Shown here piece after piece: positions 1 to 64,000 of a stretch of 64,000 nucleotides of DNA. Positions within the stretch are counted from its first letter, which is position 1. Each line of letters opens with the position of its first letter. A program made the position numbers and the translations under genes. The stretch lies in the NCBI GenBank assembly GCA_036625385.1, contig JAZKTU010000001.1, positions 14,865 to 78,864 of the forward strand, in the 5' to 3' direction. The DNA comes from Halovenus sp. Its GTDB lineage: Archaea > Halobacteriota > Halobacteria > Halobacteriales > Haloarculaceae. The notes under the pieces were generated by a model. That model did not search any database and was not told where the DNA came from. It worked only from the letters and a program-made list of their open reading frames with translations.

Positions 1-1
1 C

Positions 2-988
2 GAACCAAGCGCCGCCAGCCACGTCACCGACCGCACCCGCGAGCAAGGCGAGTTCCTGGCGGTACCGGAAGTTCTCAACGGGGATAGCCAGGCGCTCGTC
101 GGGACCCTCGGCGAAGGGATCGACTACGTCCGCGAGGAGCTCTCGTCGGCGATAGTCGAGGACAAACTCGGGGTGTCCCTCGACGGTCTCTTCGGTGACC
201 GCGTTGGAAACTTCGCGGCGGGGTACATGATGCAGCAGGCGGTGTTCGAGGCGTACATCATCATGAATCTCGACAGCGCAGCGGCGCGCGAGGCAAACGT
301 GACCGAGGATGATCTGATCGACCCGGAGACCGCGAAGCAGCGGGCGCTCGCGGCCGAGTATCACCTCGACAGCGAAGTCATCTATCTCGAGTACTCCGGC
401 CGGTTCGGCGGCGAGGAAGCCCTCGACATCCTCGAGGCGATCGACGACGCCGTCACCTGGCCGCGTCTCTGGTATGGCGGCGGTCTCGACAGCCGCGAGA
501 ACGTGAACGCGGTCCGGGACGCCGGTGCGGATGCCGTCGTCGTCGGCGATGTGTTCCACGATATCGCCGAGGAAGAGCGGAAACTCTTCAGGCTGGCCGT
601 CGACGAGTTCGCGACCCCGCCGGCAGCGGACGACCTGCGCGCGTTTCTCGCCGGGGCAGTCGATATCGAGGAGACGAGCGCCGCGCGGTATCTCTCCACC
701 GTGCCATCGGTCACGGAGCCGGCGGCAACCGCTGCCGAGTACCTCGTCGCCGGTGTGGGGATTGCGCTCTCGTTGCGCGAGGTCGCCGCGGAACTGTCGG
801 ACCCGGACGAACGCGACATCGAGCGCGCGCTCGCGTCGGACGGGATACCCGGGGAGGCGGCCTTTGCTGACGTGCTCGGGGGGGGTGCCGGAACAGTCGC
901 CCGGACCCTGGGGCATGGCCTGCTCGCCGAGCGATTCGACGTCGACGAACCGTCAGCCGCTGGCCGACATCTGGCCCTCGACCTGTAA
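2..988 (+). CDS. PcrB-like geranylgeranylglyceryl/heptaprenylglyceryl phosphate synthase family protein (5' end outside window)
   Basis: Frame open from window start; motifs EAYIIMN, IYLEYSG, LWYGGG and GADAVVVG of the GGGPS/PcrB TIM barrel, plus a C-terminal extension. Confidence 0.75.
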   Translation, partial: EPSAASHVTDRTREQGEFLAVPEVLNGDSQALVGTLGEGIDYVREELSSAIVEDKLGVSLDGLFGDRVGNFAAGYMMQQAVFEAYIIMNLDSAAAREANVTEDDLIDPETAKQRALAAEYHLDSEVIYLEYSGRFGGEEALDILEAIDDAVTWPRLWYGGGLDSRENVNAVRDAGADAVVVGDVFHDIAEEERKLFRLAVDEFATPPAADDLRAFLAGAVDIEETSAARYLSTVPSVTEPAATAAEYLVAGVGIALSLREVAAELSDPDERDIERALASDGIPGEAAFADVLGGGAGTVARTLGHGLLAERFDVDEPSAAGRHLALDL

Positions 989-1073
989 GCGACGAGCGAA
1001 GCGCTGTGACGCTGGCTGGGGTCACAGCGGCGACCGGGGAACGTTTTAGCCGATAGAGCGCCTACGTCGGGGT

Positions 1074-1430
1074 ATGGTGGACCTTGCCTTCGTGGCACTC
1101 GTACTCAGTTTTCCCCTGCTCGTGATGAGCGTCTGTGCCATCTTCGCGTACATCGACGCCCCGGACCACGGGATGGACGCCAGGAAGTGGGCGCTCGTCT
1201 CCTTTGCCATCCCCGTGTTTGGCTTTTTCGCGTACCTGCTCGAGCGGGCCGAGCGCAACCGGACGCCCGAAGACGAGAAACGCGAGGAGATGTTCGTCGA
1301 TGGCCCGTTCCGCATCCACGAGGACCGGGCCGACGACACGCCGGTCGTGACGGACGAGGCCCCCGGACCCGAGGATCTCGAGGAGTACATCGACGCGGAA
1401 AACGAGGAAGGAAACGATCGCCAGGGGTGA
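1074..1430 (+). CDS. Small membrane protein (two TM helices, acidic tail)
   Basis: Hydrophobic segments flanking YIDAPDHGMDARKW; acidic C-terminus. Confidence 0.7.
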   Translation: MVDLAFVALVLSFPLLVMSVCAIFAYIDAPDHGMDARKWALVSFAIPVFGFFAYLLERAERNRTPEDEKREEMFVDGPFRIHEDRADDTPVVTDEAPGPEDLEEYIDAENEEGNDRQG

Positions 1431-1438
1431 GAGGACGG

Positions 1439-2809
1439 TCACCGCTTGCCGAGTGCTTCCTCGAAGACCCGCTGAGCGCGCTCGTAGGCCGCATCGCGGT
1501 CGACGACCGGGTCGGGGTAGTCGGGAGCCAGGTCCGCCCGCTCGGCTGCAGGGAGGGTCGGCCAGTCGACGATTTTGTCGGCAGGGACGTCCCGGAGTTC
1601 CGGCACGTACGCGGTGACGTAGGTCGCATCGTCGTCGTACTTGCGCATCTGTGCGACGGGATCGAAGATACGGACGTCCACTGAGTCGGTCCCAGTCCCG
1701 GCGATCCACTGCCAGTTCCCGTAGTTGTTTGCGGGGTCGTGGTCGACGAGTTTGCGGGCGAAGTAGCGGGCACCAGTCCGCCAGTCGACGAGCAGGTGTT
1801 TCGTGAGAAACGAGGCGACGTTCTGGCGCGGACGGTTGTGGATGTATCCCTCCTCTTCTAGCTGGCGCATCCCGGCGTCGACGAACGGGTAGCCAGTCTC
1901 GCCGCGCTGCCAGGCCTCGATATCGGCCTCGTCGTCGCGCCAGGCGACCGCGTTTGGGAACGACCGGTAGTTCTCCGAGAGCAGCGCCGGGTTGTGAAAG
2001 AGGAGATGGTAGTTCGCCTCGCGCCAGGAGAGTTCGTACCGGAACTTCTCGACGTTTCGTGCCGCCGAACCGCTGACGGCGTCCTTGCGCTCGCTGGCAT
2101 CCCGCCACACCTCCCGGATACCGATCATCCCTGCAGCGAGATACGGCGACAGCCGCGACACCGCACCCACTGGCCGTTCGACGGCAGCCTGCATGTCGTC
2201 CCGCGTATCGCTGTACGTCTCGATCCCCGCCTCCAGAAACCGGTCGTACCGGTCCCGTGCAGCCGGATAGCCGGCGTCGGGGAGGGAGATATCCGCCCCG
2301 ACAGCCGGGGCCATGGTTCCGTCGGCAGCGTCGACCAGCCGGTCCCCGTCGGGCGGCTCGGCAGGGGGGCGTTTCGGCTCCGCCTGCCAGTCGTCGTAGA
2401 ACCGGCTGTGGGTCGGGTACTGCTCCGAGAGTTGGTCGGGGGCAACCAGAACGAGGTCGGTCGCCGCCGTCGTCGGAAGCGTCTCCGCGACACGGCGCTC
2501 GCGGTTGCGCCGCGCCGGGCGGTAGTGGCGGTTGTAGTAGACCCGGTCGGCGCCGTAGGCGTCGACGACCTGTGGAAGAACCTCTGTGGGTGTGCCGGCC
2601 CGGACGAGCAGGTCACCGCCACGCTCCCGGTAGCGCCGCTTGAGCGTCCGGATTCCAGCAAACAGGAAGGCTCGCTGTCGCCGACCCAGCTGTGTGAGCA
2701 TATCCGCCTCGAGGACGACGACCGGGAGGACGCGCCCGTCGCTGGCCGCGAGGGCGAGCCCGCGGTTGTCGGGAATTCGGAGGTCCCGCCGGTGCCAGAA
2801 GACGTGCAT
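1439..2809 (-). CDS. phr: Deoxyribodipyrimidine photolyase
   Basis: WHRRDLRIPDN, SRLSPYL, GETGYPFVDAGMRQL, HNRPRQNVASFL, NYGNWQW. Confidence 0.95.
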   Translation of the reverse strand: MHVFWHRRDLRIPDNRGLALAASDGRVLPVVVLEADMLTQLGRRQRAFLFAGIRTLKRRYRERGGDLLVRAGTPTEVLPQVVDAYGADRVYYNRHYRPARRNRERRVAETLPTTAATDLVLVAPDQLSEQYPTHSRFYDDWQAEPKRPPAEPPDGDRLVDAADGTMAPAVGADISLPDAGYPAARDRYDRFLEAGIETYSDTRDDMQAAVERPVGAVSRLSPYLAAGMIGIREVWRDASERKDAVSGSAARNVEKFRYELSWREANYHLLFHNPALLSENYRSFPNAVAWRDDEADIEAWQRGETGYPFVDAGMRQLEEEGYIHNRPRQNVASFLTKHLLVDWRTGARYFARKLVDHDPANNYGNWQWIAGTGTDSVDVRIFDPVAQMRKYDDDATYVTAYVPELRDVPADKIVDWPTLPAAERADLAPDYPDPVVDRDAAYERAQRVFEEALGKR

Positions 2810-2980
2810 GCGAAACCTAACCGCTGGAGTGACAAGACGGCACGCCCAATCTAGTTGGGTATACAGGAGCGGACAGGGGAACGGACCGTCTACCGGTCCG
2901 GTCCGCGCTCCGACAGGACGGCTGCCGTCCCCTGCGGTGTGGAGCGCGGGTCCGGCCGGCCTCGAAGGGAGAATGTTTGT

Positions 2981-2996
2981 TATTCGGATACGAGTA
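2981..2996. promoter_or_regulatory. Putative TrmB-type operator TATTC-N6-GAGTA upstream of the ppc TATA box (TTTATTTG, 3021-3028)
   Basis: Near-palindrome matching the haloarchaeal TrmB motif; recurs at 9423, 18758 and 29425. Confidence 0.55.
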
Positions 2997-3049
2997 AAAC
3001 ACTCTCAAAAAGCGACAGCCTTTATTTGCTCGAACGGCAGAGGGTTGGT

Positions 3050-5743
3050 ATGTCACTGCATGCCCGGGACGTCGAACAGGACGTCCGCGAGTTGAGTACG
3101 CTACTCGGGACGGTCCTGGCCGACCAGTCCTCACCCGGCGCACTCGAAACCGTCGAAAACGTGCGTACGGGGGCGATCGAGTACCGTCGCAACGACACGA
3201 AATCGCGCTCGACGCTGTACGAGGAGTTGAACAGTCTCGACCCGGAAACCAGAGAGATTGTGGCTCGCGCGTTCGCGACGTATTTCGAGTTGACAAACCT
3301 CGCCGAAGAGCGAGAACGCGTCAGGGCAATCCGTGACGGGAGTTCCGAGGATGCGCTCGCGGACAGTCTGGCCGCAGTCGTTGAGCGTCTGGTCGCGAAG
3401 GACGCCGATCCGGACACTGTCGAACAGGTCCTGCAGGATACACTCATCCAGCCGACCTTCACGGCCCACCCGACGGAAGCTCGCCGGAAGACAGTGAAAG
3501 CGAAGCTCCGGGAGGTCGCCGGAATCATCGAGACGCTCGACGAGCGGCGACTGACGGTGAACGAGCGCTCCCGCATCGAGCGCGAGTTGGAGGCTGAAAT
3601 AATGAGCCTCTGGCAGACACCGCAGATCCGGGACCGACGCCCGGAGGTGACCGACGAAGCACTCAACGTCCAGTGGTATCTGGAGAACGTCCTGTTCGAC
3701 GTCGTCGGCACCGTGTACGACGAACTGGAGCGAAGTCTCGCCGACAATTACCCGGAGATCGAGGTCCCGAAACTCTTCGAGTTCCGGTCGTGGGCCGGCA
3801 GCGACCGCGACGGCAACCCGTACGTCACGCCGGAGGTGACCGCCGAGACGCTCGAACGACAGCGAACGGTCGTCCTCTCGAAGTACCGCGAGGAACTCGG
3901 GGCGCTGTCGGGCGTGCTGAGCCAGGACAGCCGGGACTTTGCAGTCGGCGACCGGTTCGCCGAGGGACTCGCTGCGGACAAGAACCGACTGCCCGGCGTG
4001 GCAAGCGACGTCGAGGCGCAGTACACCAACGAACCGTACCGACAGAAATTGACGCTGATGCGCGAGCGGCTCGCGCGTGTCGGCGACGTGAGGCAAGGGG
4101 AGTACACGGACGCCGACGAACTGCTGGGGGACATCGAAACCATCGCGGCCAGTCTCCGCGCGAACGGGGCCGACGCCATCGCGGAGACACGTGTCGACCC
4201 GCTCGCCAGACAGGTGGATACCTTCGGGTTCAACCTCGCCAGTCTCGACCTCCGGGACCACCAGGCAAATCACACGGAAACGGTCGCAACCGTCTTCGAG
4301 CGCGAGGGTGTCGACTACGAAGGGATGGGCGAGACGGAACGAGTCGAGGTGCTGACCGACGCAATCCTGCAGCCCGGGGCCGTCGTCGACCTCTCCGACG
4401 TCTCCGCTTACGAGGGGACCACCGAGCGGGTCCTCCGTCGGTTCGACGAACTGGCTACCTGGCAGCGCGAGTACGGCGTCGACGCCATCGACACGTACTG
4501 TATCAGCATGACGGAGGAGCCGAGTCACGTCCTCGAAGTCCTGTTTCTCGCGGACCAGACTGGCGTCGTCAACCTGCCCGAGTACTGTGGGCTGGATATC
4601 GTTCCCCTGCTGGAGACTGAATCGGCGCTGTCCGGCGCCCGCCGGATCATGGGGACCCTGTTCCGGAACGAGGCCTACAGCGCTGCGCTCGAAGCCCGTG
4701 ACAACCTCCAGGAAATCATGCTGGGGTACTCCGACTCGAACAAGGAGAACGGCTTTCTGGCGGCCAACTGGTCGCTCCACCGCAACCAGAAGCGGCTGGC
4801 GGCGATTACCGACGACCACGGCATCGAACTCCGACTCTTTCACGGTCGGGGCGGCTCCATCTCCCGCGGCGGTGGCTCGATGAACGAAGCGTTGCTCGCG
4901 TTGCCGAGGGAGACAGTGACCGGGCAGGTGAAATTTACCGAGCAGGGGGAGGCGATCGCCGAGAAGTACGCCAACCCGCGGATCGCCCAGCGGAACCTCG
5001 AACAGATGCTGAACGCACAGATACGTGCGCGCTACCGGGTTCTCACGGAGGGCACGGAGGAAAACGCTCCCGAAGCATGGCACGAACCGCTCGAAGTCGC
5101 CGCCGACGCGGCACGGGAGGAGTATCGCGACTTGCTGGAGACTGACGGCTTCGTGTCGTTCTTCGAGCAGGCGACGCCCATCACGGTCATCGAGGACCTC
5201 AACCTCGGCTCCCGGCCGGCCTCGCGGACCGGCGAACGGACAGTCGAAGACCTCCGGGCGATCCCGTGGGTGTTCTCCTGGACACAGGCCCGCTGTATCC
5301 TTCCCGGGTGGTACGGCCTCGGCACTGGCCTGGAGGCGTACCTCGACGACGGCGGCGATATCGGGACCCTGAAACAGCTCTACGAGGCTTGGCCCTTCTT
5401 CCGGACAACGCTTGACAACGCGGCCCTCTCGCTCGCGCGCACTGACCTCGAGATCGCGTCCGAGTACACCGCGCTGGCCGAGTCCCACCGGGACACCTTC
5501 TTCGCCAGAATCACGGCGGAGTACTCCCGCGCTGCCGAACTGGTGCGGGAGATTACCGGCCGGGATCGGTTGCCGCCGCGTGCCTGGGTCGCGGAGAACC
5601 TCGAGCGCCGGAACCCCTACGTCGATCCGCTGAACCTCCTGCAGGTGAGTCTGCTCGACCGCGACGAACTCACCGAAACCGAACAGCGAACGCTCCGGTT
5701 GACTGTCAAGGGTATCGCCGCAGGCATGAAATCGACCGGGTGA
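3050..5743 (+). CDS. ppc: Phosphoenolpyruvate carboxylase (bacterial type)
   Basis: FTAHPTE, SWAGSDRDGNP, QEIMLGYSDSNKE, FHGRGGSISRGG, LRAIPWVFSWTQ, GIAAGMKSTG. Confidence 0.95.
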   Translation: MSLHARDVEQDVRELSTLLGTVLADQSSPGALETVENVRTGAIEYRRNDTKSRSTLYEELNSLDPETREIVARAFATYFELTNLAEERERVRAIRDGSSEDALADSLAAVVERLVAKDADPDTVEQVLQDTLIQPTFTAHPTEARRKTVKAKLREVAGIIETLDERRLTVNERSRIERELEAEIMSLWQTPQIRDRRPEVTDEALNVQWYLENVLFDVVGTVYDELERSLADNYPEIEVPKLFEFRSWAGSDRDGNPYVTPEVTAETLERQRTVVLSKYREELGALSGVLSQDSRDFAVGDRFAEGLAADKNRLPGVASDVEAQYTNEPYRQKLTLMRERLARVGDVRQGEYTDADELLGDIETIAASLRANGADAIAETRVDPLARQVDTFGFNLASLDLRDHQANHTETVATVFEREGVDYEGMGETERVEVLTDAILQPGAVVDLSDVSAYEGTTERVLRRFDELATWQREYGVDAIDTYCISMTEEPSHVLEVLFLADQTGVVNLPEYCGLDIVPLLETESALSGARRIMGTLFRNEAYSAALEARDNLQEIMLGYSDSNKENGFLAANWSLHRNQKRLAAITDDHGIELRLFHGRGGSISRGGGSMNEALLALPRETVTGQVKFTEQGEAIAEKYANPRIAQRNLEQMLNAQIRARYRVLTEGTEENAPEAWHEPLEVAADAAREEYRDLLETDGFVSFFEQATPITVIEDLNLGSRPASRTGERTVEDLRAIPWVFSWTQARCILPGWYGLGTGLEAYLDDGGDIGTLKQLYEAWPFFRTTLDNAALSLARTDLEIASEYTALAESHRDTFFARITAEYSRAAELVREITGRDRLPPRAWVAENLERRNPYVDPLNLLQVSLLDRDELTETEQRTLRLTVKGIAAGMKSTG

Positions 5744-5830
5744 CAGCCAGGAGGCGGGCGCTCGCTCCGACGCAGCACCGCGAGCAGTCACGGGCCGCAG
5801 GCTTTAGGACAACCCCCACCTCCAGTCGGC

Positions 5831-6208
5831 ATGCGTATTGCGCTCATTGCACACGACGACGAGAAGGCGGAGCTCGTCGACTGGGCCGAAGAGCACAGGT
5901 CGATTCTCGCGGCGAACGACCTCATCGCAACGGGCACCACGGGCAGCCGGCTCATCGAGGAGACCGGACTGGCGGTGACGCCGATGACCTCCGGTCCGCT
6001 CGGTGGCGACCTCGAAATCGGATCGGCGATCGTCAACGAGGAGTGTGACGTGCTCGTCTTCTTCCGCGACCCGATGACCGCCCAGCCACACGAACCGGAT
6101 ATCAGCGCACTGTTACGCATCTGTGACGTCCGCGGTGTGCCGCTGGCGACCAACCGGGCGAGCGCGACGGCGCTGCTCAAGGGGCTCACCGCCGGGGACG
6201 CCGGCTGA
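5831..6208 (+). CDS. mgsA: Methylglyoxal synthase
   Basis: IALIAHD, ATGTTG, SGPLGGD, FFRDP, HEPDISALLR. Confidence 0.95.
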   Translation: MRIALIAHDDEKAELVDWAEEHRSILAANDLIATGTTGSRLIEETGLAVTPMTSGPLGGDLEIGSAIVNEECDVLVFFRDPMTAQPHEPDISALLRICDVRGVPLATNRASATALLKGLTAGDAG

Positions 6209-6220
6209 ATCGGGCACCGG

Positions 6221-7957
6221 TCACCGCTCCTCGATGTCGGACTCGTAGATGACACCGCGGTCACCGTCGACGGTCACGACCGTTCCGCCCGGGATCGGCC
6301 ACGTGATCCCACCCACCATCGGGATATCCAGTTCCCGGGCGATCACAGCCGGATAGCTCGTCTGACCCTTGTCGGCTGCGACGATACCCGCGAGTTTCGA
6401 GAGGTCGCCAACGAACTCCCCGTCGAACGAGTCGGGGATCGAGACGACGGCACCGTCCGGGCACCCGGTGAGGTCACCGTCCGGGGCGACCCAGACCGGT
6501 CCCGCACTACGACCACCCTGGATCCCGCGACCGCTCGCCAGCACCTCGGCAGCCAGATGCACCTTCAGCGTGTTCGTCGTGTTTGCGCCTTCGAGGTCGG
6601 TCATCATCCCGGCGAGAACGACCACCGTGTCGCCGCTTGCACTGATGCCGGCGTCGATCGCCGCGTTCGCCGACTGCTCGATGAGGTCAGCAGCACCGCC
6701 CTCCGGCGTTGGCTGGTATCGCGGCGAGATACCCCACAGCAGTGCGAGTCGCCGGCGAACCTGCCTGTCGGGAGTCACGGCTACCACCGGCACTGACGGC
6801 CGGTACTTCGCAACCTTGTGTGCGGTGTATCCCGACTCGGTGACCGTGACGATAGCCGTCGCCTCGACGTCGCGGGCGAGATAGCGCGCGGAGCGCGCGA
6901 TGGCGTCCGTCCGGGTGTCCGAAGCAGGTGGGACGCGCTGTTCGCGGCTCTCGTCGTACTCGGGGCTGGCTTCGACGTCGCGGACGATGCGGTCCATAGT
7001 TTCGACGACGCGGACGGGGTGGTCGCCGATGGCAGTCTCGCCCGAGAGCATCACCGCGTCGGTCCCGTCGAGCACGGCGTTTGCGACGTCGGAGGCCTCG
7101 GCCCGCGTCGGTCGGCGCTCGTGGATCATCGAATCCAGCATCTCCGTCGCCGTGATGACCGGGATGCCGGCAGTGCGTGCCTTGCGAATGATGCGTTTCT
7201 GGATGAGCGGGACCTTCTCGAGCGGACACTCCACGCCCAGATCACCGCGGGCGACCATCACGCCGTCGGCGGCCTCGAGGATGCCGTCGAGGTTGTCGAC
7301 CGCCGCCGCACGCTCGATTTTCGCGACGATTGGGAGGTCCGCGCCGAACTCCTCGAGTGTCTGATTGACAGCGTAGACGTCCTCCGCCGAGCCGACGAAA
7401 CTCGCCGCGACGTAGGCGACCTCCTTGTCGGCGGCCAGTCGCAGTTCGTCGCGGTCGTCGTCGGTGACGAAGTCGACACCGAGGTCGACACCGGGCACGT
7501 TGACGCCCTTGCGCCCGCCGAGCGAACCGCCGGAGTCGATACTGACGACGACCCCGTCGTCCTCGACGCGCTCGACCGTCGTCTCGATGCGTCCGTCGTC
7601 GAGCAGCACCCTGTCACCGGGCTGGACGGGGCCGAGCGACCGCGAGAGCCCGATCCGTTCGCCGTCGACGACGTCACCTTCGACGAGGCGCCGTCTCCCG
7701 CCGGTTTCCACCTCGACCGGTTCCGACAGCGGCGCGGTCCGTACCTCCGGCCCCGAAACGTCGAGCATCGTCGCGACAGGGGTGTCGGACCTGTCGCTGG
7801 CCGCCCGAACCCTGTCGATGAGCGTCGCCCGGTGCTGGGTCGATCCGTGGCTGGCGTTGAGCCGCGCGACCGACATCCCCGCCTCGACGAGGCCGGCGAT
7901 CGCCTCCGTGCTGTCCGAGGCAGGACCCACCGTGCAGACGATCTTGGCTCGTCGCAT
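6221..7957 (-). CDS. pyk: Pyruvate kinase with C-terminal PEP-utilizer domain
   Basis: KIVCTVGP, ARLNASHG, MVARGDLGVE, DAVMLSGETA. Confidence 0.95.
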   Translation of the reverse strand: MRRAKIVCTVGPASDSTEAIAGLVEAGMSVARLNASHGSTQHRATLIDRVRAASDRSDTPVATMLDVSGPEVRTAPLSEPVEVETGGRRRLVEGDVVDGERIGLSRSLGPVQPGDRVLLDDGRIETTVERVEDDGVVVSIDSGGSLGGRKGVNVPGVDLGVDFVTDDDRDELRLAADKEVAYVAASFVGSAEDVYAVNQTLEEFGADLPIVAKIERAAAVDNLDGILEAADGVMVARGDLGVECPLEKVPLIQKRIIRKARTAGIPVITATEMLDSMIHERRPTRAEASDVANAVLDGTDAVMLSGETAIGDHPVRVVETMDRIVRDVEASPEYDESREQRVPPASDTRTDAIARSARYLARDVEATAIVTVTESGYTAHKVAKYRPSVPVVAVTPDRQVRRRLALLWGISPRYQPTPEGGAADLIEQSANAAIDAGISASGDTVVVLAGMMTDLEGANTTNTLKVHLAAEVLASGRGIQGGRSAGPVWVAPDGDLTGCPDGAVVSIPDSFDGEFVGDLSKLAGIVAADKGQTSYPAVIARELDIPMVGGITWPIPGGTVVTVDGDRGVIYESDIEER

Positions 7958-9390
7958 CAGAGAATGATACTCTTTTGCTGGACGAATGCCTCGATCGTAT
8001 ACCCGATACCCTCACGACCGATGCCGGAGTCCTTCACGCCGCCGAAGGGGATGTCCCCGAGGCCGTGGCTGGGCGCGCCGTTGATCCGCACGCCGCCGGC
8101 CTCGAGACGGTCTGCCATCCGCATCGCACGGTCGTAGTCGCTGGTGAACACGGACGCGTCGAGCCCGAGGTCGCCGCCGTTCGCAACCGAGATCGCCTCG
8201 GTTTCGTCCTCGAAGGTCGTGACGGCGACGACCGGCCCGAACTGTTCCTCGTGGACGATGCGGGCGTCCTGGGGGACGTCTGCGAGCAGCGTCGGCTCGA
8301 AGAAGCGGCCGTCGCGTTCGCCGCCGTGAACCAGCCGCGCGCCGCGTTCGAGAGCGTCGTCGACGAGCCCCTCAACCCAGTCGGCCTGATCCTCCGAGAT
8401 GAGTGGCCCCAGCGACGTCTCGGGGTCGAACAGGTCCCCCGCCTCCCACTCGCCCATCTCGGCGTCGATGCGCTCCACGATGTCGTCGTGGACATCCTCG
8501 TGGGCGAGGACACGGGAGACGGCGGAACACCGCTGGCCGGCGTACTTCAGCGAACCGCTCGCGGCGGCACGGGCCGCGGCGTCGAGGTCGGCGTCCGGAA
8601 AGACAACAGCGGGCGCGTTGCCGCCCAGTTCCATGTGGAGTTCGACCATGCCGCTGACCGAGGCGACGTGTTTCCCCGCGTTCGAGGAACCGGTCATCGC
8701 GATGGCGTTGATCCGGTCGTCGCCGGCGAGCACGTCGCCGATGTCGCTCGCCCGGCCCGGCACGAACCCGAACGCGCCCTCCGGGAGGTCGGGTGCCGCG
8801 TTGACGATGATCTCCGCGAGGATCGCGCTGCTCATCGGCGTCTTCGTCGCCGGCTTCAGGATGACGGCGTTGCCCGCGGCGAGCGCCGGCGCGACCTGTA
8901 GCGCCGTCGTCGAGAGCGGGTAGTTGTACGGCGTGATACAGAGCACGGTGCCGACGGGTTCGTTCCGAACGATCGCGCGCCATCCCTCGTGGCCCTCGGT
9001 CGTCCCCTCGACGTACTCGCCCTCGAGCGAGCGCGCTTCCTCGGCGGCCCGCCGGAACCGTTCCGCCGCGGAGTCGACCTCGCCGCGCGCGCTGCTGATC
9101 GGTTTGCCGGCCTCGCGGACGATTACCTCCGCGAGTTCCTCCTTTCGCTCCTCGATCCCGTCAGCGATTGCCGTCACCCAGCGGGCGCGCTGGACGACCG
9201 TCGTCTCACGCATGGCGACCTCCGCGCCCGCTGCAGCGGCAAGCGCCCGCTCGGCCTCGGCGGGCGTCGCGGCTGCGACGGTGGCAAACACCCCCCCGTC
9301 GGCGAGATCGGTCACCTCGATCTGGTTCGTGGTCGGCGTCCATCGTCCCTCGATATAGAGTTCGTCGCGGTCGGTGTTTTTCACGGCCAT
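7957..9390 (-). CDS. Aldehyde dehydrogenase, GAPN-like (non-phosphorylating glyceraldehyde-3-phosphate dehydrogenase)
   Basis: ITPYNYP, MELGG, catalytic GQRCSA, EEQFGP, PFGGVKDSG; stop overlaps the pyk start. Confidence 0.8.
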   Translation of the reverse strand: MAVKNTDRDELYIEGRWTPTTNQIEVTDLADGGVFATVAAATPAEAERALAAAAGAEVAMRETTVVQRARWVTAIADGIEERKEELAEVIVREAGKPISSARGEVDSAAERFRRAAEEARSLEGEYVEGTTEGHEGWRAIVRNEPVGTVLCITPYNYPLSTTALQVAPALAAGNAVILKPATKTPMSSAILAEIIVNAAPDLPEGAFGFVPGRASDIGDVLAGDDRINAIAMTGSSNAGKHVASVSGMVELHMELGGNAPAVVFPDADLDAAARAAASGSLKYAGQRCSAVSRVLAHEDVHDDIVERIDAEMGEWEAGDLFDPETSLGPLISEDQADWVEGLVDDALERGARLVHGGERDGRFFEPTLLADVPQDARIVHEEQFGPVVAVTTFEDETEAISVANGGDLGLDASVFTSDYDRAMRMADRLEAGGVRINGAPSHGLGDIPFGGVKDSGIGREGIGYTIEAFVQQKSIIL

Positions 9391-9422
9391 ATCGGAACGA
9401 GGAGGTCCTTCCGTAAAAAATT

Positions 9423-9438
9423 TACTCAGTATAGAATA
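9423..9438. promoter_or_regulatory. Putative TrmB-type operator TACTC-N6-GAATA at the GAPN-pyk promoter
   Basis: Palindromic motif in an AT-rich divergent promoter region; weaker copy at 9476-9491. Confidence 0.55.
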
Positions 9439-9529
9439 AAGATTGCACACCCGGAGGAACGGCAGTATAAATATTTACTCGTATATGAAAAAGATTTATA
9501 TCCGAACAGTCCGGAATAGACAACAAGAG

Positions 9530-9667
9530 ATGACTACTGGAACGCTGACAGCCGAATCGGACGAGTCGTACTACGAATGTGCGCCCTGTGGATACACCGC
9601 GCCGGCGGGAGTCGCGATCGGGTTGTGTCCACACTGTGGTGACCGTCTCGCAGAACAGACCCGGTAG
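9530..9667 (+). CDS. Small CPxCG-related zinc-finger protein (45 aa)
   Basis: YECAPCG...CPHCG; TATA-like TTTATA upstream. Confidence 0.7.
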   Translation: MTTGTLTAESDESYYECAPCGYTAPAGVAIGLCPHCGDRLAEQTR

Positions 9668-9694
9668 GAGAGCGTACCGCGTTCCCGAACTGCG

Positions 9695-10753
9695 TCAGGA
9701 ACCGAGTCCGGGAGGGCTCTCACGATCGATGACGAGTTCGTAGGCTTCGACGTCCTCGAAGGCCGCGGCCTGCCCGCCGATATCGACAGTCCCGTCGTCG
9801 GTATCGAGCGTGATCGCTGCCGTCTGGCGGTTCGTACTCACTTCGATGTCGACGATTTCACCCTCGACCGACCGGGGATCGCCCGACTCGACGTCGCGGC
9901 CTCGAACGGAGGCGTAAAACTGGCCGTCGCTGTTCTGGAGGTCCCGCACACACCGGCGGATCGTCGCGTAGCGGCGGGGAAACGGGTGCGCTTCCTGGCT
10001 CTCGACCAGCGTCCTGGCGGAGGGCCAGACCACCGTGTTCAGAAAGCCCAGGACGAGAAACCCCAGCTCCGAGCGGTTGAAGACGACACCGTAGTCGTCG
10101 CCGCCGTTGTGGAGGGCGGTCCGCGTCGTGTAAACGGAGTAGGTCCCGTCGGCGACGGCGACGATGGGGGTCGTCAGGCCGCGTCGTGCGCGGACGACCG
10201 TCGCGAGACGGGTGTAGTCGAACTCCTCGGGGTCGGGAACGTCCACACCGGGCGAGACGAGCAGTTCGATGGACACCCCCTCGTCCTGCCGGGCTGCCAG
10301 TTGCTCCTCGAACCGCCCGAGGAGACGGGGGGAAAGCGACAGCACGAGTTCGTACTCCGCCCCGGCGATGACGTCCTCGAGATACCGAAGAATCGTCTGC
10401 CGTGATGTGACCAGCCAGACGGCCTCGACGTCCCGGGACGGTGACGTGTACTGTCTCGTGAGATCTTCGACGAGGTCGTCGAGCGTCACGCGGACGTTGT
10501 CGAACGCCTCCTCCGGGTCGACCGCGAGCACTTCGAGCGGGCGCGAATCCCGGAGTTCGACGAAGCCGTCGTCGGCGAGACTTCTGACAGTGTCGTACAC
10601 CCGTGGCTGGGGGATGTCTGTCTTCTCGGCGATTTCGGACGCGGTGAGTTTGCCGTGGTCCAGAACGGTGAGATACGCCTCGATCTCGTACTCGCCGAAG
10701 TCGAAGCGCTCTCCGAGGCGTTCGAGATGCCCAGAGAGGTCGTCGTCTTCCAT
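9695..10753 (-). CDS. trmB: Sugar-responsive transcriptional regulator TrmB
   Basis: GEYEIEAYL, ASEIAEKTDIPQPRVYD wHTH, FPRRYATIRRC sugar-binding domain. Confidence 0.9.
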   Translation of the reverse strand: MEDDDLSGHLERLGERFDFGEYEIEAYLTVLDHGKLTASEIAEKTDIPQPRVYDTVRSLADDGFVELRDSRPLEVLAVDPEEAFDNVRVTLDDLVEDLTRQYTSPSRDVEAVWLVTSRQTILRYLEDVIAGAEYELVLSLSPRLLGRFEEQLAARQDEGVSIELLVSPGVDVPDPEEFDYTRLATVVRARRGLTTPIVAVADGTYSVYTTRTALHNGGDDYGVVFNRSELGFLVLGFLNTVVWPSARTLVESQEAHPFPRRYATIRRCVRDLQNSDGQFYASVRGRDVESGDPRSVEGEIVDIEVSTNRQTAAITLDTDDGTVDIGGQAAAFEDVEAYELVIDRESPPGLGS

Positions 10754-10995
10754 ATCAGGTACTCAAACTGGTGCGTAAAGAGTCTGTCTTCTGTGTCCTG
10801 GTCGCGAAGACGACGCCCCGGCTCCGTAGAAAATCTCGGCGACTTATACTGCCGCTAGGTGCTCTATTGGTCAGGGAAGACAGCGTGGTGACTCCCTGAG
10901 TTCTACGCCAGCCGAATTGCTGCCATTACTCGATTCTGTGAGTCGTCCTCAGGGTTTTGCCCCTGCCTTCCGGACTCCAGCTACGTCAGGTTATA

Positions 10996-11074
10996 TACTG
11001 TCGGACGGAACTGTTGATACTTTCACTCGCCCCACGTGGAACGAGCAGAATATCATGACTTCCGTCCGACAGTA
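10996..11074. mobile_element. Family B palindromic mini-element, 79 bp, TA duplication
   Basis: Perfect 15-bp TIR TACTGTCGGACGGAA/TTCCGTCCGACAGTA; exact reverse complement of 47113-47191. Confidence 0.9.
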
Positions 11075-11152
11075 TACTGCCGGCTGTACGTTCGTAAAGA
11101 TATTCGCGACCCCGGGGTGGCGAATTCGTTCACAATGGGACAGCCGGCAGTA
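11075..11152. mobile_element. Family C palindromic mini-element, 78 bp, TTA duplication
   Basis: TIR TACTGCCGGCTGT/ACAGCCGGCAGTA; central palindrome TTCGCGACCCCGGGGTGGCGAA; TTA at 10991-10993 and 11153-11155; similar to 50681-50758. Confidence 0.85.
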
Positions 11153-11160
11153 TTAGCTGA

Positions 11161-11531
11161 TTGCAGGCGTAAGCCCCCTTCCTCAAGGAGCAACCTGCGG
11201 GAGCGAGCAGGGAGGGGATACAGCGCCGTCATCGTTTTATTTTCACTGCACGGCATGGCCTTACTACCCCTGCGGTCGAAGTCGATAGTACGATGCTCAC
11301 CACGTCTCCGATGGTGTTCAAGCGCGACAAGAAGCGCGCACCATCGGTTGTGGTCGAGTGTCCAACAGGGAGGAGTGGGACACTCCAAACCACCCGTGAA
11401 GGGAAGTCGCCTGCGGAGTCTGGAATCCCTGTGCCCACGTCGGGTATAAATTCCGACACAGAAACAGGAAGCCCTGTCCTCAACAAGCGAGGGGCGGGTA
11501 GCCCCGAGCGCGGTAGGTCAGGGTAGTTCAC
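11161..11531 (+). mobile_element. Non-autonomous IS200/IS605 derivative (left and right ends plus tnpB 3'/omega-RNA-like segment, no intact ORF)
   Basis: Left stem CCCCTTCCT...AGGGAGGGG; right end GGAAGCCCTGTCCT...AGGTCAGGGTAGTTCAC; GGAGTGGGACACTCC motif resembling haloarchaeal tnpB 3' ends. Confidence 0.65.
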
Positions 11532-12511
11532 TCGTGGCCCGACACCGGAAGTGGTTCATACGGCTCTTCTAACCAGGCCACGTCAGAGTCATCAAGATCC
11601 AACTCGACTGCCTCGACCGCATCCTCGAGGTGTTCAACGCTCGTCGTCCCGATGATCGGGGCATCGACAGCGTCCTTTCCAAGTAGCCACGCCAGCGATA
11701 TTTGGGCCATCGATGCGTCGTACTCGTCGGAGAGTTCCGCGACCCGTTCGTTGATAATCGGCCCGCCGCCTGACCGGTACTCTTCGTGTCGGTCCTCAAG
11801 CGTTTCCCCGCGTGTCGTCGTAGTCAGTTCCTCGTGCGGGCGGGTCAGATATCCCTGTGCCAGTGGACTCCAGGGAATGACTCCGATGTCTTCTCTCTCA
11901 CAGAGGGGCAACATTTCGCGCTCCTCTTCTCGATAGACGAGATTGTAGTGGTTTTGCATAGTGGCAAACTGTTCGAGGCCCCGTCGCTCGCTCGTTTGGA
12001 GAGCCTCGGCAAATTGGTAAGCCCACATTGAGGAAGCGCCAATGTACCGCACTTGATTGCGTCTGATGAGATCATCGAGCGTCTCGAGCACTGTCTCGAT
12101 TGGCGTATTGTAATCCCACCTGTGGATTTGGTAGAGGTCGACGGTATCCATTCCCAAACGTTCGAGGCTGTGGGAAATATCTTGTTCAACTGCCTTTCGT
12201 GAGAGGCCATTACCTTTCCCGGGAGGGTATGATTCGGGGGTGTACCTCGGATGGGTTTTTGTGGCCACGACCTGGCTTTCTCGGTCGTACTCATCGAGGA
12301 CGTTTCCCAAAATGCGCTCCGACTCCCCCATAGAGTAGACGTTTGCCGTATCGAAGAAATTTATCCCTAGGTCGATAGCCCGCTCGACAATCTCCTTGCT
12401 CTCTTCTTCGTTAAGCACCCACTCCTGCCACTCGCTCGACCCGAAACTCATACAGCCAAGGCAGATTCTGCTTACTGACAACCCTGTGTTACCCAGTGTC
12501 GTATATTCCAT
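11528..12511 (-). CDS. Aldo/keto reductase
   Basis: VSRICLGCMSFG, FFDTANVY, DLYQIHRWD, MQNHYNL, IPWSPLA. Confidence 0.95.
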   Translation of the reverse strand: MEYTTLGNTGLSVSRICLGCMSFGSSEWQEWVLNEEESKEIVERAIDLGINFFDTANVYSMGESERILGNVLDEYDRESQVVATKTHPRYTPESYPPGKGNGLSRKAVEQDISHSLERLGMDTVDLYQIHRWDYNTPIETVLETLDDLIRRNQVRYIGASSMWAYQFAEALQTSERRGLEQFATMQNHYNLVYREEEREMLPLCEREDIGVIPWSPLAQGYLTRPHEELTTTTRGETLEDRHEEYRSGGGPIINERVAELSDEYDASMAQISLAWLLGKDAVDAPIIGTTSVEHLEDAVEAVELDLDDSDVAWLEEPYEPLPVSGHE

Positions 12512-12694
12512 ACCGAAATTAACGCGGTGGTATATATAAAAGTGGAAGCCGGTGTTCCCAAAACACGAGTGGAATTTCGATATCAATTCACAAATTGGCC
12601 GTTTCAAAATCTTATTTATTGTCCTAAATGACTTGCTGATGAGAGAGACGGGTTCAGCACGGTGGGTGGGTTCTACTCCGAACTGGATGTCTGA

Positions 12695-12771
12695 TACTGC
12701 CGGCTATAAGCCTGTGAGCAATTTCGACCCCCGCGGGGTCGAATATCTTCACGTAGTTATAGCCGACAGTA
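12695..12771. mobile_element. Family C mini-element, 77 bp, TGA duplication
   Basis: TGA|TACTGCCGGCTATAA...TTATAGCCGACAGTA|TGA; central palindrome TTCGACCCCCGCGGGGTCGAA. Confidence 0.85.
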
Positions 12772-12867
12772 TGAGTACCTGTACCACGTGGTGATTCACT
12801 GCCTCTATTATCAGCGCGTACTTGGAAAGGTACTTGGTCCAATCAGACCCGACAGAGAGTTCAGACA

Positions 12868-13529
12868 ATGCCCGACAGACCCAGCATCTTAGTCCCGTTA
12901 CGTGTTCTCGAGGGGGAATCAATTCCGGAGGGTGTTCCCGAACTCCTTACGAACGCACACGTCGTCCTGCTTGGCTACCACGTCGTGCGAGACCAGACCG
13001 CGACCGATCAGGCGCGACGCCAGTTCGAAGACCAGGCCACCCGCCGTCTCAACGATTTCACGGCGATACTCGAACACGCGGGGGCGACAGTCGAATCCCA
13101 GCTCGTGTTCACCCACGATGGGCAGACAACGATCGACCGGATGACAGACGAGCATGACTGCCTCGCGGTACTGATTCCAAACGCAACGAGACCGCTGGAG
13201 AATGTCCTCGTCGCGGTCCGCGGGATCGTCGGCATCGATCGGTTTGTCCGCTTAGTTTCGGGGCTGTTCGCGCCGATCGACGTCGACGTAACCCTGTACC
13301 ACGTCGCTCGAGAGGACGAAACTGACGCCGACGTAGAGACGCTGCTCGAGAGATGATCGTCGAGACTTCCGACAACTACGACGCGACCGTCATGGGGGAA
13401 TCCGATCCACCAGTGACGACTTTCTTGTTCGGGATGACTGCGGACCAGATCGCCAGGCAGTTCCTGGGTCCGGTATTCGTGATCCAGCACGGGGGCCTGG
13501 ACGATACCGAGGAGACTGACAACGAGTGA
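12868..13529 (+). pseudogene. Universal stress protein (two USP domains), frameshifted near 13350
   Basis: ORF 12868-13356 (ILVPLRVLEGE, NVLVAVRG); the C-terminal half YDATVMGESDP...FLFG...FLGPVFVIQ continues in another frame to TGA 13527-13529. Confidence 0.75.
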
Positions 13530-13638
13530 TACGGACGGTTGTGATTATTTTCGGCAGGGACGTCCGATATACGGCGTATCAGCCCGCGAAACGTGTATGT
13601 TGTCACAGCAGAGCGGTAACGAGTCACAACCGTCGATA
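13530..13638. mobile_element. Family A palindromic mini-element, 109 bp, TGA duplication
   Basis: TGA|TACGGACGGTTGTGA...TCACAACCGTCGATA|TGA; 4 mismatches to 44636-44744. Confidence 0.9.
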
Positions 13639-13813
13639 TGATCCTCCAGCAGAGTGTGGGTAGACCGAGTACCGGCGCAGTACCTCGTTCCTCCGCATCC
13701 ACCGATCCGAACTGTCCCGATCAGGGGAACCCTCTGTGCTGCATTCGCGCTCCGTATTCACCACGGTCGCTGGAACGTCTCACCGATCGAGAATTTCAAC
13801 GAGGCCGATTTCC

Positions 13814-15187
13814 CTACTCCACGAGCGCCGCTTCCAGCAGTTCGAGGGGATGACGGATGTCGTACCCGGTGCCGTGTTCCATCTGCATCGCGCAGGTCGG
13901 ACACTCCGTCATGCCCACCTCGCCCGACGCGTCCTCCATGTGCTCGAACATCTCCTCGCCGATCTTCATCGACTTCTCGTACTTTTCCGCTTTCCAGCCG
14001 TAGGTGCCCGAGATGCCGGAACAGGACTCACCGACGTCCTCGATACCGACGCCGTCCAGGTCGCGGAACAGTTCGACAGCCTGCCGGTCCAGTCCCTGGT
14101 TGCGGGCGTGGCAGGGGGCGTGGTAGGCGAACTCCTCGGCGAGTCCGTCGTCGATCTCCGCCGCGTCGAGTGCGCCCTGCAGGTCCTCGTGGATGCGCAG
14201 GTACTCGACCGACTCGAAGGTGTTTGCCGCCACGTCGTCGATCCCCTCGATATCGAACAGTTCAGGGTACTCCTGGCGCAGCGCCATCGAACAGGACGTA
14301 CACGAGGCGATGGCGTCGTACCCCTGGTCGACGAGGTCCGCCATCGAGGAGACGTTGACCTCGGCGTGGCGGCGGGCATCGTCGAGCATCCCGTTTGCGA
14401 ACATCGGCGTCCCCGAACACTTCTGCTCGGGAACGACGACTTCGTAGCCGAAGTGCTCGAACACCCGGACCATCGCCCGCCCGACTTCCGGCGTGTTGTA
14501 GTTCGAGTAACAGCCGTGGAAGTACGCGACCTTCCTGTCCGCATCGACGGGGTCGCCGCGGCGCTCCCGGTTCGCCCGGGCACGCTCCCTCGACCCGGCT
14601 GCACCGCCTTCCGCTTGCCACCACTCGCGAAACGTCTCCGGCGCGAACGCGGGGAACTCGCGTTCACGGGTGACACCGAGCGTTTTCTCCATGACCCAGC
14701 GTGCCGGCCCGAAGTTCATGGCGACGTTCGCGAGCCTGGGGACCTTGCTGGCGAACCAGGCCGACAGCCGGTAGTTCGCGAGGATCCGGTTGCGCCAGTA
14801 TTTGAGCGAGGTTTTCGACATGTTCTCGGAGACGTACTCCCCGCGTGCGGTGTTGTGCATCTGGGAGAGCGGAACACCCGCCGGACAGGCGTTGTCACAC
14901 CGCATGCAGTTCGAGCATTCCATCACCGACTCGTCGATGTCGTAGTCGTCCTCGTTCTGTTTGAGACGCCACTGTTCCGGCCCCTGGAACTTCGGACCGG
15001 GGAACTCGTCGTCGACTTCCGCGACCGGACAGTTCGTATCACACGTCGAGCACTTGTAACAGGAGTCCGCGCCGGGGCGCAGGTCGAAGTCGTCGCTGTC
15101 CGGAAAGACGTCGACGGGCTCGAAGTCCTCGCCTGTGTTCGGTTCGACTGGGTCGAAGTCAGTGTCTGAGTGTTCTGCGTCGCTCAT
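13814..15187 (-). CDS. glpC: Anaerobic glycerol-3-phosphate dehydrogenase subunit C
   Basis: Two CxxCxxCxxxCP motifs, YFHGC, YHAPCH. Confidence 0.93.
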   Translation of the reverse strand: MSDAEHSDTDFDPVEPNTGEDFEPVDVFPDSDDFDLRPGADSCYKCSTCDTNCPVAEVDDEFPGPKFQGPEQWRLKQNEDDYDIDESVMECSNCMRCDNACPAGVPLSQMHNTARGEYVSENMSKTSLKYWRNRILANYRLSAWFASKVPRLANVAMNFGPARWVMEKTLGVTREREFPAFAPETFREWWQAEGGAAGSRERARANRERRGDPVDADRKVAYFHGCYSNYNTPEVGRAMVRVFEHFGYEVVVPEQKCSGTPMFANGMLDDARRHAEVNVSSMADLVDQGYDAIASCTSCSMALRQEYPELFDIEGIDDVAANTFESVEYLRIHEDLQGALDAAEIDDGLAEEFAYHAPCHARNQGLDRQAVELFRDLDGVGIEDVGESCSGISGTYGWKAEKYEKSMKIGEEMFEHMEDASGEVGMTECPTCAMQMEHGTGYDIRHPLELLEAALVE

Positions 15188-16458
15188 CGTGCCTCCTGTG
15201 CCGCATCCGTTCCTGCCGCGTAGCCTGTCGCTATCGAGACGCCGCTGCCCGACTTCTCCGCAGCGAAGTCGTAGCCGCCCAGCACTGACCCCGCGGCACG
15301 GAGGTTCTCGAACTCGACGCTCCCGTCAGGCCCGGTCGGGCGGAGCCGCGCGTCCGTCGTGACGCCAAAGCGGGCGAACTGGTGGTCGCCGAAGACGTCC
15401 CCGTCGAACCAGTCGTACCGGTCCTCGGCGTGGGGGACGTGACAGTCGAAGATTGGTTCGTAGACGCGACCGCGGTCCGATTCGACGCCCTTCCCGACCA
15501 GCCCACCCGTCGCGAGGACGTACTGGTCGGCACTGTTTGGAATCCGGGCACCGTTCTTCTCGACGAAGACCCGCTCGATACGGTCCTCGCCCGCGTACCC
15601 GGTCACGGGATTGCCGGTTTCGATGCTGGCGCCGGCCTCGTCGAGCGCCTCGAACAGGGTGTCTTCGAGCCGGAGACCCGGGAGGGACGGCGGTCCCATC
15701 GGAACCTCGAAGACGTCGGTACCGAGTTTCTCGCGCAGGACGGCCCGGACCGTCGCGGAGGCGTCGTCGCCGAGGATCGCCGGAAACCCGACGCGCTCCG
15801 CGCCGTGGAGTTCCTTGTTTACCCGTTCGGCGAGGGCGTCCCGAACCGGGCGGTCGCGGCCCCTGACGGGCACCTCGCCGTTCGTGTCGAGCAGTTTCGC
15901 GTAGCGGGTCACCTTCGCGTCGGCGCGCAGGTCGCCGGGAAACTGTATCGTGACCCCGCGAACGTCGAAGGGGACACCCGCTGCCTCGAGGTGTGCCGCG
16001 ACGTGCTCGGCGTCGAAATCGACCATCGACTCGAGGCCGACCAGCAGGACGTCGCGGTCGTCGCTGGCGAGACCAGCACTCGCACCCGCCGGGTAGCGTG
16101 CGGTCGGTTTCAGCGTCCCGCCGTGGGTCGGGAGGAGAGCGTTCGTCGCGGTGTGGGAGCCACAATAGTCCGGGGCGACGTCGTCGAACATCGTCATCGA
16201 CTCGCGGACGGTTTCGCGGCCGACAGTACGGTAGGGATGGGTCGACGGCAGTTCGGGAATGGCCTCGTAGGGGTCGGTCAGGGGCCCCTTCCCCTCGGGG
16301 GTGTATCCGAGGATATCGACCAGCCCGGACGCGTGCCGGAGGGTACTCTGCTTGTACGAAACGAGGCGCACGTCCGCACCCGCCCGGGCCGCAGCGAGGG
16401 CGCTCGTGAGTCCCGCGAGCCCGCCGCCGACGACCAGCACCTCGGATTCAATCGCCAT
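15184..16458 (-). CDS. glpB: Glycerol-3-phosphate dehydrogenase subunit B
   Basis: [25 protein letters not shown]. Confidence 0.93.
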
Positions 16459-18172
16459 CGAATGTCCCTCCGTCCGCGGCGACACCCGTCTGCCCCGACG
16501 CCGAGTCCTCCGACCGGCCACTGTCGAACGCTCCGAAGTCGATCGGGTCGCCGTCTGCCGGATCCTGGTCCCGGTTCTGGGTCGTCGCGTGGAGCGCGTA
16601 GTTCAACATGGCCTGCGAGAGCTGTTCACCCCACAGCGCGTGGCGCTGGCCCTTCCAGCGCTCCTGGAGGAGTTCGTCCCAGGCCTGCCTGGTCGTCGCC
16701 TCGTCGTAGGTGTCGTGGAGCTCGCTCGCCAGCCGGTGACAGCAAAAGCCGCCCTGGCAGTTGCCCATCGAGGCACGCGTTCGGATACGGACGGCGTTGA
16801 GGTCCGACCCCGACCCCTCGATCGCGTCCTGGACCTCCGCGCGGGTGACACCCTCACAGCCACACACCGTCGGGTTCGGCCCGTCGGTTTTCAGCACCTC
16901 GTCTGCCCGCGATCCGAGGCGCTCGACGCTCCGCCGACCGATCGGCGACTGGAGACCGAACTCGTCCATGTAATCACGCAGGACCGAGAAATCCTCGCTC
17001 CCGGGGAGGGGGACGTCGGCTGTCCGGCAGTCAGCATCGATACCGAACTTCTCGCAGACGTGGTCGCTGATCTCCTCGCCCATCATCCGGTAGGTCGTGA
17101 ACTTCCCGCCGACGATGCTGGTCATCCCCTCCAGTCCGTCGCGCTCCTCGTGGTCGAGCAGGAAGTAGTCCCGGGTGATGTCGGTCGGGTCGTCGCTCCC
17201 GACGTCCGGCGGTTCGTACAGCGGTCGAACACCCCAGAAGGAGCGGATCGTTCGGGCCTCCTCGAGCATCGGAACCAGCTCTTTGAGCGTGTCGATCATC
17301 ATGTCGACCTCCCACTGCTCTTCGGGGTAGTCCTCGGGGTCGTCGACCTCCTCGTCAGTCGTCCCGAGAATGGCGGTCGTCTCGTGGGGGACCACGATGT
17401 CGGCGTCACCCTTGGGTCGACAGCGGTTGATGACGGTGTCGACCTGCCGGATGTTCATGATGGTCATGACGCCTTTCGAGGGGCGTACCTCGATATCGAC
17501 GCCGACCATCTCGCCGATCCGACCGGCCCAGGCCCCGGTCGCGTTGACGACGTAGTCCGCCCTGATCTGTTCGGCCCCCCCTTCGGTCCCGTGGACGCGC
17601 TTGCCGGCGCCGGAGTCGTGCTCGACCTCGAGACCGACGACCTCCCCGTTCTCGACGAGCAGATCCGTCACCGTCGAGTGCGTCTCGATGCGCGCGCCGT
17701 GTTCCTCCGCGCTGGCGGCGTTGGCGACGACCAGGCGGAAGGGGTCGATGGCCCCGTCGGGGACCGATATCGCCTTGTCGATGTCCGTCGCCAGGTGGGG
17801 TTCCATGGCGCGGGCTTCCTCGGCAGAGACGACCTCCGCGGGGATACCACATTCCCGACAGCCGTCGAGTTTCTCCTGGAAGTACTCCTCCGAGTCCTCC
17901 GGCCGTTTGACGAACAAGCCGCCGGTCATCTCGACGCAGTGGGTCGCTATCTTCCTGAGAACGCGGTTCTCCTCGATACACTCGGTCGCACTTGCCTGGT
18001 CTGAGACGGCGTAGCGCCCACCACTGTGGAGCAGTCCGTGCATCCGACCGGTCGTCCCGTGCGTGAGGTTGCCCTGCTCGACGAGAGTGACGTCGAGCCC
18101 TCGCATCGAGAGATCCCTGGCGATCCCGATCCCGGTCGAACCGCCGCCGATAACGGCGATGTGTGGTACCAT
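16448..18172 (-). CDS. glpA: Glycerol-3-phosphate dehydrogenase subunit A
   Basis: [34 protein letters not shown]. Confidence 0.95.
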
Positions 18173-18757
18173 CTGTTCTCTTACGCGTTGTGAGGCGAAC
18201 CACTTTATTTTATCGACGGTGCGGATACTACAGTAAATCAAACTGTGGGCCCGACAGAGGCCAATTTCGTTCCGTACCGCCACTGGTCTGTGCTGCCGAC
18301 GGAACGCAAAAACACGAAGTATTTGACTCTTTCTCGGCAGTATAGACTGTATGTGTACTATTACACGCCATATACTGCAATTTGTTTTTACCCGAGTTTA
18401 TTTACTGTAATACCCAATATATAGATAAACTATATGCTCGGAGGTGATCTGCAGACGCTTGCTGTCTGTACTGACCGGTTACGCGAGTGGCGGGTGAGTC
18501 CAAGACATCGGAGAGAGTCGGTTCGCGATCGGGAAAGGTGCCGACACAGGGCGCGGGTCGGGCGTGACAAGACTGGCGGTACCAGGCGGAGCCGTGAAAA
18601 ATCGTACCCGCGATGGCGTAGCAAGAAGCGACACACGACAATCCAATCCGTCCCGGAGGAGATGTCGAACACCCGGGGGACGATGTGACCTGATGGCGGT
18701 CCCGGTCGATACCAGACTGACGCACGACGGATAAGCACACGATAACTTTATTCAAGG

Positions 18758-18773
18758 TACCCGATTAGGAGTA
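18758..18773. promoter_or_regulatory. Putative TrmB-type operator TACCC-N6-GAGTA upstream of glpK
   Basis: Near match to the motif, adjacent to AT-rich TTTTATT. Confidence 0.4.
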
Positions 18774-18854
18774 ACTTTTATTGTGATGTAGTATATTGTT
18801 TACTCTCAGGACGGTAGTAGCAGTAAATATACCGTCACACGGAGATTACAACAG

Positions 18855-20387
18855 ATGACAGAAACCTACGTCGGCGCAATCGACCAGGGGACGACCGGCA
18901 CTCGCTTCATGGTATTCGACCACAGCGGGCAGGCCGTCACAAAGGCATACAAGAAACACGAGCAGATCTACCCGGAACCCGGCTGGGTCGAGCACGACCC
19001 GATGGAGATCTGGGAAAACACCAGGGACGTCGTCACGCAGGCACTGGACAAGGAGAATATCGATCCCGAGCAGCTCGAGGCCATCGGGATCACCAACCAG
19101 CGTGAGACGACCATCGTCTGGGACAAGGAGACCGGCAAGCCCGTCTACAACGCCCTCGTCTGGCAGGACCGCCGGACCACCGACCGCGTCGAGGAAGTCG
19201 AAGCCGAAGACAAAGTCGAGTGGATCCGCGGCAAAACCGGCCTCGAATGCGACGCCTACTTCTCGGCCACCAAAGTCGAGTGGATCCTCGACAACGCGGA
19301 TCCGATCAAACTCCAGCGCATCCGGCCCGAGGACGTCCGCGACCGTGCGGAGGCCGGCGAGTTGCTGATGGGCACTATCGACTCGTGGGTGATATACAAA
19401 CTCACCGGCAACCACATCACGGAGATCTCGAACGCCTCGCGGACGATGCTCTACAACATCCACGACCTGGCCTGGGACCACGAACTCCTCGAGGAGTTCA
19501 ACGTCCCCGAAACCATGCTCCCCGAGGTCCGCCCGTCGGTCGACGAGGAGACCTACGGCTCCACCGATCCGGACGGCTTCCTGGGCGCGGAGGTGCCCGT
19601 CGCCGGCGCCCTGGGCGACCAGCAGGCGGCGCTGTTCGGCCAGACCTGCTTCGACGAAGGCGACGCCAAAAACACCTACGGCACCGGGGCGTTCTATTTG
19701 ATGAACACCGGCAACGACGCCGTCGAGTCCGAGAACGGCTTGCTTACCACCATCGGCTTCCAGGTGTCTGACGAACCGGTTCAGTACGCGCTGGAGGGGT
19801 CGATCTTCATCGCCGGCGCGGCCATCGAATGGCTCGAGGACGTCGAGCTCATCGACGACCCCACCGAGACAGCACGGCTGGCCCAGTCGATCGATTCGAC
19901 TGACGGCGTGTATATGGTCCCGGCATTCACCGGGCTGGGCGTGCCCTACTGGGATGGGCGGGCACGCGGAACCATCGTCGGGATGACCCGCGGGACCCGC
20001 CGGGAACACATCGTCCGGGCGACGCTCGAGGCCATCGCCTACCAGACCCGCGACGTCGCCGAAGCCATGGAGGCCGACTCCGGCATCGAAACGACGACGC
20101 TGCGGGTCGACGGCGGCGCCGTCAAGAACAACTTCCTCTGCCAACTCCAGTCGGACATCATCCAGACGGACATCGCCCGCCCCGAAGTCGACGAGACCAC
20201 CGCGCTGGGGTCGGCCTACGCCGCCGGCCTCGCCGTTGGCTACTGGGATAACATCAACAAGCTCCGATCGAACTGGCAGGTCGACCGCGAGTTCGAGCCG
20301 GAGATGGAAAGTAAGGAAGCCGACGGGATGTACGACCGCTGGGACGACGCCGTCGAGAGATCACTCGACTGGGCAACGGAGGAATAA
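18855..20387 (+). CDS. glpK: Glycerol kinase (copy 1)
   Basis: AIDQGTTGTR, GITNQRET, GDQQAALFGQ, KNTYGTG, ETTALG. Confidence 0.95.
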   Translation: MTETYVGAIDQGTTGTRFMVFDHSGQAVTKAYKKHEQIYPEPGWVEHDPMEIWENTRDVVTQALDKENIDPEQLEAIGITNQRETTIVWDKETGKPVYNALVWQDRRTTDRVEEVEAEDKVEWIRGKTGLECDAYFSATKVEWILDNADPIKLQRIRPEDVRDRAEAGELLMGTIDSWVIYKLTGNHITEISNASRTMLYNIHDLAWDHELLEEFNVPETMLPEVRPSVDEETYGSTDPDGFLGAEVPVAGALGDQQAALFGQTCFDEGDAKNTYGTGAFYLMNTGNDAVESENGLLTTIGFQVSDEPVQYALEGSIFIAGAAIEWLEDVELIDDPTETARLAQSIDSTDGVYMVPAFTGLGVPYWDGRARGTIVGMTRGTRREHIVRATLEAIAYQTRDVAEAMEADSGIETTTLRVDGGAVKNNFLCQLQSDIIQTDIARPEVDETTALGSAYAAGLAVGYWDNINKLRSNWQVDREFEPEMESKEADGMYDRWDDAVERSLDWATEE

Positions 20388-20389
20388 CC

Positions 20390-21538
20390 ATGTACGACGT
20401 ACTCCTCCAGGTTCCGGTCCTCGATATACCGTGGAAAGACTTCGCCCTGCTGTTTATCACTGCCCTTGCGGGCGGTGCGTTCGGTGCGGCGCTGGGCGCA
20501 CTCCCCGCGTTCATCTTCACGGGCTTTGTGGTCTTCCTCGGTGAGGGCGTTGCGATCCTCCGGCGTGCGATCATCGGGAGCACGGGTGTCGAGCCCATCC
20601 CGCAGGAGGCGTTCTCCGGCGGCATCACCGGTCTGATCGGGTTCGGTGCCATCACCGGGCCCCACATCGCCTTCGCCGGCGGTGTCGCAGCGACGGCCTA
20701 CGCCGGAAAGAAGTATCCCGAGATGGAGCCCGACGGCTGGGACTACCACTTCGGGAAGAACATCCTGTACGCGTTCGGCACGAAGCCGGACATCCTCGCA
20801 GTCGGTGCTATCTTCGGTGTGCTCGGGATGCTGATCACCGAGGTCGGGTACGCGGTCGTCGTCATCAACGGGACCGCAGCCACTGACTTCATCGCCTTCT
20901 CGGTGTTCGCAACCGCGTTCATCGCACGGCCAGTGTTTGGCTACCCGATCATCGGGAAGCCGTCAGGGTCCGGCTACCTTGATATGTCGCCGTTCGAGCA
21001 CGAAGAACCCCGCGCGACTGCGGATGGCGGCGAAGTGCCCCTCGAACACCAGGGCCGCCTGGCGACGGAACCGTGGCTCCCCCACCAGTACAAGTGGTCG
21101 GGCGTCACCGCGATCGGTCTCGTCGGCGGGATCCTGGCCGGTTTCATCTACCTCCAGACGGGAAGCATCTTCCTGGGGTACGCGATCTCCGCCATCAGCC
21201 TCCTGTTCCTGAACCTCGGCGTCGAGAAGATTCCGGTGACACACCACATCACCCTCATCGGCTCGGTCGGGGCCGTCGTCGCGGCGGGCGCGTTCGGCGA
21301 CCTGTCGGCCGTCACCGTCCCAGTCGAGGCGGTCGGGACCACGGGTGCGGTCGTCGCACTGCTCGCGGCCGGTGTGTTCGGTGCGATCAGCGGGCTCCTG
21401 GGTGAACTGACCCAGCGCCTGTTCTACTCGCACTCCGGGACGCACGTCGACCCGCCGGCGATGGCCATCGCGATCGCGATGTTGATCATTGCGATCCTCT
21501 CGATCGCGGGTATCCTGCCGAACGCGGGCTACCTCTAG
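20390..21538 (+). CDS. Polytopic membrane protein, probable glycerol uptake protein
   Basis: Multiple TM helices; starts 2 bp after the glpK stop; no NPA motifs. Confidence 0.65.
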   Translation: MYDVLLQVPVLDIPWKDFALLFITALAGGAFGAALGALPAFIFTGFVVFLGEGVAILRRAIIGSTGVEPIPQEAFSGGITGLIGFGAITGPHIAFAGGVAATAYAGKKYPEMEPDGWDYHFGKNILYAFGTKPDILAVGAIFGVLGMLITEVGYAVVVINGTAATDFIAFSVFATAFIARPVFGYPIIGKPSGSGYLDMSPFEHEEPRATADGGEVPLEHQGRLATEPWLPHQYKWSGVTAIGLVGGILAGFIYLQTGSIFLGYAISAISLLFLNLGVEKIPVTHHITLIGSVGAVVAAGAFGDLSAVTVPVEAVGTTGAVVALLAAGVFGAISGLLGELTQRLFYSHSGTHVDPPAMAIAIAMLIIAILSIAGILPNAGYL

Positions 21539-21788
21539 AGGGATCCGCTCTCCCCGCTGAACCGTTCACGAACCACACACACTCGAACAGCAAGTCTACT
21601 GATAAACCCGGCCCGTGCAGTCGGCGACGGGTACTGAGAACCGCGGTGTCCCCCTTCACGAACGGACTGCAAAGCAGCAGACACAACCGGCAATCCGACC
21701 ATGCGTGACAGCGAAAGTACACGACGGGTAACCGCGGTCCTTTTTATCATGTAGCTAGAACCACCGATAACGAACACCCAGATCCGAT

Positions 21789-22967
21789 ATGGACATCGAT
21801 GCGAGAATAAAACGAAGACAGCGTCGGGATGATGGTCCGCAACTGATTCGGGACTACGAGGCTCTCTCCCCGGTTGCACACATCGACGAGCCGTCGGACC
21901 GTGGCCCCGTTTTCGAGCGGCTTCTCGACCACCTCGACACGGTGTTCGAGGGAGGATTACCGCCAAACGCGTACGTTCACGGCCCGTTCGGGGCGGGGAA
22001 GTCGGCGATCGTAACGGCCTTGTTTAGCCATCTGGAGCGCCTCTCGACCGAAACGCGCTCCGTCATTTACACGAGCACGCGGGCAGGGTCACAGACGTCA
22101 CCGGGTTTCATCTACGTGGACATCCGAGAGACAAGCAGCGAGTTCGCGTTCTACCACAGGGTGTTGGACGCGCTCGTCGAGGATCCGGTCCCCGAACACG
22201 GGATCAGTACCGACGAACTCCGTACCCGCCTCCACGAAACACTCGACACGTCACGGACCGGGGTCGTCGTCGGCGTCGACCACGTCGGCGAGCCGGACAG
22301 TACCGACACCGATACACTCATCGACCTGTTTGCGGGCCTGCCGAGCAACGTGAGCTGGCTCGCGATTGGCAGGAGAGTCCCGGAAAATATCGCGTTAACC
22401 GAGTATACGGCGACCGCGATTCCGATAGAACGGTATCAGCGACAGATGCTCGTCGACGTACTGATGACCCGGGCGTCCGAGGGACTGGCCCAGCAGGCAC
22501 TCGACCACGAACTGGCCCGGCAAATCGCTGACTGGGCCGACGGGAACGCACACGACGCACTGGCGGCACTGTTTATCGCTGCCGACCGGGCGAACCAGGC
22601 GGGACGAAGCCGGCTCAGCGAGGAGGATATCGCCAGCGGGTGTGAGGGGGTACCCCACCCCTCCGTCTCTCTGGGGAGGGTGCTGGTTCTTCCGGCCAAC
22701 AAGCAACTCGTTCTCCGGGAGCTTGTCGACCTCGATACCGAGGACCGGGCGTCCGTCACCACGACGACCGAAGCGATCAGTTCCAGGCCCACGGTCGATC
22801 TCTCCGCGGGGACTGTCAAACGGTTCCTCTACGAGATGGCGGAGATCGGCATCGTCGAGCGGGTGCAGTCGAAAGCCAAACACAGCAAGGGTCGCCCACC
22901 GAGCAGGGTCGAGTTGCGCTTCCCACCGACGGTGTTCCGCCGGCTGTACGACCTCCAGCAGTCCTGA
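21789..22967 (+). CDS. Cdc6/Orc1-like AAA+ protein with C-terminal wHTH
   Basis: Walker A GPFGAGKS, degenerate Walker B VVGVDH, GNAHDAL. Confidence 0.8.
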   Translation: MDIDARIKRRQRRDDGPQLIRDYEALSPVAHIDEPSDRGPVFERLLDHLDTVFEGGLPPNAYVHGPFGAGKSAIVTALFSHLERLSTETRSVIYTSTRAGSQTSPGFIYVDIRETSSEFAFYHRVLDALVEDPVPEHGISTDELRTRLHETLDTSRTGVVVGVDHVGEPDSTDTDTLIDLFAGLPSNVSWLAIGRRVPENIALTEYTATAIPIERYQRQMLVDVLMTRASEGLAQQALDHELARQIADWADGNAHDALAALFIAADRANQAGRSRLSEEDIASGCEGVPHPSVSLGRVLVLPANKQLVLRELVDLDTEDRASVTTTTEAISSRPTVDLSAGTVKRFLYEMAEIGIVERVQSKAKHSKGRPPSRVELRFPPTVFRRLYDLQQS

Positions 22968-23017
22968 ACGCAGCGATCCACCGAAGCTCATAATGTGCTC
23001 ACCGTCGAAACGTGTGT

Positions 23018-23479
23018 GTGAGCATCACTGCGGGCGACCGGGTAACGCTCGATTACGTCGGGCGCTTCACGGACGGAACGGTGTTTGCAACCTCACAGGC
23101 TGACGTCGCCGGAGAACACGACCTGGTCGGGGATCCGGACGGCGTCTCCCCGCTCTCGTTTACCGTGGGCAACGGCGAGGTTATCCGGGGGCTCGACGAG
23201 GCCGTCGTCGGGATGACACCCGGGGAGAGCGAGACAGTGACAGTCCCGCCAGCGGACGCGTACGGGGAGTACGAGGAGGACCGCGTCCGGGAGTACGACC
23301 CCGAGACGTTCGAGGCGATGGTCGGCCAACCGCCGGAAATCGGACTCCACGTCGAGGCACAGCAAGGGCTACACGGCGACGTCACCGCCATCGCCCCGGA
23401 GGCGGTCGAGGTCGATTTCAATCACGAACTGGCGGGAAAGACGCTCGTCTTCGAGATAGACGTACTTGACGTCCAGTAG
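23018..23479 (+). CDS. FKBP-type peptidyl-prolyl isomerase (SlyD-like)
   Basis: DYVGRFTDGTVFATS, PPADAYG, VDFNHELAGKTLVF. Confidence 0.92.
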   Translation: MSITAGDRVTLDYVGRFTDGTVFATSQADVAGEHDLVGDPDGVSPLSFTVGNGEVIRGLDEAVVGMTPGESETVTVPPADAYGEYEEDRVREYDPETFEAMVGQPPEIGLHVEAQQGLHGDVTAIAPEAVEVDFNHELAGKTLVFEIDVLDVQ

Positions 23480-23670
23480 ACCGCAGACGCGAACCCCCGG
23501 ATCGGAAAATCGAGTGCTCACAGTCCACAGGGGCCAAACGAAGCAAAAAAACGAACGAGCGCCGTGATCCCGTGTGGACGGGTTGGCAGCCATAGTATTT
23601 TATCATCCGAACTGCTATATCGGGGAGAAAAGGTGGAGCAAATGAGCGACACACACCGTTCCGGTGTCCA

Positions 23671-25206
23671 GTGATGGAGCGCACATATATTGGGACGATC
23701 GACCAGGGGACGACCGGCACTCGCTTCATGATATTCGACCACGACGGGCAGATCGTGGGCAGTGCCTACGAACAGCACGAACAGATCTACCCGGAACCCG
23801 GCTGGGTCGAGCACGACCCCGTGGAAATCTGGGAAAACACCAAACAGGTCGTCACACAGGGGCTCGCCCACTCGACGCTCGACCCGACACAGATCGAAGC
23901 GCTCGGTGTCGCCAACCAGCGCGAGACGACGGTCATCTGGGACAGGGAAACCGGCGAACCCGTCTACAACGCTCTCGTCTGGCAGGACCGCCGGACCACC
24001 GACCGCGTCGAGGAAGTCGAAGCCGAGGACAAAGTCGAGTGGATCCGCGGCAAAACCGGCCTCGAGTGCGACGCCTACTTCTCGGCCACCAAAGTCGAGT
24101 GGATCCTCGACAATTCCGACGACATCGGGCCGACCCGCTCGCGGACCCGGAGCCTCCGCGACCGTGCGGAAGCCGGCGAGTTGCTGATGGGCACCATCGA
24201 TTCGTGGCTCATCTACAAACTCACCGGCAACCACGTCACGGATGTGACGAACGCCTCGCGGACGATGCTTTACGACATCCACGACCTGGCCTGGGACCAC
24301 GAACTCCTCGAGGAGTTCAACGTCCCCGAGACGATGCTCCCCGAAGTCCGCCCCTCCTCCGACGAGGACACATATGGCGCCACGGACTCGGACAGCTTCC
24401 TCGGCGCGGAAGTTCCCGTCGCCGGCGCCCTGGGCGACCAGCAGGCGGCCCTGTTCGGCCAGACCTGCTTCGACGCTGGCGACGCCAAAAACACCTACGG
24501 CACCGGGAGCTTCTACCTCATGAACACCGGAACCGAGGCTGTCGAATCCGACCACGGCCTCCTCACCACCATCGGCTTCCAGCTCTCCGGCGAACCCGTC
24601 CAGTACGCACTGGAAGGGGCCATCTTCATCACCGGCGCCGCCATCGAATGGCTCGAAGACGTTAATTTCATCGACGACCCGATACAGGCGGCAGAGTTGG
24701 CACGGTCGGTCGACTCGACCGGGGGCGTCTACATCGTTCCGGCCTTTACCGGACTGGGAGCACCCTACTGGGACGGCCGTGCCCGCGGGACGATCCTCGG
24801 GATAACCCGCGGGACGCGGCGCGAACACATCGTCCGGGCGACACTCGAATCCATCGCTTACCAGACCCGCGACGTCGCCGAAGCCATGGAAGCCGACTCC
24901 GGCGTCGAAACCACCAGCCTCCGCGTCGACGGCGGCGCAGTCAAGAACAATTTCCTCTGCCAGTTGCAATCGGACATCATCCAGACGGACATCGCCCGCC
25001 CCGAAGTCGACGAAACGACCGCACTGGGGTCAGCCTACGCTGCCGGCCTCGCCGTTGGCTACTGGGACGACATCGACGACCTGCGGGCCCACTGGCGGGT
25101 CGACCGCGAGTTCGAGCCCGAGATGGAAAGCGAGGAAGCCAACGGGATGTACGGCCGCTGGGACGACGCCGTCGGGAGAGCACTCGACTGGGCGACCGAA
25201 ACGTAG
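23671..25206 (+). CDS. glpK: Glycerol kinase (copy 2)
   Basis: Same motifs as copy 1; long near-identical DNA tracts. Confidence 0.93.
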   Translation: MMERTYIGTIDQGTTGTRFMIFDHDGQIVGSAYEQHEQIYPEPGWVEHDPVEIWENTKQVVTQGLAHSTLDPTQIEALGVANQRETTVIWDRETGEPVYNALVWQDRRTTDRVEEVEAEDKVEWIRGKTGLECDAYFSATKVEWILDNSDDIGPTRSRTRSLRDRAEAGELLMGTIDSWLIYKLTGNHVTDVTNASRTMLYDIHDLAWDHELLEEFNVPETMLPEVRPSSDEDTYGATDSDSFLGAEVPVAGALGDQQAALFGQTCFDAGDAKNTYGTGSFYLMNTGTEAVESDHGLLTTIGFQLSGEPVQYALEGAIFITGAAIEWLEDVNFIDDPIQAAELARSVDSTGGVYIVPAFTGLGAPYWDGRARGTILGITRGTRREHIVRATLESIAYQTRDVAEAMEADSGVETTSLRVDGGAVKNNFLCQLQSDIIQTDIARPEVDETTALGSAYAAGLAVGYWDDIDDLRAHWRVDREFEPEMESEEANGMYGRWDDAVGRALDWATET

Positions 25207-25242
25207 GACCGCCCCAGGTGCTGTCGGTGGCGAAGCCTCTGA

Positions 25243-25327
25243 TACGGACGGTTGTGACTCGTTGCTGCCGTCAGCGTCCGCTACCGAGGGTCGCGACGAT
25301 CCAGGGTACCGGATATCCCGACAGCGT
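25243..25327. mobile_element. Family A element, left arm only
   Basis: TGA|TACGGACGGTTGTGACTC; no matching right arm before the next gene. Confidence 0.6.
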
Positions 25328-25510
25328 TCACGTTCGGGGCATACCGAGCGGTTTCTTGCAGTTCTTGCAGAGAAAGAGGTCGTTGTTCTCGAAGAGGGTA
25401 AGCGACCCGTCGTCGTCCACCTCGACCTCGGGGACGTCGTGCTGGGTCTCGAGTTCTTCGGCTGATTCGACCTCCTCGCCGCATTCGGGACAGGAAAGTG
25501 TGTCTCCCAT
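25328..25510 (-). CDS. Small CPxCG-related zinc-finger protein
   Basis: CPECG...CKNCKKPLG. Confidence 0.75.
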   Translation of the reverse strand: MGDTLSCPECGEEVESAEELETQHDVPEVEVDDDGSLTLFENNDLFLCKNCKKPLGMPRT

Positions 25511-25581
25511 ACGTACATATCAACGAAGATGACACATATAAAGCCAGTCCGGCCATGCACTCCCGGTACACGTCGCCGACA

Positions 25582-26535
25582 CTACCGGTCCAGGCCCGCC
25601 CCGTCACCGGCAACAAGCGCCGTCACTTCCTCCGCCGAGAGCCGTGCCATGTCACCCTCGACAGTCCGTTTCAGCGCAGCTGTCGCGACACCGTACGCGA
25701 GCGCGTCGGGGACGCTGTGGCCCACCAGCCGCCGGGCGAGATACCCCCCGACGAGGGCGTCGCCCGAACCGACCGGGTCGACAGTCTCGGTCTCGAAGGC
25801 CTGCTGGTCGTGGCAGGTACCGTCGTCGACCGCGAGCGCGCCGCGGTCGCCGCGGGTCAACACGACTGTCTCGAGCCCGTGGTCGTCGGCGAGCGACCGG
25901 GCCATCGGTTCCGGGTCGCCGCTGCGACCGAGCACGCCACGGGCATCGCGTTCGGCGACGAACAGGACGTCGATAGCGGGGAACAGTGCGGTCAGTGTCT
26001 CGCGGGCCTCCGCCGGGGACCACAGGTTCGACCGGTAGTTGAGGTCGAACGCGGTCGGGACGCCGGCGTCGCTGGCAGTCGAAAACAGTTCCCCGGTCGT
26101 CGTCGCCAGGCGGTCGGAGAGTGCCGGCGTGATACCGGTCGTAAAGAACAGGTCGGCGTCGCGAACCCGGTCCAGGGGGAGATCCCCGGGAGTGAGGTCC
26201 CTGACCGGGGTTCCCGTCCGGTCGTACACGACAGCCTGGCCGCGGGGCTTGCCGCCGGGCTCGAAGTAGAACGTCCCGACGCGCCCGGTTTCGGTCCAGG
26301 TGACGACCGGTTCGACACCCTCGGCGCGGAGCGCAGAGACGATACGCTCCCCGAGGTCCGTCTCCGGCAGCGCCGACAGCCACGCGGCGTCGACACCGAA
26401 CGTCGATGCCGCGGCGGCGACGTTGCTCTCCGCACCCCCGACGTGCACGTCGAAACAGTCGACTCGCGAGAGCCGCTGGCCCGCCGGTGGCGACAGCCGC
26501 AACATCGTCTCGCCGAACGTCACGAGCGAGGTCAT
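25582..26535 (-). CDS. kdgK: 2-keto-3-deoxygluconate kinase (PfkB family)
   Basis: TFGETMLRL, GGAESNVA, FDLNYR, DPVGSGDA. Confidence 0.88.
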   Translation of the reverse strand: MTSLVTFGETMLRLSPPAGQRLSRVDCFDVHVGGAESNVAAAASTFGVDAAWLSALPETDLGERIVSALRAEGVEPVVTWTETGRVGTFYFEPGGKPRGQAVVYDRTGTPVRDLTPGDLPLDRVRDADLFFTTGITPALSDRLATTTGELFSTASDAGVPTAFDLNYRSNLWSPAEARETLTALFPAIDVLFVAERDARGVLGRSGDPEPMARSLADDHGLETVVLTRGDRGALAVDDGTCHDQQAFETETVDPVGSGDALVGGYLARRLVGHSVPDALAYGVATAALKRTVEGDMARLSAEEVTALVAGDGAGLDR

Positions 26536-26599
26536 GCGACCCTCCGGGACGGTCGTGTGACTGCCGAGCGGACCGGCGGCAGGTGCGAACGGGGCCGGC

Positions 26600-27835
26600 T
26601 CATGCTTCGTCGAACAGTGTCTCCCCGTCGACGAGGTGGTCGGCGACGACGTCCCTGTCGACTGTCACACCGAGACCCGGCTGTTCGGGGATCACGATCT
26701 GTCCGTCCTCGATGACGTCCTCGACGACGATGTCGCTCCACCAGTCGAGTTCGTAGGAGTGGTACTCCACCGCCAGCGCGTTGGGGATAGCAGCCGCGAC
26801 CTGTGCGCTCGCCATCGTTCCCACTGGCGAGGAGACGTTGTGCAGGGCGAGCGGAACGTAGTACTGGTTGGCGAGGTCGGCGATCTTTCGCGTTTCGCGC
26901 ATCCCGCCCACTTTCGGGACGTCCGGCGCGAGAATATCCACGGTCCCGTCTTCGAGGAGGCGGCGGTGCTCGGTCGCCCGGTAGCGGTTCTCCCCGGCTG
27001 CGATCGGCGTCACCGTGGACTCGGTGACCTGCCCTTGCACCTCGAGGTTCTCCGGCGGAACGGGGTCTTCCAGCCACCAGACGTCGTAGTCCTCGAGCGC
27101 ACGGGCAAGGCGCGTCGCCGAACTCCCGGCGTAGGTCCAGTGGCAGTCGAAGGCAACGTCTGCACGGTCACCGACCCGCTCCGTGATGGCCGCGACGAGG
27201 TCGACTTTGTGTCGGATCTCCCCGGGCCGGAGGTGGCGGTTTGCCCGATCTTTCTGGTGGCCCGACGGGACGTCGAGGTCGAACTTCAGCGCGTCGTAGC
27301 CCAGTTCCGTCACGACCCGCTCGGCCTCGTCGGCACAGGCGACCGGGTCGGCCTCCTCCGCAGTGTGACAGTCACAGTAGACGCGAACGGCGTCGCGGTA
27401 CTTCCCGCCCAGCAACTGGTAGGCAGGGACGTCGAGGAGTTTGCCGGCGAGGTCGTGCAGGGCCAGGTCGATACCCGAGATCGCCGTGACGGTGACCCCC
27501 TCCACGGACCCCTCACCCGACATCTTCTGGACGAGATGTTCGTGCAGCCGATCGATGTCGAGTGGGTTCTCCCCCACGAGAAACGGGACCATCCGTTCGA
27601 CGAGCTCCGGCACCCCGGCACCCCAGTAGGCTTCGCCCGTCCCGGTGACCCCCGCGTCGGTGTAGACGCGAACCAGCGTCCACGGGAAGTTGCCGTCGAC
27701 CATCGCTGTCTGGACGTCCGTAATCTCGATATCACGTGCGCCACGCGACCGGGTCGTCCCCATTGCCTCCCGCGAGAGATCCCGCATCGTGTACTCCACG
27801 TTCGGCTCGCGGAGCGACCCGTAGTTTCGGCTCAT
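26600..27835 (-). CDS. gad: Gluconate dehydratase (mandelate racemase/enolase superfamily)
   Basis: DGNFPWTLVR, YCDCH, ALKFDLD, FDCHW, WLEDP; ED-pathway context. Confidence 0.85.
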   Translation of the reverse strand: MSRNYGSLREPNVEYTMRDLSREAMGTTRSRGARDIEITDVQTAMVDGNFPWTLVRVYTDAGVTGTGEAYWGAGVPELVERMVPFLVGENPLDIDRLHEHLVQKMSGEGSVEGVTVTAISGIDLALHDLAGKLLDVPAYQLLGGKYRDAVRVYCDCHTAEEADPVACADEAERVVTELGYDALKFDLDVPSGHQKDRANRHLRPGEIRHKVDLVAAITERVGDRADVAFDCHWTYAGSSATRLARALEDYDVWWLEDPVPPENLEVQGQVTESTVTPIAAGENRYRATEHRRLLEDGTVDILAPDVPKVGGMRETRKIADLANQYYVPLALHNVSSPVGTMASAQVAAAIPNALAVEYHSYELDWWSDIVVEDVIEDGQIVIPEQPGLGVTVDRDVVADHLVDGETLFDEA

Positions 27836-27895
27836 ACTGTCCCGTCCGTCTTCGGCCGACTTAGGCGTTGATGACATCCTCCGCGCCGTGAACGG

Positions 27896-27938
27896 AGAGG
27901 GAGCGAAGCTCCCTCAGGCAGTCGGGCATAGCCCGACG
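27896..27938. repeat. 43-bp twin-hairpin insert in the IS right-end hairpin
   Basis: GAGGGAGC-GAA-GCTCCCTC and GTCGGGC-ATA-GCCCGAC flanked by ACGG direct repeats. Confidence 0.7.
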
Positions 27939-27979
27939 ACGGCGCGGCTTCCCGGCATGGGAGTACCAGCTAAGTGCGG

Positions 27980-29100
27980 CTATTGCTGGCAGAGGGTTCC
28001 TCGCTCGTCTCTCGGTGGGTCGTGGCGGTCAGCGATGTTGACCGCCGCGTTGATGTCTGCGTGGTACTCCGACACCCAACACTCGTCGTTCGTACACCGG
28101 AACTCGTCGCCGTTCCGGTGCCCGATGTGACCGCAGTCGTGACACGTCTGACTCGTGTACTCCGGTCGGACGTATTCGACCGGAAGCCCTGCCTCTCGTG
28201 CTTTGTCCTCGATGCGCTGTTGAAGTCGGGCGAACGCCCATGCGTGGAGGCGGCGGTTCATCCACTCGCCGTAATCGAGGTCTTCGCGGATATACGTCAG
28301 GTCTTCCAGCACGAGGACTGGCTTCTCGAATCGAGAGGCGTACTCAACAGCACGTCGAGACGCCTTCTCGATGATGTCAGTGAGTGCGTTCTGATAATGG
28401 TCGAATCGCTTGTCAATCCGCCACTGTGCGGCGTCGCGCTCTTGGAGTCGTTTGAGCGTCGTGAACATCTCTTTACGAAGGTGACGAGCGCGACCGCCGT
28501 TGATGAGTAGTGGGTCAGTCGGAGTTCCCTGCTCGCAGGCACAGCCCGCGAGCAGGTGGGCTTCACCAATATCGAAACCCACTGGTGTTACGTCGTCATC
28601 GGTTGATTCGTAGTCTGGTTCTTCGACGGAGAACTCGACGGTGACGTGGAGCGTCCATGACGTGCGGTGGCGTTGCAGTCGGAGTTGTCCTGCCGAAGCG
28701 TCACCGTGCACGATTGCGCGGGATTGATTCGAAGCGGTATCCAGAAGTTACCACGACCGGGTTGCGGTGCCCACCACGTAAACTCGTAGTCTCGCGCCGC
28801 CGAGTGGTCGAACTCAGCGGCTTGGTTCGTGAGTCGCACAGGATGCTCGTCGTCTAACTCCTGTGCGTCGTAGGTGTCGTGAAGTTGCGGGACGTAGTTA
28901 CACAGTGCCGTTTTCGCCTGATACGGTAGGTCTTAGGGCGTCACCACATGGCTGGTGGCACTCATCGTGTCACACTCGGCGTTGAACGCCTCGTGGAGCC
29001 CCTCCCGGGAGGTTTCGATCAGGTTGCACAGTTTGTGCTCTTTATGCGCTGTTGGTGGCGCGAGTGTCGCTTCGAGTGTCTTCTAGTGATTAGTCGGCAT
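27980..29100 (-). pseudogene. tnpB: TnpB RNA-guided nuclease, disrupted
   Basis: RuvC motifs VGFDIGE, LVLEDL and HADINAAVNI, Zn finger CHDCG...CTNDEC; 5' part has in-frame stops (about 29083 and 28932) and a frameshift near 28710. Confidence 0.88.
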
Positions 29101-29227
29101 CAGCCTCTAATCCTTTCTCGATTAGCTCGCGGTATGCTCGTGGGTGACGGATACCCTTCTCACGAGCGTACTGCTTGACTCGTTCGTGTAGGTCGCCACC
29201 ACGCTCCATATCCACGTCGGTTCGCAC
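29090..29227 (-). CDS. Small ribbon-helix-helix-like protein upstream of tnpB (45 aa)
   Basis: MRTDVDMERGGDLHERVKQYAREKGIRHPRAYRELIEKGLEADAD; stop overlaps the tnpB start. Confidence 0.55.
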   Translation of the reverse strand: MRTDVDMERGGDLHERVKQYAREKGIRHPRAYRELIEKGLEADAD

Positions 29228-29328
29228 ACAATTTTGTAAGTTTTCGGGTTACTAAATACTTATGTTGGGTATTCAGTCCGGCAGCAGTCACGGGGGTTAT
29301 GGCATAGAGTTTACGCGATTCACGCCCG

Positions 29329-29382
29329 TCCCCAGAACGCTCCGCGTTCTGGTGTGCGAACGAGACGCGACGCGTCTCGTCA
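29329..29382. repeat. 54-bp twin-hairpin insert in the IS left end
   Basis: CCAGAACGC-TCC-GCGTTCTGG and ACGAGACGC-GAC-GCGTCTCGT flanked by CCG direct repeats. Confidence 0.7.
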
Positions 29383-29424
29383 CCGCCGTGAACGGCGGGA
29401 TTCTCTCGCTGAATCAAGATAGTT

Positions 29425-29440
29425 TACTCGTCAGCGAATA
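29425..29440. promoter_or_regulatory. Putative TrmB-type operator TACTC-N6-GAATA
   Basis: Motif match immediately outside the IS left end. Confidence 0.5.
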
Positions 29441-29480
29441 ATTTTCGTTCCCGGTATCGGCACGGGTTCCCCGGAGCCGG

Positions 29481-30395
29481 TTACAGGACGCCGATCTCCC
29501 GGAGTTCGGTCCCCAGCGTCGCGCGCTGTGAATCGGACATCGACCGGAGCGGTGGCCGCAGGTCGCCGACGTCGAAGGGGAGGTCACGAAGCGAGAGGGT
29601 CGCCTTCACGCCGGCCATGTACGGCCCCTGCTTCAGTGCCGACCGGACCGCGAAGACGGTCGATTGCAGCCGCCGGGTCTCGGCCTCGTCCCCGGCAGCG
29701 TACGCGTCGTACAGCTCGACCACCAGTTCCGGGAACACGTTCGCAACGGCACTGACGAGTCCCGAGCAGCCGAGTTCGAGCCCGGTGAAAAGCAGCGAGT
29801 CCGAACCGACGAGAAAGCTCAACTCGGCGTGTGCGTCGAGCGCCTGGGCCAGCCACGGGACGTCTTTGGAGGAGTCTTTCACCCCGGCAACGCCGTCGAT
29901 CGCGGCGAGACGGGCGAGCGTCTCCAGTGACAGCGTGTTGCCAGTTTTGCTGGGGATGTGGTAGACGTACACCGGTATGTCGACGGCGCGAGCGACCGCC
30001 CGGTAGTGGGCAACCGTCCCGTCACCGTCGAGTGGATAGTAGTACGGCGTGACGACGACAACGCCGTCGGCACCGGCAGCGTCGGCGTGTTCGGCCTGGG
30101 CAACCGTCTCGCGTGTACTCGGCGCGCCGACGCCGGCAAGAACCGGGACGCTGACAGCGTCGGTGACGGTTTCGACGACTCGACGGCGTTCCGGGGTCGT
30201 GAGGAGCGGCCCTTCACCGTTGGTCCCGAGCGGAAACACGGCTGTCGCGCCGCCAGCAGCGACGAACTGGGCGTGTGCGGCGGTCGCGTCCGAGTCGACG
30301 TCGCCGCTGTCGTCGAACGCTGTCACGGTCGGTGGCACGACGCCGGCAATCCCGAGCGGGTCCGCCGTCCCGGGGGCAGGAGCAGAGTTGGACAT
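29481..30395 (-). CDS. KD(P)G aldolase, DHDPS family
   Basis: GTNGEG, VTPYY, YHIP, GVKDSSKD; ED context. Confidence 0.85.
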   Translation of the reverse strand: MSNSAPAPGTADPLGIAGVVPPTVTAFDDSGDVDSDATAAHAQFVAAGGATAVFPLGTNGEGPLLTTPERRRVVETVTDAVSVPVLAGVGAPSTRETVAQAEHADAAGADGVVVVTPYYYPLDGDGTVAHYRAVARAVDIPVYVYHIPSKTGNTLSLETLARLAAIDGVAGVKDSSKDVPWLAQALDAHAELSFLVGSDSLLFTGLELGCSGLVSAVANVFPELVVELYDAYAAGDEAETRRLQSTVFAVRSALKQGPYMAGVKATLSLRDLPFDVGDLRPPLRSMSDSQRATLGTELREIGVL

Positions 30396-30404
30396 CGTCT
30401 GGTG

Positions 30405-31691
30405 TCAGTCGAGGGTCGCGAGTTGGTTGAGAGCGTACGCGGTCCGGAGCATATCTGCTGCATCGCCCTGGCTGAACATGAGGTCGTCGGTCGAAGTGAC
30501 GTGGTCGCGAACCGCCGGCGAGGCGTGGTCGGGGGCGGCGGCGATCCCGGCGTCGTTCTCTGCCACCCACTCCATCACGCGCAGGTCACTCTTCGAGTCG
30601 CCCATGATGAGGGCGAACGGATCCGCGATGTCGAGCACATCGAGTGCAGCCTCGACGCCGACAACCTTGTTCAACTCCAGGGACCCGACCTCCGCCGCGT
30701 CCGCTTCGTAGTACGCGACGTCGATGCGCTCGAAAAGCGCCTCGAAGGCGTCGGGGACGTCCGCCGGGTCGACGCCTGGTTGCTCGTCAGTCGCTGCGAG
30801 CACATCCCGGATCTCCGTGTCGCGTGCACCGTAGTACGCCCGTGCGTAGCCGGGCACCGCTGGCGCACTGTCGCCGGTCGTCACGTCCCCGACCCCGTCT
30901 TCGACACCGAGATCGGCGACCTCCGCGACGCTTTCCTCGAGCAGGTCGAGCAGGTAGACGAGCGCGCGGTCGATGACCTCGTGGGCACGGTCACTGCCGG
31001 TCTCGAAGTTGGGTTTGAGTGTGATGTTGAACTCGTTGCCCTGGAGATGACACCCCTGCTGGAGCAGGTCGGGCGCGTCCGGAAGGACGCGCGACCGGAC
31101 CCGACCGAAGATGTTCCCGGTGTCCGGATCGAGGTCCTCGTAGAGGAGTCGTTTGGTGGCCGCCCCGTGGCCGGGAGTGAATACGCCGGTACCGGCCTCG
31201 TAGACGATGCTCACGTTGCTTGAGTGGACCATCTCGTTGCCCAGCCCCTGGATGAGAAAGCCCTTGACGTTCTCGAGCGTCTGTCCGGTGCAGATGACTA
31301 TCGGAACCCCGTCCTCGTGAAACTGCGTCAGAAGATGCAAGGTTCCCCGTGGGATTTCGTTGTCGGTGCTCCCGGCGGAGCGCAGCGTCTCGTCGACGTC
31401 CAGGACGAGAACGTTCAGGCCGCGACCGTATTTGGAGTGAACGTCGAGCGCAGCGAAGGCCTGGTCCCGGGTTGCCCGCGAAGCGAGCGTTGCGAACGTG
31501 TCGCCGGCCCGTGGAAAGGCATCCCGGATGGCGTCTTTGCGGTCGTCGAGTTCGTCACTCGCCTCCTCCCAGTGGTCGAGAGCGACGCGGGAGTCGACCG
31601 GCGGAAACAGGTCGACGAACTCCTGGTAGGCCCGTAGAGTCAGCGTGTCGAACTCCTCGTAGAGGCGATACAGCAGATCGTACCGTTCCAT
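30405..31691 (-). CDS. HAD-superfamily hydrolase
   Basis: LVLDVDETL, ICTG, MGDSKSD. Confidence 0.85.
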   Translation of the reverse strand: MERYDLLYRLYEEFDTLTLRAYQEFVDLFPPVDSRVALDHWEEASDELDDRKDAIRDAFPRAGDTFATLASRATRDQAFAALDVHSKYGRGLNVLVLDVDETLRSAGSTDNEIPRGTLHLLTQFHEDGVPIVICTGQTLENVKGFLIQGLGNEMVHSSNVSIVYEAGTGVFTPGHGAATKRLLYEDLDPDTGNIFGRVRSRVLPDAPDLLQQGCHLQGNEFNITLKPNFETGSDRAHEVIDRALVYLLDLLEESVAEVADLGVEDGVGDVTTGDSAPAVPGYARAYYGARDTEIRDVLAATDEQPGVDPADVPDAFEALFERIDVAYYEADAAEVGSLELNKVVGVEAALDVLDIADPFALIMGDSKSDLRVMEWVAENDAGIAAAPDHASPAVRDHVTSTDDLMFSQGDAADMLRTAYALNQLATLD

Positions 31692-31788
31692 ACCCCAACG
31701 GACGGAGAGGATGCATTTAGTTGCTCGCCACGTGTGTACCGTCTCCCGACACGGGAAAAATGATAACAGTCGCTTCCAAAGAACGAAT

Positions 31789-32424
31789 ATGAAAAACGTC
31801 GACGACCTCATCAGCGGGGCGAGCGAACTCTCACAGCGAGGGTTCTCGAAAGGCGAAATCGCGGACGAACTAAACGTCTCGCGCGAGACGGCGAGTTGGC
31901 TCGTCGAGCGGAGTCAGGATACCGAGCAGGCCGTGCCGACCGAAAAGACGGGCGGCCCACACGACATCCACGTCGACTGGAGCGCGCTGGGCCGGGACTC
32001 CGCACGGCTGACCTACACCGGAATGGCGATGGCGGACCTGCTCTCGAAACAGGGCGAAGCGGTCGACCTGACCGTCGGCATCGAGAAAGCCGGCGCGCCG
32101 CTTGCGACCGTCGTCGCGCGCGAACTCGACACCGATATCGCTGCCTACGCTCCCCGAAAACACCAGTGGGAGGACGGCGACATCGAGGAGTTGAAGGGGA
32201 CCTTCTCGCAGAACTTCGCGGGCATCCGGGACCGGGAGTGTTACGTCGTCGACGACACCATCACCAGCGGGACGACGATGCGCGAGACGATCGAGGGCAT
32301 CACGGACCGCGGGGGCGATCCGGTCGCCTGTGTCGTGCTCGTCGACAAGCAGGGCCTCGACGAGATCGGCGGAATCCCCGTATACTCGCTCATCCAGGCG
32401 ATCCGTGTCGGCAACGCCGACTGA
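31789..32424 (+). CDS. gfcR: HTH-phosphoribosyltransferase regulator GfcR
   Basis: N-terminal GEIADELNVSRETASWL HTH; PRTase loop VVDDTITSG. Confidence 0.85.
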   Translation: MKNVDDLISGASELSQRGFSKGEIADELNVSRETASWLVERSQDTEQAVPTEKTGGPHDIHVDWSALGRDSARLTYTGMAMADLLSKQGEAVDLTVGIEKAGAPLATVVARELDTDIAAYAPRKHQWEDGDIEELKGTFSQNFAGIRDRECYVVDDTITSGTTMRETIEGITDRGGDPVACVVLVDKQGLDEIGGIPVYSLIQAIRVGNAD

Positions 32425-32533
32425 TACGGATTGGTGTGATTTGTTACCGAGACGTTGAAACAGTGTGGCGGTTTCAGACTCCCGGACGCCGATACCTGGG
32501 CGGCACTGCCGAAAAGAGTCACAACAATCCGTA
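32425..32533. mobile_element. Family A element, 109 bp, TGA duplication (left TGA = gfcR stop)
   Basis: TGA|TACGGATTGGTGTGA...TCACAACAATCCGTA|TGA. Confidence 0.9.
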
Positions 32534-32575
32534 TGAGTCGACCGGGAGCGTGTCGGCCCGGACCGGTGCGACGCG

Positions 32576-33439
32576 TCAGTAGAATTCGCGGACGAGATCC
32601 ATCGCGTCGTCGGGCGCACCGTCGGGGATGTCGGCCATGTTCTCGTCGATACCCTCGCGTTCCTCGTAGGGCACGGAGTCGGGATCCTGATAGAGGATCC
32701 CGATGTGTTCGCGGTCGCCGGACATGATGCGGTCGCGGGCCTGTGTGCGGTCGGCCGGGTCGTGGTCGGTCTCCGAGAGGTCGACGATGGAGTCGCGCCA
32801 GTAGTCGTATGTGTCGACGTCGTTGAACGTCACACACGGCGAGTAGACGTTCACGAGGCCGAAGCCGTCGTGTTCGATCGCCTCCCGGACGAGTTCCGTG
32901 TGGCGCTTGCTGTCCGAGGAGAACGTCTGTGCGATGAAGGTCGCCCCCGACGCGAGCGCGAGCGCGAGCGGGTTGACCGGCGGCATGTTCGTCCCCTCCG
33001 GCGACGTCGACGTCTCGAAGTCCTCGCGGGAGGTCGGCGATGCCTGGCCCTTCGTGAGGCCGTAGATGCGGTTGTCCATGACGACGTAGGACATATCCAC
33101 GTTGCGACGGACCGCGTGGATGAAGTGGCCGGCACCGATGGAGTAGCCGTCGCCGTCGCCGCCGGCGACCATCACCTCGAGTTCGGGGTTTGCGAGTTTG
33201 ACGCCGATGCCGACCGGCAGGGCGCGACCGTGGACGCCGTGCAGCGCGTAGCTGTGCATGTACGTCCCGATCTTCCCGGAACAGCCGATCCCGGCGACGA
33301 CGAACGTGTCGTCCGGGGAGTTCCCCGTCTCGGCCAGGGCTTTCATCATGCCGTTCATCGTCCCGAAGTCGCCGCAGCCGGGACACCATGTCGGTTGCTT
33401 GTCAGATTTGAAGTCGATGAAGCTAACGTCTGAGCTCAT
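32576..33439 (-). CDS. korB: 2-oxoglutarate:ferredoxin oxidoreductase beta subunit
   Basis: PTWCPGCGDFG, GIGCS, GGDGD, DNRIYGLTKGQ. Confidence 0.9.
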   Translation of the reverse strand: MSSDVSFIDFKSDKQPTWCPGCGDFGTMNGMMKALAETGNSPDDTFVVAGIGCSGKIGTYMHSYALHGVHGRALPVGIGVKLANPELEVMVAGGDGDGYSIGAGHFIHAVRRNVDMSYVVMDNRIYGLTKGQASPTSREDFETSTSPEGTNMPPVNPLALALASGATFIAQTFSSDSKRHTELVREAIEHDGFGLVNVYSPCVTFNDVDTYDYWRDSIVDLSETDHDPADRTQARDRIMSGDREHIGILYQDPDSVPYEEREGIDENMADIPDGAPDDAMDLVREFY

Positions 33440-35199
33440 TTGGTTGCCTCCTGTGGGGGTCGCACGACGGTTCTAATTTGGTCTGCGAGTTCGTTGGCCT
33501 TGAATCGCACGCCATCGAATTTGTTGATCCGCTCGACACGTTCGAGCACGTCACCCTCGATGACGTCCGCGAACTGCCCCTGTGCGTTACACTCGACGAC
33601 GATCGTCGTCTCTGCCGCCGCGATCTCGTCTGAGAGGTCGGGCCGCGGGAACAGGTACGGCACCGAAATGAACCGGACGTCGATCCCGTCCGCCGCGAGG
33701 AACTCCATCGCCTCGCGCATCGGCCCCTCGTTGGAGCCCCACGAGACGACCAGCGTGTCGGCGTCCGGATCACCGAACTCGCGGTAGTCCCACTCCTCTT
33801 CCTCCATGGCCGTCTGGACTTTCCGGTCGCGCTTTTTGACCTGCTCGACGCGGACGTCCGTGTCCTCCGTCCGGCGGCCCAGGGCGTTGTGCTCCAGCCC
33901 GGTCGTCATGTGGGCGCCGCCGTCGGTTCCGGGGAAGGTCCGCGGGCTGACACCGTCGGCTGTCGGGAAGTGTGGCTGGAACCGCTCCTGTTCGTCCGTC
34001 CAGGAGTCGATATCCGCCCCCTCGACCACCTTGCCGCGGTCGATTTCGACCTCGTCCATGTCGAACGTGTCGGGGGGGAACGTCTGCTCGGTAACCGCAA
34101 GGGAGAGGTCCGACACCAGGAAGACGGGGATCTGGTACTGCTCCGCGAGGTTGAACGCCTCGACGGTCTTCCAGAAACACTCGGAGACCGTCGTCGGCCC
34201 GACGACGAAGCGACCGATCTCCCCGTGGCCGCCGTACAGGAGCATGTTGAGGTCGCCCTGTTCCTGTTTGGTCGGCATCCCCGTCGACGGGCCGGCACGC
34301 ATCACGTCACAGATGACGAGTGGTGTCTCGCTCGTCGCGACGAGGCCGAACGTCTCGGTCATCAGGTCGAGACCGGGCCCGGAGGTTGCAGTCATCGAGC
34401 GTGCGCCCGCCCGCGCGGCACCGAGCGCGAGGTTGATGGCGGCGAGTTCGTCCTCTGCCTGGATGACCTTGCCGCCGTACCGGTCGATACGACCGGTCAG
34501 ATACTCCATCACGTCCGTCGCGGGTGTGATGGGGTAGCCGGCGTAGAACCGACAGCCAGCGGCGATGGCCCCCATCCCGATTGCCTCGTCGCCGTTCAGG
34601 AGAACGTAGTCGTTGTCCGTCGTCTCCAGGTCGTAGCCGTAGTCGTGGTCGTAGTTCTCCTGAACGTACTCCTGACCCAGACGAGCCGCCTCCTTGTTGT
34701 TCTCGACGATCGCCGTCCCCTTGTCACTGAAGCGCTTTTCGAGGGACGCATCCAGGTTCCCGATCGGGAACGCCGCCACCTCGCAGGCGGCACCGAGCGC
34801 AACGACGTTGCGCATGATCGCGCCGCCCGCCTCCTCGGCGAGCGATTTCAGCGGGACGTCAAGCCCGACCATCCCCTCGGGGACTTCGACGTCCTGCATC
34901 GTTGTCCGCTCGCCGTCGTAGATGATGACACTCCCCTCGTGGAGTTCGTTCATGTTCTCGTCGATCGTTCGCTCGGTCAGCGCGATGAGGATATCGAGAC
35001 GGTCCACGACACTCTCGACGCGGTCGACCGAGGTTCGCACCTTGTACGCGGTGTACCCCCCACGGATACGCGAGGCGAAGTCCTTGGAGGTGAAGACGTG
35101 CCTCCCCGCGCGCGATAACGCCTGTGCGAAGATCTTGCCTGTTGAATCTATCCCATCGCCGGCCTCGCCGCCGATGGCCCAGTTCAGGTCGTCGGGCAT
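33436..35199 (-). CDS. korA: 2-oxoglutarate:ferredoxin oxidoreductase alpha subunit
   Basis: GGEAGDGIDSTG, YPITPAT, GPSTGMPTK. Confidence 0.9.
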   Translation of the reverse strand: MPDDLNWAIGGEAGDGIDSTGKIFAQALSRAGRHVFTSKDFASRIRGGYTAYKVRTSVDRVESVVDRLDILIALTERTIDENMNELHEGSVIIYDGERTTMQDVEVPEGMVGLDVPLKSLAEEAGGAIMRNVVALGAACEVAAFPIGNLDASLEKRFSDKGTAIVENNKEAARLGQEYVQENYDHDYGYDLETTDNDYVLLNGDEAIGMGAIAAGCRFYAGYPITPATDVMEYLTGRIDRYGGKVIQAEDELAAINLALGAARAGARSMTATSGPGLDLMTETFGLVATSETPLVICDVMRAGPSTGMPTKQEQGDLNMLLYGGHGEIGRFVVGPTTVSECFWKTVEAFNLAEQYQIPVFLVSDLSLAVTEQTFPPDTFDMDEVEIDRGKVVEGADIDSWTDEQERFQPHFPTADGVSPRTFPGTDGGAHMTTGLEHNALGRRTEDTDVRVEQVKKRDRKVQTAMEEEEWDYREFGDPDADTLVVSWGSNEGPMREAMEFLAADGIDVRFISVPYLFPRPDLSDEIAAAETTIVVECNAQGQFADVIEGDVLERVERINKFDGVRFKANELADQIRTVVRPPQEATK

Positions 35200-35292
35200 A
35201 CTACTCAGAGGCTACCAAGGGCTGGAGCAAAAGCCTTCTGCAAACCGTTTCTCGGAGTGAGAAAGCGAAGCCGTCGTGGGGGTATCCGGCGG

Positions 35293-36021
35293 TCAACCAG
35301 TCGGGGTGGGCGTGCCGTCGAGTTCTGCTGACCAGTAAGACACCGATGCGAGGTACTTCCCAACCGGGGTCCGTCCCAGCGTCGAGTCGAGCCGTCTGAC
35401 TGTCGAGGCGACGGAGTTGGGTATCTCCCGGTAGAAGCCGTAGGGCATCACCCAGTCGTGCTCCGCGTCGACCAGTTCGAGCCCTGCACCGTCGAGCAGT
35501 TCCATCACCTCGTTGCCGGAGTAGAGCCGGGAGCCCATCGGCAACGCCCAGGTGTAAAGCGACCGTGTCGAGAAGCGGTTGAACGTATCGAAGAAGATCT
35601 GTCGCCGGGACACCCGGCACATCTCTGCGAGGAAGTCGTCGGGGCGGTCGGCGAGATGAAAGAACCGCATCGCGAACACGGCGTCGAAGTGGTCGTCGGG
35701 GAACGGGAGTCTGCCAGCATCGCCACGCATGAACTCGAGGCGAGCCGAGACACCTGCGCTCCGTGCCTTCTCTCGGCCCTGCTGAAGCATCGGACCGGAG
35801 ATATCGAGTCCGACGATGTCCGCGCCCCGCTCCGCGAGCATCACGGTAAACCGGCCAGTGCCGCAGGCAATCTCGAGAATATCGGTGTCCTCGACGGGGC
35901 CGAGCGCGTCGAGCACTGCCTCCTTCTCACGCCTGTCGATGAGTCGGCCGCCACGGGAAAACCGCTTTTCCTCGTAGGCTTCCGCGACATCGTCGGCCTG
36001 GTACCACTCCTCTCCTTTCAC
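35293..36021 (-). CDS. Class I SAM-dependent methyltransferase
   Basis: ILEIACGTGRF, GDAGRLPF. Confidence 0.88.
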   Translation of the reverse strand: MKGEEWYQADDVAEAYEEKRFSRGGRLIDRREKEAVLDALGPVEDTDILEIACGTGRFTVMLAERGADIVGLDISGPMLQQGREKARSAGVSARLEFMRGDAGRLPFPDDHFDAVFAMRFFHLADRPDDFLAEMCRVSRRQIFFDTFNRFSTRSLYTWALPMGSRLYSGNEVMELLDGAGLELVDAEHDWVMPYGFYREIPNSVASTVRRLDSTLGRTPVGKYLASVSYWSAELDGTPTPTG

Positions 36022-36194
36022 ACTGATACTACCTGGCTTCCCGGGGAATAAAACGGTACTGGAAACGGCTGGTTGGCGGGAGGCCAGCGGAACGAGAGCC
36101 GAAATCGTCCGGGGCGAAACCGCGTCGATCAGTACTGAACCAGTCACGGAGACGTTTTGACAAGGATTAAAACGAGTGCCCCGAAAGGGGAGGT

Positions 36195-36374
36195 ATGAGT
36201 GAAAGTCGACAGCGAAACACACAGAAGTGCATCTCGTGTGGCGTCAACATCGCCGGCACGAACGCCGCGACGTTCAAGTGCCCGGACTGTGGCTACGAGA
36301 TCCACCGCTGCGAGACCTGCCGGAAGCAAAGTACGCTGTACGAATGTCCCGACTGCGGATTCACCGGACCGTAA
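36195..36374 (+). CDS. Zn-ribbon small protein (DUF1610/HVO_2753 type)
   Basis: CISCG...CPDCG...RCETCR...[11 protein letters not shown]; typical position before EF-1beta. Confidence 0.88.
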
Positions 36375-36376
36375 CA

Positions 36377-36643
36377 ATGGGAAAGGTTGCAGCCGCCATC
36401 AAGGTCATGCCGCAAAGCCCCGACGTCGACCTCGATCAACTCCAGGAGCGCCTGGAGCAGGTCCTCCCCGAGGGAGCCAAGATTCAGGGTTTCGACCGCG
36501 ACGACGTCGCCTTCGGGCTGGTCGCGCTGATTCCGACTGTCATTGTCCCCGACGAGGCCGGCGGGACCGAGGCCGTCGAGGAGGCGTTCACCGAGGTCGA
36601 GGGCGTCGAGAGTGTCTCCGTCGAGGACGTCGGCCGCCTCTAG
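36377..36643 (+). CDS. ef1b: Elongation factor 1-beta
   Basis: [19 protein letters not shown]. Confidence 0.92.
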
Positions 36644-36725
36644 ACGGAGTGGGTAACTCCTCTTTGCAGTGTCGTCGTCTCGGACTTCCGGAATTGCTTT
36701 CCCCCACGCGGACCGAGTGAGACCC

Positions 36726-37817
36726 ATGACGTTCGACCGCGAGCAGTTCCACCGGCGGGCAGTCGATACCCCGTCCCACGAGGACGTCGGGGCAATGCGG
36801 ACGCTGCTCGTCGAAACCCTGCGGGCAGCGGAGGTCGAGCCACGCGTCGACGAAATGGGAAACGTGCTCGCCACCCGGGGCGACGACAGGGGGACACACC
36901 TCGTCCTGAACACACACATCGACACCGTGCCGCCACACGTCCCCTACGAACGTGAGGAGGACGTCGTGCGGGGTCGCGGCGCGTGTGACGCGAAGGGACC
37001 GCTCGCGGCACTGCTCGACGCCTTTCTTACCGCGACAGTGAGCGACGGGCAGGTGACGCTCGCGGTGACGCCCGACGAGGAGACAGTCCAGACGGGGGGT
37101 GCCCACCTCGGCGAAACCCTGGCCGCCGACGGGTACATCGTCGGCGAGCCGACCGGGTTGGCCGTCTGTCGGGCCGCACGCGGCCAGTTCGAGGGGGAGG
37201 TGAGGGTCCGCGGGGAGAGCGCCCACGCCGGGAGCCCCGAGGACGGACACAACGCCATCCGGGCGGCTGCCCCGCTGTTGCAGGCGCTCGAATCCTACGA
37301 CGAGCGCCACGGCCCCGGGGAACACGGCCTGCTCGGGCGGCCAACGCTGGTCCCGTCGGTCATCGAAGGCGGCGAAGCGCTCAACCAGGTACCCGCCGAG
37401 TGTACCATCCGGTTCGACCGCCGGCTCGTTCCCCCCGAGACCGTCGGGACGTTCCTCGCTGACCTGGAAGCGCATCTGTCCGGCTGGCTCACCGACGACT
37501 ACGAACTGTCGGTCGGTCCAGTCCGGCCCGATCAGCCCTATCCGGAAGCCTTCGAGACGCCTGTGGACACGCCGCTGGTCACGACCCTGCAGGCGGCAAG
37601 CGGCGGCGACGTGCAGGCGTTCGGTGCGGCGACGGAAGCCTCGTACTTCGCCGGGAACGCGCCGACGGTCATCTTCGGCCCGGGTGAACTCGCCGACGAG
37701 GACGGCCCGATCGCACACGCCGACCGGGAGTACGTTCCCGTCGACGCCATCGAAACCGCCGCGAACGCCGTCCGGGAGACCGTCGAGGCGCTGCTGGCAA
37801 GCGACGGGCGGCGCTGA
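36726..37817 (+). CDS. M20 family metallopeptidase/deacetylase (ArgE/DapE-like)
   Basis: NTHIDTV, GRGACDAKG, DEE, VGEPT. Confidence 0.88.
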   Translation: MTFDREQFHRRAVDTPSHEDVGAMRTLLVETLRAAEVEPRVDEMGNVLATRGDDRGTHLVLNTHIDTVPPHVPYEREEDVVRGRGACDAKGPLAALLDAFLTATVSDGQVTLAVTPDEETVQTGGAHLGETLAADGYIVGEPTGLAVCRAARGQFEGEVRVRGESAHAGSPEDGHNAIRAAAPLLQALESYDERHGPGEHGLLGRPTLVPSVIEGGEALNQVPAECTIRFDRRLVPPETVGTFLADLEAHLSGWLTDDYELSVGPVRPDQPYPEAFETPVDTPLVTTLQAASGGDVQAFGAATEASYFAGNAPTVIFGPGELADEDGPIAHADREYVPVDAIETAANAVRETVEALLASDGRR

Positions 37818-37964
37818 GACTGAAAGACCGCCACGCCAGGATGCAACGCCGAAACCGGTGCTCGAGGTCACCGCGCAAGACAAGGTCGGCCCCCACACCC
37901 ACAGGACCGTAGCGGCGGCAGCCACCTCGGTATAAGTTTGTGACCCCGGTGGGACAGCACAGGG

Positions 37965-38105
37965 ATGGCACTGCGGAACCAGCGGTGGAGCCAGGCGGAC
38001 GTCCTGCAGGCGGGCGGGTTTGTGATTGTCTCGACGCTCGTGTTGACCGCGAGCTTCCTCGGCATCGTCGGCCTGGTCACGGGCCTCGACACCCGGTTGC
38101 CTTTC
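37965..38105 (+). pseudogene. Probable 5' remnant of a membrane-protein gene
   Basis: One TM helix, then the frame runs directly into the purB 3' end. Confidence 0.35.
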
Positions 38106-39502
38106 TACGCCCGGTCGGTCGGGATGTCGTCAACCAGTTCGCTGGCGACGCCGGTGTAGTCGGCGGGCGTCAACGTTCGCAACTCCTCGCGTACCTCGGC
38201 GGGGATGTCGAGGGAGTCGAACAGATCGTGAAAGTCTGCGATGGTGACGTCTTCGCCGCGAGTGAGCGCCTTGACCTGCTCGTAGGCGTCGGCGTTGCCC
38301 TCCCGGCGGAGGATCGTCTGGACGGCTTCGCCGATGACTTCCGGGGTGGAGCCGAGGTCGGCAGCCATCACGTTCTCGTTGGGGACGACCTTCGCCAGCC
38401 CGTCCCCGAGTTTGGTGTAGCCGATGAAGCAGTGAGCGAGCGCCGCGCCGACGTTCCGCTTGACCGTCGAGTCCGAGAGGTCGCGCTGGAGGCGCGAGGT
38501 CGTGATGTAGCCCGCGAGGAAGGTGAGGTCGGCGTTCGCCTTCGAGAGGTTGCCCTCGGCGTTCTCGAAGTCGATTGGGTTGATCTTGTGGGGCATCGTC
38601 GAGGAGCCGGTTTCGCCGGAGACAGCCTCCTGGCCGAGATAGCGGTCCGAGATGTAGAGCCACGCGTCGCGGGCCAAATCCAGCAGGACGTTGTTGCCCG
38701 CCCGGAGCGCGTCGAAGACGGCGGCGAGGTCGTCACAGGGGTTGACCTGTGTCGTCAGCGGTTCGTGGGCCAACCCCAGGTCCGCGACGAAGTCCGCGGC
38801 GAAGGCGCGCCAGTCGACTTCGGGATAGGCGGCGGTGTGAGCCGCGTAGGTACCGCTCGCGCCGGCGAGTTTTCCCGAGAGCCCGTCGACGGCGTCGGCC
38901 AGTCTGGCTGTCGTCCGGCCCAGCCGGGAGGCGTACACTGCCAGTTCCTTGCCGAACGTGGTAGGCGTCGCCGGCTGGCCGTGCGTCCGGGCGAGCATCG
39001 GGAGGTCCCGGTAGTCCCGGGCCATCGCCGCGAGATCGTCCCTGAGCGTTCGCAACTCGGGCAGCAGGACCTCCTCGATGGCCGGTTTGACGAGCAGCCG
39101 ATAGGCGAGGTTGTTGACGTCCTCGCTGGTGAGCGCGAAGTGAATCCACTGGTCGGCGTCGAGGCCGTCGGGGAGTGACTCCCTGAGGAAGTACTCGACA
39201 GCCTTGACATCGTGGTTGGTCGCTTCGTACTCGCCGTACCCCGATGTCTCGAGTTGCTTGATAACGGCGGCGTCCTCGTCGGCGAATCCCTCGTACAGGT
39301 TCCGGAGGTGGGCGCGCTGGTCGTCGGTGAGCGAGAGCGGCGTCGCCGACAGGTCGGCGAGGGCGACGAGATACTCGACTTCGACCTCGAGGCGGGCACG
39401 CATGAGCGCCCCCTCGCTGGCGTACGGAACGAGCGGTTCGGTGGAGCGGGCGTACCGGCCATCGAGCGGCGAGACGGCGTCGAACGGGCCGCGCGTAGTC
39501 AT
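38105..39502 (-). CDS. purB: Adenylosuccinate lyase
   Basis: SPLDGRY, TNHDVKAVEY, ARTHGQPA, GSSTMPHKINP. Confidence 0.95.
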   Translation of the reverse strand: MTTRGPFDAVSPLDGRYARSTEPLVPYASEGALMRARLEVEVEYLVALADLSATPLSLTDDQRAHLRNLYEGFADEDAAVIKQLETSGYGEYEATNHDVKAVEYFLRESLPDGLDADQWIHFALTSEDVNNLAYRLLVKPAIEEVLLPELRTLRDDLAAMARDYRDLPMLARTHGQPATPTTFGKELAVYASRLGRTTARLADAVDGLSGKLAGASGTYAAHTAAYPEVDWRAFAADFVADLGLAHEPLTTQVNPCDDLAAVFDALRAGNNVLLDLARDAWLYISDRYLGQEAVSGETGSSTMPHKINPIDFENAEGNLSKANADLTFLAGYITTSRLQRDLSDSTVKRNVGAALAHCFIGYTKLGDGLAKVVPNENVMAADLGSTPEVIGEAVQTILRREGNADAYEQVKALTRGEDVTIADFHDLFDSLDIPAEVREELRTLTPADYTGVASELVDDIPTDRA

Positions 39503-39611
39503 GTGTTGGTGTCCTCGACTCGGGCGAAAAAGCCTGCCGGTCCGCAAAGCGACACCTGGCGAGGAATGTGGACGCCCGAAAGTTCATGCCCGACGGTCTG
39601 CAGGTCACTGT

Positions 39612-40805
39612 ATGAGCGTACGGACAGCAGTCGTGCTGGCGGCAGGCGAGGGGACGCGGCTGCGCCCGCTGACCCGGAACCGGCCCAAACCGATGTTGCC
39701 GGCTGCCGACCGACCGATTCTCGAACACGTTCTCGACGCCCTCGTCGAGGCCGATATCGAGCGACTCGTGCTGGTGGTCGGGTACCGCCGCGAGCGCGTC
39801 CAGGAACATTTCGGGCCGGCCTACCGCGGGACGCCCATCGAGTACGTCGGTCAGGCCAAACAACTCGGCAGCGGCCACGCCCTGTTGCAGGCACGAGGGG
39901 TCGTCGACGGGCCGCTGGTGGTCGTCAACGGCGACCAGCTGGTCGAGAGCGAGGCCGTCTCGAGTGTCGTCGAGGCGTTCGAGCGGGAGACAGCGCCAGC
40001 GGCCATGGGTGTCATCGAGCGCGAAGACGCGGGGAACTACGGCGCAGTGCGGTTGCGCGACCGGGACGTAGCCGAAATCGTCGAGAAGCCCGGGACCGAC
40101 GGGTTCCGGCTCATAAATGCCGGCGTCTACGCGTTCGAGGCGGCGATATTCGGGGCCATCGAGGAGACACCCCGGACTGGCGGGGAACTGGCGTTGACCG
40201 ACACCCTCGCCCGCCTGGTCGACAGCCGTCGTGTCAGAGGCGTCCGCGTGAGCGGGCTCTGGATCGACGCGACCTACCCGTGGGACCTGCTCGAAGTCGC
40301 GACGGAGGTGCTCGCACGCGGGCGGGTCCGCGTCAGCGAACACCGGGGCGGAATCTGGGTCGGGGAGGACGCCCGCATCCACGAGAGTGCAACCCTCCAG
40401 CCACCTGTCGTCGTCGGCCCGGGCTGTGAGGTCGGTGCCGGGACGGTCGTCGGCCCGGACGTGGCGCTGGGCGGGAACGTGACTGTCGGCTCGAACGTCA
40501 CGCTCGAGCGGGCGGTCGTCGAGACGGATTCGCGAGTCGGCCACGGGGCGACGCTGCTCGACGCGGTACTCAGCCAGCGCGTGCGGCTGGGCGCCGACGT
40601 CACGATCCCGGGCGGACCGGGTGACGTCCGGGTCGATCGTGCCGTGTTCGAGAACCAGCGGCTGGGTGCAGTCCTCGCCGACGGCGTCGGCGTCGGCGGT
40701 GCGGCCACCTTCGAGGCCGGAACGCTCGTCGGACCCGGCGCGACTGTCGGTGCAGGAACGCACGTCCGCGGCGAGGTACCGGCGGACACGGAGGTGCGAC
40801 GATGA
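39612..40805 (+). CDS. Sugar-phosphate nucleotidyltransferase with hexapeptide repeats (GlmU-like)
   Basis: LAAGEGTRLRPLT, PKPM, VEKP, left-handed beta-helix repeats. Confidence 0.88.
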   Translation: MSVRTAVVLAAGEGTRLRPLTRNRPKPMLPAADRPILEHVLDALVEADIERLVLVVGYRRERVQEHFGPAYRGTPIEYVGQAKQLGSGHALLQARGVVDGPLVVVNGDQLVESEAVSSVVEAFERETAPAAMGVIEREDAGNYGAVRLRDRDVAEIVEKPGTDGFRLINAGVYAFEAAIFGAIEETPRTGGELALTDTLARLVDSRRVRGVRVSGLWIDATYPWDLLEVATEVLARGRVRVSEHRGGIWVGEDARIHESATLQPPVVVGPGCEVGAGTVVGPDVALGGNVTVGSNVTLERAVVETDSRVGHGATLLDAVLSQRVRLGADVTIPGGPGDVRVDRAVFENQRLGAVLADGVGVGGAATFEAGTLVGPGATVGAGTHVRGEVPADTEVRR

Positions 40806-40869
40806 CGGGGAGAGACGCGACGGCAGCAACTCGCGGTGACGGCACCGACCGAACAGGGGTGGGGGCCTG

Positions 40870-42672
40870 ATGTGCGGTATCATCGGTTGCGTGGGTCGTG
40901 GCGGGGAGACACTCGAGACACTGCTACACGGCCTCGGGAAACTGGAGTATCGCGGGTACGACTCGGCTGGCGTCGCGCTGGTCGGCGACGGACTCGCGGT
41001 CTGCAAAACCGCGGGCGAGATCGAGGACCTCCGCGCGGCCGTGGCGGAGCGTGACCTCACGGGGACGGTCGGTATCGGCCACACGCGCTGGAGTACACAC
41101 GGCCCACCCACGGACGGGAACGCCCATCCGCACGTCGACTGTGACGGGGCGGTCGCTGTCGTCCACAACGGCATCATCGAAAACTACCAGTCGCTGCGCG
41201 ACCGCCTCGTCACCGCCGGCCACACGTTCACCAGCGACACCGACACCGAAGTCGTGCCACACCTCGTCGAAGATGCCCTGGCCGACGGGATGGAGGCCGA
41301 AGCCGCGTTCCACGCGGCTGTCGACGAGTTGGCAGGCAGTTTCGCGCTCGCCTGCGTCGTCGAGGGGACCGAGCAAGTGTTCACCACGCGGCAGGACTCC
41401 CCGCTCGTCCTGGGGTTGGGCGAGGCGGGAGGCAACGGCCCCCGGCCCCTTTACGTCGCAAGCGACGTGCCCGCGTTCCGGGATTTCACCGACAGCGTAG
41501 TCTACCTGGCGGACGGCGAGCGCGCGCGGTTGAACGGCGGCTGGACCGTCACCGACACGGCGGGCGACCCGGTGGAGACGACAGTCGAGACAGTGACGTG
41601 GGACCCGGAGGAGACTGGCAAGAGCGGGTACGACCACTTCATGCTCAAGGAGATCTACGAGCAACCCCGGGCGCTCCGGCAGTGTCTCCAGGGCCGGGTC
41701 GACGAACTCGGGCGGGCAGTCGATATCGACGATATCGGCGACCTCTCGCCGACGGGCGTCCAGTTTGTCGCCTGTGGCACGTCCTATCACGCCGCAGTGT
41801 ACGGTGCCCACCTGTTTCGCGCCGCCGGCGTCCCGGCACAGGCGTTTCTGGCAAGCGAGTACGCCACTGCGGTGCCGCCGATCGGTGACGCGCTCGTAGT
41901 CGGGATCACCCAGAGCGGCGAGACGGCGGACACGCTGTCGGCGCTTCGCGAGGCCGGGAGCCGCGGAGCGCGCACACTTACCGTGACCAACACCGTCGGG
42001 TCGACAGCCGCCAGGGAGTGTGACCACGCACTCTACATCCGGGCCGGTCCCGAGATCGGCGTCGCGGCCACGAAGACATTCGCCAGCCAGTTGGTCGCGC
42101 TGAACCTGCTCGCCGGCGCGACGACCGGCGACTTGCCACACGAGTTGCTCGGAAGTCTGCGGGACCTCCCCGGGAACGTGCAGGCCGTCCTCGACAACTC
42201 GAACGCGGCGGCGATCGCCGAAGAGTACCGCGACGCGCGGGCGTACTTTTTTATCGGGCGACGCTACCAGTATCCCGTCGCACTCGAGGGCGCACTCAAA
42301 CTCAAGGAGATCAGCTACGAGCACGCCGAGGGGTTCGCCGCGGGCGAACTCAAACACGGCCCGCTCGCGCTCGTCGATGGCGAAACACCCGTGTTCGCCT
42401 CCGTCATCGGCGACGACGAGGTGGCGGCCCGGACCGTCGGCAACGTCAAGGAAGTCGAGGCGCGGAACGCGCCCGTCGTCGCGGTGACCGACGGGCGCAG
42501 TGACGCGGAGCGCTACGCCGACCAAGTGCTCGAAGTGCCCGAGACACACCCACGGGCGGCAGCTGTACTCACGAACGTCCAGCTCCAGCTCGTCGCCTAC
42601 CACATCGCCGATATGCTCGACCGGCCGATCGACAAGCCGCGCAATCTCGCGAAAAGCGTCACGGTGGAGTGA
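40870..42672 (+). CDS. glmS: Glutamine-fructose-6-phosphate transaminase
   Basis: MCGIIG, LEYRGYDSAG, GHTRW, KPRNLAKSVTVE. Confidence 0.96.
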   Translation: MCGIIGCVGRGGETLETLLHGLGKLEYRGYDSAGVALVGDGLAVCKTAGEIEDLRAAVAERDLTGTVGIGHTRWSTHGPPTDGNAHPHVDCDGAVAVVHNGIIENYQSLRDRLVTAGHTFTSDTDTEVVPHLVEDALADGMEAEAAFHAAVDELAGSFALACVVEGTEQVFTTRQDSPLVLGLGEAGGNGPRPLYVASDVPAFRDFTDSVVYLADGERARLNGGWTVTDTAGDPVETTVETVTWDPEETGKSGYDHFMLKEIYEQPRALRQCLQGRVDELGRAVDIDDIGDLSPTGVQFVACGTSYHAAVYGAHLFRAAGVPAQAFLASEYATAVPPIGDALVVGITQSGETADTLSALREAGSRGARTLTVTNTVGSTAARECDHALYIRAGPEIGVAATKTFASQLVALNLLAGATTGDLPHELLGSLRDLPGNVQAVLDNSNAAAIAEEYRDARAYFFIGRRYQYPVALEGALKLKEISYEHAEGFAAGELKHGPLALVDGETPVFASVIGDDEVAARTVGNVKEVEARNAPVVAVTDGRSDAERYADQVLEVPETHPRAAAVLTNVQLQLVAYHIADMLDRPIDKPRNLAKSVTVE

Positions 42673-42758
42673 GGTCACCGGGCGAAGCCGACAGACAGCT
42701 CCGGGACGGAGGGTGAAATCAGCGAAGAGTCGGTGAGTTCCACCCGGACCGCCAGGGA

Positions 42759-43469
42759 TTACCAGTCAATGACGGACTTGTCCCGCCAGAACAGCCCGCC
42801 CGGACTGCCGGGCCGGAATCGCGCCAGCCACACCGGCGTCTCGGCACCCTCGGACGGACTGCGGGGTGCGCCCGGCCCGCCCATGTCGGTCCGAACCCAC
42901 CCCGGGCTCGCCGCGTTCGCGAGCAGCCCATCGTCGCCGTACTCGGCGTCCAGATACGCGGTGAATGCACCCAGCCCGGCCTTCGTGACGCGGTAGGCGG
43001 GATACGAGCCGCCCGTCCCGTGCGTAAACTGGCCGAGGTTCGAGGAGAGGTTCACGACCCGGCCACCCTCGCGCTCGCGGAGCAGAGGGACGAACTGCTG
43101 GGTGACGAGTATCGGTCCGCGGAGGTTGACCGCGACCGTCTCATCGAGCGTGTCGACGTCCATGTCGTGGAGGGTGTCGGCGCGCCGGAAGATGCCGGCG
43201 TTGTTGACGAGGATGTCGAGTCGGCCAGCCTCGGACTCGATGCGTGCCGCCGCCTCGCGAGCGTGGGCGCGTTCCGTCACGTCAAGTTCGACCGGATGCT
43301 GGTCCGGGGCGGTGATGTCGTCAGTTTCCCTGGCACCGGCATACACTGTCGCGCCGAGGTCGGCGAGTTGGGCGGCGATCGCTGCCCCGATACCACGGGT
43401 CGCGCCGGTGACCAGCGCAACCTGGTCTGTCAGCGAGTCGTACAGCGCAACGTCTGCTTCGTCTGCCAT
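42759..43469 (-). CDS. Short-chain dehydrogenase/reductase
   Basis: TGATRGIG, NNAG, YRVTK, PGWVRTDMGG. Confidence 0.9.
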   Translation of the reverse strand: MADEADVALYDSLTDQVALVTGATRGIGAAIAAQLADLGATVYAGARETDDITAPDQHPVELDVTERAHAREAAARIESEAGRLDILVNNAGIFRRADTLHDMDVDTLDETVAVNLRGPILVTQQFVPLLREREGGRVVNLSSNLGQFTHGTGGSYPAYRVTKAGLGAFTAYLDAEYGDDGLLANAASPGWVRTDMGGPGAPRSPSEGAETPVWLARFRPGSPGGLFWRDKSVIDW

Positions 43470-43561
43470 GGGTCGCGTTCGGCTTCCAGCGGTTTAGCTC
43501 TCCCGCGACCGCCACTACCGGGTTGCAAAAGGAGACGGTGGAGCGAAAGGCGGGAGGCTCG

Positions 43562-43721
43562 TACGGACTGTGGCGAGTCATTCTGCCGGCTGTACCATTG
43601 TGAACGGATCCGACACCGGGGGTGTCGAATATCTGTCCGAACGGACAGCTGACAGTATCAGTGCCGTTGCGCCCGCACCCAATCGTGCGGTCGTACCGGT
43701 ACATAGTCGCAACAGTCCGTA
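43562..43721. mobile_element. Family A element (shortened) carrying a nested family C element; right TCA = aglF stop
   Basis: TCG|TACGGACTGTGGCGA...TCGCAACAGTCCGTA|TCA. Confidence 0.8.
43581..43657. mobile_element. Family C element, 77 bp, TCA duplication, nested in A
   Basis: TCA|TTCTGCCGGCTGT...ACAGCTGACAGTA|TCA; central CGACACC-GGG-GGTGTCG. Confidence 0.8.
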
Positions 43722-44468
43722 TCACTCGGACGACTCGGCGCTCGCCGCCGCCTCCTCGGCACCGCGGAGCAAGCGCTCGGCCTTGTCGCGGTCCTCGGGG
43801 TAGCCGACGTCGACGCGCCAGCCGTCCATCCGGATGGCGTCGATCGTCCGCCCGGAGTGAAGGAGGAGGTCGATAGCGTCGCTGATTTCGTACTCGCCGC
43901 GGTTTGAGGGTTGCACGAGATGGCAGGCGTGAAAGATTGCCGGCGTGAACGTGTAGAAGCCGGTCATGACGAGATTCGACGGCGGATCGTCGGGTTTCTC
44001 GACGACTTCGACGATCTCGCCGTACTTGTTGGTGTCACAGACACCGTACCGGCCGGCTTCCTCCCAGGGAACTTCCTCGACGAGGAACGCCGCGTCGGCA
44101 CGCTGTTCGCGCTGGCGGTTGATGACGTCCTCGAGGTTCGCCTGGAAGATGTTGTCCCCCAGCAACAGCATGAACTCGTCGTCGATATACTCCTCGACAG
44201 TCAGCAGGGCGTGGGCGAGTCCGTTCTGCTCACGCTGGTGGGCGTACGTGATGGGCGTCCCCTCGAACTCGTCGCCGTAGTGCTCGATGATGACCTCCTT
44301 CTTGTAGCCGACGACGACGAACAACTCGTCGGCGTCCAGTTCGATCAGTTGCTCGAAACAGTGCGTGAGCAAGGGTTTCCCGTCGACTTCTACCATTCCC
44401 TTCGGTTTGGCCTCGGTGAGCGGCCGCAGCCGCGTTCCCTCGCCGGCAGCGAGTACGACAGCCTTCAT
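43722..44468 (-). CDS. aglF: UTP-glucose-1-phosphate uridylyltransferase AglF
   Basis: MKAVVLAAGEGTRLRPLT, KPKGMVEV, LGDNIF, VEKPDDPPSNL. Confidence 0.88.
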   Translation of the reverse strand: MKAVVLAAGEGTRLRPLTEAKPKGMVEVDGKPLLTHCFEQLIELDADELFVVVGYKKEVIIEHYGDEFEGTPITYAHQREQNGLAHALLTVEEYIDDEFMLLLGDNIFQANLEDVINRQREQRADAAFLVEEVPWEEAGRYGVCDTNKYGEIVEVVEKPDDPPSNLVMTGFYTFTPAIFHACHLVQPSNRGEYEISDAIDLLLHSGRTIDAIRMDGWRVDVGYPEDRDKAERLLRGAEEAAASAESSE

Positions 44469-44575
44469 ACCCCCTCTCCTCGGCCCGCGCCTAAAAACAC
44501 TTTGTAGGAGACGGTCTCCCCGGACAGTCATTAGACGGGGACTCTCGAACCGGGACGAGGCCGTAGACCGGTTCA

Positions 44576-44796
44576 TACGGTCGTGCGTGATTCTTTACCG
44601 CCATGGCGGGACAAAACGGGATTTTCAGGGTCTGATACGGACGGTTGTGATTATTTTCGGCAGGGACGTCCGATATACGGCGCATCAGCCCGCGAAACGT
44701 GTATGTTGTCACAGCAGAGCGGTAAAGAGTCACAACCGTCCGTATGAAACGTGGAAATACGCGATCCGGTCGTGAAAATAATCGCAACAATCCGTA
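44576..44796. mobile_element. Family A outer element (109 bp after removing the insert), TCA duplication
   Basis: TCA|TACGGTCGTGCGTGA...TCGCAACAATCCGTA|TCA. Confidence 0.85.
44636..44744. mobile_element. Family A inner element, 109 bp, TGA duplication
   Basis: TGA|TACGGACGGTTGTGA...TCACAACCGTCCGTA|TGA, perfect 15-bp TIR. Confidence 0.9.
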
Positions 44797-44828
44797 TCAC
44801 ACGATGCCGACGGTGGCCACGAGAAGGC

Positions 44829-45179
44829 TCACGAACAGGAGGACGGCAAGCGCAATGCCCGCAACTCGCTGGCGTACGACCGTGCGGGGCCGGTGAACCG
44901 CCCCGTCGTGGCGACGATGCCCCGCTTCGGGCCGTCGTAGTCGTAGGTTGCAACCGCCGAGTAGAGTTTCTGGACAACCGGTCGCCCGACCGAATCGGTG
45001 TGCTTGCACTCCACGACGACGGCGCGACGCTCCTCGCCCACCTGTTCCTCCATCGTGATGTCGCGCCCCACGTCGGCGACGCGCTCCGCTTTCCTGACGT
45101 TCTCGTACCCGAGTTTGCGGAACACGTCCCCCATCACGTCCTCGAACTCGAACCCCGAGAGTTCGTCGAGAACCGTCAT
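44829..45179 (-). pseudogene. Mrr-like restriction endonuclease domain, probably truncated
   Basis: GFEFED, DVGRDI, VVECKH, VGRPVVQKL, TTGRFT (PD-(D/E)xK); ends abruptly next to the repeat nest. Confidence 0.7.
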
Positions 45180-45285
45180 CTCCCGGGAGTGTGCGCGGGC
45201 GACGAGCGACGGACGGAACAGCGAACTATCAGGAGCTACCACCGGAGCACCGCACGACGGCAGGAGTACCTGCCCGGGATCGGTC

Positions 45286-45435
45286 TCACTCCCGTGTAAG
45301 ACCCCGGTTCCGGAGCGCCTCCGTCTCTCCACAGGTGTCGCACTCGCCGGGACGGGTCTCCGCCTCGGTTATCGCCCCACACGCGAGACACTCGTAGGTC
45401 GGCGGGTTGGCCGGATTGTGGTCGATCTCTTTCAT
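45286..45435 (-). CDS. Small rubrerythrin-like/CPxCG zinc-finger protein (49 aa)
   Basis: YECLACG...PGECDTCG...LRNRG. Confidence 0.7.
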   Translation of the reverse strand: MKEIDHNPANPPTYECLACGAITEAETRPGECDTCGETEALRNRGLTRE

Positions 45436-45681
45436 GCCATCTACTACGTCGTGTCAAGACATAACGTTTGCCATGGAGGCCGGGACGTGTCGGCGGACCC
45501 CCTGCGTCATGGGAGTTGCCGCAGGCCGGCTGCGAGGAGAACGGAAAGACACGAGTGCGGGAGAGCAAGAAGACAGAAGGGCAGTATGAGACTGCCGCTG
45601 ATAAGCCCATGGGCAATGTCGACCGCACCGTTGGAGGAATCGAGGACGGTGAGCGACGGACCGGAGGGGCAGGAAGCGTCT

Positions 45682-46764
45682 CTACTCCCCGCCGTCGGCG
45701 GCGACAGTCCGCTCGGTTGTCGGTGCGAGAGGTTCGTCGAGTCCCATCGCCTCGTCGGTCGTCGTGATGCTCTCGTCCTGTGCTTTCCTGCCCAGTGTAG
45801 CACGGATAGCGTCCACATTCTCAGGGACGACATCGGACTCCTGGTGGATGGCCTGGAACAGGTAGAGGTCGCTTGCTCCGTCGCAGCCGGGGACGCCCTC
45901 GACAGTGATCGACTCGCCCCAGATGCAGTTCTCCCAGATATCCGCCCGCGGCCGGCCGGCGTCCTGTGCGAGTTCCTTGATCGCGCCCGCGCCGTCGAGA
46001 CCGAGCCACTCGGGGATGACGAACGTCCGGGACTCGTCCGCAAGCAGGTCCCGGACGTCCGCTGCCCTGGGTTCGGATTCGAGCGTGACGTTGATACTAT
46101 GCATGTGCATCAACGTCGCGGGGACCTTGAGCCCGAGCGTGTCGATAGAGAGTTCCGGGAAGATCGTCGTGACGTCGGGACCGTGGTGAGAAGGCAGGGA
46201 GATGGGGTTCGGAAGGATGTCGTTGATCGGGCCGCGGCTGCTCTGTGCGGGGTCACCGCCGCGCCTGACGAGCGTCGCGCGGACCTTCTCGACGCCGTAG
46301 GCCTCCTGCAGCGGCGCGACGAGACGGGAGAGGCCAGTCGTGTTACAGGAGACGACCCGGACGAGGTCGGCACCCTCGACGGTGTCGTAGTTGGCACGAG
46401 CGTTGAAACTCGCGTCGACGACGTCGGCGTCTTCCCCACCCTGGAGGATGGCAGGCGTGTCGTGTTCGCGGTACATGTCGGCGTTTTCCGCACCGATGCC
46501 GGACGGACAGGCGTCGACCACGATATCGCTCGCAGCGACCAGATCCTCGACGTCGCCCGCAAGCTGGATGCCGGCCTCCGCGAAGCGTGGCTTTCGCTTC
46601 TCGACAGCGGCGTAGAGGTCGAAACCTTTCTCGACGGCGCTCTGTGCCTCGAAGTTCGGGCGGGTTTTGGCGACGCCGACGACAGCCATATCGGGCTGCT
46701 CTCGGACGGCGTCCGCGACCCGTTTGCCGATGGTTCCGTAGCCGTTGATGCCTACCTGAATCAT
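45682..46764 (-). CDS. gap: Archaeal type II glyceraldehyde-3-phosphate dehydrogenase
   Basis: [38 protein letters not shown]. Confidence 0.93.
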
Positions 46765-46940
46765 TGTCTGAGCGTTCGATACTGGCCGTCAAAGGCGTTG
46801 TGATTGGCTCAGATCGTGTGTGGAGTCCCGACTTGCCGGGCACGACGGTCGGACTGCGGGGCCACACCCCGGCTGGGACCGCTGAAGCGAGATTTTTATG
46901 CTCGAGAACTGAGTTATACCGATAAATCGTCCGGTGACGT

Positions 46941-47087
46941 GTGTACCGTCGACAGTTCCTGGGGCTGGTCGGTGGGACCGGCCTCGTGGCCACGGCGGGT
47001 TGCTCGGACGTCATCGGTGGAGACGGCTCGTCACCCAGTCTCGACCCGACGAGGTGGCCGCCGTCGTTTCGGATCCGCCGCCCCAAC
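46941..47087 (+). pseudogene. 5' remnant of a Tat-exported lipoprotein gene
   Basis: MYRRQFL twin-arginine motif and TAGC lipobox; interrupted by the repeat nest at 47088. Confidence 0.6.
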
Positions 47088-47112
47088 TCATACGGATTGT
47101 TGTGGTTCTTTA

Positions 47113-47191
47113 TACTGTCGGACGGAAGTCATGATATTCTGCTCGTTCCACGTGGGGCGAGTGAAAGTATCAACAGTTCCGTCCGACAGTA
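47113..47191. mobile_element. Family B element, 79 bp, TA duplication
   Basis: Identical (inverted) to 10996-11074. Confidence 0.9.
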
Positions 47192-47223
47192 TACCGCGAC
47201 GTTGAGACAGTGTGGTGGTTTCA

Positions 47224-47332
47224 TAGTGATTATTGCGATTGGTTTCGTGACCACGTCGCGTGAACAGCAGTTGCGCGGTCCGAAACACCCGAACTGTGAC
47301 GGCCCGGCGGTAAAGAGTCGCACTAATCACTA
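47224..47332. mobile_element. Family A variant, 109 bp, TCA duplication
   Basis: TCA|TAGTGATTATTGCGA...TCGCACTAATCACTA|TCA. Confidence 0.85.
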
Positions 47333-47485
47333 TCAGACCGTGATATAGACCCCGGGGTTCGCTGTGCGCACTATGATCCGACCCGCGAGACTGACCGGAC
47401 CGAATGGGTAATGTCGACGCCCACACCCTCTCCCCGCGAGGTCCCGGCAGTAACGCCTTTACACGCGCCGTCCTACCGACGCCAC

Positions 47486-48439
47486 ATGAACAGTTCGCTG
47501 CGCACGCCCGCACAGACTGCCGTCGAGCAGTGCATGGGACTTCGCCCCGGCGAGTCCTGTCTCGTGGTCACCGACGACGAGCGGGAAGCGATCGGGAAAG
47601 CACTCGACAGCGTCGCCCGCGAGACGACCGACGACGTGGCGACGATCCGCTATCCGCCGGGCGACCAGCACGGTGCGGAACCGCCGAGACCCGTCTCGAC
47701 GGCGATGACCGGCGCGGACGTCGTGCTCGCGCCGACGACGAAAAGTCTGAGTCACACCACTGCACGCATCGAGGCCACCGACGCGGGTGCCCGGATGGCG
47801 ACGCTCCCCGGCATCACCGACGATGTCTTTCTGATGGGGCTCGACGCCGACTACGACCGCATCGCCGACGAGTGTCGACGGTTGCTCGGGCAGGTCGGCG
47901 ACGCCGAGGAGATCCGGGTGATGTCACCACAGGGGACCGACATCACGTTCCGTCCCGGCACGCGCGAGTGGCTAGAAGACACCGGTATCAACCACGACCC
48001 CGGCGCGTTCTCGAATCTCCCGGCGGGCGAGGTGTTCGTCAGCCCCGAGACCGGCGACGGCACAGTCGTCGTCGACGGGACGATGATGCCCCACGGAAAG
48101 CTCGACGGCGACGTCGTCGAATTCACCGTCGCGGACGGCGCCGTGACACATATCGCGGACGACGCCGTCCGCGCAGAGGTCGAGGAAGCAGCCGAAACGG
48201 CTGGCGACGGGGCGTACAACCTCGCGGAGTTGGGCATCGGCACGAACGTCGCGGTGACCGATCTTGTCGGGTCGGTGTTGCTCGACGAGAAAGCCGGGGG
48301 AACGGTCCACATCGCGATCGGCGACGACCACGGGATCGGCGGCGACGTGGAGGTACCGATCCACCTCGACGGGATTCTCACGGAACCGACAGTGTACGCC
48401 GACGGCGAGGAAGTGACCCTCCCGAGCGCCGGGGAGTAG
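47486..48439 (+). CDS. Aminopeptidase (M29-like)
   Basis: SLSHT, NLPAGEV, AELGIGTN, DEKAGGTVHIAIG, HLDG. Confidence 0.88.
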   Translation: MNSSLRTPAQTAVEQCMGLRPGESCLVVTDDEREAIGKALDSVARETTDDVATIRYPPGDQHGAEPPRPVSTAMTGADVVLAPTTKSLSHTTARIEATDAGARMATLPGITDDVFLMGLDADYDRIADECRRLLGQVGDAEEIRVMSPQGTDITFRPGTREWLEDTGINHDPGAFSNLPAGEVFVSPETGDGTVVVDGTMMPHGKLDGDVVEFTVADGAVTHIADDAVRAEVEEAAETAGDGAYNLAELGIGTNVAVTDLVGSVLLDEKAGGTVHIAIGDDHGIGGDVEVPIHLDGILTEPTVYADGEEVTLPSAGE

Positions 48440-48465
48440 CGGCTGGGATGCGGTGTGGGACCGAC

Positions 48466-48542
48466 CGCGTCGGGGCTGTCCGTCCGGAGAGAGATCCGAC
48501 ACCCGGGTGTCGAGTGTGTTCACCAGGTTACAGCCGGCAGTC
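48466..48542. mobile_element. Family C element with degenerate left arm
   Basis: GGCTGT...CGACACCCGGGTGTCG...ACAGCCGGCAGTC|TCA, abutting the family A copy. Confidence 0.65.
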
Positions 48543-48545
48543 TCA

Positions 48546-48653
48546 TACGGACTGTTGTGACTCGGTCCTGCCAGGCCGACACAGATCTCGCGAGTCGGGT
48601 TTAAATCGACGGTTCTGTCGGGGCGGTGTCGAAAACAATCACGACAGTCCGTA
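48546..48653. mobile_element. Family A element, 108 bp, TCA duplication (right TCA = stop of the HTH-CBS gene)
   Basis: TCA|TACGGACTGTTGTGA...TCACGACAGTCCGTA|TCA. Confidence 0.9.
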
Positions 48654-49196
48654 TCAGGAGATGTGCCGGGCGACGTCGGCTTCGGTGATGATGCCGACCG
48701 TCTTCCCGTCCTCGACGACCAGAACGGCGTCGTTGTGGTCGAGGTGGGCGTCGACGGCGTCGATGGTTGCGTCCGGTTCGACAGTCGTCACGGCCTCGCC
48801 CATCACCTCCGCGACCGGGAGGTCACCGACGTTCTCCCCGGTGCGCTGGCGGATATCCGACATGCCGATGATCCCTTGCGGGGTGCCGTCGCGCAACACG
48901 GGCACCTGCGAATAGCTCTTTTCGTCCATCAGTTCGGTCGTCTCGCGGACACTTGCATCGGGTGCGACACTGATGACGGGCGAGTGCATCAGGTCGGCAG
49001 CCCGGAGCAACCCGCCTTCGGCCTCCTGAAGGGCGTTGACGATGCGCCGAAGCGTCGACAGCCGGGGGTCGACATCACCGCCCTCGATGCGGGCGATGAG
49101 TGGCTGTGAGACGTCTGCCCGCTCCGCCAGGTCACTCTGTGTGAGACCGAGGTCGTTCCGGCGCTCGCGCAAGTCTTCTGGCGTCGGGAGTTCCAT
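48654..49196 (-). CDS. HTH-CBS domain transcriptional regulator
   Basis: LTQSDLAERADVSQPLIARIE, DPRLSTL, paired CBS domains. Confidence 0.9.
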   Translation of the reverse strand: MELPTPEDLRERRNDLGLTQSDLAERADVSQPLIARIEGGDVDPRLSTLRRIVNALQEAEGGLLRAADLMHSPVISVAPDASVRETTELMDEKSYSQVPVLRDGTPQGIIGMSDIRQRTGENVGDLPVAEVMGEAVTTVEPDATIDAVDAHLDHNDAVLVVEDGKTVGIITEADVARHIS

Positions 49197-49699
49197 ACCA
49201 ATACATAACTCGAAGTAATACAAAAGTCCTGCGGCGGCGGACGGGCGGGTCGGTGTGGTTCATGCTCCGGCGAGTCGTGTGTTCCTCGCTCTGGGCCCGT
49301 CAGCTCTATCACCAACTATGAACGTGGGGACCAGCCCGGGACAGAGTCATTATGCTCTGAGAACCGTTCCATGACACCGTCACTCAAAGTCTGAGTTTTG
49401 TGTCGAGACGGGGCCGACTGGGAGTGGTCACGAGACTGCTGTCCGCACCCGCCGCGTGAGCCGTTATCACACCGGGCCAGGGAAGGCGTAGACACGCCAC
49501 TTGCCGTTTGACAGCCGCAGCTCGATCCTCATCACTGCGGTTTCCTCCTGTGCTACGACGAGCGTGAGTTCAACGGTCGCCTGCCCGTCCGACTGGTCGG
49601 TGACCTGCGTGTCCTCGATGCCAGTGTCCGATCGGCTGTCTCTCTGTATTCACCACGGCTGCCGAAACCTATCACTGATTGAGGGTTTCAACAAGGCCA

Positions 49700-49774
49700 T
49701 TCTGTCGGCTGTCCGTTCGTCAAAATACTCGGACCGGGGTGTCGAACTGCTTCAAAATGATACAGCCGGCAGTA
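49700..49774. mobile_element. Family C element, 75 bp, CCA duplication
   Basis: CCA|TTCTGTCGGCTGT...ACAGCCGGCAGTA|CCA. Confidence 0.8.
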
Positions 49775-49850
49775 CCAGTTTCGCTTCCCCGAGGAAAGCC
49801 GTCCGGGCCACGAACCGTCGACTGTCTCAAAATAGTCACAACGACCTGGA

Positions 49851-50228
49851 TCAGGCACTGTCGCCGTCGTCCGCAGTCGCGTCCCCTTCACCGGTCTCGA
49901 ACGTGTCGATCACCTTCAGCGGGACGTCACGCAGCGCGCCACCGATGTCGCTTTTCGCCACACGCTGTGCGTGTTCGACGCTCTCGACGTTGAACACGTC
50001 CATCTCCAGTTGGAGCCCGACGAGCGCCGTATCCGCCGCGACGAAGCCGGACTCGAACGGCTCGCCACAGGCGGGACACTCCGTGAATCCCACGTCGACT
50101 TCCACGTACTCCATTTCCTCCTCGTTGAGGCGTCTGCCTGCCTCGCTCACTGCAACACCGATCGCGTCGTCGACTGCCTCGACGTCGTACACCAACCAGG
50201 CAGCTTCCAGCACGACTCTGTAGTTCAT
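49851..50228 (-). CDS. DUF555/UPF0212 family protein
   Basis: [36 protein letters not shown]; a degenerate family A right arm (AAAATAGTCACAACGACCTGGA) abuts its stop. Confidence 0.85.
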
Positions 50229-50509
50229 GCCCAAAACCTAACACGGCATCTACTCGGTTCTTTTGATTTCACACTGCGCGGTGCGCACGTCACGGGGATA
50301 ATACCCATAACTTATGATCATCGAACGCCGGACCAAGGACCCTATTACCCGGATAGACGCCGGCGGACCGGAACGTATACGCTCGAAAACATTTGTCTGA
50401 CGAACCGCAAGACGGGAGTGGGTATACTCACGAAAAAACATGGTAAATTATGAGGAATTTGGAGAGAAGATATATAAACGACGAGCCACCGAGAGACGGT
50501 TGAGCGACG

Positions 50510-50680
50510 ATGGAACGGCTCACCCGCGCAACCCTGTTCGCACTGTACCAGCTGACACTCGTCGCCGGCATCGCGCTGCTGCCGCTGGCGCTCGTGACTC
50601 GCAAGTTCGGATTCAAACTGCCGGTCGACCGGGCAGTGACCCGGACCAAAGAAGCGTACGAACAGGCCTGCCACGCCTGA
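50510..50680 (+). CDS. Small membrane protein upstream of psmB (56 aa)
   Basis: MERLTRATLFALYQLTLVAGIALLPLAL...; TATATAAA at 50471-50478. Confidence 0.7.
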   Translation: MERLTRATLFALYQLTLVAGIALLPLALVTRKFGFKLPVDRAVTRTKEAYEQACHA

Positions 50681-50758
50681 TACTGCCGGCTGTACGTTCG
50701 TCAAGATATTCGCGACCCCGGGGTGACGAATTCGTTCAAAACCTTACAGCCAGCAGTA
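50681..50758. mobile_element. Family C element, 78 bp, TGA duplication (left TGA = stop codon)
   Basis: TGA|TACTGCCGGCTGT...ACAGCCAGCAGTA|TGA. Confidence 0.88.
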
Positions 50759-50890
50759 TGAGCACGGTAAAGAGTGGCGACGACCGGAACGGGTGGGCAG
50801 ACGAGTGAGAAACAGTCGGAGCAGCCGGGTCGGCGACCCCACGGCCTCCAACGGGTACTTTCTTACGTCCCGAACTGGTAGCACGAGGTA

Positions 50891-51616
50891 ATGCAGGACT
50901 CGACGATTGGTCCCGACTTCGAGGGCGCACAGCAGTATCGCGGACGGTTCGAGACGGATCCCCACGAACCGGAACTCGGGTCGCTCCCGGAGAGCGACCG
51001 AAACGAGGAAGCAGTCAACAAGACCGGCACGACGACGATCGGTATCGCGACAGCGGAGGGTGTCGTCATCGCGACCGACAAGCGCGCGAGTCTCGGCGGC
51101 CGCTTCGTCTCGAACAAGAACGTCCAGAAGGTCGAGCAGATCCACCCGACTGCCGCGCTGACGCTCGTCGGCTCCGTCGGGGGCGCACAGTCGTTCATCA
51201 GGACGCTCCGTGCCGAGGTCAACCTCTACGAGGCGCGCCGCGGCAGGGACATGAGCATGACGGCCCTGTCGACGCTTGCAGGCAACTTCGCCCGCGGCGG
51301 CCCCTTCCTCGCGATCAACCCCATCCTCGGCGGCATCGACGAGGAGGGGAGCCACGTCTACAGTATCGACCCCGCCGGCGGCGTGATGGAGGACGACTAC
51401 ACCGTCACCGGATCGGGACTGACAGTCGCCTACGGGACGCTCGAGGACCGCTACGAGGAGGAGATGTCCCTCGAAGAGGCACAGCGTGTCGCCGGGGCCG
51501 GCGTCAAGGCCGCCGCCGAGCGCGACACGGGTTCCGGCAACGGGATTTATATCGCCGAGGTCACCGACGAGGGCGTGGACATCTCGGACTACGACCTCGA
51601 CGAACTCGACGTCTAG
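50891..51616 (+). CDS. psmB: Proteasome beta subunit
   Basis: Propeptide followed by KTG|TTTIG, DKRASLGG, RDTGSGNG. Confidence 0.93.
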   Translation: MQDSTIGPDFEGAQQYRGRFETDPHEPELGSLPESDRNEEAVNKTGTTTIGIATAEGVVIATDKRASLGGRFVSNKNVQKVEQIHPTAALTLVGSVGGAQSFIRTLRAEVNLYEARRGRDMSMTALSTLAGNFARGGPFLAINPILGGIDEEGSHVYSIDPAGGVMEDDYTVTGSGLTVAYGTLEDRYEEEMSLEEAQRVAGAGVKAAAERDTGSGNGIYIAEVTDEGVDISDYDLDELDV

Positions 51617-51649
51617 CGGGGTCCGGAAGACGGCCCAGCCGCGGCGGCG

Positions 51650-51871
51650 CTACGCTTGACCCAGTCTCTCGTCGTCGTAGACCGACGAGGCCGCGATCAG
51701 GAAGCCGGTCATTGCTGTCAGGAGCGCGACGCTACCGATGGCAAACACCGAGATAGTGAAGACAGTGCCGTCGAGTGTCTGTGCCGACGTCATGATCGAG
51801 ATGGCGGTGACGAAGGCGATGAGCGCGAGCAGTCTGCCGAACCGTCCGGTGTCGAGCCCGTTATCCGTCAC
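51650..51871 (-). CDS. Small membrane protein
   Basis: Two hydrophobic helices. Confidence 0.55.
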   Translation of the reverse strand: MTDNGLDTGRFGRLLALIAFVTAISIMTSAQTLDGTVFTISVFAIGSVALLTAMTGFLIAASSVYDDERLGQA

Positions 51872-52109
51872 TGTTTCTCACCACGTTTAGAATGCCCTTG
51901 TACTGTGGGTTCCCGAGCGAGTGGATAGACTGACAGATCCACAGGCCCGCAGTAAAGTTCAGCAGGGCAACAAAGGAGAGCCGACCGATTTCGCCCTCGA
52001 CAAAAAACGCCACCACGACGGCGGACACGAGGGCCGCCGCCATGAAGGCATGAGTGACAAGCGAACGAGTCCCGAAATCCTGCAACTGGTGAATTGCGCC
52101 AGAAGCCAT
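51861..52109 (-). CDS. Small membrane protein
   Basis: Two TM helices, LNFTAGLWICQSIHSLGN. Confidence 0.6.
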   Translation of the reverse strand: MASGAIHQLQDFGTRSLVTHAFMAAALVSAVVVAFFVEGEIGRLSFVALLNFTAGLWICQSIHSLGNPQYKGILNVVRNSDG

Positions 52110-52232
52110 ACACTTTCTCAGAGCTACTAGTATTTCAACCCGGTTATTCGAGGGTGAGAGGGGCGGGCCGGCGGGAGCCGGGGCGTCGACGGAAACAGGA
52201 GGATGATATGGCTCGGGCCTGAACGGAACGGT

Positions 52233-53588
52233 ATGGAACTGTTCGGGACGGCGGGAATCCGCGGGCCAGTGACCCGCGTGACTCCCGAACTGGCGCTCGC
52301 TGTCGGACAGGCAGTCGGCCAGGAGATGCCGGGAGAGAGGCCAACGGTGGTCGTCGGCCGTGACGGCCGGGAGACGGGGGCAACGCTCGCTGCAGCACTC
52401 GAAGCAGGACTGACGAGCGCCGGCGCCGACGTCGTCAGAGTAGGTCAGGTCCCGACGCCGACGCTCGCGTACGCCTCCCGGGGCCGCTACGGCGTCATGC
52501 TCACTGCCAGCCACAACCCGCCGCCGGACAACGGTATCAAGCTGTTCGCCGACGGGCAGGAGTTCGACAGCGCAGCCGAAACGAAAATCGAGCGACGGGT
52601 CGAGGCGGAAGACGGGGCCGCCCCGTGGGACGCGTGGGGGGCGACGAGGCGGACAGAGCCACTCCCCGGGTACCGGGCTGCGGTCGTCGAGTACGCCGGC
52701 AACTACGGCGGAGAGCCCGGCGGCATCACTATCGCGGTCGACTGTGGCAACGGGATGGCGAGCCTGGCAACGCCACAGGTCCTCCGGGAACTCGGGGCGG
52801 GCGTCCGGGCACTCCACGCGAACGTCGACGGGTACTTTTCAGCTCGCGAGAGCAAACCGACACCGGAGACGCTATCGGACCTGCGCGCGTTCGTCGCCGA
52901 CGGCGGGGCGGAGTTCGGCCTGGGACACGACGGTGACGCGGACCGCATCGTCGTCGTCGACGACGACGGGGACGTGGTCCACGAGGATACCGTGGTGGCG
53001 ATACTCGCCGCGCACTACACCCGCCGCTGCGACGCCGACGATCCGGTCGTCGTGACGACGCCGAACGCCTCGGCACGGATCGACGAGCGGGTTCGGGCCG
53101 CCGGCGGGCGCGTCGAGCGGGTCCGACTCGGGGCGCTCCACGAGGGGATCGAACGGGTCCGGAAGTCCGGCGGCCCCGGAACGGTCGTCGCCTTCGCCGC
53201 GGAGCCCTGGAAACACATCCACCCGGAACTGGGCGGCTGGATCGACGCCGTCGTGTCCGCGGCTGTCTTCACACAGCTGGTCGCGGCCAGCGGACTCGAA
53301 ACGCTGCGGGAGCCAGTAACCGAGCGTCCATACCGCAAGGAGAGCATCGCCTGTCCGGAAAAGAGCAAGGCTGCAGTCATGGACACACTCGAACGGACGC
53401 TCCCGGACGCGTTCCCGGACGCGACCGTCGAGACAGAGTACGGGATCCGGCTCGAACTGCCGGACAGCTCCTGGACGCTCGTGCGCCCCAGCGGGACGGA
53501 GCCGTACATCCGCATCTACGCCGAAAGCGAGGACGTCGACACGCTGGTGGCGACGGCCCGTGAGCACGTGGAAGCAGCTATCGAGTGA
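52233..53588 (+). CDS. Phosphohexomutase (PMM/PGM/GlmM family)
   Basis: FGTAGIRG, TASHNP, DGDADR, RPSGTEP. Confidence 0.92.
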   Translation: MELFGTAGIRGPVTRVTPELALAVGQAVGQEMPGERPTVVVGRDGRETGATLAAALEAGLTSAGADVVRVGQVPTPTLAYASRGRYGVMLTASHNPPPDNGIKLFADGQEFDSAAETKIERRVEAEDGAAPWDAWGATRRTEPLPGYRAAVVEYAGNYGGEPGGITIAVDCGNGMASLATPQVLRELGAGVRALHANVDGYFSARESKPTPETLSDLRAFVADGGAEFGLGHDGDADRIVVVDDDGDVVHEDTVVAILAAHYTRRCDADDPVVVTTPNASARIDERVRAAGGRVERVRLGALHEGIERVRKSGGPGTVVAFAAEPWKHIHPELGGWIDAVVSAAVFTQLVAASGLETLREPVTERPYRKESIACPEKSKAAVMDTLERTLPDAFPDATVETEYGIRLELPDSSWTLVRPSGTEPYIRIYAESEDVDTLVATAREHVEAAIE

Positions 53589-53622
53589 CGGGCGGGAACG
53601 CACAGTCTCGCGGAGGCAAAAC

Positions 53623-53988
53623 TCACTCCGACGTGTCGCTCGACATCACCTTGCCGGCGAGGGCACGGTTGTGTGCGACCTGCTTGTAGCCCCACTCCCT
53701 GAGTGCGGTGTAGCTGTCGTGCTGGTTGAGTTGGGCGACGACCGACCTGAGCGGGCGACCGATCTCCGACCGGACGAACGCCTGCTCGATTGACGCGCCA
53801 CAGGAGTAGACGGCGCTGTCGGTGACGAAGTGCGAACAGTCCTCGTAGTCCTCGGGCAGTCGGTCACGGAGGTCGTCTGTCAGATCCTCGTAGCCGACGA
53901 TACGCAGGTCAGCCGTGTCCTCGAAGAACTCGGCCCACCAGGTGCAAAAGCCACAGTCGTCGTCGTAGACGAGCACCGGGGTCTCCAT
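53623..53988 (-). CDS. DCC1-like thiol-disulfide oxidoreductase (DUF393)
   Basis: VYDDDCGFC. Confidence 0.85.
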   Translation of the reverse strand: METPVLVYDDDCGFCTWWAEFFEDTADLRIVGYEDLTDDLRDRLPEDYEDCSHFVTDSAVYSCGASIEQAFVRSEIGRPLRSVVAQLNQHDSYTALREWGYKQVAHNRALAGKVMSSDTSE

Positions 53989-54124
53989 ACCTCGCGGTAC
54001 GTGAGGCGGCTACTAATACGTAGTCCCGCTTTTCCCAGCCAGGGCCTTCACGTCGTGGCGCGAACGCCCCGAGCGTTCGGGAACTCGGGCAGTCGGAAGA
54101 ATGGTTGTGGGCCGGTCTCCCGTC

Positions 54125-54211
54125 TCAGATGAGCGAGACTGCGCCGTAGGCAATTGCCGATCCCACCATCAGGACCGTGAAGAAGATGGCAATCCACTGT
54201 TCACTGGTCAT
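54125..54211 (-). CDS. 28-aa single-TM microprotein
   Basis: MTSEQWIAIFFTVLMVGSAIAYGAVSLI; not in the supplied ORF track. Confidence 0.5.
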   Translation of the reverse strand: MTSEQWIAIFFTVLMVGSAIAYGAVSLI

Positions 54212-54298
54212 ACACTGCTTTCGCGGCCACGGGAATTAGGCGTTTCGCTCGGTGGATACCGGAGGCGTGTCGGCGGGAAACACGCAGGACTGATCGGT

Positions 54299-55357
54299 TC
54301 AGGCCACGCGGGCGTCGACGACGACGTGGCGGACCCCCTCACTGTAGCCTTTCACGTCCCGGGTGTCGAGGACCTCGACCGGTCGGTTCGCCCGGCCGGC
54401 TGCCTCGCGGATCCGTCCGACCGGGCGGTCGGGAACGAGGGCGTCCGGCGTCGCCTCGTGGACGTGCAAGACGCCATCCGGAGCCACAGCCGCGAACGCA
54501 CTGTCGAGATACTCGTAGGCGTCGTAGTAGCCCATCACGACGCGGTCGAAGGCGAAGGGTTCGGCACCGTCGGCGGCGGCGTCGAGGCCGCCAGCCACGA
54601 CGTCCCGACAGTCCGCACGGTAGGTCTCGACGCGGTCTTGTACGCCGTTGCTGACGGCGTTCTCGACGAGATATCCGAACGCGGCGGGGTTTCGCTCGAC
54701 CGCCGTCACGCGGGCACCGGCGCGTGCCATCGGGAGTGTGAAGTAGCCGATGCCGGCGAACATATCGAGGACGCGCTCGCCGCAGGTGGGTCGGTCAGAC
54801 CCGCCGACGACGTCTCCCATTCGCGCTCGCTCGGCCTTGTTCCCGGGCGAGAACATCACCTCCGCGAGGTCCATCGCGTAGGTCGTCCCGTGTTCCCGGT
54901 GGACGGTTTCCGTATCCCCTTCCCCGGCGATTACCTCGACGGAGGGCTCGCGGTGTTGACCGTCGATGCCCTCGCGTGCGAGGACAGTGTCAGCGCTCCC
55001 GTGCATCGCCAGAAGGGCGTCGCCGACCTCGCTGGGGCGGACGGCGTCGCCGATGTCTACGAGGATGACGCTCCCGATGACCGCCCACGACCCCGGAACG
55101 TCGACGAGCTCGGCGTCGGTCCAGCCACGCTCGCGCAGGTGGTCAGTGAGTGTCCGGAGGCGGGGTGGTCCCTCCTCGCGGATGACCTCGAGGACGTCAG
55201 TCCCGGTCGGCGGCGCAGTCACCGGGATGGCCACGGTCTCGGAACCACACTCGAAGACGCTGCGGTCGTCGTCGTAGACCCCCTCCTCGCGGAGCGCGCC
55301 GATGACGGCCTGTGCGCGCGCCTTCTCGACGACGGCAGCGAGGTGTTCCCCGGTCAT
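54299..55357 (-). CDS. Trm5/Taw2 family SAM-dependent tRNA-modifying enzyme
   Basis: MFSPGNKAERAR, VLDMFAGIGYF. Confidence 0.85.
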   Translation of the reverse strand: MTGEHLAAVVEKARAQAVIGALREEGVYDDDRSVFECGSETVAIPVTAPPTGTDVLEVIREEGPPRLRTLTDHLRERGWTDAELVDVPGSWAVIGSVILVDIGDAVRPSEVGDALLAMHGSADTVLAREGIDGQHREPSVEVIAGEGDTETVHREHGTTYAMDLAEVMFSPGNKAERARMGDVVGGSDRPTCGERVLDMFAGIGYFTLPMARAGARVTAVERNPAAFGYLVENAVSNGVQDRVETYRADCRDVVAGGLDAAADGAEPFAFDRVVMGYYDAYEYLDSAFAAVAPDGVLHVHEATPDALVPDRPVGRIREAAGRANRPVEVLDTRDVKGYSEGVRHVVVDARVA

Positions 55358-55491
55358 TCCCTGTCGGATGCCGGGGTCGCTGACGGTTATATTTCACTAT
55401 CAACCCGTGAGCGGTCCCCGAGCGTCCCGACAGGCCGGTGTCGTCCCACCCCGCCGAACCTTTCTTGAGGCTGCCCGGACCAGTATCAGGT

Positions 55492-58425
55492 ATGACCACG
55501 TTCGACGCTGGGTCCGTCACGCTCGAGAAGGTCCGCGAGCACGTCTGGGAGATCCCACAGGAGGACGGCATGCGGGTTCCGGCACGCGTGCTCGCGAGCG
55601 AGCGGTTGCTCGAGGAGATCAAGGAGGACAAGACCCTCCAGCAACTCAAGAACACGACGCACCTGCCCGGCATCCAGAAGTACGCCATCTGCATGCCCGA
55701 CGGCCACCAGGGGTACGGCTTCCCCGTGGGCGGGGTCGCGGGCATCGACGCCGAAGACGGCTGTATCAGCCCCGGAGCGGTCGGCTACGACATCAATTGC
55801 CTTCCGTCGGACGCGACGGTTCGTCTCTCCCACGGGAGACACATCAAAATCGGCGACCTACAGTCACGGTTCGAGCACGAGGAAGCGGCAGTCGCAGGCG
55901 ACGAACTCACGACATCGCCGATCAGGTTATTCACCGAATCCGACGAGAAACAGGTCCACGAGATCGAGACAGCAACCGGCGAGTGTCTCAAAGCGACGGA
56001 GGATCATCCGTTTCGCACACCTGACGGGATGGTCGAACTGGATGAACTCGAACCCGGGGACACCGTCCACGTCCAGCCGTTCCGTGGGATCGAACACGAG
56101 AACCCGGCGGACATCACACTGCTCACGGAAGCCGACTTTGCCGACAAGAATCCGCAGATCCGGCGAGTGCTGACCGATCGGGAGGTTCTTCCCCTGTCGA
56201 CGGCAGACGAAATCTTCGATCGCTTGCTCAAGGTTATCGGGTTCTTCACTGGCGACGGTTCGTTCGGCGGCGAGGGCCAGACGCGGTTCTACGGTGATCC
56301 CGAAGATCTAGAACAGATCCGGCAGGATGTCAGCGAGATAGGATTCAAACCTTCGAGGATCGACTCGCGCGACCGGAACCACGAGATAGACGGTAACACG
56401 TTCGAGTCAACCGAACACAGCTTCAAAACGACCTCGAAAGCGTTCCGGTTGCTTTTGCAAAAACTCGGCGCACCAGTCGGTGAAAAGATCGCATCGGGGT
56501 TCGAGACGCCCTGGTATTTCGAGGACCTTACCGACTGGCAGAAGGCGCTGTACTACTCTGCATACTTCGGTGCGGAGATGAACGCACCCGCGCCCCAACA
56601 CGACATGACCCTCTACCGCCCGAAAGTCTCGCAAAACCGCACAGTCGAAACCGTCGCAGCCGGTCGGTCGTTCCTCGAAAACCTCTCGCAGTTTTTCGAT
56701 GATATCGGCATTGAAACCAACCAAATGGAGGAACTCGAAGCCAGTACGAACAGTAATGCCGACATTGTCCGTCTCCGTCTTGGCGTCAAGAACGACACGG
56801 AGAACCTACGCAGGTTCTTTTCAAAAGTTGGATACCGATACGATCGGGCGAAACAGCGGAAAGCGATCAAGGCGATACAGTATCTCAAAACGAAAGAAGC
56901 GGAGATCCGACGACGGGAGCGGATGGCAAGCCAGGCAAAAGCACGTGCTGACGGCGGGGCAGCACCGCGGGATATCAACGACGAGTGCGAGAGAAACGAC
57001 CGTTTCATCGAGCGGAGTCCCTGGAGCGGGCGCTCAGGACGGCCGCGCCCGGGTGATGAGTTCCCGACGTTCGAGGCGTTCTGTAACTCGCTCGAGGTCA
57101 ACAACGACATGACGGTCAAGACGAAAATCGTCAGTATCGACGAAGCCGGAACGGAACCCGTCTACGATATTGGCGTCGAACACGATGCTCATAATTTCCT
57201 CGCAGATGGATTCGTAGTCTCGAACTGCGGAGTGAGAATGCTAAAGACAAATCTGGAATACGACGATATAAAAGGCCACGAGGAGGAACTCGTCGGGGCG
57301 CTGTTCGATGGTATTCCGTCGGGCCTGGGCGCGGGCGGCGTCTTCGAGGGGTCGCGCGGGGACGTCGAGGGGATACTCGAGCGGGGTGTCGACTGGGCAG
57401 TCGAGCAGGGGTATGGCATCGAGTCGGACCTCACCCACTGCGAAGACGAGGGGTTCCGGCCGGAGGCCGACGCGAGCGCCGTCTCGCAGAAGGCGAAAGA
57501 CCGCGGCAGCAACCAGGTGGGCAGTCTCGGCAGCGGCAATCACTTCCTCGAGGTCCAGCGCGTGACCGACGTCTACCGCGAGGACGTGGCCAGGGACTTC
57601 GGCCTCGAGCGGGACCAGGTCGTCGTGCTCATCCACTGTGGCTCCCGCGGACTCGGCCACCAGGTGTGTACCGACTACCTGCGTGATATCGAGCAGACCC
57701 ACCAGGGACTCCTGGACCGGCTCCCCGACAAGGAATTGGCCGCGGCCCCCGCCGGCTCGCAGCTTGCAGAAGAGTACTACGGGGCGATGTGTGCGGCCAT
57801 CAACTTCGCGTGGGTCAACCGCCAGCTCGTCATGCACCGCACCCGCGAGGTGTTCGCCGACGTGTTCGACCGTCCGTGGGAGGACATGGGGATGGAGTTG
57901 CTCTACGACGTGGCCCACAACATCGCAAAGCGGGAACTCCACGACGTGGCGGTCGACCCCGAGGGACAACCGGCGGGGAAGGGGGAGGCCGTCGACCAGG
58001 AACAGAGGGAACTGTTCGTCCACCGGAAAGGGGCGACGCGGGCGTTCCCCGCCGGCCACCCGGAACTCCCGCCGGTCTACAGCGACGTCGGCCAGCCGAT
58101 CATCATCCCGGGGAGTATGGGGGCGGGAAGCTACGTTCTCAGAGGGGGCGAGCAGTCGATGGCAGAGACCTTCGGCTCGACAGCCCACGGTGCCGGGCGA
58201 CTCATGTCCCGGACGCAGGCCAAAAACGAGTACTGGGGCGAGGACGTCAGAGACGGCCTGCGCGAACAGAGCAGCATCTACGTCAAGGCACAGAGCGGCG
58301 CGACGATCGCCGAGGAAGCCCCGGGCGTCTACAAGGACGTCGACGAGGTGGTGCGGGTCTCGGACGCGCTGGGCATCGGCGACCGCGTCGCGCGGACCTA
58401 CCCCGTCTGCAACATCAAAGGGTAA
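55492..58425 (+). CDS. rtcB: RNA-splicing ligase RtcB precursor containing an intein
   Basis: MPDGHQGYGFP, GYDIN|C, GSLGSGNHFLE, HRKGATR, HGAGR, EEAPGVYKD. Confidence 0.95.
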   Translation: MTTFDAGSVTLEKVREHVWEIPQEDGMRVPARVLASERLLEEIKEDKTLQQLKNTTHLPGIQKYAICMPDGHQGYGFPVGGVAGIDAEDGCISPGAVGYDINCLPSDATVRLSHGRHIKIGDLQSRFEHEEAAVAGDELTTSPIRLFTESDEKQVHEIETATGECLKATEDHPFRTPDGMVELDELEPGDTVHVQPFRGIEHENPADITLLTEADFADKNPQIRRVLTDREVLPLSTADEIFDRLLKVIGFFTGDGSFGGEGQTRFYGDPEDLEQIRQDVSEIGFKPSRIDSRDRNHEIDGNTFESTEHSFKTTSKAFRLLLQKLGAPVGEKIASGFETPWYFEDLTDWQKALYYSAYFGAEMNAPAPQHDMTLYRPKVSQNRTVETVAAGRSFLENLSQFFDDIGIETNQMEELEASTNSNADIVRLRLGVKNDTENLRRFFSKVGYRYDRAKQRKAIKAIQYLKTKEAEIRRRERMASQAKARADGGAAPRDINDECERNDRFIERSPWSGRSGRPRPGDEFPTFEAFCNSLEVNNDMTVKTKIVSIDEAGTEPVYDIGVEHDAHNFLADGFVVSNCGVRMLKTNLEYDDIKGHEEELVGALFDGIPSGLGAGGVFEGSRGDVEGILERGVDWAVEQGYGIESDLTHCEDEGFRPEADASAVSQKAKDRGSNQVGSLGSGNHFLEVQRVTDVYREDVARDFGLERDQVVVLIHCGSRGLGHQVCTDYLRDIEQTHQGLLDRLPDKELAAAPAGSQLAEEYYGAMCAAINFAWVNRQLVMHRTREVFADVFDRPWEDMGMELLYDVAHNIAKRELHDVAVDPEGQPAGKGEAVDQEQRELFVHRKGATRAFPAGHPELPPVYSDVGQPIIIPGSMGAGSYVLRGGEQSMAETFGSTAHGAGRLMSRTQAKNEYWGEDVRDGLREQSSIYVKAQSGATIAEEAPGVYKDVDEVVRVSDALGIGDRVARTYPVCNIKG
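55798..57225 (+). mobile_element. Intein with LAGLIDADG homing endonuclease (476 aa)
   Basis: Starts CLPSD; block B LKATEDHPF; LAGLIDADG-like IGFFTGDG and SAYFGAE; block F/G VYDIGV...NFLADGFVVSN|C. Confidence 0.92.
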
Positions 58426-58461
58426 CACGCGCAGTCTCGCCGGGCCACTGCTGTGGACTCA

Positions 58462-58523
58462 CACTGCCGGCTGTAACTTCCTGGAGCTATTTGCCACTAT
58501 GAGGCGTAACGGACGGGCAGGTA
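58462..58523. mobile_element. Degenerate family C remnant
   Basis: TCA|CACTGCCGGCTGTAAC; right arm poorly preserved. Confidence 0.45.
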
Positions 58524-58578
58524 TAGCCTTTGGTCCGTCCGGGAAACGCCTTTGGCGGGCGGGGTCGATGTGTGGCGT

Positions 58579-59439
58579 ATGATAGACGAGACAGCCGCGG
58601 AGATCGCGGACATGCAGACCCACAGTTCCTCCATCGTTGCAGTAAAGGCCGCGCGGGCGCTGCTTGCGCTGACCGACCGCGAGTTCCCGACTGTCGACGC
58701 GTATCTGCAGGCACTCGAACGAAACAGCAACGCGCTCCGGCGGGCAAATCCCTCGCACGCCTCCCTGCACACCACGCAGCGCGAAATCGTCGAACGGGTC
58801 GTCGACGCGGAGGTGTCGACAGTCGAGGCGGCACAGGCCGAAACCGAAGCGGCCGTCGACGCCGCCGTCGAGCGCGTCGAGACCGGGAAGCGGCGGGCGG
58901 CAGCGGAGGCCGCCGCGGAACTGGTGGACGGGGAGACGCTTTTGACCCACGACTACTCCACGACCGTCCTCGCCGCCCTCGAGCAGGCCGTGGCGGACGG
59001 GGCGACGTTTACCGTTTACGTGACCGAAGCCCGGCCCCGGTTCATGGGGCGGAAGATGGCCCGTCAGCTCGCGACGTTCGACGAAATCGAGACACATCTC
59101 ATCGTCGACAGTGCGCACGGAAACTACCTGCCGGCGTGTGACCGGGTTCTCGTCGGGATAACCTGTGTCGTCGAGGGGTTGCTTTACAACCGCGTCGGGA
59201 CGTATCCGATCGCGACAACCGCGGCACACCAGGGGGTACCGGTGGCCGCACTCGGGTCGTCGGCCAAACTCGTCGACGGCGGCTTCTCCTTCGAGAACGA
59301 CTACCGGGTAGCCAGCGAAGTGATGCGCGAACCGGCAGAGGGGTTCGCCATCGAGAATCCAGCATACGACGCCACGCCGACGGTCCTGCTCGACAGCATT
59401 ATCACCGACGACGGTGTCGTCGACCCGACCGCGGAGTAG
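58579..59439 (+). CDS. eIF-2B alpha/beta/delta family protein
   Basis: LTHDYSTTV, TEARP, NRVGT, ENPAYDATP. Confidence 0.85.
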   Translation: MIDETAAEIADMQTHSSSIVAVKAARALLALTDREFPTVDAYLQALERNSNALRRANPSHASLHTTQREIVERVVDAEVSTVEAAQAETEAAVDAAVERVETGKRRAAAEAAAELVDGETLLTHDYSTTVLAALEQAVADGATFTVYVTEARPRFMGRKMARQLATFDEIETHLIVDSAHGNYLPACDRVLVGITCVVEGLLYNRVGTYPIATTAAHQGVPVAALGSSAKLVDGGFSFENDYRVASEVMREPAEGFAIENPAYDATPTVLLDSIITDDGVVDPTAE

Positions 59440-59545
59440 AACACCCCCCATCCGGGTGCTGTGCCTGCAGCGGCGCACGGTTTATCGGCAAAACAGTCGT
59501 GAACGGTAACGTGGATTTTTATCCACAGACCGTCTTTCGGTACCC

Positions 59546-60673
59546 GTGAGTACGCTGGTCGTCTGTCTCTACCGGGGAACCCTGCCGGGTGTCGAACCGC
59601 CGGTCGTCGGTCGGGAGGCCGTCGAATCGCTCGTCATGGCCGCCGGTATCGACGACCCCGAAGACAGCAGGGTCAACTGCATCCTGGAGGGACTGCGGGT
59701 CGCTGGGACCCTCGATGACGGCATCGTAGCGGTGCTCTCCGCGCCGGACGATGCCGTCGGGAGCGACCGCGCCATCGCAAGGCAGGTCGACGACCTCGTC
59801 GCCGAGTACGACCCCGCTTCGGCTGTCGTCGTCGTCGACAGCGCCGAGGACGAACGGCTCGTCCCGATCGTCGAGAGTCGCGTCCAGGTCGACGCCGTCG
59901 ACCGCCTCGTCGTCCGCCAGGCCCGCGATATCGAGTCGACCTACTACCTGCTCAAGCAGTTCCTCGCGGACGAGGAACTCCGGAAGACGGTACTCGTCCC
60001 GGTCGGGGCAGCCATGCTCGCGTTCCCGGCTCTGCTCTACGTTGCCGAGAGTATGACCGTCGCGCTCGCCTCCATCGCGGCTGTCGTCGGCGTCTTTTTG
60101 CTCTACAAGGGCCTCAGCATCGACGACTTCCTCGCGAACCTCTCCTCGGGAATTCGGGAAGCGATGTACGCGGGGCAGGTGTCGCTCGTGACGTACGTCG
60201 TTGCGGTGGGGCTCGCCCTCGTCGGTATCTTCGTCGGGCTGTTGGGCGTCTCCTCGCTGGAGGTCGATGGGATCGGAGAATTGCTGCTCGCGATGCAGTT
60301 TACCCACCAGGCCATCCCGTGGCTGACGGCTGCTGCACTGACGGCAAGCGCCGGTCGGCTCCTCGACGAGTTCATCCGCGACGACGATATCGGGAGCACG
60401 TATGTGAATCTCCCCTTCGTCGCCGTCGCCGTCGGTCTCGCTATCCGGGGATTCGCGGCGTATTTCCTCCAGCGGTCTGGCCTCGCCAGTCGGGTGATCG
60501 TCCCGGAGATGGCGTACGGACCGGTCGATGTGGAAGCGGTGACGCTCGCCCCCGGGACACACCTCGCGGTGTTCGTCCTCGCGAGTATAGTCGTGAGCCT
60601 CGTGGGCGTGCGGGTGGCGGCGTACGTCAGCGGCGTCGACTATGACGTCGGCCTCGAGGGACGGCGCTCCTGA
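59546..60673 (+). CDS. DUF373 family membrane protein
   Basis: DPEDSRVN, DSAEDE, VVRQARDIESTYY, followed by TM helices. Confidence 0.85.
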   Translation: MSTLVVCLYRGTLPGVEPPVVGREAVESLVMAAGIDDPEDSRVNCILEGLRVAGTLDDGIVAVLSAPDDAVGSDRAIARQVDDLVAEYDPASAVVVVDSAEDERLVPIVESRVQVDAVDRLVVRQARDIESTYYLLKQFLADEELRKTVLVPVGAAMLAFPALLYVAESMTVALASIAAVVGVFLLYKGLSIDDFLANLSSGIREAMYAGQVSLVTYVVAVGLALVGIFVGLLGVSSLEVDGIGELLLAMQFTHQAIPWLTAAALTASAGRLLDEFIRDDDIGSTYVNLPFVAVAVGLAIRGFAAYFLQRSGLASRVIVPEMAYGPVDVEAVTLAPGTHLAVFVLASIVVSLVGVRVAAYVSGVDYDVGLEGRRS

Positions 60674-60733
60674 CAGGCAAGAGCACGCGACACGGATCAC
60701 ACCCGTTTTACTCGCCGACCGGTACGGACCGCT

Positions 60734-61147
60734 ATGGAGGAAGTAGTGCACGCAAGAGGCCACGAGCACGTCAGTGCCGAGCACGCGAGTACCTTCGAGG
60801 TGACGACCGACGACTTCCTGACCCCGGCAGGCGACTGCATCCTCGCCATCGAGGCCGACCGCGCCCCTGCCGACTTCGGGGAGTCATTCGTAGCCGCCTG
60901 CGCGGACATGGCGGCGACGATCGTTGCGACCATCGAAGTCGAGGGCAGGACGGCGCGCGTCGAGGGTGGGGGACACCCGGACCTGACCTTCGCCAGCGAG
61001 CGAAGCGCCGTGGCGCGCACCAGCACGTACGTCGACGACCGGACGGTGATGGTCGGGGCGGACGCGGCGGCACGGGATATCGACCGAGAGATCGTCGACG
61101 CGCTCGCAGCGGGTGCCGACCTGTGCCTGCGGCTTGCGGTCGAGTGA
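60734..61147 (+). CDS. DUF371 family protein
   Basis: ARGHEHVSAEHASTFEVT, LTPAGDCI. Confidence 0.88.
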   Translation: MEEVVHARGHEHVSAEHASTFEVTTDDFLTPAGDCILAIEADRAPADFGESFVAACADMAATIVATIEVEGRTARVEGGGHPDLTFASERSAVARTSTYVDDRTVMVGADAAARDIDREIVDALAAGADLCLRLAVE

Positions 61148-61184
61148 GTGGGTGGACGCGGCCCGCGTCGAGACGTCGCCGTGC

Positions 61185-61973
61185 TCACCCCTGTGACGGC
61201 GTGTGCTCGCGAGCGAGAGCGGCCAGAGACGACCGGAGTTCCGTCGTCGTGGCGGCGACGAACCAGTGGTCACCCGACTCGCTGTCGAGGCCGCTCTCGG
61301 CGGCGAACAGTTCACCGAGGTGTTGTTCGTCCTCGTCGGGACGGTAACAGACGATGCCGTCCATCCGACCGCGGGCGAGCAACCCCCAGTGAACCGTCGG
61401 GCTCCAGCTCTCGACACGGCGTTTGCACCGTGTTTCGACCGCACGGTTGAGCCGCTCGGAAACCTCGCTGTGCTCGGGGACCTGTTTCACGTCGTGGCCG
61501 ATGACCGAGACGACCGTCGCCCGGGCCGGCGGACGGCTACTCGTCGCCTCGACGGGGCGACCGTTGTAGCGGACGCCCTCGCCCGCCCGACCGACGTACA
61601 GGTCGTCGGGAACGGGAACGTAGACGACACCGACCTCGGGTGCCCCATCGACGAGAACCGCCACCGCCGTCGCGAAAGTCGGGAGCCCGGCCTCGAAGTC
61701 GTTCGTCCCGTCGAGCGGGTCCACAATCCACCGGTACCGGTCGTCGCCCTCGTGTCTCCCCGACTCCTCGGCGACGACGTGGTGGCCCGGGAACCGGGAC
61801 TGGATGATGCCGAGAACTCGTTCCTCCGATCCGGTGTCGGCACTCGATTTCACGTCGTGGTCGAGATGTCTGGCAGTGGTCTGTTCCGACCGGAACGCCT
61901 CGCGGAGGTACCGACCCCCGGCGAGGCAGGCATCGATCGCCGTTCGCTCCAGTTCGACGGTCTCCGGGGACAT
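61185..61973 (-). CDS. Inositol monophosphatase family protein
   Basis: AEESG, WIVDPLDGTNDF. Confidence 0.88.
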   Translation of the reverse strand: MSPETVELERTAIDACLAGGRYLREAFRSEQTTARHLDHDVKSSADTGSEERVLGIIQSRFPGHHVVAEESGRHEGDDRYRWIVDPLDGTNDFEAGLPTFATAVAVLVDGAPEVGVVYVPVPDDLYVGRAGEGVRYNGRPVEATSSRPPARATVVSVIGHDVKQVPEHSEVSERLNRAVETRCKRRVESWSPTVHWGLLARGRMDGIVCYRPDEDEQHLGELFAAESGLDSESGDHWFVAATTTELRSSLAALAREHTPSQG

Positions 61974-62111
61974 ACGCCGCTGGCCGCGCGGGAGACAAAA
62001 ATGCGTTGTGGTACGCGGGTGGCTGAACGGGGGACACACCGGGGGTTACCGCCGGGTGTCCGGACGGGACGTCTCCGTGGGTTTCTTGTCACTGGCAGGA
62101 ACCCGCTTACT

Positions 62112-62417
62112 ATGGACGAACAGAGAGAAGTTGCTGCATTCATCGAGCGACACGACCTCGAGACGCCGGCGGCCTACCGGCTGCTCGACCTCGTCGCCGA
62201 ACTCGGGGAGGTATCGAAGGAGGCGCTCACCTCGACAGCCTACGGCGAGAAAGCCGAAGCCGTCGAGGTCAGTACCGACGAAGTCGGTGACGTCCTCTTT
62301 GCACTGCTCGCCGTCGCCGAGCAACTCGACATCGATGCGGGGGCGGCGCTCGACGAGTCGCTGACGAAATACCGGAGCCGGCTGGACGGTGCCGAGACAC
62401 CCGGGTCCGGCGAGTAA
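62112..62417 (+). CDS. MazG-like nucleotide pyrophosphohydrolase
   Basis: LVAELGEVSKE, DEVGDVLFALL. Confidence 0.85.
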   Translation: MDEQREVAAFIERHDLETPAAYRLLDLVAELGEVSKEALTSTAYGEKAEAVEVSTDEVGDVLFALLAVAEQLDIDAGAALDESLTKYRSRLDGAETPGSGE

Positions 62418-62458
62418 CAGCCGACGACGACCGAAAGCTGCCGGATCCCGTCGTCAAC

Positions 62459-63532
62459 TCACAGCGACTCGGGGTCGAGCCGCCGGACGTACTGCCGAGC
62501 ACCGGCGTACAGGGCAACAGCGAGCGCCGAGAAGCCCGCCACGTGCAGGAACGTCGTTCTCGTCGCGCTGTCGACCGAAAGCAACGCGACGGTCTGCCCG
62601 GGGTGTTCGGGGAGGGCAGCCGCAAGCGCGAACAACAAGAGGACGAGAACCGAGTAGAGGAGCTGTGCCTGGCGGCGCTTGCCGGTCACGAGTCCGAGGA
62701 AGACACCGACGACGACGGTCACGAGCGCGAGCGCAGTCACCAGGACGAGCAACGGCAGGACGTTCCCGATGGCGATACCGTTGACCCACAGCAGTGCGAG
62801 CCACAACAGCGCCTGCGCAGGGGCGATGGCCACCATCGCAGCAGCCTTTCCGTCGACGATATCCGTCATCGAAACCGGCGCAACCCGGAGTAGTTCGAGC
62901 GTGCCCCGCTCGATCTCCTCGGTGATCGAGTCGACGACGATGGAGCCGCTGATAAACGGCGGCAAGAACAGCAGGAGCGGTATCAGGATGGTGTAGGTGA
63001 ACCCGAAGAACGGGCTGGAGTCACCCTCCTCGGGCACTTCGAGTGGCACGAACTCGAGGTGGTCGAGGCGGCCGAGACGCTCGGTTCGCTCGAGTTCGGT
63101 CAGCATCGAGCGGACCTGGACGACGATGAGCGTCGTGCGGAGGTCCTCGGCGGGCACCGTCGCCGTGACGTCGAGACGGTCTCCTCCCTCCTCACCCTCG
63201 ACACGGGAGACAGTGAGGAGCGCGTCGATATCACCCCGCTCGAACACCTGAAGCGCGTTATCGGTGTCCTGGATGATGAACGGGTCGAGGCCCGCCTCGC
63301 GCGCCGCCGCCGCGAGTTTGTCGCGTTCTTCGCCGGAGATACCGACGCTAATCTCGCCGCCTGCGACGGAACCGGGGTCGTAAAGCGAGGTGAGTCCGAC
63401 GACCAGAAACGACGAGAACGTCGCGATGAAAAGCTGGATGAGGATCGCCAGCACGATCGTCTTCTCGCGGGAAAGCGCCGAGAGGTCCCGGCGGGCGATC
63501 GTCGTTTTCGGGGCCGAGCCGATGTCACGCAA
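62459..63532 (-). CDS. ABC-2 type transporter permease
   Basis: IARRDL, DSITEEIERGTLELLRVAP, GK; TTG start overlaps the upstream stop. Confidence 0.85.
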   Translation of the reverse strand: MRDIGSAPKTTIARRDLSALSREKTIVLAILIQLFIATFSSFLVVGLTSLYDPGSVAGGEISVGISGEERDKLAAAAREAGLDPFIIQDTDNALQVFERGDIDALLTVSRVEGEEGGDRLDVTATVPAEDLRTTLIVVQVRSMLTELERTERLGRLDHLEFVPLEVPEEGDSSPFFGFTYTILIPLLLFLPPFISGSIVVDSITEEIERGTLELLRVAPVSMTDIVDGKAAAMVAIAPAQALLWLALLWVNGIAIGNVLPLLVLVTALALVTVVVGVFLGLVTGKRRQAQLLYSVLVLLLFALAAALPEHPGQTVALLSVDSATRTTFLHVAGFSALAVALYAGARQYVRRLDPESL

Positions 63533-64000
63533 CGGCGACCACCACCGTGAAGTTGTAGAGGAAATGGACGGCCATCGCCCCCGTGACGGCGACGAGATAG
63601 GGACGTTTGCCCCGGCTTGCACCGACCGCGGAGATGGCTGCTGTGACGACGTGCAAGGCAAGCGGCGCGAGGAGGAACAGCCCCAGGACGAGGAGCGACG
63701 AGGTGGGGTCCGTGATAACCCCGCCCTGCAGTCCAGCCTCCCCGATGCGAAGCTCTTCGAGACCGACGAGCTGTGCCAGGAGCGCGATTTTCTCGGCGAG
63801 GAAGAAGCCGATGCCGCTTGTCACCCCGAGCAGGAGTGCTGTCTTCGTCGCTGTCGGGAACCGCCGGTGCTCGTACGCGGCGTAGACGTGGAGGCTCTTG
63901 GCTAACTCCTCGACGACAGCCACGACGACGAGTACGAAGAGGACGGAGATCTCCACCGGGAAGCTCCCCGTAAAGCCCCCGAGCGGGAATAGCAACGCGA
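63525..64000 (-). CDS. PrsW-type intramembrane metalloprotease domain protein, C-terminal part (5' end outside window)
   Basis: VVEELAK, GIGFFLAEK, LH, HFLYN. Confidence 0.75.
   Translation of the reverse strand, partial: ALLFPLGGFTGSFPVEISVLFVLVVVAVVEELAKSLHVYAAYEHRRFPTATKTALLLGVTSGIGFFLAEKIALLAQLVGLEELRIGEAGLQGGVITDPTSSLLVLGLFLLAPLALHVVTAAISAVGASRGKRPYLVAVTGAMAVHFLYNFTVVVAVA

What the first reader, a model, noticed from the sequence alone, without database searches (positions are those of the whole stretch)
11075..58523. Family C: 75-78 bp TACTG...CAGTA hairpin elements with 3-bp duplications
Seen: copies at 11075-11152 (TTA/TTA), 12695-12771 (TGA/TGA), 43581-43657 (TCA/TCA), 49700-49774 (CCA/CCA) and 50681-50758 (TGA/TGA, the stop of the small gene before psmB), with remnants at 48466 and 58462. 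Each has a terminal IR of about 13 bp and usually a separate central palindrome (e.g. TTCGACCCCCGCGGGGTCGAA, CGACACCCGGGTGTCG), so the whole element can fold as one long rod. The flanking triplet varies between copies but matches on both sides, which is strong evidence of true target-site duplication. The family shares the TAC terminus and TGA-biased target with family A, which suggests a shared or related enzyme (inference).
Basis: partly seen in the sequence, partly recalled or inferred. Interest (0 to 1): 0.75.

Follow-up and report, generated by a model that had tools for sequence, protein, structure and literature searches.

The report
IS630 mini-transposon duplicating three bases
These 78-base hairpins are copies of a gene-less mobile DNA element found at about 300 places in this salt-loving archaeon's genome; each insertion duplicates a three-base T-N-A target, and the element is likely moved by a branch of IS630 transposases whose own insertions duplicate three bases instead of the family's textbook two.

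Summary
Confirmed. Family C is a 78-bp MITE with 317 loci in this haloarchaeal genome. 119 of 177 intact, free-standing copies carry a 3-bp direct repeat (shuffles: mean 54, max 73; 24 of 26 among identical copies), target C-T-N-A-G. An orthologous empty site has one TGA. The genome holds an intact 1,069-bp IS630 element with TAC ends and TCA/TCA flanks; its ends resemble family C, and 35 of 49 close relatives show 3-bp TNA repeats. Sister IS630s with similar ends duplicate TA. A second TNA clade matches families A and B; one TNA clade is rejected (AU p about 1e-6). Against: family C and its candidate transposase do not co-occur across 130 genomes (7 of 18 vs 38 of 112); no transposition assay. 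The rod fold is real but shows no strand bias, so no RNA function is indicated. The scan noted TNA-duplicating IS630 MITEs in bacteria, and such haloarchaeal elements without a partner, before on other DNA. New variant of a known kind.

The parts
11075..11152 (+). Family C copy, 78 bp; right flank TTA at 11153-11155; original left flank TTA at 10991-10993
10994..11076 (.). Family D element (10996-11074, 79 bp) with TA duplication (10994-10995 and 11075-11076), inserted into the first TA of the C copy
12695..12771 (-). Family C copy, 77 bp, TGA/TGA; its end at 12771 matches the right end of the IS630 on contig C176 at 23 of 29 bases
43581..43657 (-). Family C copy, 77 bp, TCA/TCA, one terminal base changed
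48474..48541 (+). Decayed family C copy, next to a family A element starting at 48546
49700..49774 (+). Family C copy, 75 bp, non-canonical CCA/CCA duplication
50681..50758 (+). Family C copy, 78 bp, TGA/TGA; left TGA (50678-50680) is the stop codon of a 56-codon gene upstream of psmB; absent at the orthologous site in 15 of 15 relatives where the gene was found
50510..50680 (+). Small conserved host gene (56 codons) whose stop codon was the target
58462..58500 (+). Left-end remnant of family C preceded by TCA (weak; missed by the profile search)

Best explanation
Family C is a 78-bp non-autonomous DNA transposon (MITE) that duplicates a 3-bp T-N-A target and is likely cut and pasted in trans by an IS630-family transposase of a haloarchaeal clade that likely joins the element's ends to target strands three bases apart instead of two. 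Shown: copy number, ends, target C-T-N-A-G, 3-bp duplication, an intact IS630 (contig C176, 1,069 bp, orfA/orfB with an A7 frameshift site, DD34E) with the same terminal TAC, similar ends and TCA/TCA flanks, and TNA duplications around most of its relatives. Inferred: that this clade's enzyme binds family C ends and moves it; that the chemistry is the Tc1/mariner/IS630 cut-and-paste reaction with a 3-nt stagger; that copies pile up between genes and on TGA stop codons because the duplication restores the stop and insertions inside genes are purged. The element is two IS-like ends of about 29 bp around a 20-bp palindrome, which explains the rod fold without an RNA function.
For: 3-bp repeats 119/177 vs shuffle mean 54; decay with age; young copies in G034 14/15. 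Empty site: one contig of run X4 replaces 50668-50772 by 24 letters with a single TGA in register, the exact length of the empty allele; no family C at this site in 15 of 15 orthologous loci. IS630 in the same genome with TCA/TCA flanks (NF033545 and DDE_3; model matches Sleeping Beauty and Mos1 catalytic domains). Relatives: 35 of 49 C-clade elements with both flanks have a 3-bp TNA repeat, 11 have TNA on both sides with different middle bases, 1 TA, 2 other. End likeness: 110 of 177 C copies match the IS right end at 19 or more of 29 bases, against 1 other site among 53,403 genomic TAC-starting 29-mers, itself an IS630 end remnant; 287 of 354 C ends score best on the C-clade end profile. Internal control: end profiles predict duplication type for other families in this genome: B and A match the second TNA clade and show TNA (36/37, 26/29, 17/17), D matches the TA clade and shows TA (31/32). 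47 of 159 copies with an outward-facing stop triplet end a gene-like ORF vs 190 of 2111 background CTGAG; 2 of 119 lie inside gene-like frames vs 530 of 1957.
Against: No genome-level co-occurrence: among 130 family genomes at least 95% complete, the family C pattern is in 7 of 18 with a C-clade transposase match (64% identity or more, my cut) and 38 of 112 without; for 10 or more copies, 2 of 18 vs 11 of 112. G034 (43 pattern matches, many identical) and G024 (36) lack a C-clade transposase; G024 has no IS630 match at all. Three genomes with C-clade IS copies have no C pattern. The C176 element's own left end is a poorer match (11-20 of 29 for window copies) than ends of other clade members, so the true partner may be another member. 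67 of 354 C ends score better on other clades. No residue shared by both TNA clades and absent from TA clades stood out. No biochemical test. The alternative boundary (element one base longer at each end, 1-bp duplication) is only weakly excluded.
Confidence: 0.8

Rival explanations
1. Same IS630 partner, but the element is one base longer at each end (A-TAC...GTA-T) and the duplication is 1 bp; the TA clade would then insert bluntly.
For: With T-N-A targets the two readings give the same sequence. Some flank pairs (CGA/TGA, CCA/TCA, GCA/TCA types) fit this reading.
Against: [quoted passage not shown] The fitting pairs are also expected from later mutation.
Confidence: 0.05
2. Family C is moved by a different DDE transposase with 3-bp TNA duplication, such as the IS5 family IS1031 group (TNA feature recalled, not from a call), or by a domesticated host enzyme.
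For: No co-occurrence with the C clade; complete genomes with many copies and no C-clade enzyme.
Against: PF13586 has no match in G000, G024, G034, G015 or G011; the DDE_Tnp_1 elements inspected have unrelated ends; family C ends match IS630 ends far above background. A domesticated enzyme was not searched for.
Confidence: 0.1
3. REPIN- or PATE-like hairpin element moved as single-stranded DNA by an HUH (Y1) transposase.
For: Whole element folds as a rod in DNA and RNA; compensated pairs in the terminal and central stems; the genome has PATE-like palindromes at contig ends.
Against: IS605-type elements and PATEs are described as making no target duplication (PMC3119063, passages); 3-bp duplication and IS630-like ends are shown here. 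Y1 transposases were not searched for.
Confidence: 0.03
4. A host-maintained structured RNA or terminator family placed at gene ends.
For: Stable fold; compensated changes at pairs 6-73 (15 of 104), 14-65 (11) and 33-46 (23); enrichment after stop codons.
Against: No Rfam match; no orientation bias (25:22); G-T and A-C mismatches about equal at most pairs; site not conserved in 15 relatives; compensated pairs mark sub-families and suit DNA symmetry equally. Secondary effects on transcripts of single copies are not excluded.
Confidence: 0.02

Closest known systems
IS630 family / Tc1-mariner (IS630, ISY100, Mos1, Sleeping Beauty)
   Same: Candidate partner has HTH + DDE_3 domains, DD34E spacing, NF033545 match, fold like Sleeping Beauty and Mos1; its sister clades duplicate TA, often in CTAG.
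   Different: These are described as integrating with a 2-bp stagger strictly at TA (PMC5481204 and PMC2170065, passages); the C clade and family C duplicate T-N-A in C-T-N-A-G.
Made1, the 80-bp palindromic MITE of Hsmar1
   Same: About 80 bp, palindromic, non-autonomous, derived from an IS630-Tc1-mariner element (PMC1784062, passages).
   Different: Eukaryotic; two 37-bp repeats and 6-bp spacer; family C has 13-14-bp perfect repeats inside about 29-bp IS-like ends, a separate central palindrome and 3-bp duplications.
Short mobile repeats (SMR-A about 110 bp, SMR-B HqIRS41 80 bp) of Haloquadratum walsbyi
   Same: Haloarchaeal, 80 and about 110 bp, inverted terminal repeats, no known transposase partner, 'mode of mobilization enigmatic' (PMC3119063, passages); the same two size classes occur here.
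   Different: SMRs are reported to cause no target duplication; family C does. Their sequences are in .doc supplements that could not be read, so identity was not tested.
Fot elements (pogo group) with TAA duplications
   Same: An IS630-Tc1-mariner lineage with a 3-bp duplication (341 of 385 Fot elements TAA; PMC7386202, passages).
   Different: Eukaryotic, fixed TAA; here archaeal IS630 with a free middle base.
IS5 family IS1031 group and its MITEs (recalled)
   Same: 3-bp TNA duplication (recalled, not from a call).
   Different: No PF13586 match in five genomes tested; family C ends resemble IS630 ends instead.

Membership tests
MITE (non-autonomous class II element) | Short, non-coding, multi-copy | tested here: met
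   78 bp modal length (131 of 183), 317 loci
MITE (non-autonomous class II element) | Terminal inverted repeats | tested here: met
   13-14 bp, paired in 92-104 of 104 sequences at positions 1-13
MITE (non-autonomous class II element) | Target-site duplication | tested here: met
   119/177 vs shuffle mean 54; empty site with one TGA
MITE (non-autonomous class II element) | Ends related to an autonomous transposon with the same duplication | tested here: met
   C176 IS630 and clade: ends match, 35/49 TNA
MITE (non-autonomous class II element) | Mobilised in trans by that transposase | not testable with these tools
   Needs an assay; co-occurrence across genomes gave no support
IS630 family (candidate partner on C176) | HTH plus DDE transposase of IS630 type | tested here: met
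   NF033545 147 bits, DDE_3, HTH_32/33; D15, D92, E127; fold match to SB and Mos1
IS630 family (candidate partner on C176) | About 1.1 kb with imperfect terminal inverted repeats, often two frameshifted ORFs (layout recalled) | tested here: met
   1,069 bp, two overlapping ORFs, 22 of 29 end bases complementary
IS630 family (candidate partner on C176) | TA target with 2-bp duplication | tested here: not met
   TCA/TCA; clade 35/49 TNA, 1/49 TA. It is an IS630 by protein and a variant by target.
IS5 family IS1031-group MITE | Cognate DDE_Tnp_1_2 transposase with matching ends | tested here: not met
   No PF13586 match in 5 of 5 genomes; DDE_Tnp_1 loci inspected have other ends
PATE / REPIN (HUH-mobilised) | No terminal inverted repeats and no target duplication (PATE definition, PMC3119063) | tested here: not met
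   Both are present
PATE / REPIN (HUH-mobilised) | Linked Y1/RAYT transposase | not tested
   No search for Y1 transposases was run
Haloquadratum SMR | Sequence identity with HqIRS40-43 or HqIRS55 | not testable with these tools
   Supplements unreadable
Haloquadratum SMR | No target duplication | tested here: not met
   3-bp duplication
Known structured RNA family | Rfam match at gathering score | tested here: not met
   0 matches in the window

The most novel reading that the evidence does not exclude
Haloarchaeal IS630 transposases switched from the 2-bp TA stagger to a 3-bp TNA stagger at least twice, each beside a TA-type sister at about 50% identity with similar ends, and this one genome carries a MITE fleet for each type (C for the first TNA clade, A and B for the second, D for a TA clade). 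These pairs are natural near-matched enzymes for finding what sets stagger length in the Tc1/mariner/IS630 group; TNA targeting lets elements sit on TGA stop codons and gives far more sites than CTAG; and the fixed 78-80 and 108-109 bp sizes with a central palindrome would reflect the geometry needed to pair the ends of very short elements. It would also name IS630 enzymes as movers of the 'enigmatic' short mobile repeats of haloarchaea.
Probability: 0.55. Interest if true: 0.6.

Novelty: new variant of a known kind. Interest (0 to 1): 0.45.

Why it matters
MITEs are an ordinary kind of selfish DNA, so the element alone is not surprising. Two things lift it. First, the prokaryotic IS630 family is described in the papers read as strictly TA-specific with a 2-bp stagger; here two separate archaeal clades duplicate three bases, each with a close TA-type sister, which makes the determinant of stagger length directly testable in the enzyme group that supplies Sleeping Beauty and mariner tools. 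Second, it supplies a candidate mover for abundant short haloarchaeal repeats whose mobilisation was called enigmatic, and the element occurs in a laboratory species (Haloarcula hispanica plasmid pHH400, on a stop codon). Three-base duplications are already known in eukaryotic relatives (Fot), and earlier notes of this scan report TNA-type IS630 in bacteria, so this is a variant, not a new kind.

Tried and rejected
Unbiased search for long elements with perfect 10-bp family ends and TNA flanks in the genome gave only pairs of neighbouring MITEs and chance hits. IS5-type partner: no PF13586 match; DDE_Tnp_1 loci had other ends. First automatic end calls on IS loci were unreliable and were redone with anchored motifs. 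Co-occurrence of family C and the C clade: none. Search for residues shared by both TNA clades and absent in TA clades: four weak columns, none convincing. Sequencing runs: no RNA holder listed, so expression is untested; contigs laid on 10300-13300 gave no empty-allele joint. Orthologous loci of the 50681 site: 15 of 24 fetched loci held the small gene; their 3' flanks are too diverged for base-level alignment (one search used a wrong frame and was discarded). No C-clade match in the phage collection. Rfam: none. Tree rows: 87 distinct labelled sequences, of which 30 of 40 distant outgroup rows were dropped; loci without a clear TA or TNA call, with more than one stop, or short, and L009, were left out. 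Literature: ten searches turned up no paper on TNA-duplicating prokaryotic IS630 in their listings; most listed papers were not opened, reviews of archaeal and bacterial IS were not held, ISfinder could not be consulted, and the Haloquadratum supplements could not be read, so prior description is not excluded.
Full report
Setting. The window is G000:C120:14865-78864 of a 2.98-Mb, 213-contig assembly, 85% complete, 65% G+C. Halophile-specific gene families (TrmB, AglF) and an archaeal proteasome beta gene mark it as a haloarchaeon.

The observation. The five copies, their terminal repeats and central palindromes are as described. Four show the stated triplet directly on both sides. At 11075 the left neighbour is another element, family D (10996-11074), which inserted into the first TA of the C copy and duplicated it; removing it restores TTA/TTA. 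The same nesting occurs at three other intact copies in the genome. A profile from the five copies finds 317 loci, 22.8 kb in all. Of 183 with TAC..GTA ends, 177 stand free, and 119 of these have a 3-bp direct repeat (2000 shuffles: mean 54, maximum 73); other repeat lengths are at chance. The target logo is palindromic, C-T-N-A-G with N mostly C or G. The repeat is perfect in 24 of 26 copies that have an identical twin, 30 of 36 at 1-2 differences, 18 of 27 at 3-5, 26 of 55 at 6-10 and 21 of 33 beyond, as expected for duplications that decay. In G034, 14 of the 15 copies fetched (of 43 pattern matches) show it; in G024, 3 of 5 fetched.

Empty sites. One contig of run X4, from a related organism, carries 24 letters in place of 50668-50772, with a single TGA in the same register: the exact length of the site without the element and one TGA. 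This is one contig. In 15 of 24 fetched relatives' loci the small gene upstream of psmB was found; none has family C there, and one (G027) has a different 109-bp TAG-ended element with TGA on both sides on the same stop codon.

Where copies sit. 47 of 159 copies with an outward-facing stop triplet end an ORF of 80 or more codons with high GC3, against 190 of 2111 background CTGAG sites; 2 of 119 lie deep inside gene-like frames against 530 of 1957 background sites (crude ORF criteria). At gene ends the stop-side triplet is kept while the far copy decays. I infer purifying selection, not stop-codon recognition.

The fold. Copies fold as rods (z -3.3 to -7.6), and some pairs show compensated changes. 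But there is no Rfam match, no orientation bias to the terminated gene (25:22), and the paired variants mark sub-families. The rod follows from two related ends around a palindrome. No RNA run was listed, so transcription is untested.

The candidate enzyme. Family searches found an intact IS630 on contig C176, 224-1292: 1,069 bp, two ORFs overlapping at an A7 run, HTH and DDE_3 domains, NF033545 above cut-off, flanked by TCA/TCA in CTCAG. The catalytic part has D15, D92, E127; its model (mean pLDDT 85) matches Sleeping Beauty and Mos1 best. Its right end matches one end of copy 12695 at 23 of 29 bases; 110 of 177 copies reach 19 or more, while among 53,403 other genomic 29-mers starting TAC only one site outside the IS does, an end remnant of another IS630 on C18. 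77 related loci from haloarchaeal genomes gave 55 end calls, 53 with both flanks; 49 belong to the close clade: 35 have a 3-bp TNA repeat, 11 TNA on both sides with unlike middles (two of them look like a reciprocal exchange between copies), 1 TA, 2 other. The other 4, at 52-55% identity and with similar TAC ends, have TA. More distant IS630s from relatives and metagenomes also have TA. A second group at 35-41% identity has ends like families A and B and TNA repeats (18 of 24 with a call; two loci share one site); its sister at 52% has TA. On a tree of 57 catalytic domains the two TNA groups are separate supported clades, and holding them together is rejected (AU p 1.3e-6): two gains, or one gain and several losses. 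End profiles of the three IS groups sort this genome's MITEs in line with their duplications: C to the first TNA clade (287 of 354 ends), A and B to the second (TNA 26/29, 17/17, 36/37), D to the TA group (TA 31/32); family F (TA 15/20) fits none.

Results against. Family C and the C clade do not co-occur beyond chance in 130 family genomes (7/18 vs 38/112, p 0.79). G034 and G024, both near complete, have many copies and no C-clade enzyme, G024 no IS630 at all; three genomes with C-clade IS copies have no family C pattern. Loss of the IS while MITEs persist would explain this, but that is inference. The C176 element is single-copy in the assembly and its left end fits family C less well than other clade members do. 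No shared residue explains the TNA switch. An excess of TGA/CGA flank pairs is not explained beyond mutation of the free copy.

Mechanism. By established IS630/mariner chemistry (PMC2170065, abstract and passages; PMC5481204, passages) the transposase binds both ends, excises the element and joins its 3' ends to staggered target positions; repair duplicates the bases between. For family C the stagger is inferred to be three bases across T-N-A. The rival boundary (one base longer, 1-bp duplication) gives the same sequence at TNA sites and is only weakly excluded by CCA/CCA, TCG/TCG and CA/CA cases.

Distribution. The pattern is in 45 of 130 family genomes, 9 of 19 genera, and on plasmids of Haloarcula, Halomicrobium and Haloplanus; the H. 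hispanica copy inspected has TCA/TCA and abuts an annotated gene end. RefSeq names clade members only 'IS630 family transposase'.

Comparison with the known. Closest are IS630/Tc1-mariner elements and their MITEs, such as the 80-bp Made1 (PMC1784062, passages). Three-base duplications occur in eukaryotic Fot elements (PMC7386202, passages) and TATA in Sailor (PMC8533490, passages). Haloquadratum's 80- and 110-bp short mobile repeats have unknown movers but are reported without duplication (PMC3119063, passages; supplements unreadable, and they may bear on novelty). PMC7002104 (passages) does not mention IS630. Ten searches showed no paper on TNA-type prokaryotic IS630 in their listings; this is not proof of absence. 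Earlier notes of this scan (unchecked) report TNA-type IS630 MITEs in bacteria and haloarchaeal TNA MITEs without a partner; my reading was written down before seeing them.

Verdict. A real MITE with true 3-bp duplications (about 0.95), likely moved by a TNA-type IS630 clade (about 0.8). New variant of a known kind; interest 0.45.

Noticed in passing
L008, L009, L012, L015 (G034:C1 near 131214, 235552, 2230946, 2818645): A 1,113-bp IS630-family element (ends GAGTGG..CCACTC) sits in the loop of a DNA hairpin in 4 of 4 copies with no target duplication; for L009 the host is an 80-bp TAG-ended element whose uninterrupted form occurs twice elsewhere in G034. This matches the described behaviour of Haloquadratum SMR-A (no duplication, inside palindromes) and may be more novel than family C. 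Not found in G000.
   Followed up: partly
window 10996-11074 and 47113-47191: Family D: 79-bp element, 32 full copies of only 2 distinct sequences, TA duplication in 31; very young; ends fit the TA-type IS630 group; often nested in C or A copies.
   Followed up: yes
window 13530, 32425, 44576-44796, 47091, 48546 (family A); 47332 (family B end): Families A (108-109 bp) and B (80 bp) have TNA duplications and ends matching a second IS630 clade (L142, L144, L233-L262); no member of that clade was found in this assembly.
   Followed up: yes
genome-wide: Element lengths fall in two classes, 78-80 bp (B, C, D) and 108-109 bp (A, F), about three helical turns apart; B and C share nearly the same central palindrome although their ends fit different transposase clades.
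   Followed up: no
genome-wide family F (e.g. C4:4722): 109-bp family with TCCAC ends and 2-bp duplications (TA 15, AA 2, AT 1, TT 1 of 20); no matching IS group found.
   Followed up: partly
L265 (G027:C91): An unrelated 109-bp TAG-ended element inserted independently on the same TGA stop codon as window copy 50681.
   Followed up: yes
genome-wide family C flanks: Excess of TGA/CGA (and equivalent TCG/TCA) flank pairs, 14 of 177, mostly at gene ends; only partly explained by mutation of the free copy.
   Followed up: partly
L068, L253, L120: TNA-type elements with an occasional 2-bp duplication (TA, TA, CA), suggesting the stagger is not absolute.
   Followed up: no
contig ends of G000 (family E): 41 copies of a short palindrome-bearing end at many contig breaks, PATE- or IS200/IS605-like by appearance.
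   Followed up: no
window 55438-58425: Intein-containing RtcB family gene (NF038162 below cut-off).
   Followed up: no
window 18864-19622 and 23683-24441: Two paralogous ORFs of about 510 codons, 79-88% identical in DNA, 4,819 bp apart.
   Followed up: no

What the first reader, a model, noticed from the sequence alone, without database searches (positions are those of the whole stretch)
12695..48653. Left and right arms co-vary within each copy, pointing to selection on base-pairing
Seen, arm pairs by copy: TACGGACGGTTGTGA/TCACAACCGTCCGTA (44636), TACGGATTG/CAATCCGTA (32425), TACGGACTGT/ACAGTCCGTA (48546 and 43562), TAGTGATTA/TAATCACTA (47224). In family C, GGCTATAA/TTATAGCC (12695) contrasts with GGCTGT/ACAGCC. 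Substitutions on one arm are mirrored on the other. Family A ends remain distinguishable further in (TTTTCG-type vs TTTACCG-type). Inference: the functional substrate may be a folded ssDNA or RNA hairpin, or the arms are homogenised by copy-back during mobilisation, rather than acting as two independent protein-binding TIRs.
Basis: partly seen in the sequence, partly recalled or inferred. Interest (0 to 1): 0.75.

Follow-up and report, generated by a model that had tools for sequence, protein, structure and literature searches.

The report
Mini-transposons whose ends evolve together
These are tiny non-coding jumping elements of salt-loving archaea, likely moved by IS630 transposases, whose two mirror-image ends change together over evolution, likely because one end is now and then copied from the other and not because pairing is selected.

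Summary
The quoted arms are there, but five of the six cited copies carry a mismatch within the 15-bp arm that the quotes stop before or skip. The elements are 78-80 and 108-109 bp MITEs (about 450 in the genome) with a 3-bp TGA/TCA duplication; their ends match haloarchaeal IS630 elements with the same duplication. Mirror change is real between subfamily founders and survives a tree-based correction (17 mirrored changes against 2.6 expected in this genome; 23 against 4.7 across relatives). Within subfamilies it is nearly absent (104 one-sided, 2 mirrored). Perfect pairing is not needed: founders with 1-3 mismatches multiplied, the parent IS ends match at a median 10 of 15, 109-bp interiors do not fold, and there is no G-U bias on the transcribed strand. 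The central loop occurs flipped in 8 of 17 copy groups in relatives, the known mark of template switching. Best reading: ordinary double-strand cut-and-paste MITEs with occasional arm-to-arm copying. Left open: a co-varying central stem found only in the short class, and a fixed mismatch at position 16. The scan noted this family before in another genome, without a transposase.

The parts
12695..12771 (.). Family C MITE (GGCTATA subfamily), 77 bp, TGA...TGA; arms differ at position 6
13530..13638 (.). Family A MITE, 109 bp, same subfamily as 44636; arms differ at positions 3 and 4
32425..32533 (.). Family A MITE, 109 bp, TGA...TGA; arms differ at position 10
43562..43721 (.). 80-bp A/B-type MITE interrupted by a family C copy (160 = 80 + 77 + 3 duplicated bases); arms differ at position 11
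43581..43657 (.). Nested, decayed family C MITE, 77 bp, TCA...TCA
44576..44796 (.). 109-bp family A host element with two unlike arm types (7 of 15 differ), interrupted by the 44636 copy (221 = 109 + 109 + 3)
44636..44744 (.). Family A MITE, 109 bp, TGA...TGA, perfect 15-bp arms
47224..47332 (.). Family A MITE (TAGTG subfamily), 109 bp, TCA...TCA; arms differ at position 10
48546..48653 (.). Family A MITE, 108 bp, TCA...TCA; arms differ at position 11; the right TCA is the stop codon of the minus-strand ORF 48654-49223
11075..11152 (.). Family C MITE, 78 bp, with a family D copy against its left end
50681..50758 (.). Family C MITE, 78 bp, TGA...TGA; arms differ at position 7
10996..11074 (.). 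Family D MITE, 79 bp, TA duplication
47113..47191 (.). Family D MITE, 79 bp, TA duplication, nested in a family A element that starts at 47091

Best explanation
These are non-coding MITEs with a 3-bp TGA/TCA duplication and IS630-type ends, likely moved as double-stranded DNA by IS630 transposases in trans, and their arms change together likely because DNA synthesis now and then switches template between the nearby inverted arms, after which a founder copy multiplies. Shown: the duplication, end similarity to IS630 elements, mirrored change between founders, its near absence among single copies, success of mismatched founders, and flipped central spacers. Inferred: that IS630 does the moving; that the copying is a replication or repair template switch (flips could also come from recombination between oppositely oriented copies); and that it is concentrated in the transposing lineage, for example during gap repair of the donor site.
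For: Duplication: 297 of 398 A/B/C copies have identical 3-bp flanks; of 8 copies with an empty site elsewhere in the genome, 7 A/B/C show 3 duplicated bases and 1 D shows 2. Partner: an IS630 (NF033545, E 3.5e-43) in this genome is bounded TGA-TAC...GTA-TGA, 1069 bp; relatives carry ends close to family C (L062, L064, L065), B (L093, 14 of 15) and one A subfamily (L098). IS ends are asymmetric: 25 of 26 distinct end pairs match at 8-13 of 15, median 10, while 8 of 9 A/B subfamily consensuses are perfect. Family C has the IS left-end outer arm on both ends but keeps one left-type and one right-type inner part, which is simplest to explain by copying. Tree test: 17 vs 2.6 (this genome, A/B), 23 vs 4.7 (outer arm) and 15 vs 1.9 (central stem) for 39 founders from relatives; control zone 0 vs 1.4 and 1 vs 2.2. 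Flipped spacers in 8 of 17 multi-copy groups, e.g. 15:7, 10:8, 10:4; in this genome one family C centre occurs 5:2 in both orientations. Template switching is known to give both arm homogenisation and spacer inversion without selection (PMC8604942 abstract; PMC5453318 passages).
Against: No transposition or template switch was observed. In resting copies mirrored private changes are no more than chance (3 of 144 vs 1.9 expected; 2 of 106), so the copying must be rare or tied to the transposing lineage, or selection must help. Mutation alone does not explain why positions 16-22 stay unlike (position 16 mismatched in 120 of 122 copies) or why only the short class has a central stem (36 of 39 vs 1 of 19). 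No A/B-type transposase was found in this 85% complete assembly. The flip evidence comes mostly from relatives, and related spacers may share one old flip. Trees rest on 54-80 columns that include the tested ones, so p-values are rough.
Confidence: 0.68

Rival explanations
1. Selection on DNA structure during transposition: the short elements would extrude a hairpin or cruciform, with the central stem as a hinge that lets the two transposase-bound ends meet, so that paired founders jump better.
For: Central stem in 36 of 39 short founders but 1 of 19 long elements and in families C, D and B here (z -3.1 to -4.7); it co-varies (15 vs 1.9; 9 of 13 pairs with double changes). Lengths fall into two classes about 30 bp apart (74 and 45 of 122). 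Founders are far more symmetric than single-copy changes predict.
Against: 16 of 29 arm-pair types with 4 or more copies are mismatched, up to 3 of 15 in an 18-copy group; central pair 27/54 is unpaired in 20 of 39 founders; a mid-stem mismatch in family C is carried by 46 of 121 copies. Foldback origin plus template switching would also keep a central stem, and selection cannot itself flip a spacer.
Confidence: 0.17
2. Plain subfamily structure: each subfamily was spread by its own transposase, which fixed one sequence at both ends; apparent co-variation is pseudo-replication.
For: Within subfamilies 104 departures are one-sided and 2 mirrored; in family C the all-column tree gives only 5 vs 1.9 (outer) and 2 vs 0.8 (centre, not significant). 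Two transposase clades about 35% alike match the C and A/B groups.
Against: One transposase serves two unlike ends in 25 of 26 IS end pairs, so binding does not force symmetry; the non-terminal central stem co-varies as well; mirrored changes fall on 12-14 separate branches; spacers flip.
Confidence: 0.08
3. Host selection on an RNA stem: copies in 3' untranslated regions act as terminators or stabilisers, so pairing in the transcript is kept.
For: The duplicated TGA is the stop codon of a neighbouring gene in 131 of 398 copies against 1419 of 14266 other non-coding TGA/TCA sites, and convergent gaps are enriched (rough gene calls of my own).
Against: Mismatches on the transcribed strand of 180 copies: G-U 66, A-C 49 (p 0.14), A-G 61, C-U 44. 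Old copies decay one-sidedly (91 breaks vs 5 mirrored). Insertion at a TGA stop leaves the gene intact, which explains the position. No Rfam match in the window.
Confidence: 0.05
4. REPIN-like or IS200/IS605-like movement as a folded single strand by an HUH (Y1) transposase.
For: Compensatory changes are described for REPINs (PMC3116915 passage); all families fold end to end.
Against: Target duplication is present; the ends match DDE IS630 elements; no PF01797 match in this incomplete assembly.
Confidence: 0.02

Closest known systems
IS630-linked MITEs: RUP of Streptococcus pneumoniae (107 bp, IS630-Spn1) and Correia/NEMIS of Neisseria (PMC2229807, passages read)
   Same: Short, non-coding, high copy, TA at the termini, TIRs similar to an IS630, end-to-end stem, nesting in other mobile elements, a size class near 107 bp.
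   Different: Families A, B, C duplicate 3 bases (TGA/TCA, less often TAA/TTA) instead of TA; archaeal host; two size classes, the short one with its own central stem; arm co-variation and spacer flips measured here.
Template-switch mutagenesis at quasi-palindromes (PMC8604942 abstract and outline; PMC5453318 passages)
   Same: Arm homogenisation, spacer inversion and apparent compensatory change without selection.
   Different: Here it acts inside a multiplying mobile element, so single events are amplified, and a zone between two stems stays unhomogenised.
Small mobile repeats SMR-A and SMR-B of Haloquadratum walsbyi (PMC3119063, passages and section 31 read; its old .doc supplements not seen)
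   Same: About 110 bp and 80 bp, strong terminal inverted repeats, nesting in other elements, haloarchaeal.
   Different: SMRs are reported to make no target duplication and to have ends unlike any transposon; these do duplicate and match IS630. Sequences were not compared.
REPINs with RAYT (PMC3116915, passages read)
   Same: Hairpin-forming extragenic repeats with compensatory changes.
   Different: HUH single-strand chemistry and no IS630-type ends; here there is a duplication and a DDE partner.

Membership tests
MITE (non-autonomous TIR element) | Short, multi-copy, no transposase gene, terminal inverted repeats | tested here: met
   451 elements of 70-113 bp with 15-bp arms
MITE (non-autonomous TIR element) | Target site duplication shown by empty sites | tested here: met
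   7 copies with a 3-bp and 1 with a 2-bp duplication, of 8 with an empty site in the genome; orthologous empty sites in other strains not obtained
IS630-family MITE | Ends and duplication shared with an autonomous IS630 | tested here: met
IS630-family MITE | Canonical TA (2-bp) duplication | tested here: not met
   Met by family D only; A, B, C and their IS630 partners duplicate TNA, so they are a variant
IS630-family MITE | Mobilisation in trans by the transposase | not testable with these tools
   needs an assay; no A/B-type transposase found in this assembly
REPIN / IS200-IS605 PATE | No target duplication, HUH Y1 partner | tested here: not met
Haloquadratum SMR-A/B | No target duplication; ends unlike known transposons | tested here: not met
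Haloquadratum SMR-A/B | Sequence similarity to HqIRS40-43, 55 | not tested
   sequences not at hand; no Haloquadratum record among the 80 titles shown in a scan that stopped at its limit
Structured RNA under pairing selection | Double-sided changes in stems | tested here: met
   19 of 28 pairs, 0 of 500 shuffles; also expected from template switching
Structured RNA under pairing selection | G-U favoured on the transcribed strand | tested here: not met
   66 vs 49, p 0.14
Structured RNA under pairing selection | Transcript exists | not testable with these tools
   no RNA holder listed

The most novel reading that the evidence does not exclude
An order-wide clade of haloarchaeal IS630 MITEs with a 3-bp TNA target is shaped by DNA geometry: 108-109-bp elements loop as duplex DNA, while 78-80-bp elements need a central stem extruded as a cruciform hinge to bring their ends together, and the fixed mismatch just inside the 15-bp arm is required. 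The stems would then be kept by selection at transposition, with template switching supplying the mirrored variants.
Probability: 0.2. Interest if true: 0.7.

Novelty: new variant of a known kind. Interest (0 to 1): 0.4.

Why it matters
It is a clean warning that strong base-pair co-variation (0 of 500 shuffles) in a mobile repeat need not mean a functional RNA or single-strand substrate; flipped spacers give a simple check. It also links a widespread haloarchaeal repeat group to two IS630 clades with a 3-bp TNA target, and gives a testable system in Haloferax for how element length and a central palindrome affect very short transposons.

Tried and rejected
Rfam: no match in the window. No long element bounded by the MITE arms themselves in this genome. 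PF01609 hits were not followed, since the IS630 ends fitted. A 1-bp duplication with longer element ends was considered; sequence alone cannot exclude it, but the flank table and IS ends fit 3 bp. Copy-back at every jump: rejected, mismatched founders multiply. Fold-back overshoot as the cause of mixed TGA/TCA flanks: a few cases looked at by eye showed no inverted flank beyond the target preference. Sequencing runs: no RNA holder listed; contigs of 4 of the 19 runs laid on window 32000-51500 showed no usable empty site or strain variant. Stratified permutation in family C supported pairs 6/73 and 33/46 but not 14/65 or 15/64, and 34/45 only in one of six settings. The link of 6/73 can also arise because sites near the ends escape conversion between dispersed copies. 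Literature searches for IS630 with a 3-bp TNA target or these haloarchaeal MITEs gave 0 papers; searches on TIR homogenisation gave nothing on prokaryotic MITEs in their listings. ISfinder, most subscription papers and the supplements of the MITE survey (bioRxiv 10.1101/2024.01.18.576219, passages read) were not seen, so the families and the TNA target may be catalogued there.
Full report
Observation. The quoted arm strings are in the window, but on full 15-bp arms only 44636 of the six cited copies is perfect; the other five have one mismatch that the quote stops before or skips. Two cited copies are parts of nests: 43562-43721 is an 80-bp element holding a family C copy, and 44636 sits inside a 109-bp host (44576-44796) whose two arms are of different types.

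Census. The window lies in a 2.98-Mb, 85% complete assembly; named records with the same kind of element are haloarchaea. A scan for paired arms found 451 elements: C (200, mostly 78 bp), A/B (198, mostly 108-109 or 80 bp), D (34, 79 bp) and E (19, 113 bp counting a TA at each end). This scan selects for arm similarity, so raw symmetry counts are biased upward. 297 of 398 A/B/C copies have identical 3-base flanks, with preference C-TGA-G. Eight copies have an empty site elsewhere in the genome: seven A/B/C show 3 duplicated bases, one D shows 2. The duplicated TGA is a neighbouring gene's stop codon in 131 of 398 copies, against 10% of other non-coding TGA/TCA sites (my own rough gene calls).

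Partner. PF13358 gave three IS630 hits. The one on C176 has two overlapping ORFs matching NF033545 and is bounded TGA-TAC...GTA-TGA over 1069 bp. Relatives gave two IS630 groups with TNA duplications: one with ends like family C, one like A/B; further relatives duplicate TA, as D does. Loci where no clear end pair with TNA flanks was found were left out of the count. Of 26 distinct end pairs kept, 25 match at only 8-13 of the outer 15 bases and one (L032) at 15. So the transposases do not need symmetric arms. Family C carries the IS left-end outer arm at both ends but keeps one left-type and one right-type inner segment; B carries right-type ends twice. No A/B-type transposase and no Y1 transposase was found in this assembly, which does not show absence.

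Is the co-variation real? In family C (121 of 144 copies of 78 bp could be oriented) the two strongest of 210 site pairs are mirror pairs: 6/73 (r 0.83; CC 92, TT 21, CT 6, TC 1) and the central 33/46 (r 0.70); both survive permutation within interior-defined strata, three other mirror pairs mostly do not, and rare changes are mirrored no more than by chance (3 of 144 vs 1.9). In the nine largest A/B subfamilies 8 consensuses are perfectly symmetric although the arm differs between them, while departures of single copies are one-sided 104 times and mirrored twice. Counting mirrored changes on the same tree branch against a position-shuffled null: A/B consensuses of this genome 17 vs 2.6; 39 founders of the 80-bp class from relatives 23 vs 4.7 (outer arm) and 15 vs 1.9 (central stem); the inner zone gives 0 vs 1.4 and 1 vs 2.2; family C copies give 5 vs 1.9 and 2 vs 0.8 on an all-column tree, 14 vs 5.0 and 11 vs 6.6 on trees without the tested columns (which inflates counts). 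Pair counting on the 39 founders gave 19 of 28 pairs with double changes, 0 of 500 shuffles. In 39 copies from G034 a 3-copy T/T group sits inside a C/C burst, with one mixed copy. A pattern that lets each arm vary freely found position 3 matched in 121 of 122 copies and position 10 in 118, but positions 6 and 7 in only 105 and 93 (copies are not independent). Conclusion: real between founders, close to absent among resting copies.

Is pairing required? No. 16 of 29 arm-pair types with at least four copies are mismatched, including an 18-copy type with three mismatches (for relatives only the fetched copies are counted: 164 elements plus the 39). The 108-109-bp interiors fold no better than shuffles (z -0.8 to +1.0 here; 1 of 19 below -2 in relatives). 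On the transcribed strand of 180 copies G-U does not significantly exceed A-C (66 vs 49, p 0.14) and A-G and C-U are as common.

What copies the arms? The central loop of the 80-bp class occurs in both orientations relative to the fixed left/right asymmetry in 8 of 17 multi-copy groups of relatives (five genomes), and a family C centre in this genome occurs 5:2 in both orientations. Selection for pairing cannot turn a loop; strand exchange between the arms does. Template switching is published as giving both arm homogenisation and spacer inversion and as mimicking compensatory change (PMC8604942, abstract and outline; PMC5453318, passages). One copy (L344) has positions 16-22 homogenised as well, so such events occur but were not seen amplified. 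Because resting copies show little mirroring, I infer the copying is concentrated in the transposing lineage, plausibly in gap repair of donor sites (recalled for Tc1, from no call), or is helped by selection. Recombination between oppositely oriented copies would leave similar marks and cannot be separated here.

What is left unexplained. Lengths fall into two classes although the pattern allowed 79-109 bp (74 at 79-81, 45 at 107-109, 3 between), about three helical turns apart (helical phasing of short transposons is recalled, not tested). Only the short class has a central stem (36 of 39), and B shares its central palindrome with C although their ends come from different IS630 groups. The perfect arm stops at 15 bp: position 16 is mismatched in 120 of 122 copies and in 181 of 186 family C copies here. 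These points keep a DNA-structure role open.

Comparison. It works like RUP and Correia elements (PMC2229807, passages) and differs in the 3-bp target. A generic end pattern hits 102 of 301 genomes of the order, some by chance. It resembles Haloquadratum SMRs in size but fails their defining lack of a duplication (PMC3119063). Reviews and surveys read in passages did not describe these families in the parts seen; two targeted searches gave nothing, and ISfinder was not available. Verdict: a new variant of IS630 MITE, with real concerted evolution of the arms best explained by a known copying process; interest moderate.

Noticed in passing
G000, genome-wide (e.g. end of contig C1, near 17390): A 27-bp near-palindrome occurs about 41 times; it looks like two fused ends of an ISH3-type element (family name recalled), a possible minimal MITE or excision footprint.
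   Followed up: no
L032: An autonomous IS630 whose two ends are identical over 29 of 30 bases, unlike its 25 asymmetric relatives; a likely end-to-end conversion in a full-length element.
   Followed up: partly
L166 (G234:C1:218479-218591): A 107-bp two-copy MITE that still has IS-like unlike ends (7 of 15 match), a possible not yet homogenised stage.
   Followed up: partly
G000:C128:2163-2636 (L002): A decayed IS630 interrupted by a family E MITE.
   Followed up: partly
G000 family E (e.g. C127:28291-28403): Third size-109 family if the terminal TA is the duplication; its IS partner was not identified.
   Followed up: no
window 18864-19622 and 23683-24441: Two paralogous ORFs of about 510 aa (18855-20387, 23671-25206), 79-88% alike in DNA over 300-bp blocks.
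   Followed up: no
G000, e.g. C2:15354-15599, C10:1760-1962, C75:7387-7590: Long family A variants (150-250 bp) carry a tandemly repeated internal unit of about 30 bp.
   Followed up: no
window 49696-49775, 58462, 25243: Further decayed or partial family C and A ends.
   Followed up: no

What the first reader, a model, noticed from the sequence alone, without database searches (positions are those of the whole stretch)
13527..48656. Family A: fixed-length (108-109 bp) palindromic elements with TGA duplication that often sit on stop codons
Seen: complete copies at 13530-13638, 32425-32533, 44576-44796 (109 bp after removing the insert), 44636-44744, 47224-47332 and 48546-48653 are all 108-109 bp. 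Each is bracketed by a direct TGA or TCA repeat. A shortened copy (43562-43721, TCG/TCA) and partial copies (25243, 47091, about 49830) also occur. The interiors are mostly unalignable, except 13530 vs 44636 (4 mismatches) and 32425 vs 47091. The duplicated TGA is the stop codon of the usp remnant (13527), gfcR (32422), aglF (43722) and the HTH-CBS gene (48654), and probably of UPF0212 (49851). Inference: a non-autonomous mobile element whose target duplication preserves the stop and places a hairpin in the 3' UTR. No cognate transposase is in the window. 3-bp TNA-type duplications are known for some IS5-family subgroups, but the link is untested.
Basis: partly seen in the sequence, partly recalled or inferred. 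Interest (0 to 1): 0.85.

Follow-up and report, generated by a model that had tools for sequence, protein, structure and literature searches.

The report
IS630 mini-transposons duplicating TGA stop codons
These repeats are hundreds of tiny gene-less mobile elements in a salt-loving archaeon whose ends match a branch of IS630 transposons flanked by a three-base duplication (mostly TGA) instead of the textbook TA; that transposase likely moves them, and copies landing on a TGA stop codon would leave the protein intact, which likely helps explain why about 40% sit there.

Summary
Confirmed and explained. The window copies belong to a genome-wide family: 238 paired elements, mostly 108-109 bp (132) or 80 bp (51); 182 have identical 3-bp flanks, nearly all TGA or TCA. 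Empty-site comparison inside the genome gives a 3-bp duplication in 13 of 14 cases. The same sizes and flanks recur in 7 Halobacteriales families and in hypersaline metagenomes. The partner is IS630, not IS5. A haloarchaeal IS630 clade (1120-1150 bp) has matching ends (up to 20 of 22 bases) and a T-N-A duplication in 21 of 24 copies, never TA. TA and T-N-A types interleave on the transposase tree and coexist on single plasmids, so duplication length changed more than once. 68 of 170 copies sit on stop codons and 3 in genes, but the 40 bp after stops are about as favoured: a 3'-end survival pattern, not stop recognition. Against: this clade is missing from the 85%-complete assembly and from most element-bearing genomes; no orthologous strain polymorphism or transposition assay. 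Interiors are diverged homologues, not unalignable. A new variant of a known kind.

The parts
13530..13638 (.). 109-bp element (subfamily 4), TGA/TGA flanks; left TGA ends a 59-codon frame (13353-13529); right terminus slightly decayed
25243..25266 (+). lone left end after TGA; no partner end found
32425..32533 (.). 109-bp element (subfamily 1), TGA/TGA; left TGA (32422) is the gfcR stop
43562..43721 (.). 80-bp-class element, TCG/TCA flanks; right TCA is the aglF stop (minus strand)
43581..43657 (.). 77-bp sister-family element (78-bp class) nested in the above, TCA duplicated
44576..44796 (.). 109-bp element (closest to subfamily 2), TCA/TCA, split by a nested copy
44636..44744 (.). 109-bp element (subfamily 4) nested in the above with TGA duplicated; direct read-out of the 3-bp duplication
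47091..47223 (+). left half of a subfamily-1 element after TCA, interrupted twice, right half lost
47113..47191 (.). 79-bp sister-family element with a 2-bp TA duplication, nested in the above
47224..47332 (.). 109-bp element (subfamily 3, TAGTG ends), TCA/TCA, inserted at the internal TCA of the 47091 host
48546..48653 (.). 108-bp element, TCA/TCA; right TCA (48654) is the stop of the HTH-CBS gene (minus strand)
49775..49850 (.). decayed right part of a family member abutting the stop (49851) of the DUF555 gene; a decayed 78-bp-class element lies at 49700-49774

Best explanation
Family A is a set of miniature inverted-repeat elements (about 80 and 108-109 bp) flanked by a 3-bp T-N-A duplication, likely moved in trans by the transposase of a haloarchaeal IS630 clade that has matching ends and the same duplication. 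Shown: the anatomy, the 3-bp duplication, the target consensus G-W-C / TGA / G-W-C, the end match, and the duplication made by the full-length relatives. Inferred from IS630 biochemistry (ISY100, PMC2170065): cut-and-paste, with the 3' ends joined at a 3-nt instead of a 2-nt stagger across T-G-A, and host repair duplicating the triplet. Inferred: insertions in coding sequence or promoters are removed by selection, while those on a TGA stop (65% of called stops) or just behind it leave the protein unchanged and persist. Copies carry internal TGA/TCA sites, so they nest.
For: 182 of 238 paired elements have identical 3-bp flanks; 1-, 2-, 4-, 5- and 6-bp repeats occur in 3, 2, 0, 0, 0. Of 196 elements tested, 14 had an empty-site homologue elsewhere in the genome and 13 fit removal of exactly 3 bp; sister TA-type families fit 2 bp in 5 of 5. 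IS630 'clade III' (32 tree rows, 24 with both ends): 21 of 24 flanked by an identical T-N-A triplet, none by TA; canonical clade I: 35 of 42 TA, none 3-bp. Clade III gives the strictly best end match for 15 of 18 ends of nine subfamily consensuses, up to 20 of 22 positions, shuffle p<0.05 for 17 of 18. Internal control: the 78-bp T-N-A family and the 79-bp TA family both match clade II, the latter best to a TA-duplicating member (18 of 22). Intact clade III copies exist, with two frames and an A7C slip site (e.g. L186, L194, L193, L191), annotated IS630 in RefSeq. 3 of 170 insertions lie in genes against about 62% expected.
Against: No clade III transposase or end in this assembly (85% complete). 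Only 2 of 26 element-bearing genomes have a clear clade III copy, plus one fragment, against 16 of 300 in an unselected sample; the copies in G383 and G160 are broken, and G383's eight 80-bp copies have TAGTG ends while its IS copies have TACGG ends. For 3 of 18 ends another clade matches as well or better, and the pools differ in size (53, 15, 32 ends). One nested copy fits a 2-bp or a 3-bp duplication equally. No orthologous filled/empty pair of strains was found. No transposition was assayed.
Confidence: 0.8

Rival explanations
1. The elements are moved mainly by the clade II T-N-A IS630 transposase that this genome does carry (G000:C176, L133), through relaxed end recognition.
For: L133 is intact, 1069 bp, flanked by TGA/TGA, and is the only full IS630 in the assembly. 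Clade II T-N-A copies also occur in element-bearing genomes G160, G115 and G369.
Against: Family A ends match clade II at 8-15 of 22 positions against 12-20 for clade III; clade II matches the 78-bp sister family instead (15-16 of 22). G350 carries the elements and showed neither T-N-A clade with this query.
Confidence: 0.1
2. The transposase actively seeks gene ends (stop codon plus termination machinery), or the hairpins are kept because they act as terminators or RNA stabilisers. This can hold on top of the best explanation.
For: Density per 1000 context-weighted sites: 25 at stops, 18 within 40 bp after stops, 7-8 elsewhere between genes. 68 of 167 non-coding insertions are at stops against 18-19% expected (p about 1e-10). 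A congener (G013) has a different family member on the same HTH-CBS stop.
Against: Stops and the next 40 bp do not differ (68 of 84, expected 75%, p=0.26). Depletion upstream of starts (7 of 83 against 23%) shows selection at work. Element orientation at stops is even (22 against 19). Five of six congeners lack an element at that stop. Gene calls are my own and miss some genes, which inflates 'intergenic' sites.
Confidence: 0.15
3. Partner is an IS5-family transposase of the IS1031/ISL2 type, or PIF/Harbinger-like.
For: Those groups make 3-bp T-N-A or T-W-A duplications (recalled, not from a call).
Against: No PF13586 or PF13359 match in the genome; the three PF01609 hits are fragments without such ends. 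Long elements with these ends encode IS630.
Confidence: 0.02
4. Structure-guided movement of a single-stranded hairpin (HUH/REPIN-like or recombinase), the sequence of the arms being free so long as they pair.
For: Positions 1-15 of the two arms are complementary in 83-99% of copies although subfamilies differ there, more symmetric than the IS ends; 19 paired changes against 3.4 expected.
Against: 18 of those 19 paired changes come from one heterogeneous subfamily and are not independent. No PF01797 match in the genome. The arm variants (TACGG, TAGTG, TAGGG) are mirrored in IS630 clade III ends. A staggered duplication at a near-symmetric target is typical of DDE transposases (established knowledge).
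Confidence: 0.03

Closest known systems
IS630-linked bacterial MITEs, e.g. RUP of Streptococcus pneumoniae (PMC3049150, passages read)
   Same: 107 bp, terminal inverted repeats like IS630-Spn1, about 110 copies, target duplication, over-represented between convergent genes.
   Different: Here archaeal, GC-rich, two size classes, at least nine interior lineages, and a 3-bp TGA duplication. That RUP duplicates TA is recalled, not read.
IS630/Tc1/mariner elements, ISY100 (PMC2170065, passages read)
   Same: DDE transposase, short inverted repeats, cut-and-paste with a staggered target cut; two frames joined at a slip site.
   Different: ISY100 and IS630 duplicate TA (34 of 39 in vitro). Clade III and part of clade II duplicate T-N-A; clade III also has a 17-residue insert between the second D and the E and K-L-P-E-L-N in place of Y-S-P-E-L-N.
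Fot/Fot-like pogo transposons (PMC7386202, passages read)
   Same: Members of the IS630-Tc1-mariner group with a 3-bp duplication (TAA), with TA and TAA types in one family.
   Different: Eukaryotic, TAA rather than TGA; shows that non-TA duplications are not unprecedented in the superfamily.
Haloquadratum walsbyi short mobile repeats SMR-A (about 110 bp) and HqIRS41 (80 bp) (PMC3119063, passages and section 31 read; supplements unreadable)
   Same: Haloarchaeal, same two sizes, prominent inverted ends, several families without mutual similarity, nested in other mobile elements, mobiliser called enigmatic.
   Different: Described as making no target duplication and inserting into palindromes of IS605-type elements. 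Family A has a clear 3-bp duplication and an IS partner. Sequences could not be compared.
MITEHsal1-14 and ISH2 of Halobacterium (PMC7002104, passages read)
   Same: Haloarchaeal MITEs assigned to transposons by their ends.
   Different: In the table read they are assigned to the ISH4, ISH8, ISH9 and ISH11 classes, none to ISH16; MITEHsal2 is about 400 bp with a 7-bp duplication.

Membership tests
MITE (non-autonomous inverted-repeat element) | short, non-coding, many dispersed copies | tested here: met
   238 paired elements, 26.9 kb (0.9% of the assembly)
MITE (non-autonomous inverted-repeat element) | terminal inverted repeats and target-site duplication | tested here: met
MITE (non-autonomous inverted-repeat element) | ends homologous to a transposase-encoding IS with the same duplication length | tested here: met
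   IS630 clade III
MITE (non-autonomous inverted-repeat element) | presence/absence polymorphism at orthologous sites | tested here: inconclusive
   paralogous empty sites 13 of 14; 5 of 6 congeners empty at one stop but flanks diverged; no strain-level alleles
MITE (non-autonomous inverted-repeat element) | mobilised in trans by the partner transposase | not testable with these tools
   needs an assay; co-occurrence weak
IS630 family (the partner IS) | IS630-type DDE transposase | tested here: met
   PF13358 107 bits; NF033545 89.7 bits for the C-terminal frame alone, cut-off 100 for the whole protein; D-D-E seen in alignment; RefSeq 'IS630 family transposase'
IS630 family (the partner IS) | about 1.1 kb, short imperfect inverted repeats, often two frames with a -1 slip site | tested here: met
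   1120-1150 bp, A7C near position 537
IS630 family (the partner IS) | TA dinucleotide duplication | tested here: not met
   0 of 24 TA, 21 of 24 T-N-A; hence filed as a variant that works like IS630, not as a canonical TA-duplicating member
IS5 family, IS1031/ISL2 groups | 3-bp T-N-A duplication (recalled) | tested here: met
IS5 family, IS1031/ISL2 groups | IS5-type transposase bounded by matching ends | tested here: not met
Haloquadratum SMR-A / SMR-B | about 110 or 80 bp with prominent inverted ends | tested here: met
   PMC3119063
Haloquadratum SMR-A / SMR-B | no target duplication; ends unrelated to any transposon | tested here: not met
Haloquadratum SMR-A / SMR-B | sequence identity with HqIRS40-43, HqIRS55 | not testable with these tools
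   supplements are .doc files that could not be read
Rfam RNA family | match at gathering score | tested here: not met
   0 matches in the window

The most novel reading that the evidence does not exclude
In haloarchaea the hallmark TA duplication of IS630 has been swapped for T-N-A more than once. Because TGA is the main stop codon, this gave the transposons and their 80- and 109-bp passengers a large set of harmless landing sites and let them expand to hundreds of copies. Near-sister transposases on one plasmid (about 74% DNA identity, one TA, one T-N-A) make the determinants of target stagger directly mappable, and the fixed 80/109-bp lengths reflect a geometric rule of the transpososome. 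Some 'enigmatic' Haloquadratum short repeats would be such IS630 passengers.
Probability: 0.35. Interest if true: 0.75.

Novelty: new variant of a known kind. Interest (0 to 1): 0.5.

Why it matters
IS630 is described as duplicating TA. A prokaryotic branch that duplicates T-N-A, with repeated switches and TA/T-N-A pairs in the same cell, is a ready test system for how DDE transposases set the target stagger. It assigns a likely mobiliser to one of the most abundant short repeats in some haloarchaeal genomes (1.3% of this assembly with the sister families), offers a lead on the unexplained Haloquadratum short repeats, and warns that these hairpins at gene ends are mobile DNA, not conserved RNAs. 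The stop-codon link is a neat but mostly passive consequence.

Tried and rejected
Rfam: nothing. IS5 (PF13586), ISL2/Harbinger (PF13359) and HUH (PF01797) transposases: none in the genome; two integrase-like hits are not bounded by the ends. Long end-bounded stretches: C67 1031 bp holds no transposase; L047 holds an IS1341-type tnpB insertion and L089 is two separate copies. Reading the terminal TA as the duplication: rejected, since empty sites hold one TGA and none of the TA. A single-frame IS630-like group with similar first bases: rejected as partner, it lacks T-N-A flanks. Read sets: no RNA holder listed; contigs of 5 DNA runs in two layings showed no joint skipping an element among the rows shown, but cover was thin. 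Viral contigs: no clade III relative. Plasmid and phage collections: one 31-bp hit, no annotation. Common protein signature for T-N-A: none across both clades; a one-residue gap after the first D marks the four clade II T-N-A proteins only. Literature: five searches combining IS630, haloarchaea/archaea, MITE, TGA and 3-bp duplication and three on haloarchaeal repeats gave no description of this family or of a 3-bp IS630 clade; ISfinder itself, Filee et al. 2007 and most subscription papers were not available, so absence from print is not established.
Full report
Observation. The window is G000:C120:14865-78864 of a 2.98-Mb, 213-contig haloarchaeal assembly, 85% complete. A 24-bp end profile seeded on 14 window ends converged on 591 sites in the genome, against 0 in a shuffled genome. 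Pairing 614 ends gave 238 elements and 138 lone ends: 104 of 109 bp, 28 of 108 bp, 51 of 80 bp; most others are nests or decayed. No Rfam family matches the window.

Duplication and target. 182 of 238 elements have identical 3-bp flanks, nearly all TGA/TGA or TCA/TCA; other repeat lengths occur in 0-3. Flanks give a near-symmetric target, G-W-C, TGA, G-W-C. For 196 elements of 76-111 bp I rebuilt the empty site with 0-5 bases removed and searched the genome: 14 had a contiguous homologue, mostly because they sit in other repeats; 13 fit exactly 3 bases, one (ATA/TAT flanks) fits 2 or 3. The terminal TA therefore belongs to the element. These are paralogous empty sites. At the orthologous HTH-CBS stop, 5 of 6 congeners examined (6 of 26 with a match) have no element and one (G013) has a different, roughly 99-bp member. 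Contigs of public runs gave no strain-level empty allele, with thin cover.

Internal structure. The 196 elements fall into 20 clusters, nine with five or more members; the largest (38 copies, 80 bp) has 26 copies identical to its consensus, so part of the spread is recent. The 107-109-bp types align almost without gaps, one end carrying TTTACC and the other TTTTCG; interiors of seven consensuses are 44% identical against 26% for shuffles. So they are diverged homologues that kept their length. The same genome holds sister families: 78 bp with T-N-A flanks (91), 79 bp (31) and 109 bp (11) with TA flanks. In the window, 43562-43721 and 47091-47332 are nests of these.

Distribution. A strict end pattern hit 21 of 400 other Halobacteriales genomes, in 7 of 16 families, with no hit for the reversed control; it under-counts, since a looser one finds 154, 136, 92, 24 and 16 ends in five chosen genomes. 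In 128 genome and metagenome loci, 95 paired elements of 77-110 bp were found, 86 with TGA/TGA or TCA/TCA flanks and lengths of 79-80 or 107-110 bp; many are repeats across samples (53 distinct).

The partner. The genome has no IS5 (PF13586), ISL2/Harbinger (PF13359) or HUH (PF01797) match but one intact IS630 (L133, 1069 bp) whose TA-terminated ends are flanked by TGA/TGA. Collecting IS630 loci and building a tree of 94 catalytic frames (99 loci hit, 5 too short; 12 loci left out as duplicates or remnants; quick IQ-TREE) gave three groups. Clade I, about 1055 bp: 35 of 42 TA, none 3-bp. Clade III, 1120-1150 bp: 24 of 32 have both ends, 21 of these have an identical T-N-A triplet, none TA; two pairs lie in duplicated regions, so 19 of 22 are independent. 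Its ends begin TACGG, TAGTG or TAGGG and carry TTTACC at the same offset as family A. Over 22 positions beyond the TA, clade III is the strictly best match for 15 of 18 family A consensus ends (up to 20 of 22), ties once and loses twice. Clade II, about 1070 bp, is mixed; its ends match the 78-bp and 79-bp sister families, the TA family best matching a TA member. Many clade III copies are intact, with two frames and an A7C slip site, and RefSeq names them IS630. None of the 120 listed homologues carries an ISfinder-style name.

Switching. On a 26-protein careful tree the 16 T-N-A rows do not form one clade (log-likelihood 80.5 lower, p-AU 3e-5; the group was named after I saw the first tree, and L185 is a long branch). 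TA members sit at the base of clade III (L175) and within clade II. On plasmid NZ_CP073368.1 six copies of one clade II element all have TA and three copies of a relative about 74% identical all have T-N-A; NZ_CP034941.1 also has both. The duplication length is thus a property of the element, not the host. The direction of change is not fixed, as the tree has no outgroup. No residue separates all T-N-A from all TA proteins.

Against the assignment. Clade III is not in this assembly, by protein or DNA search. Only 2 of 26 element-bearing genomes hold a clear copy, both broken, about the unselected rate of 16 of 300. Part of this may be assembly loss: 107 of 120 listed clade III homologues are known only from contigs under 5 kb, many about the size of the IS. 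But G350 (2 contigs) and G259 (10 contigs) have the elements without it. MITEs without a resident partner are also noted in Haloquadratum (PMC3119063, passage). The link rests on end similarity and shared duplication, not on an assay.

Stop codons. With my own gene calls (2951 genes; 1852 of 2846 stops are TGA), 68 of 170 outermost elements with perfect TGA/TCA flanks are on stops, 3 in genes, 99 elsewhere. Weighting sites by a target profile trained on non-stop insertions, 62% would be in genes and 18-19% of non-coding ones on stops (observed 41%). Per 1000 weighted sites: 25 on stops, 18 in the next 40 bp, 7-8 in other intergenic DNA, 4 just upstream of starts, 0.16 in genes; stops and the next 40 bp do not differ (p=0.26). 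The 78-bp family shows 24 of 91 on stops. The simplest reading is selection against gene and promoter hits; a mild preference for gene ends is not excluded. RUP is likewise over-represented between convergent genes (PMC3049150, passage).

Mechanism. ISY100 is excised by its transposase and joined at 2-bp staggered positions at TA, repaired to a TA duplication (PMC2170065, passages). I infer the same route with a 3-nt stagger across T-G-A. Fot elements with TAA duplications are a eukaryotic precedent (PMC7386202, passages). Why the lengths cluster at 80 and 109 bp, and why MITE arms are more symmetric than the IS ends, is unexplained.

Literature and verdict. Eight searches found no account of this family or of a 3-bp IS630 clade; passages of a 2026 archaeal IS survey hold no mention of target sites (PMC13343696). 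An automated survey reports up to 251 MITEs in Haloarculaceae genomes (bioRxiv 10.1101/2024.01.18.576219, passages), so copies may be listed there; its supplements and those of PMC3119063 were closed and bear on novelty, as does ISfinder. Five earlier notes of this scan describe the same kind of element in other genomes, four of them naming IS630 (read after my tree); they are not independent evidence. Verdict: real, an IS630-type MITE system with a non-canonical T-N-A duplication; a new variant of a known kind, interest 0.5.

Noticed in passing
G000:C176 about 224-1292 (L133): Intact IS630 (1069 bp, TGA/TGA flanks, A7G slip site); likely partner of the 78-bp family, whose ends match clade II.
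   Followed up: partly
window 10996-11074 and 47113-47191; 31 copies in the genome: 79-bp family with TA duplication and near-identical ends in all copies; best match is a TA-duplicating clade II IS630.
   Followed up: partly
window 12695-12771, 43581-43657, 49700-49774; 91 copies in the genome: 78-bp family with T-N-A duplication; 24 of 91 on stop codons. A decayed copy seems to lie at about 48470-48540.
   Followed up: partly
G000:C4, C32, C42, C127, C128, C178, C184, C189: A second 109-bp family with TA duplication and different ends; partner not resolved; one copy interrupts an IS630 pseudogene on C128.
   Followed up: partly
L143, L152, L159, L288-L291, L293, L295: A single-frame IS630-like group (about 370 aa, weak PF13358) sits between the arms of flanking inverted repeats, as if inserted into hairpin loops. 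This fits the description of Haloquadratum SMR-A targeting palindromes; untested.
   Followed up: no
L261 (G013): A different family member sits on the same HTH-CBS stop as window 48546: a shared old insertion or a repeat hit on one site.
   Followed up: partly
L047 878-2523: IS1341-type tnpB element (438 aa) inserted inside a 109-bp family A copy.
   Followed up: yes
G000:C67 6968-7998: 1031-bp stretch bounded by family A ends with TGA/TGA flanks and holding an AT-richer gene with a Tat/lipoprotein-like N-terminus; possibly cargo between two ends.
   Followed up: no
G000:C2 15354-15599, C8, C10, C30, C160, C173 and others: Family A copies expanded by an internal tandem unit of about 30-45 bp that recurs across copies; nature not examined.
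   Followed up: no
L133, L183, L219, L254 against L216, L184, L195: The clade II T-N-A transposases lack one residue shortly after the first catalytic D, where the TA types have it; a lead for the stagger determinant, absent from clade III.
   Followed up: no

What the first reader, a model, noticed from the sequence alone, without database searches (positions are those of the whole stretch)
47088..47340. Three-element nest whose empty sites are visible elsewhere in the window
Seen: an outer family A copy (from 47091) contains a family B element (47113-47191, TA duplicated) and an A-variant (47224-47332, TCA duplicated). Removing both gives TACGGATTGTTGTGGTTCTTTACCGCGACGTTGAGACAGTGTGGTGGTTTCAGAC. 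This aligns with the uninterrupted copy at 32425 (TACGGATTGGTGTGATTTGTTACCGAGACGTTGAAACAGTGTGGCGGTTTCAGAC), so boundaries and duplication sizes are confirmed internally. The nest follows directly on a truncated Tat lipoprotein gene.
Basis: seen in the sequence. Interest (0 to 1): 0.75.

Follow-up and report, generated by a model that had tools for sequence, protein, structure and literature searches.

The report
Nested IS630 mini-transposons in a haloarchaeon
Three short gene-less jumping elements sit one inside another in a broken lipoprotein gene of a salt-loving archaeon; their ends match IS630-family transposons that likely move them, which would also explain similar ~110-base repeats of other salt-loving archaea whose way of moving was called enigmatic.

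Summary
The nest is real. A 79-bp element (B, TA duplicated) and a 109-bp element (C, TCA duplicated) sit in the left half of a 109-bp host (A), which interrupts a Tat lipoprotein pseudogene at codon ~51. The three belong to 531 complete short elements in this haloarchaeal assembly, nearly all 77-80 or 108-109 bp. Their ends match full-length haloarchaeal IS630 elements (C 23/25, B 17/25), and each family's duplication type fits its best-matching IS630 clade, including two clades that duplicate 3 bp (TNA) instead of TA. They are best read as IS630 MITEs; nesting is ordinary and recurs at one hot spot. A Haloquadratum-type genome (G583) holds three 108-bp families of the same build, which probably are the published 'short mobile repeats' of unknown mobiliser (identity not checked against the paper's table). 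Two length classes 30 bp apart suggest helical phasing (untested).

The parts
46941..47090 (+). 5' part (about 50 codons) of a Tat lipoprotein pseudogene; twin-arginine signal and lipobox; 1-bp deletion near 47044
   Evidence: intact relative P0003, 433 aa, 83% identical over 72% of the query; contig of run X5 has one more C behind 47044 and an ATG start
47088..47090 (+). TCA target of the host element A (its second copy is lost with the deletion)
   Evidence: the X5 contig follows the gene to 47090 and goes on with other letters; family A targets are TCA/TGA
47091..47112 (+). host MITE A, positions 1-22 (left inverted repeat; ends in the TA that B hit, inside the conserved inner TTACCG box)
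47113..47191 (.). MITE B, 79 bp, near-perfect hairpin, TA ends; 79/79 identical to its family consensus; 32 complete copies in the assembly
47192..47193 (+). duplicated TA of B
47194..47223 (+). host MITE A, positions 23-52, ending in the TCA hot spot (47221-47223)
47224..47332 (-). MITE C, 109 bp, TA ends, inverted relative to the host; 107/109 to its consensus; 20 complete copies
   Evidence: one end 23/25 identical to an IS630 end
47333..47335 (+). TCA right of C: duplication, and deletion breakpoint
47336..47431 (+). probable decayed 3' remnant of the same lipoprotein gene (from about codon 396); inferred
   Evidence: 13 codons from 47336 fit profile column 398 best, 1 of 600 controls as high; unanchored tests not significant
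10996..11074 (.). second, identical copy of B in the window

Best explanation
The stretch holds three non-coding miniature inverted-repeat elements (MITEs), two inside the left half of the third, likely moved in trans by IS630-family (Tc1/mariner-type DDE) transposases, and the host's right half is missing, likely cut away with about 1 kb of the lipoprotein gene at C's right end. Shown: boundaries, duplications (TA for B, TCA for C), family sizes, end identity with full-length IS630 elements of other haloarchaea, and agreement of duplication type between each MITE family and its best-matching IS630 clade. Inferred order: A inserted at a TCA at codon ~51; C met the host's central TCA (positions 50-52, a recurrent hot spot); a one-ended or aberrant event at a C end removed host positions 53-109 and gene codons ~51-395; B, the youngest family, inserted at the TA of the host's inner end box. 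The order of B and C cannot be read from the geometry. Inferred mechanism: cut-and-paste with staggered joining 2 nt (TA) or 3 nt (TNA) apart, about 25-bp ends bound by the transposase.
For: End identity over 25 nt against 88 distinct IS630 ends: C right end 23/25 (0 of 500 shuffles), C left 17/25 (2 of 500), host left end 17/25 (0 of 500), all to the 1113-1142-bp clade flanked by TCA/TGA/TTA repeats; B 17/25 at both ends (1 and 2 of 500) to TA-duplicating 1067-1070-bp members, 15/25 to their TNA sisters; genomic background mean 11.8. The genome's own IS630 (G000:C176:224-1292; NF033545 and PF13358) has TA ends and the same 3-bp flank on both sides. In a tree of 62 transposases the TNA label needs 2 changes against a shuffled mean of 20.8. 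Named records of the same kind: ISNpe3 (1055 bp, TA ends plus TA flanks) and a 1122-bp IS630 of Halorubrum ezzemoulense (TCA/TCA). ISY100 is cut-and-paste with a TA duplication, 24-bp ends, and gives mostly one-ended insertions in vitro (PMC2170065, passages). 8 of 16 nests in 108-109-bp hosts lie at offset 52; half-host-plus-guest units broken at that site recur at C90, C86 and C21 and by eye at C127 and C92. Gene order gap, lipoprotein, then peptidase is shared with G550.
Against: No transposase of the clade that matches A and C was found in this assembly (0 hits at E<=1e-40; best 36% identity), nor a full TA-type partner for B; the assembly is 85% complete in 213 contigs. The match of B and of the A ends is moderate (16-17 of 25; the 32425 copy's right end is reached by 13 of 500 shuffles). 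No transposition was observed. The 3' remnant of the gene is significant only in the anchored test, whose window lengths were chosen after seeing the alignment (10 codons: 34 of 600; 13: 1; 16: 4; 20: 8); frameshift-aware and DNA tests were not significant (9 of 150; 49 of 300). GAC follows the duplication here and at C90 (2 of 4 left-half cases) although only 9 of 169 free TCA targets have it, which favours a clean nest followed by a short-repeat deletion over a direct transposase cut. The tree is the quick one, with long-branch warnings.
Confidence: 0.82

Rival explanations
1. C never inserted cleanly into A. C sat about 1 kb downstream in the lipoprotein gene at a native TCA, and its other end attacked (or recombined with) the host's hot-spot TCA, deleting everything between; the 'nest' of C in A is then a deletion junction.
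For: The sequence right of C reads in frame as the gene's own 3' part from its first base, so TCA plus 3 nt can be native. Both flanks are TCA by chance about half of the time. One-ended joins are common for ISY100.
Against: Intact nests at exactly this host site exist with both host halves (C168, C50, C100, C101), so clean insertion there is common; GAC after the duplication is what the host would leave.
Confidence: 0.25
2. A-left plus C moved as one composite unit (outer ends from two different MITEs) into a TCA of an already internally deleted gene.
For: The unit 47091-47332 has TCA on both sides; at C86 a guest-plus-host-right unit is flanked by TGA on both sides although the guest's inner flank is TCA.
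Against: The X5 contig continues differently after 47090, so the two flanks were not neighbours in the intact gene; an earlier deletion would have to end exactly at the target. No second copy of this composite was found.
Confidence: 0.1
3. The elements are moved by another enzyme (IS5/IS427-IS1031-type DDE transposase, which by recollection also makes TA or TNA duplications, or a hairpin-recognising HUH enzyme).
For: TNA duplications are recalled for IS5 subgroups and PIF/Harbinger (memory, no call). B folds as a strong hairpin (z -8.7). The genome has three DDE_Tnp_1 matches, whose ends I did not map.
Against: Ends match IS630 elements at up to 23/25, including the inner box, and the duplication type follows the IS630 clade. 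HUH elements leave no duplication (established knowledge). Ends of other IS families were not compared.
Confidence: 0.08
4. The missing right half is a misassembly of the metagenome-derived contig at repeat C.
For: The assembly is fragmented and many contigs end in these repeats (33 of 165 partial copies at contig edges). Supporting contigs reach only 8 nt into C (X1) and 19 nt into A (X3), below the tool's 31-letter rule for bridging, and may come from the same source.
Against: Both flanks fit the same gene and the ancestral gene order; a random misjoin would not do that.
Confidence: 0.06

Closest known systems
ISY100 (ISTcSa) of Synechocystis, IS630/Tc1/mariner family (PMC2170065, abstract and passages)
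   Same: About 24-bp ends, HTH plus DDE transposase, TA duplication; the TATATA donor junction reported there implies TA ends inside a TA duplication, as in B (my inference).
   Different: ISY100 duplicates TA (rarely AA/TT); two haloarchaeal clades here duplicate 3 bp (TNA). Most haloarchaeal members here have two overlapping ORFs with an A7 run, and the 1122-bp clade has 51-56 residues between the second D and the E.
Bacterial TA-duplicating MITEs: ERIC/RU, RUP, Correia/NEMIS (PMC2759123, passages); Sulfolobus SM1-SM4 (PMC10969869, passages)
   Same: Short, non-coding, inverted repeats, TA termini with TA duplication, hairpin folding, tens to hundreds of copies.
   Different: Archaeal halophile host; most families here duplicate TNA; two sharp length classes. 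The link of RUP and SM1 to IS630 elements is recalled, not from a call.
Short mobile repeats SMR-A (~110 bp) and SMR-B (HqIRS41, 80 bp) of Haloquadratum walsbyi (PMC3119063, passages and section 24; Table S8 not readable)
   Same: Same two sizes, prominent inverted repeats, insertion into other mobile elements. G583 (47.6% GC, drawn from the genus of a record titled Haloquadratum sp.) has in 800 kb 20 copies of a 108-bp family with C-type ends, 12 copies of two further 108-bp families mostly inside one palindromic repeat, and one 78-bp element.
   Different: The paper says SMRs make no duplication and resemble no transposon. That fits the two palindrome-targeting families (no duplication at 2 testable sites) but not A, B, C or the C-like family of G583, which duplicate 2 or 3 bp. 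Which family bears which HqIRS name is untested.
Named haloarchaeal IS630 elements ISNpe3 and ISNamo16 (RefSeq product names)
   Same: IS630 family, TA termini inside a TA duplication.
   Different: They belong to the 1055-bp type, whose ends match B, A and C less well (13-16 of 25) than the 1067-1070-bp and 1113-1142-bp types do.

Membership tests
MITE (prokaryotic) | short, non-coding, terminal inverted repeats | tested here: met
   79 and 109 bp, 14-15-bp near-perfect inverted repeats; no Rfam match
MITE (prokaryotic) | many dispersed copies with target duplication | tested here: met
   32, 20 and 38 complete copies of B, C and A; duplications as
MITE (prokaryotic) | ends and duplication length shared with an autonomous transposon | tested here: met
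   partners are in other genomes, not found in this assembly
MITE (prokaryotic) | mobilisation in trans by that transposase | not testable with these tools
   needs an in vivo or in vitro assay
IS630 family (the autonomous partners) | HTH domains plus DDE_3 catalytic domain; NF033545 | tested here: met
IS630 family (the autonomous partners) | TA target duplication | tested here: not met
   met by the 1055-bp type and some 1067-1071-bp members and by B; not met by 28 of 62 transposases in two clades, nor by A and C, which have 3-bp TNA repeats
IS630 family (the autonomous partners) | about 34 residues between the second D and the E | tested here: inconclusive
   34 in the genome's own element; 51-56 in the clade matching A and C (pattern count)
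Haloquadratum SMR-A | about 110 bp with prominent inverted repeats | tested here: met
   A and C 109 bp; three 108-bp families in G583
Haloquadratum SMR-A | no target duplication | tested here: not met
   A, C and the C-like family of G583 duplicate 3 bp; two other G583 families show none
Haloquadratum SMR-A | strong preference for PATE/IS605 palindromes | tested here: inconclusive
   not tested for A, B, C; 4 of 20 C-like copies of G583 lie in other repeats, 9 of 12 copies of the two other families lie in one palindromic repeat that I recall as IS605/PATE-type
Haloquadratum SMR-A | sequence identity with HqIRS42, HqIRS43 or HqIRS55 | not testable with these tools
   supplement not readable
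IS5 subgroups with TA/TNA targets | ends matching an IS5-type element | not tested
   three DDE_Tnp_1 matches in the genome; ends not mapped

The most novel reading that the evidence does not exclude
All haloarchaeal ~80-bp and ~108-bp short mobile repeats, the 'enigmatic' Haloquadratum SMRs included, are MITEs of one IS630 radiation that keeps TA termini but has shifted its target stagger between 0, 2 (TA) and 3 (TNA) bases, the 3-base form arising twice; and the two lengths, three helical turns apart and shared by families with unrelated interiors, are the end-to-end distances at which the transposase can pair two ends on such short DNA.
Probability: 0.35. Interest if true: 0.72.

Novelty: new variant of a known kind. 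Interest (0 to 1): 0.5.

Why it matters
The nest itself is ordinary mobile-DNA clutter in a pseudogene. What it leads to is of more use: (1) IS630 clades that duplicate 3 bp, a departure from the TA rule of the IS630/Tc1/mariner group, with close TA-duplicating sisters, so the residues that set the stagger can be mapped; (2) a named candidate enzyme for the Haloquadratum short mobile repeats, whose mobilisation was left open in 2011 and which were proposed to be a host defence; (3) a sharp, testable length rule for minimal transposons. I found none of the three in nine library searches, but ISfinder entries and subscription papers could not be seen and may already record the 3-bp repeats.

Tried and rejected
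Rfam scan: no family. Intact lipoprotein gene: not found by DNA search in 27 genomes of the genus, between gap and the peptidase in 25 loci of relatives, or by a motif scan of metagenome contigs (0 hits); found by protein search. No RNA holder was listed: no evidence on expression. Bacterial promoter/terminator scan is not informative for an archaeon. The pattern search had a spacing error and is not used. DNA search with the family A copy found a match in 1 of 200 other genomes of the order (weak): too insensitive to map the families' range. A general preference for nesting is weak: 30 of 531 copies are nested (23 with a clean duplication) while 2.7% of TCA/TGA and 3.5% of TA sites lie inside MITEs; the signal is one hot spot. 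Reading B as a 4-bp TATA duplication is rejected, as empty host sites have a single TA. 213 kb of G563 showed no such element under a scan that demanded a duplication. A review whose PMC id I recalled is not held. Earlier notes of this scan had nothing on this genome or sequence. Of 90 candidate IS630 end calls, 14 were dropped (no transposase inside, or hit far from the end), and 7 more with doubtful ends, 1 short ORF and duplicate proteins were left out of the tree. A collection-wide survey of these repeats by named organism was not done, so their range and their names in Haloquadratum stay open.

Full report
Setting. The window lies in a 2.98-Mb, 64% GC assembly of 213 contigs, 85% complete. 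Type II GAPDH, GfcR_Halo and AglF_Halo mark it as a haloarchaeon. The finding sits between gap (45682-46764, minus) and an M29 peptidase gene. No Rfam family matches the window.

The observation. From 47091 the sequence reads: 22 nt of host A ending in TA; B (47113-47191); TA; 30 more nt of A ending in TCA; C (47224-47332); TCA. With B and C taken out, the host matches the copy at 32425 at 48 of 55 nt and its family consensus at 50 of 52 nt. The match then ends: host positions 56-109 and the right inverted repeat are absent.

Families and duplications. A scan for TA-ended inverted repeats with TA or TNA flanks gave 444 pairs, 317 of them 70-115 bp long, peaking at 76-80 and 108-109 bp. A scan with no assumption on end letters (40-400 bp, any 2-9-bp duplication) gave the same two peaks and no others: 441 and 225 hits in the two bins (shifted re-reads of one element included) against 10 and 7 in a locally shuffled genome. 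Iterative excision found 531 complete and 165 partial copies, 1.9% of the assembly. B has 32 complete copies (median identity 100%), 31 with TA on both sides; C has 20 (98.6%); A has 38 (94.5%). Of 497 complete non-B copies, 348 have TNA on both sides, and 313 of these the same triplet (chance 43%). Empty-site tests give 2 bp for B and 3 bp for guests at the host's central TCA. B folds into a near-perfect hairpin (z -8.7); A and C are weaker (z about -2.7).

Nesting. 30 of 531 copies are nested, only slightly above the share of target sites inside MITEs (2.7-3.5%). But 8 of 16 nests in 108-109-bp hosts lie at offset 52, and B hit host offset 22 a second time at C46. 8 of 106 one-ended partial copies abut a complete guest at their broken end, four of them at the offset-52 site; two more were seen by eye. 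The window's structure is therefore one case of a recurrent pattern.

The broken gene. The ORF from 46941 has a twin-arginine signal and lipobox and shifts frame near 47044. P0003 (433 aa) is the intact relative; P0004 is named by its source as a Salinibaculum salinum hypothetical protein. A contig of run X5, 27 letters different over 180, has the extra base and leaves the window sequence exactly after 47090, which is the host's empty site. G550 has gap, the lipoprotein, one more gene and the peptidase in this order. The 13 codons from 47336 fit column 398 of a three-protein profile better than 599 of 600 random controls; 10, 16 and 20 codons give 34, 4 and 8 of 600. Unanchored protein and DNA tests were not significant. 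I read this as a probable deletion of about 1.04 kb of gene plus the host's right half, ending at C's right flank. Whether C first inserted cleanly, or joined the hot spot by the deletion itself, cannot be told. Contigs identical to the window cross the left junction (X3, 19 nt into A) and the right one (X1, 8 nt into C), too little for the tool's bridging rule.

The mobiliser. The genome has one complete-looking IS630 (G000:C176:224-1292, 1069 bp, two overlapping ORFs with an A7 run) with TA ends and the same triplet on both flanks, plus broken pieces. I mapped ends of IS630 elements from other genomes of the order and kept 76 of 90 calls. Four types appear: 1055 bp (TA ends inside TA flanks; ISNpe3 is one); 1067-1072 bp (TA or TNA flanks); 1113-1142 bp (TNA flanks; also in named records of Halorubrum, Halovenus, Natribaculum and others); and about 1146 bp (TA ends, unrelated flanks). 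Over 25 nt, C's ends match the 1113-1142-bp type at 23 and 17, the host's left end at 17; B matches TA-flanked 1067-1070-bp members at 17; the 78-bp families match their TNA sisters at 18-20; background 11.8. Each of the larger families falls with a clade of its own duplication type. In a quick tree of 62 transposases the 28 TNA members form two groups, each beside TA-flanked relatives (2 changes; shuffled mean 20.8; long-branch warnings). No partner for A, C or B was found in this assembly. By analogy with ISY100 (PMC2170065, passages) the mechanism is cut-and-paste in trans; a 3-nt stagger is inferred from the TNA repeats; one-ended joins, the main in vitro product of ISY100, could give the half-host units.

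Comparison with Haloquadratum repeats. PMC3119063 (passages, section 24; supplements not readable) describes SMR-A (about 110 bp, 109 and 128 copies in two strains) and an 80-bp SMR-B, with no duplication, no related transposon and an enigmatic mode of movement. In 800 kb of G583 (47.6% GC; from the genus of a record titled Haloquadratum sp.) I found 20 copies of a 108-bp family with C-type ends; all 12 that passed the strict scan have the same TCA or TGA on both sides, and 3 of the 4 copies inside other repeats favour a 3-bp duplication. Two more 108-bp families (5 and 7 copies) have TA ends, lie mostly in one palindromic repeat (9 of 12), and show no duplication at the two sites that could be tested (32/32 and 29/32 without a kept TA, against 23/34 with one); one end of one family matches a 1146-type IS630 end at 19/25 (0 of 500 shuffles), the other family only 16/25 (10-16 of 500). 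The 32 copies scale to about 126 per 3.15 Mb, near the published SMR-A totals. This makes it likely, not shown, that SMR-A are IS630 MITEs. Note too that, because TA and T-A flanks are self-complementary, an inverted repeat read one base further out absorbs two bases of the duplication, which can hide it.

Length classes. Interiors of the A/C-type 109-bp families are 33-52% alike (z 1-6), so descent explains part of the shared length; but the two G583 palindrome families (z about 0-2 to the others) are also 108 bp, and B, the 78-bp and the 80-bp groups are largely unrelated inside. The 30-bp gap is about three helical turns; phasing for end pairing is my inference. Mariner MITEs of 80-120 bp do transpose in vitro (PMC2642840, passages); I found no test of periodicity.

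Papers seen: PMC3119063, PMC7002104, PMC2759123, PMC10969869, PMC2642840, PMC2170065, PMC13343696, each as passages around search terms; none as whole text. PMC3119063 itself notes that one mobile element inside another is frequent in halophilic archaea.

Verdict. The 3-bp-duplicating IS630 clades, the probable identity of the SMRs and the two-length rule make it a new variant of a known kind, of moderate interest.

Noticed in passing
window 44589-44790: A second nest in the window: a 109-bp element (44636-44744, identical triplet on both sides) inside another 109-bp family at the same central site.
   Followed up: partly
window 10996-11152, 43562-43721, 48474-48653: More clusters: B abutting a 78-bp element; a 77-bp element inside an 80-bp one; a 108-bp element next to a partial 76-bp one. 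About 17 copies in 64 kb.
   Followed up: partly
G000:C184:14041-14149 and at least 25 more: Another 109-bp family with ends starting TCC and a 2-bp TA, TT or AT duplication; one copy sits inside the broken IS630 at G000:C128; its partner was not sought.
   Followed up: partly
positions 50-53 of the 109-bp families: A TCAG-like motif lies at the same offset in most 108-109-bp families, in either end polarity; it is the nesting hot spot; its conservation is unexplained.
   Followed up: partly
IS630 elements L040-L058, L099 (about 1146 bp): TA termini with unrelated flanks; may insert with no duplication, like two 108-bp families of G583; empty sites not tested.
   Followed up: partly
L072 and relatives (1113-1142 bp): A 17-22-residue insertion between the second D and the E of the catalytic triad, also in TA-flanked L148, so not the cause of the 3-bp duplication by itself.
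   Followed up: no
L161 (G550:C7) against window 47336-47486: G550 has one more gene (phosphoesterase-like by its N-terminal motif, recalled) between the lipoprotein and the peptidase; the window lacks it, and a contig of run X2 joins 46807 to 47446, lacking the lipoprotein too.
   Followed up: no
window 44829-45332 (minus): Small Mrr_cat restriction-endonuclease-like ORF next to the second nest.
   Followed up: no
L273 (G583:C1:400001-420000): A CRISPR-like array of repeats with spacers turned up in the repeat scan.
   Followed up: no
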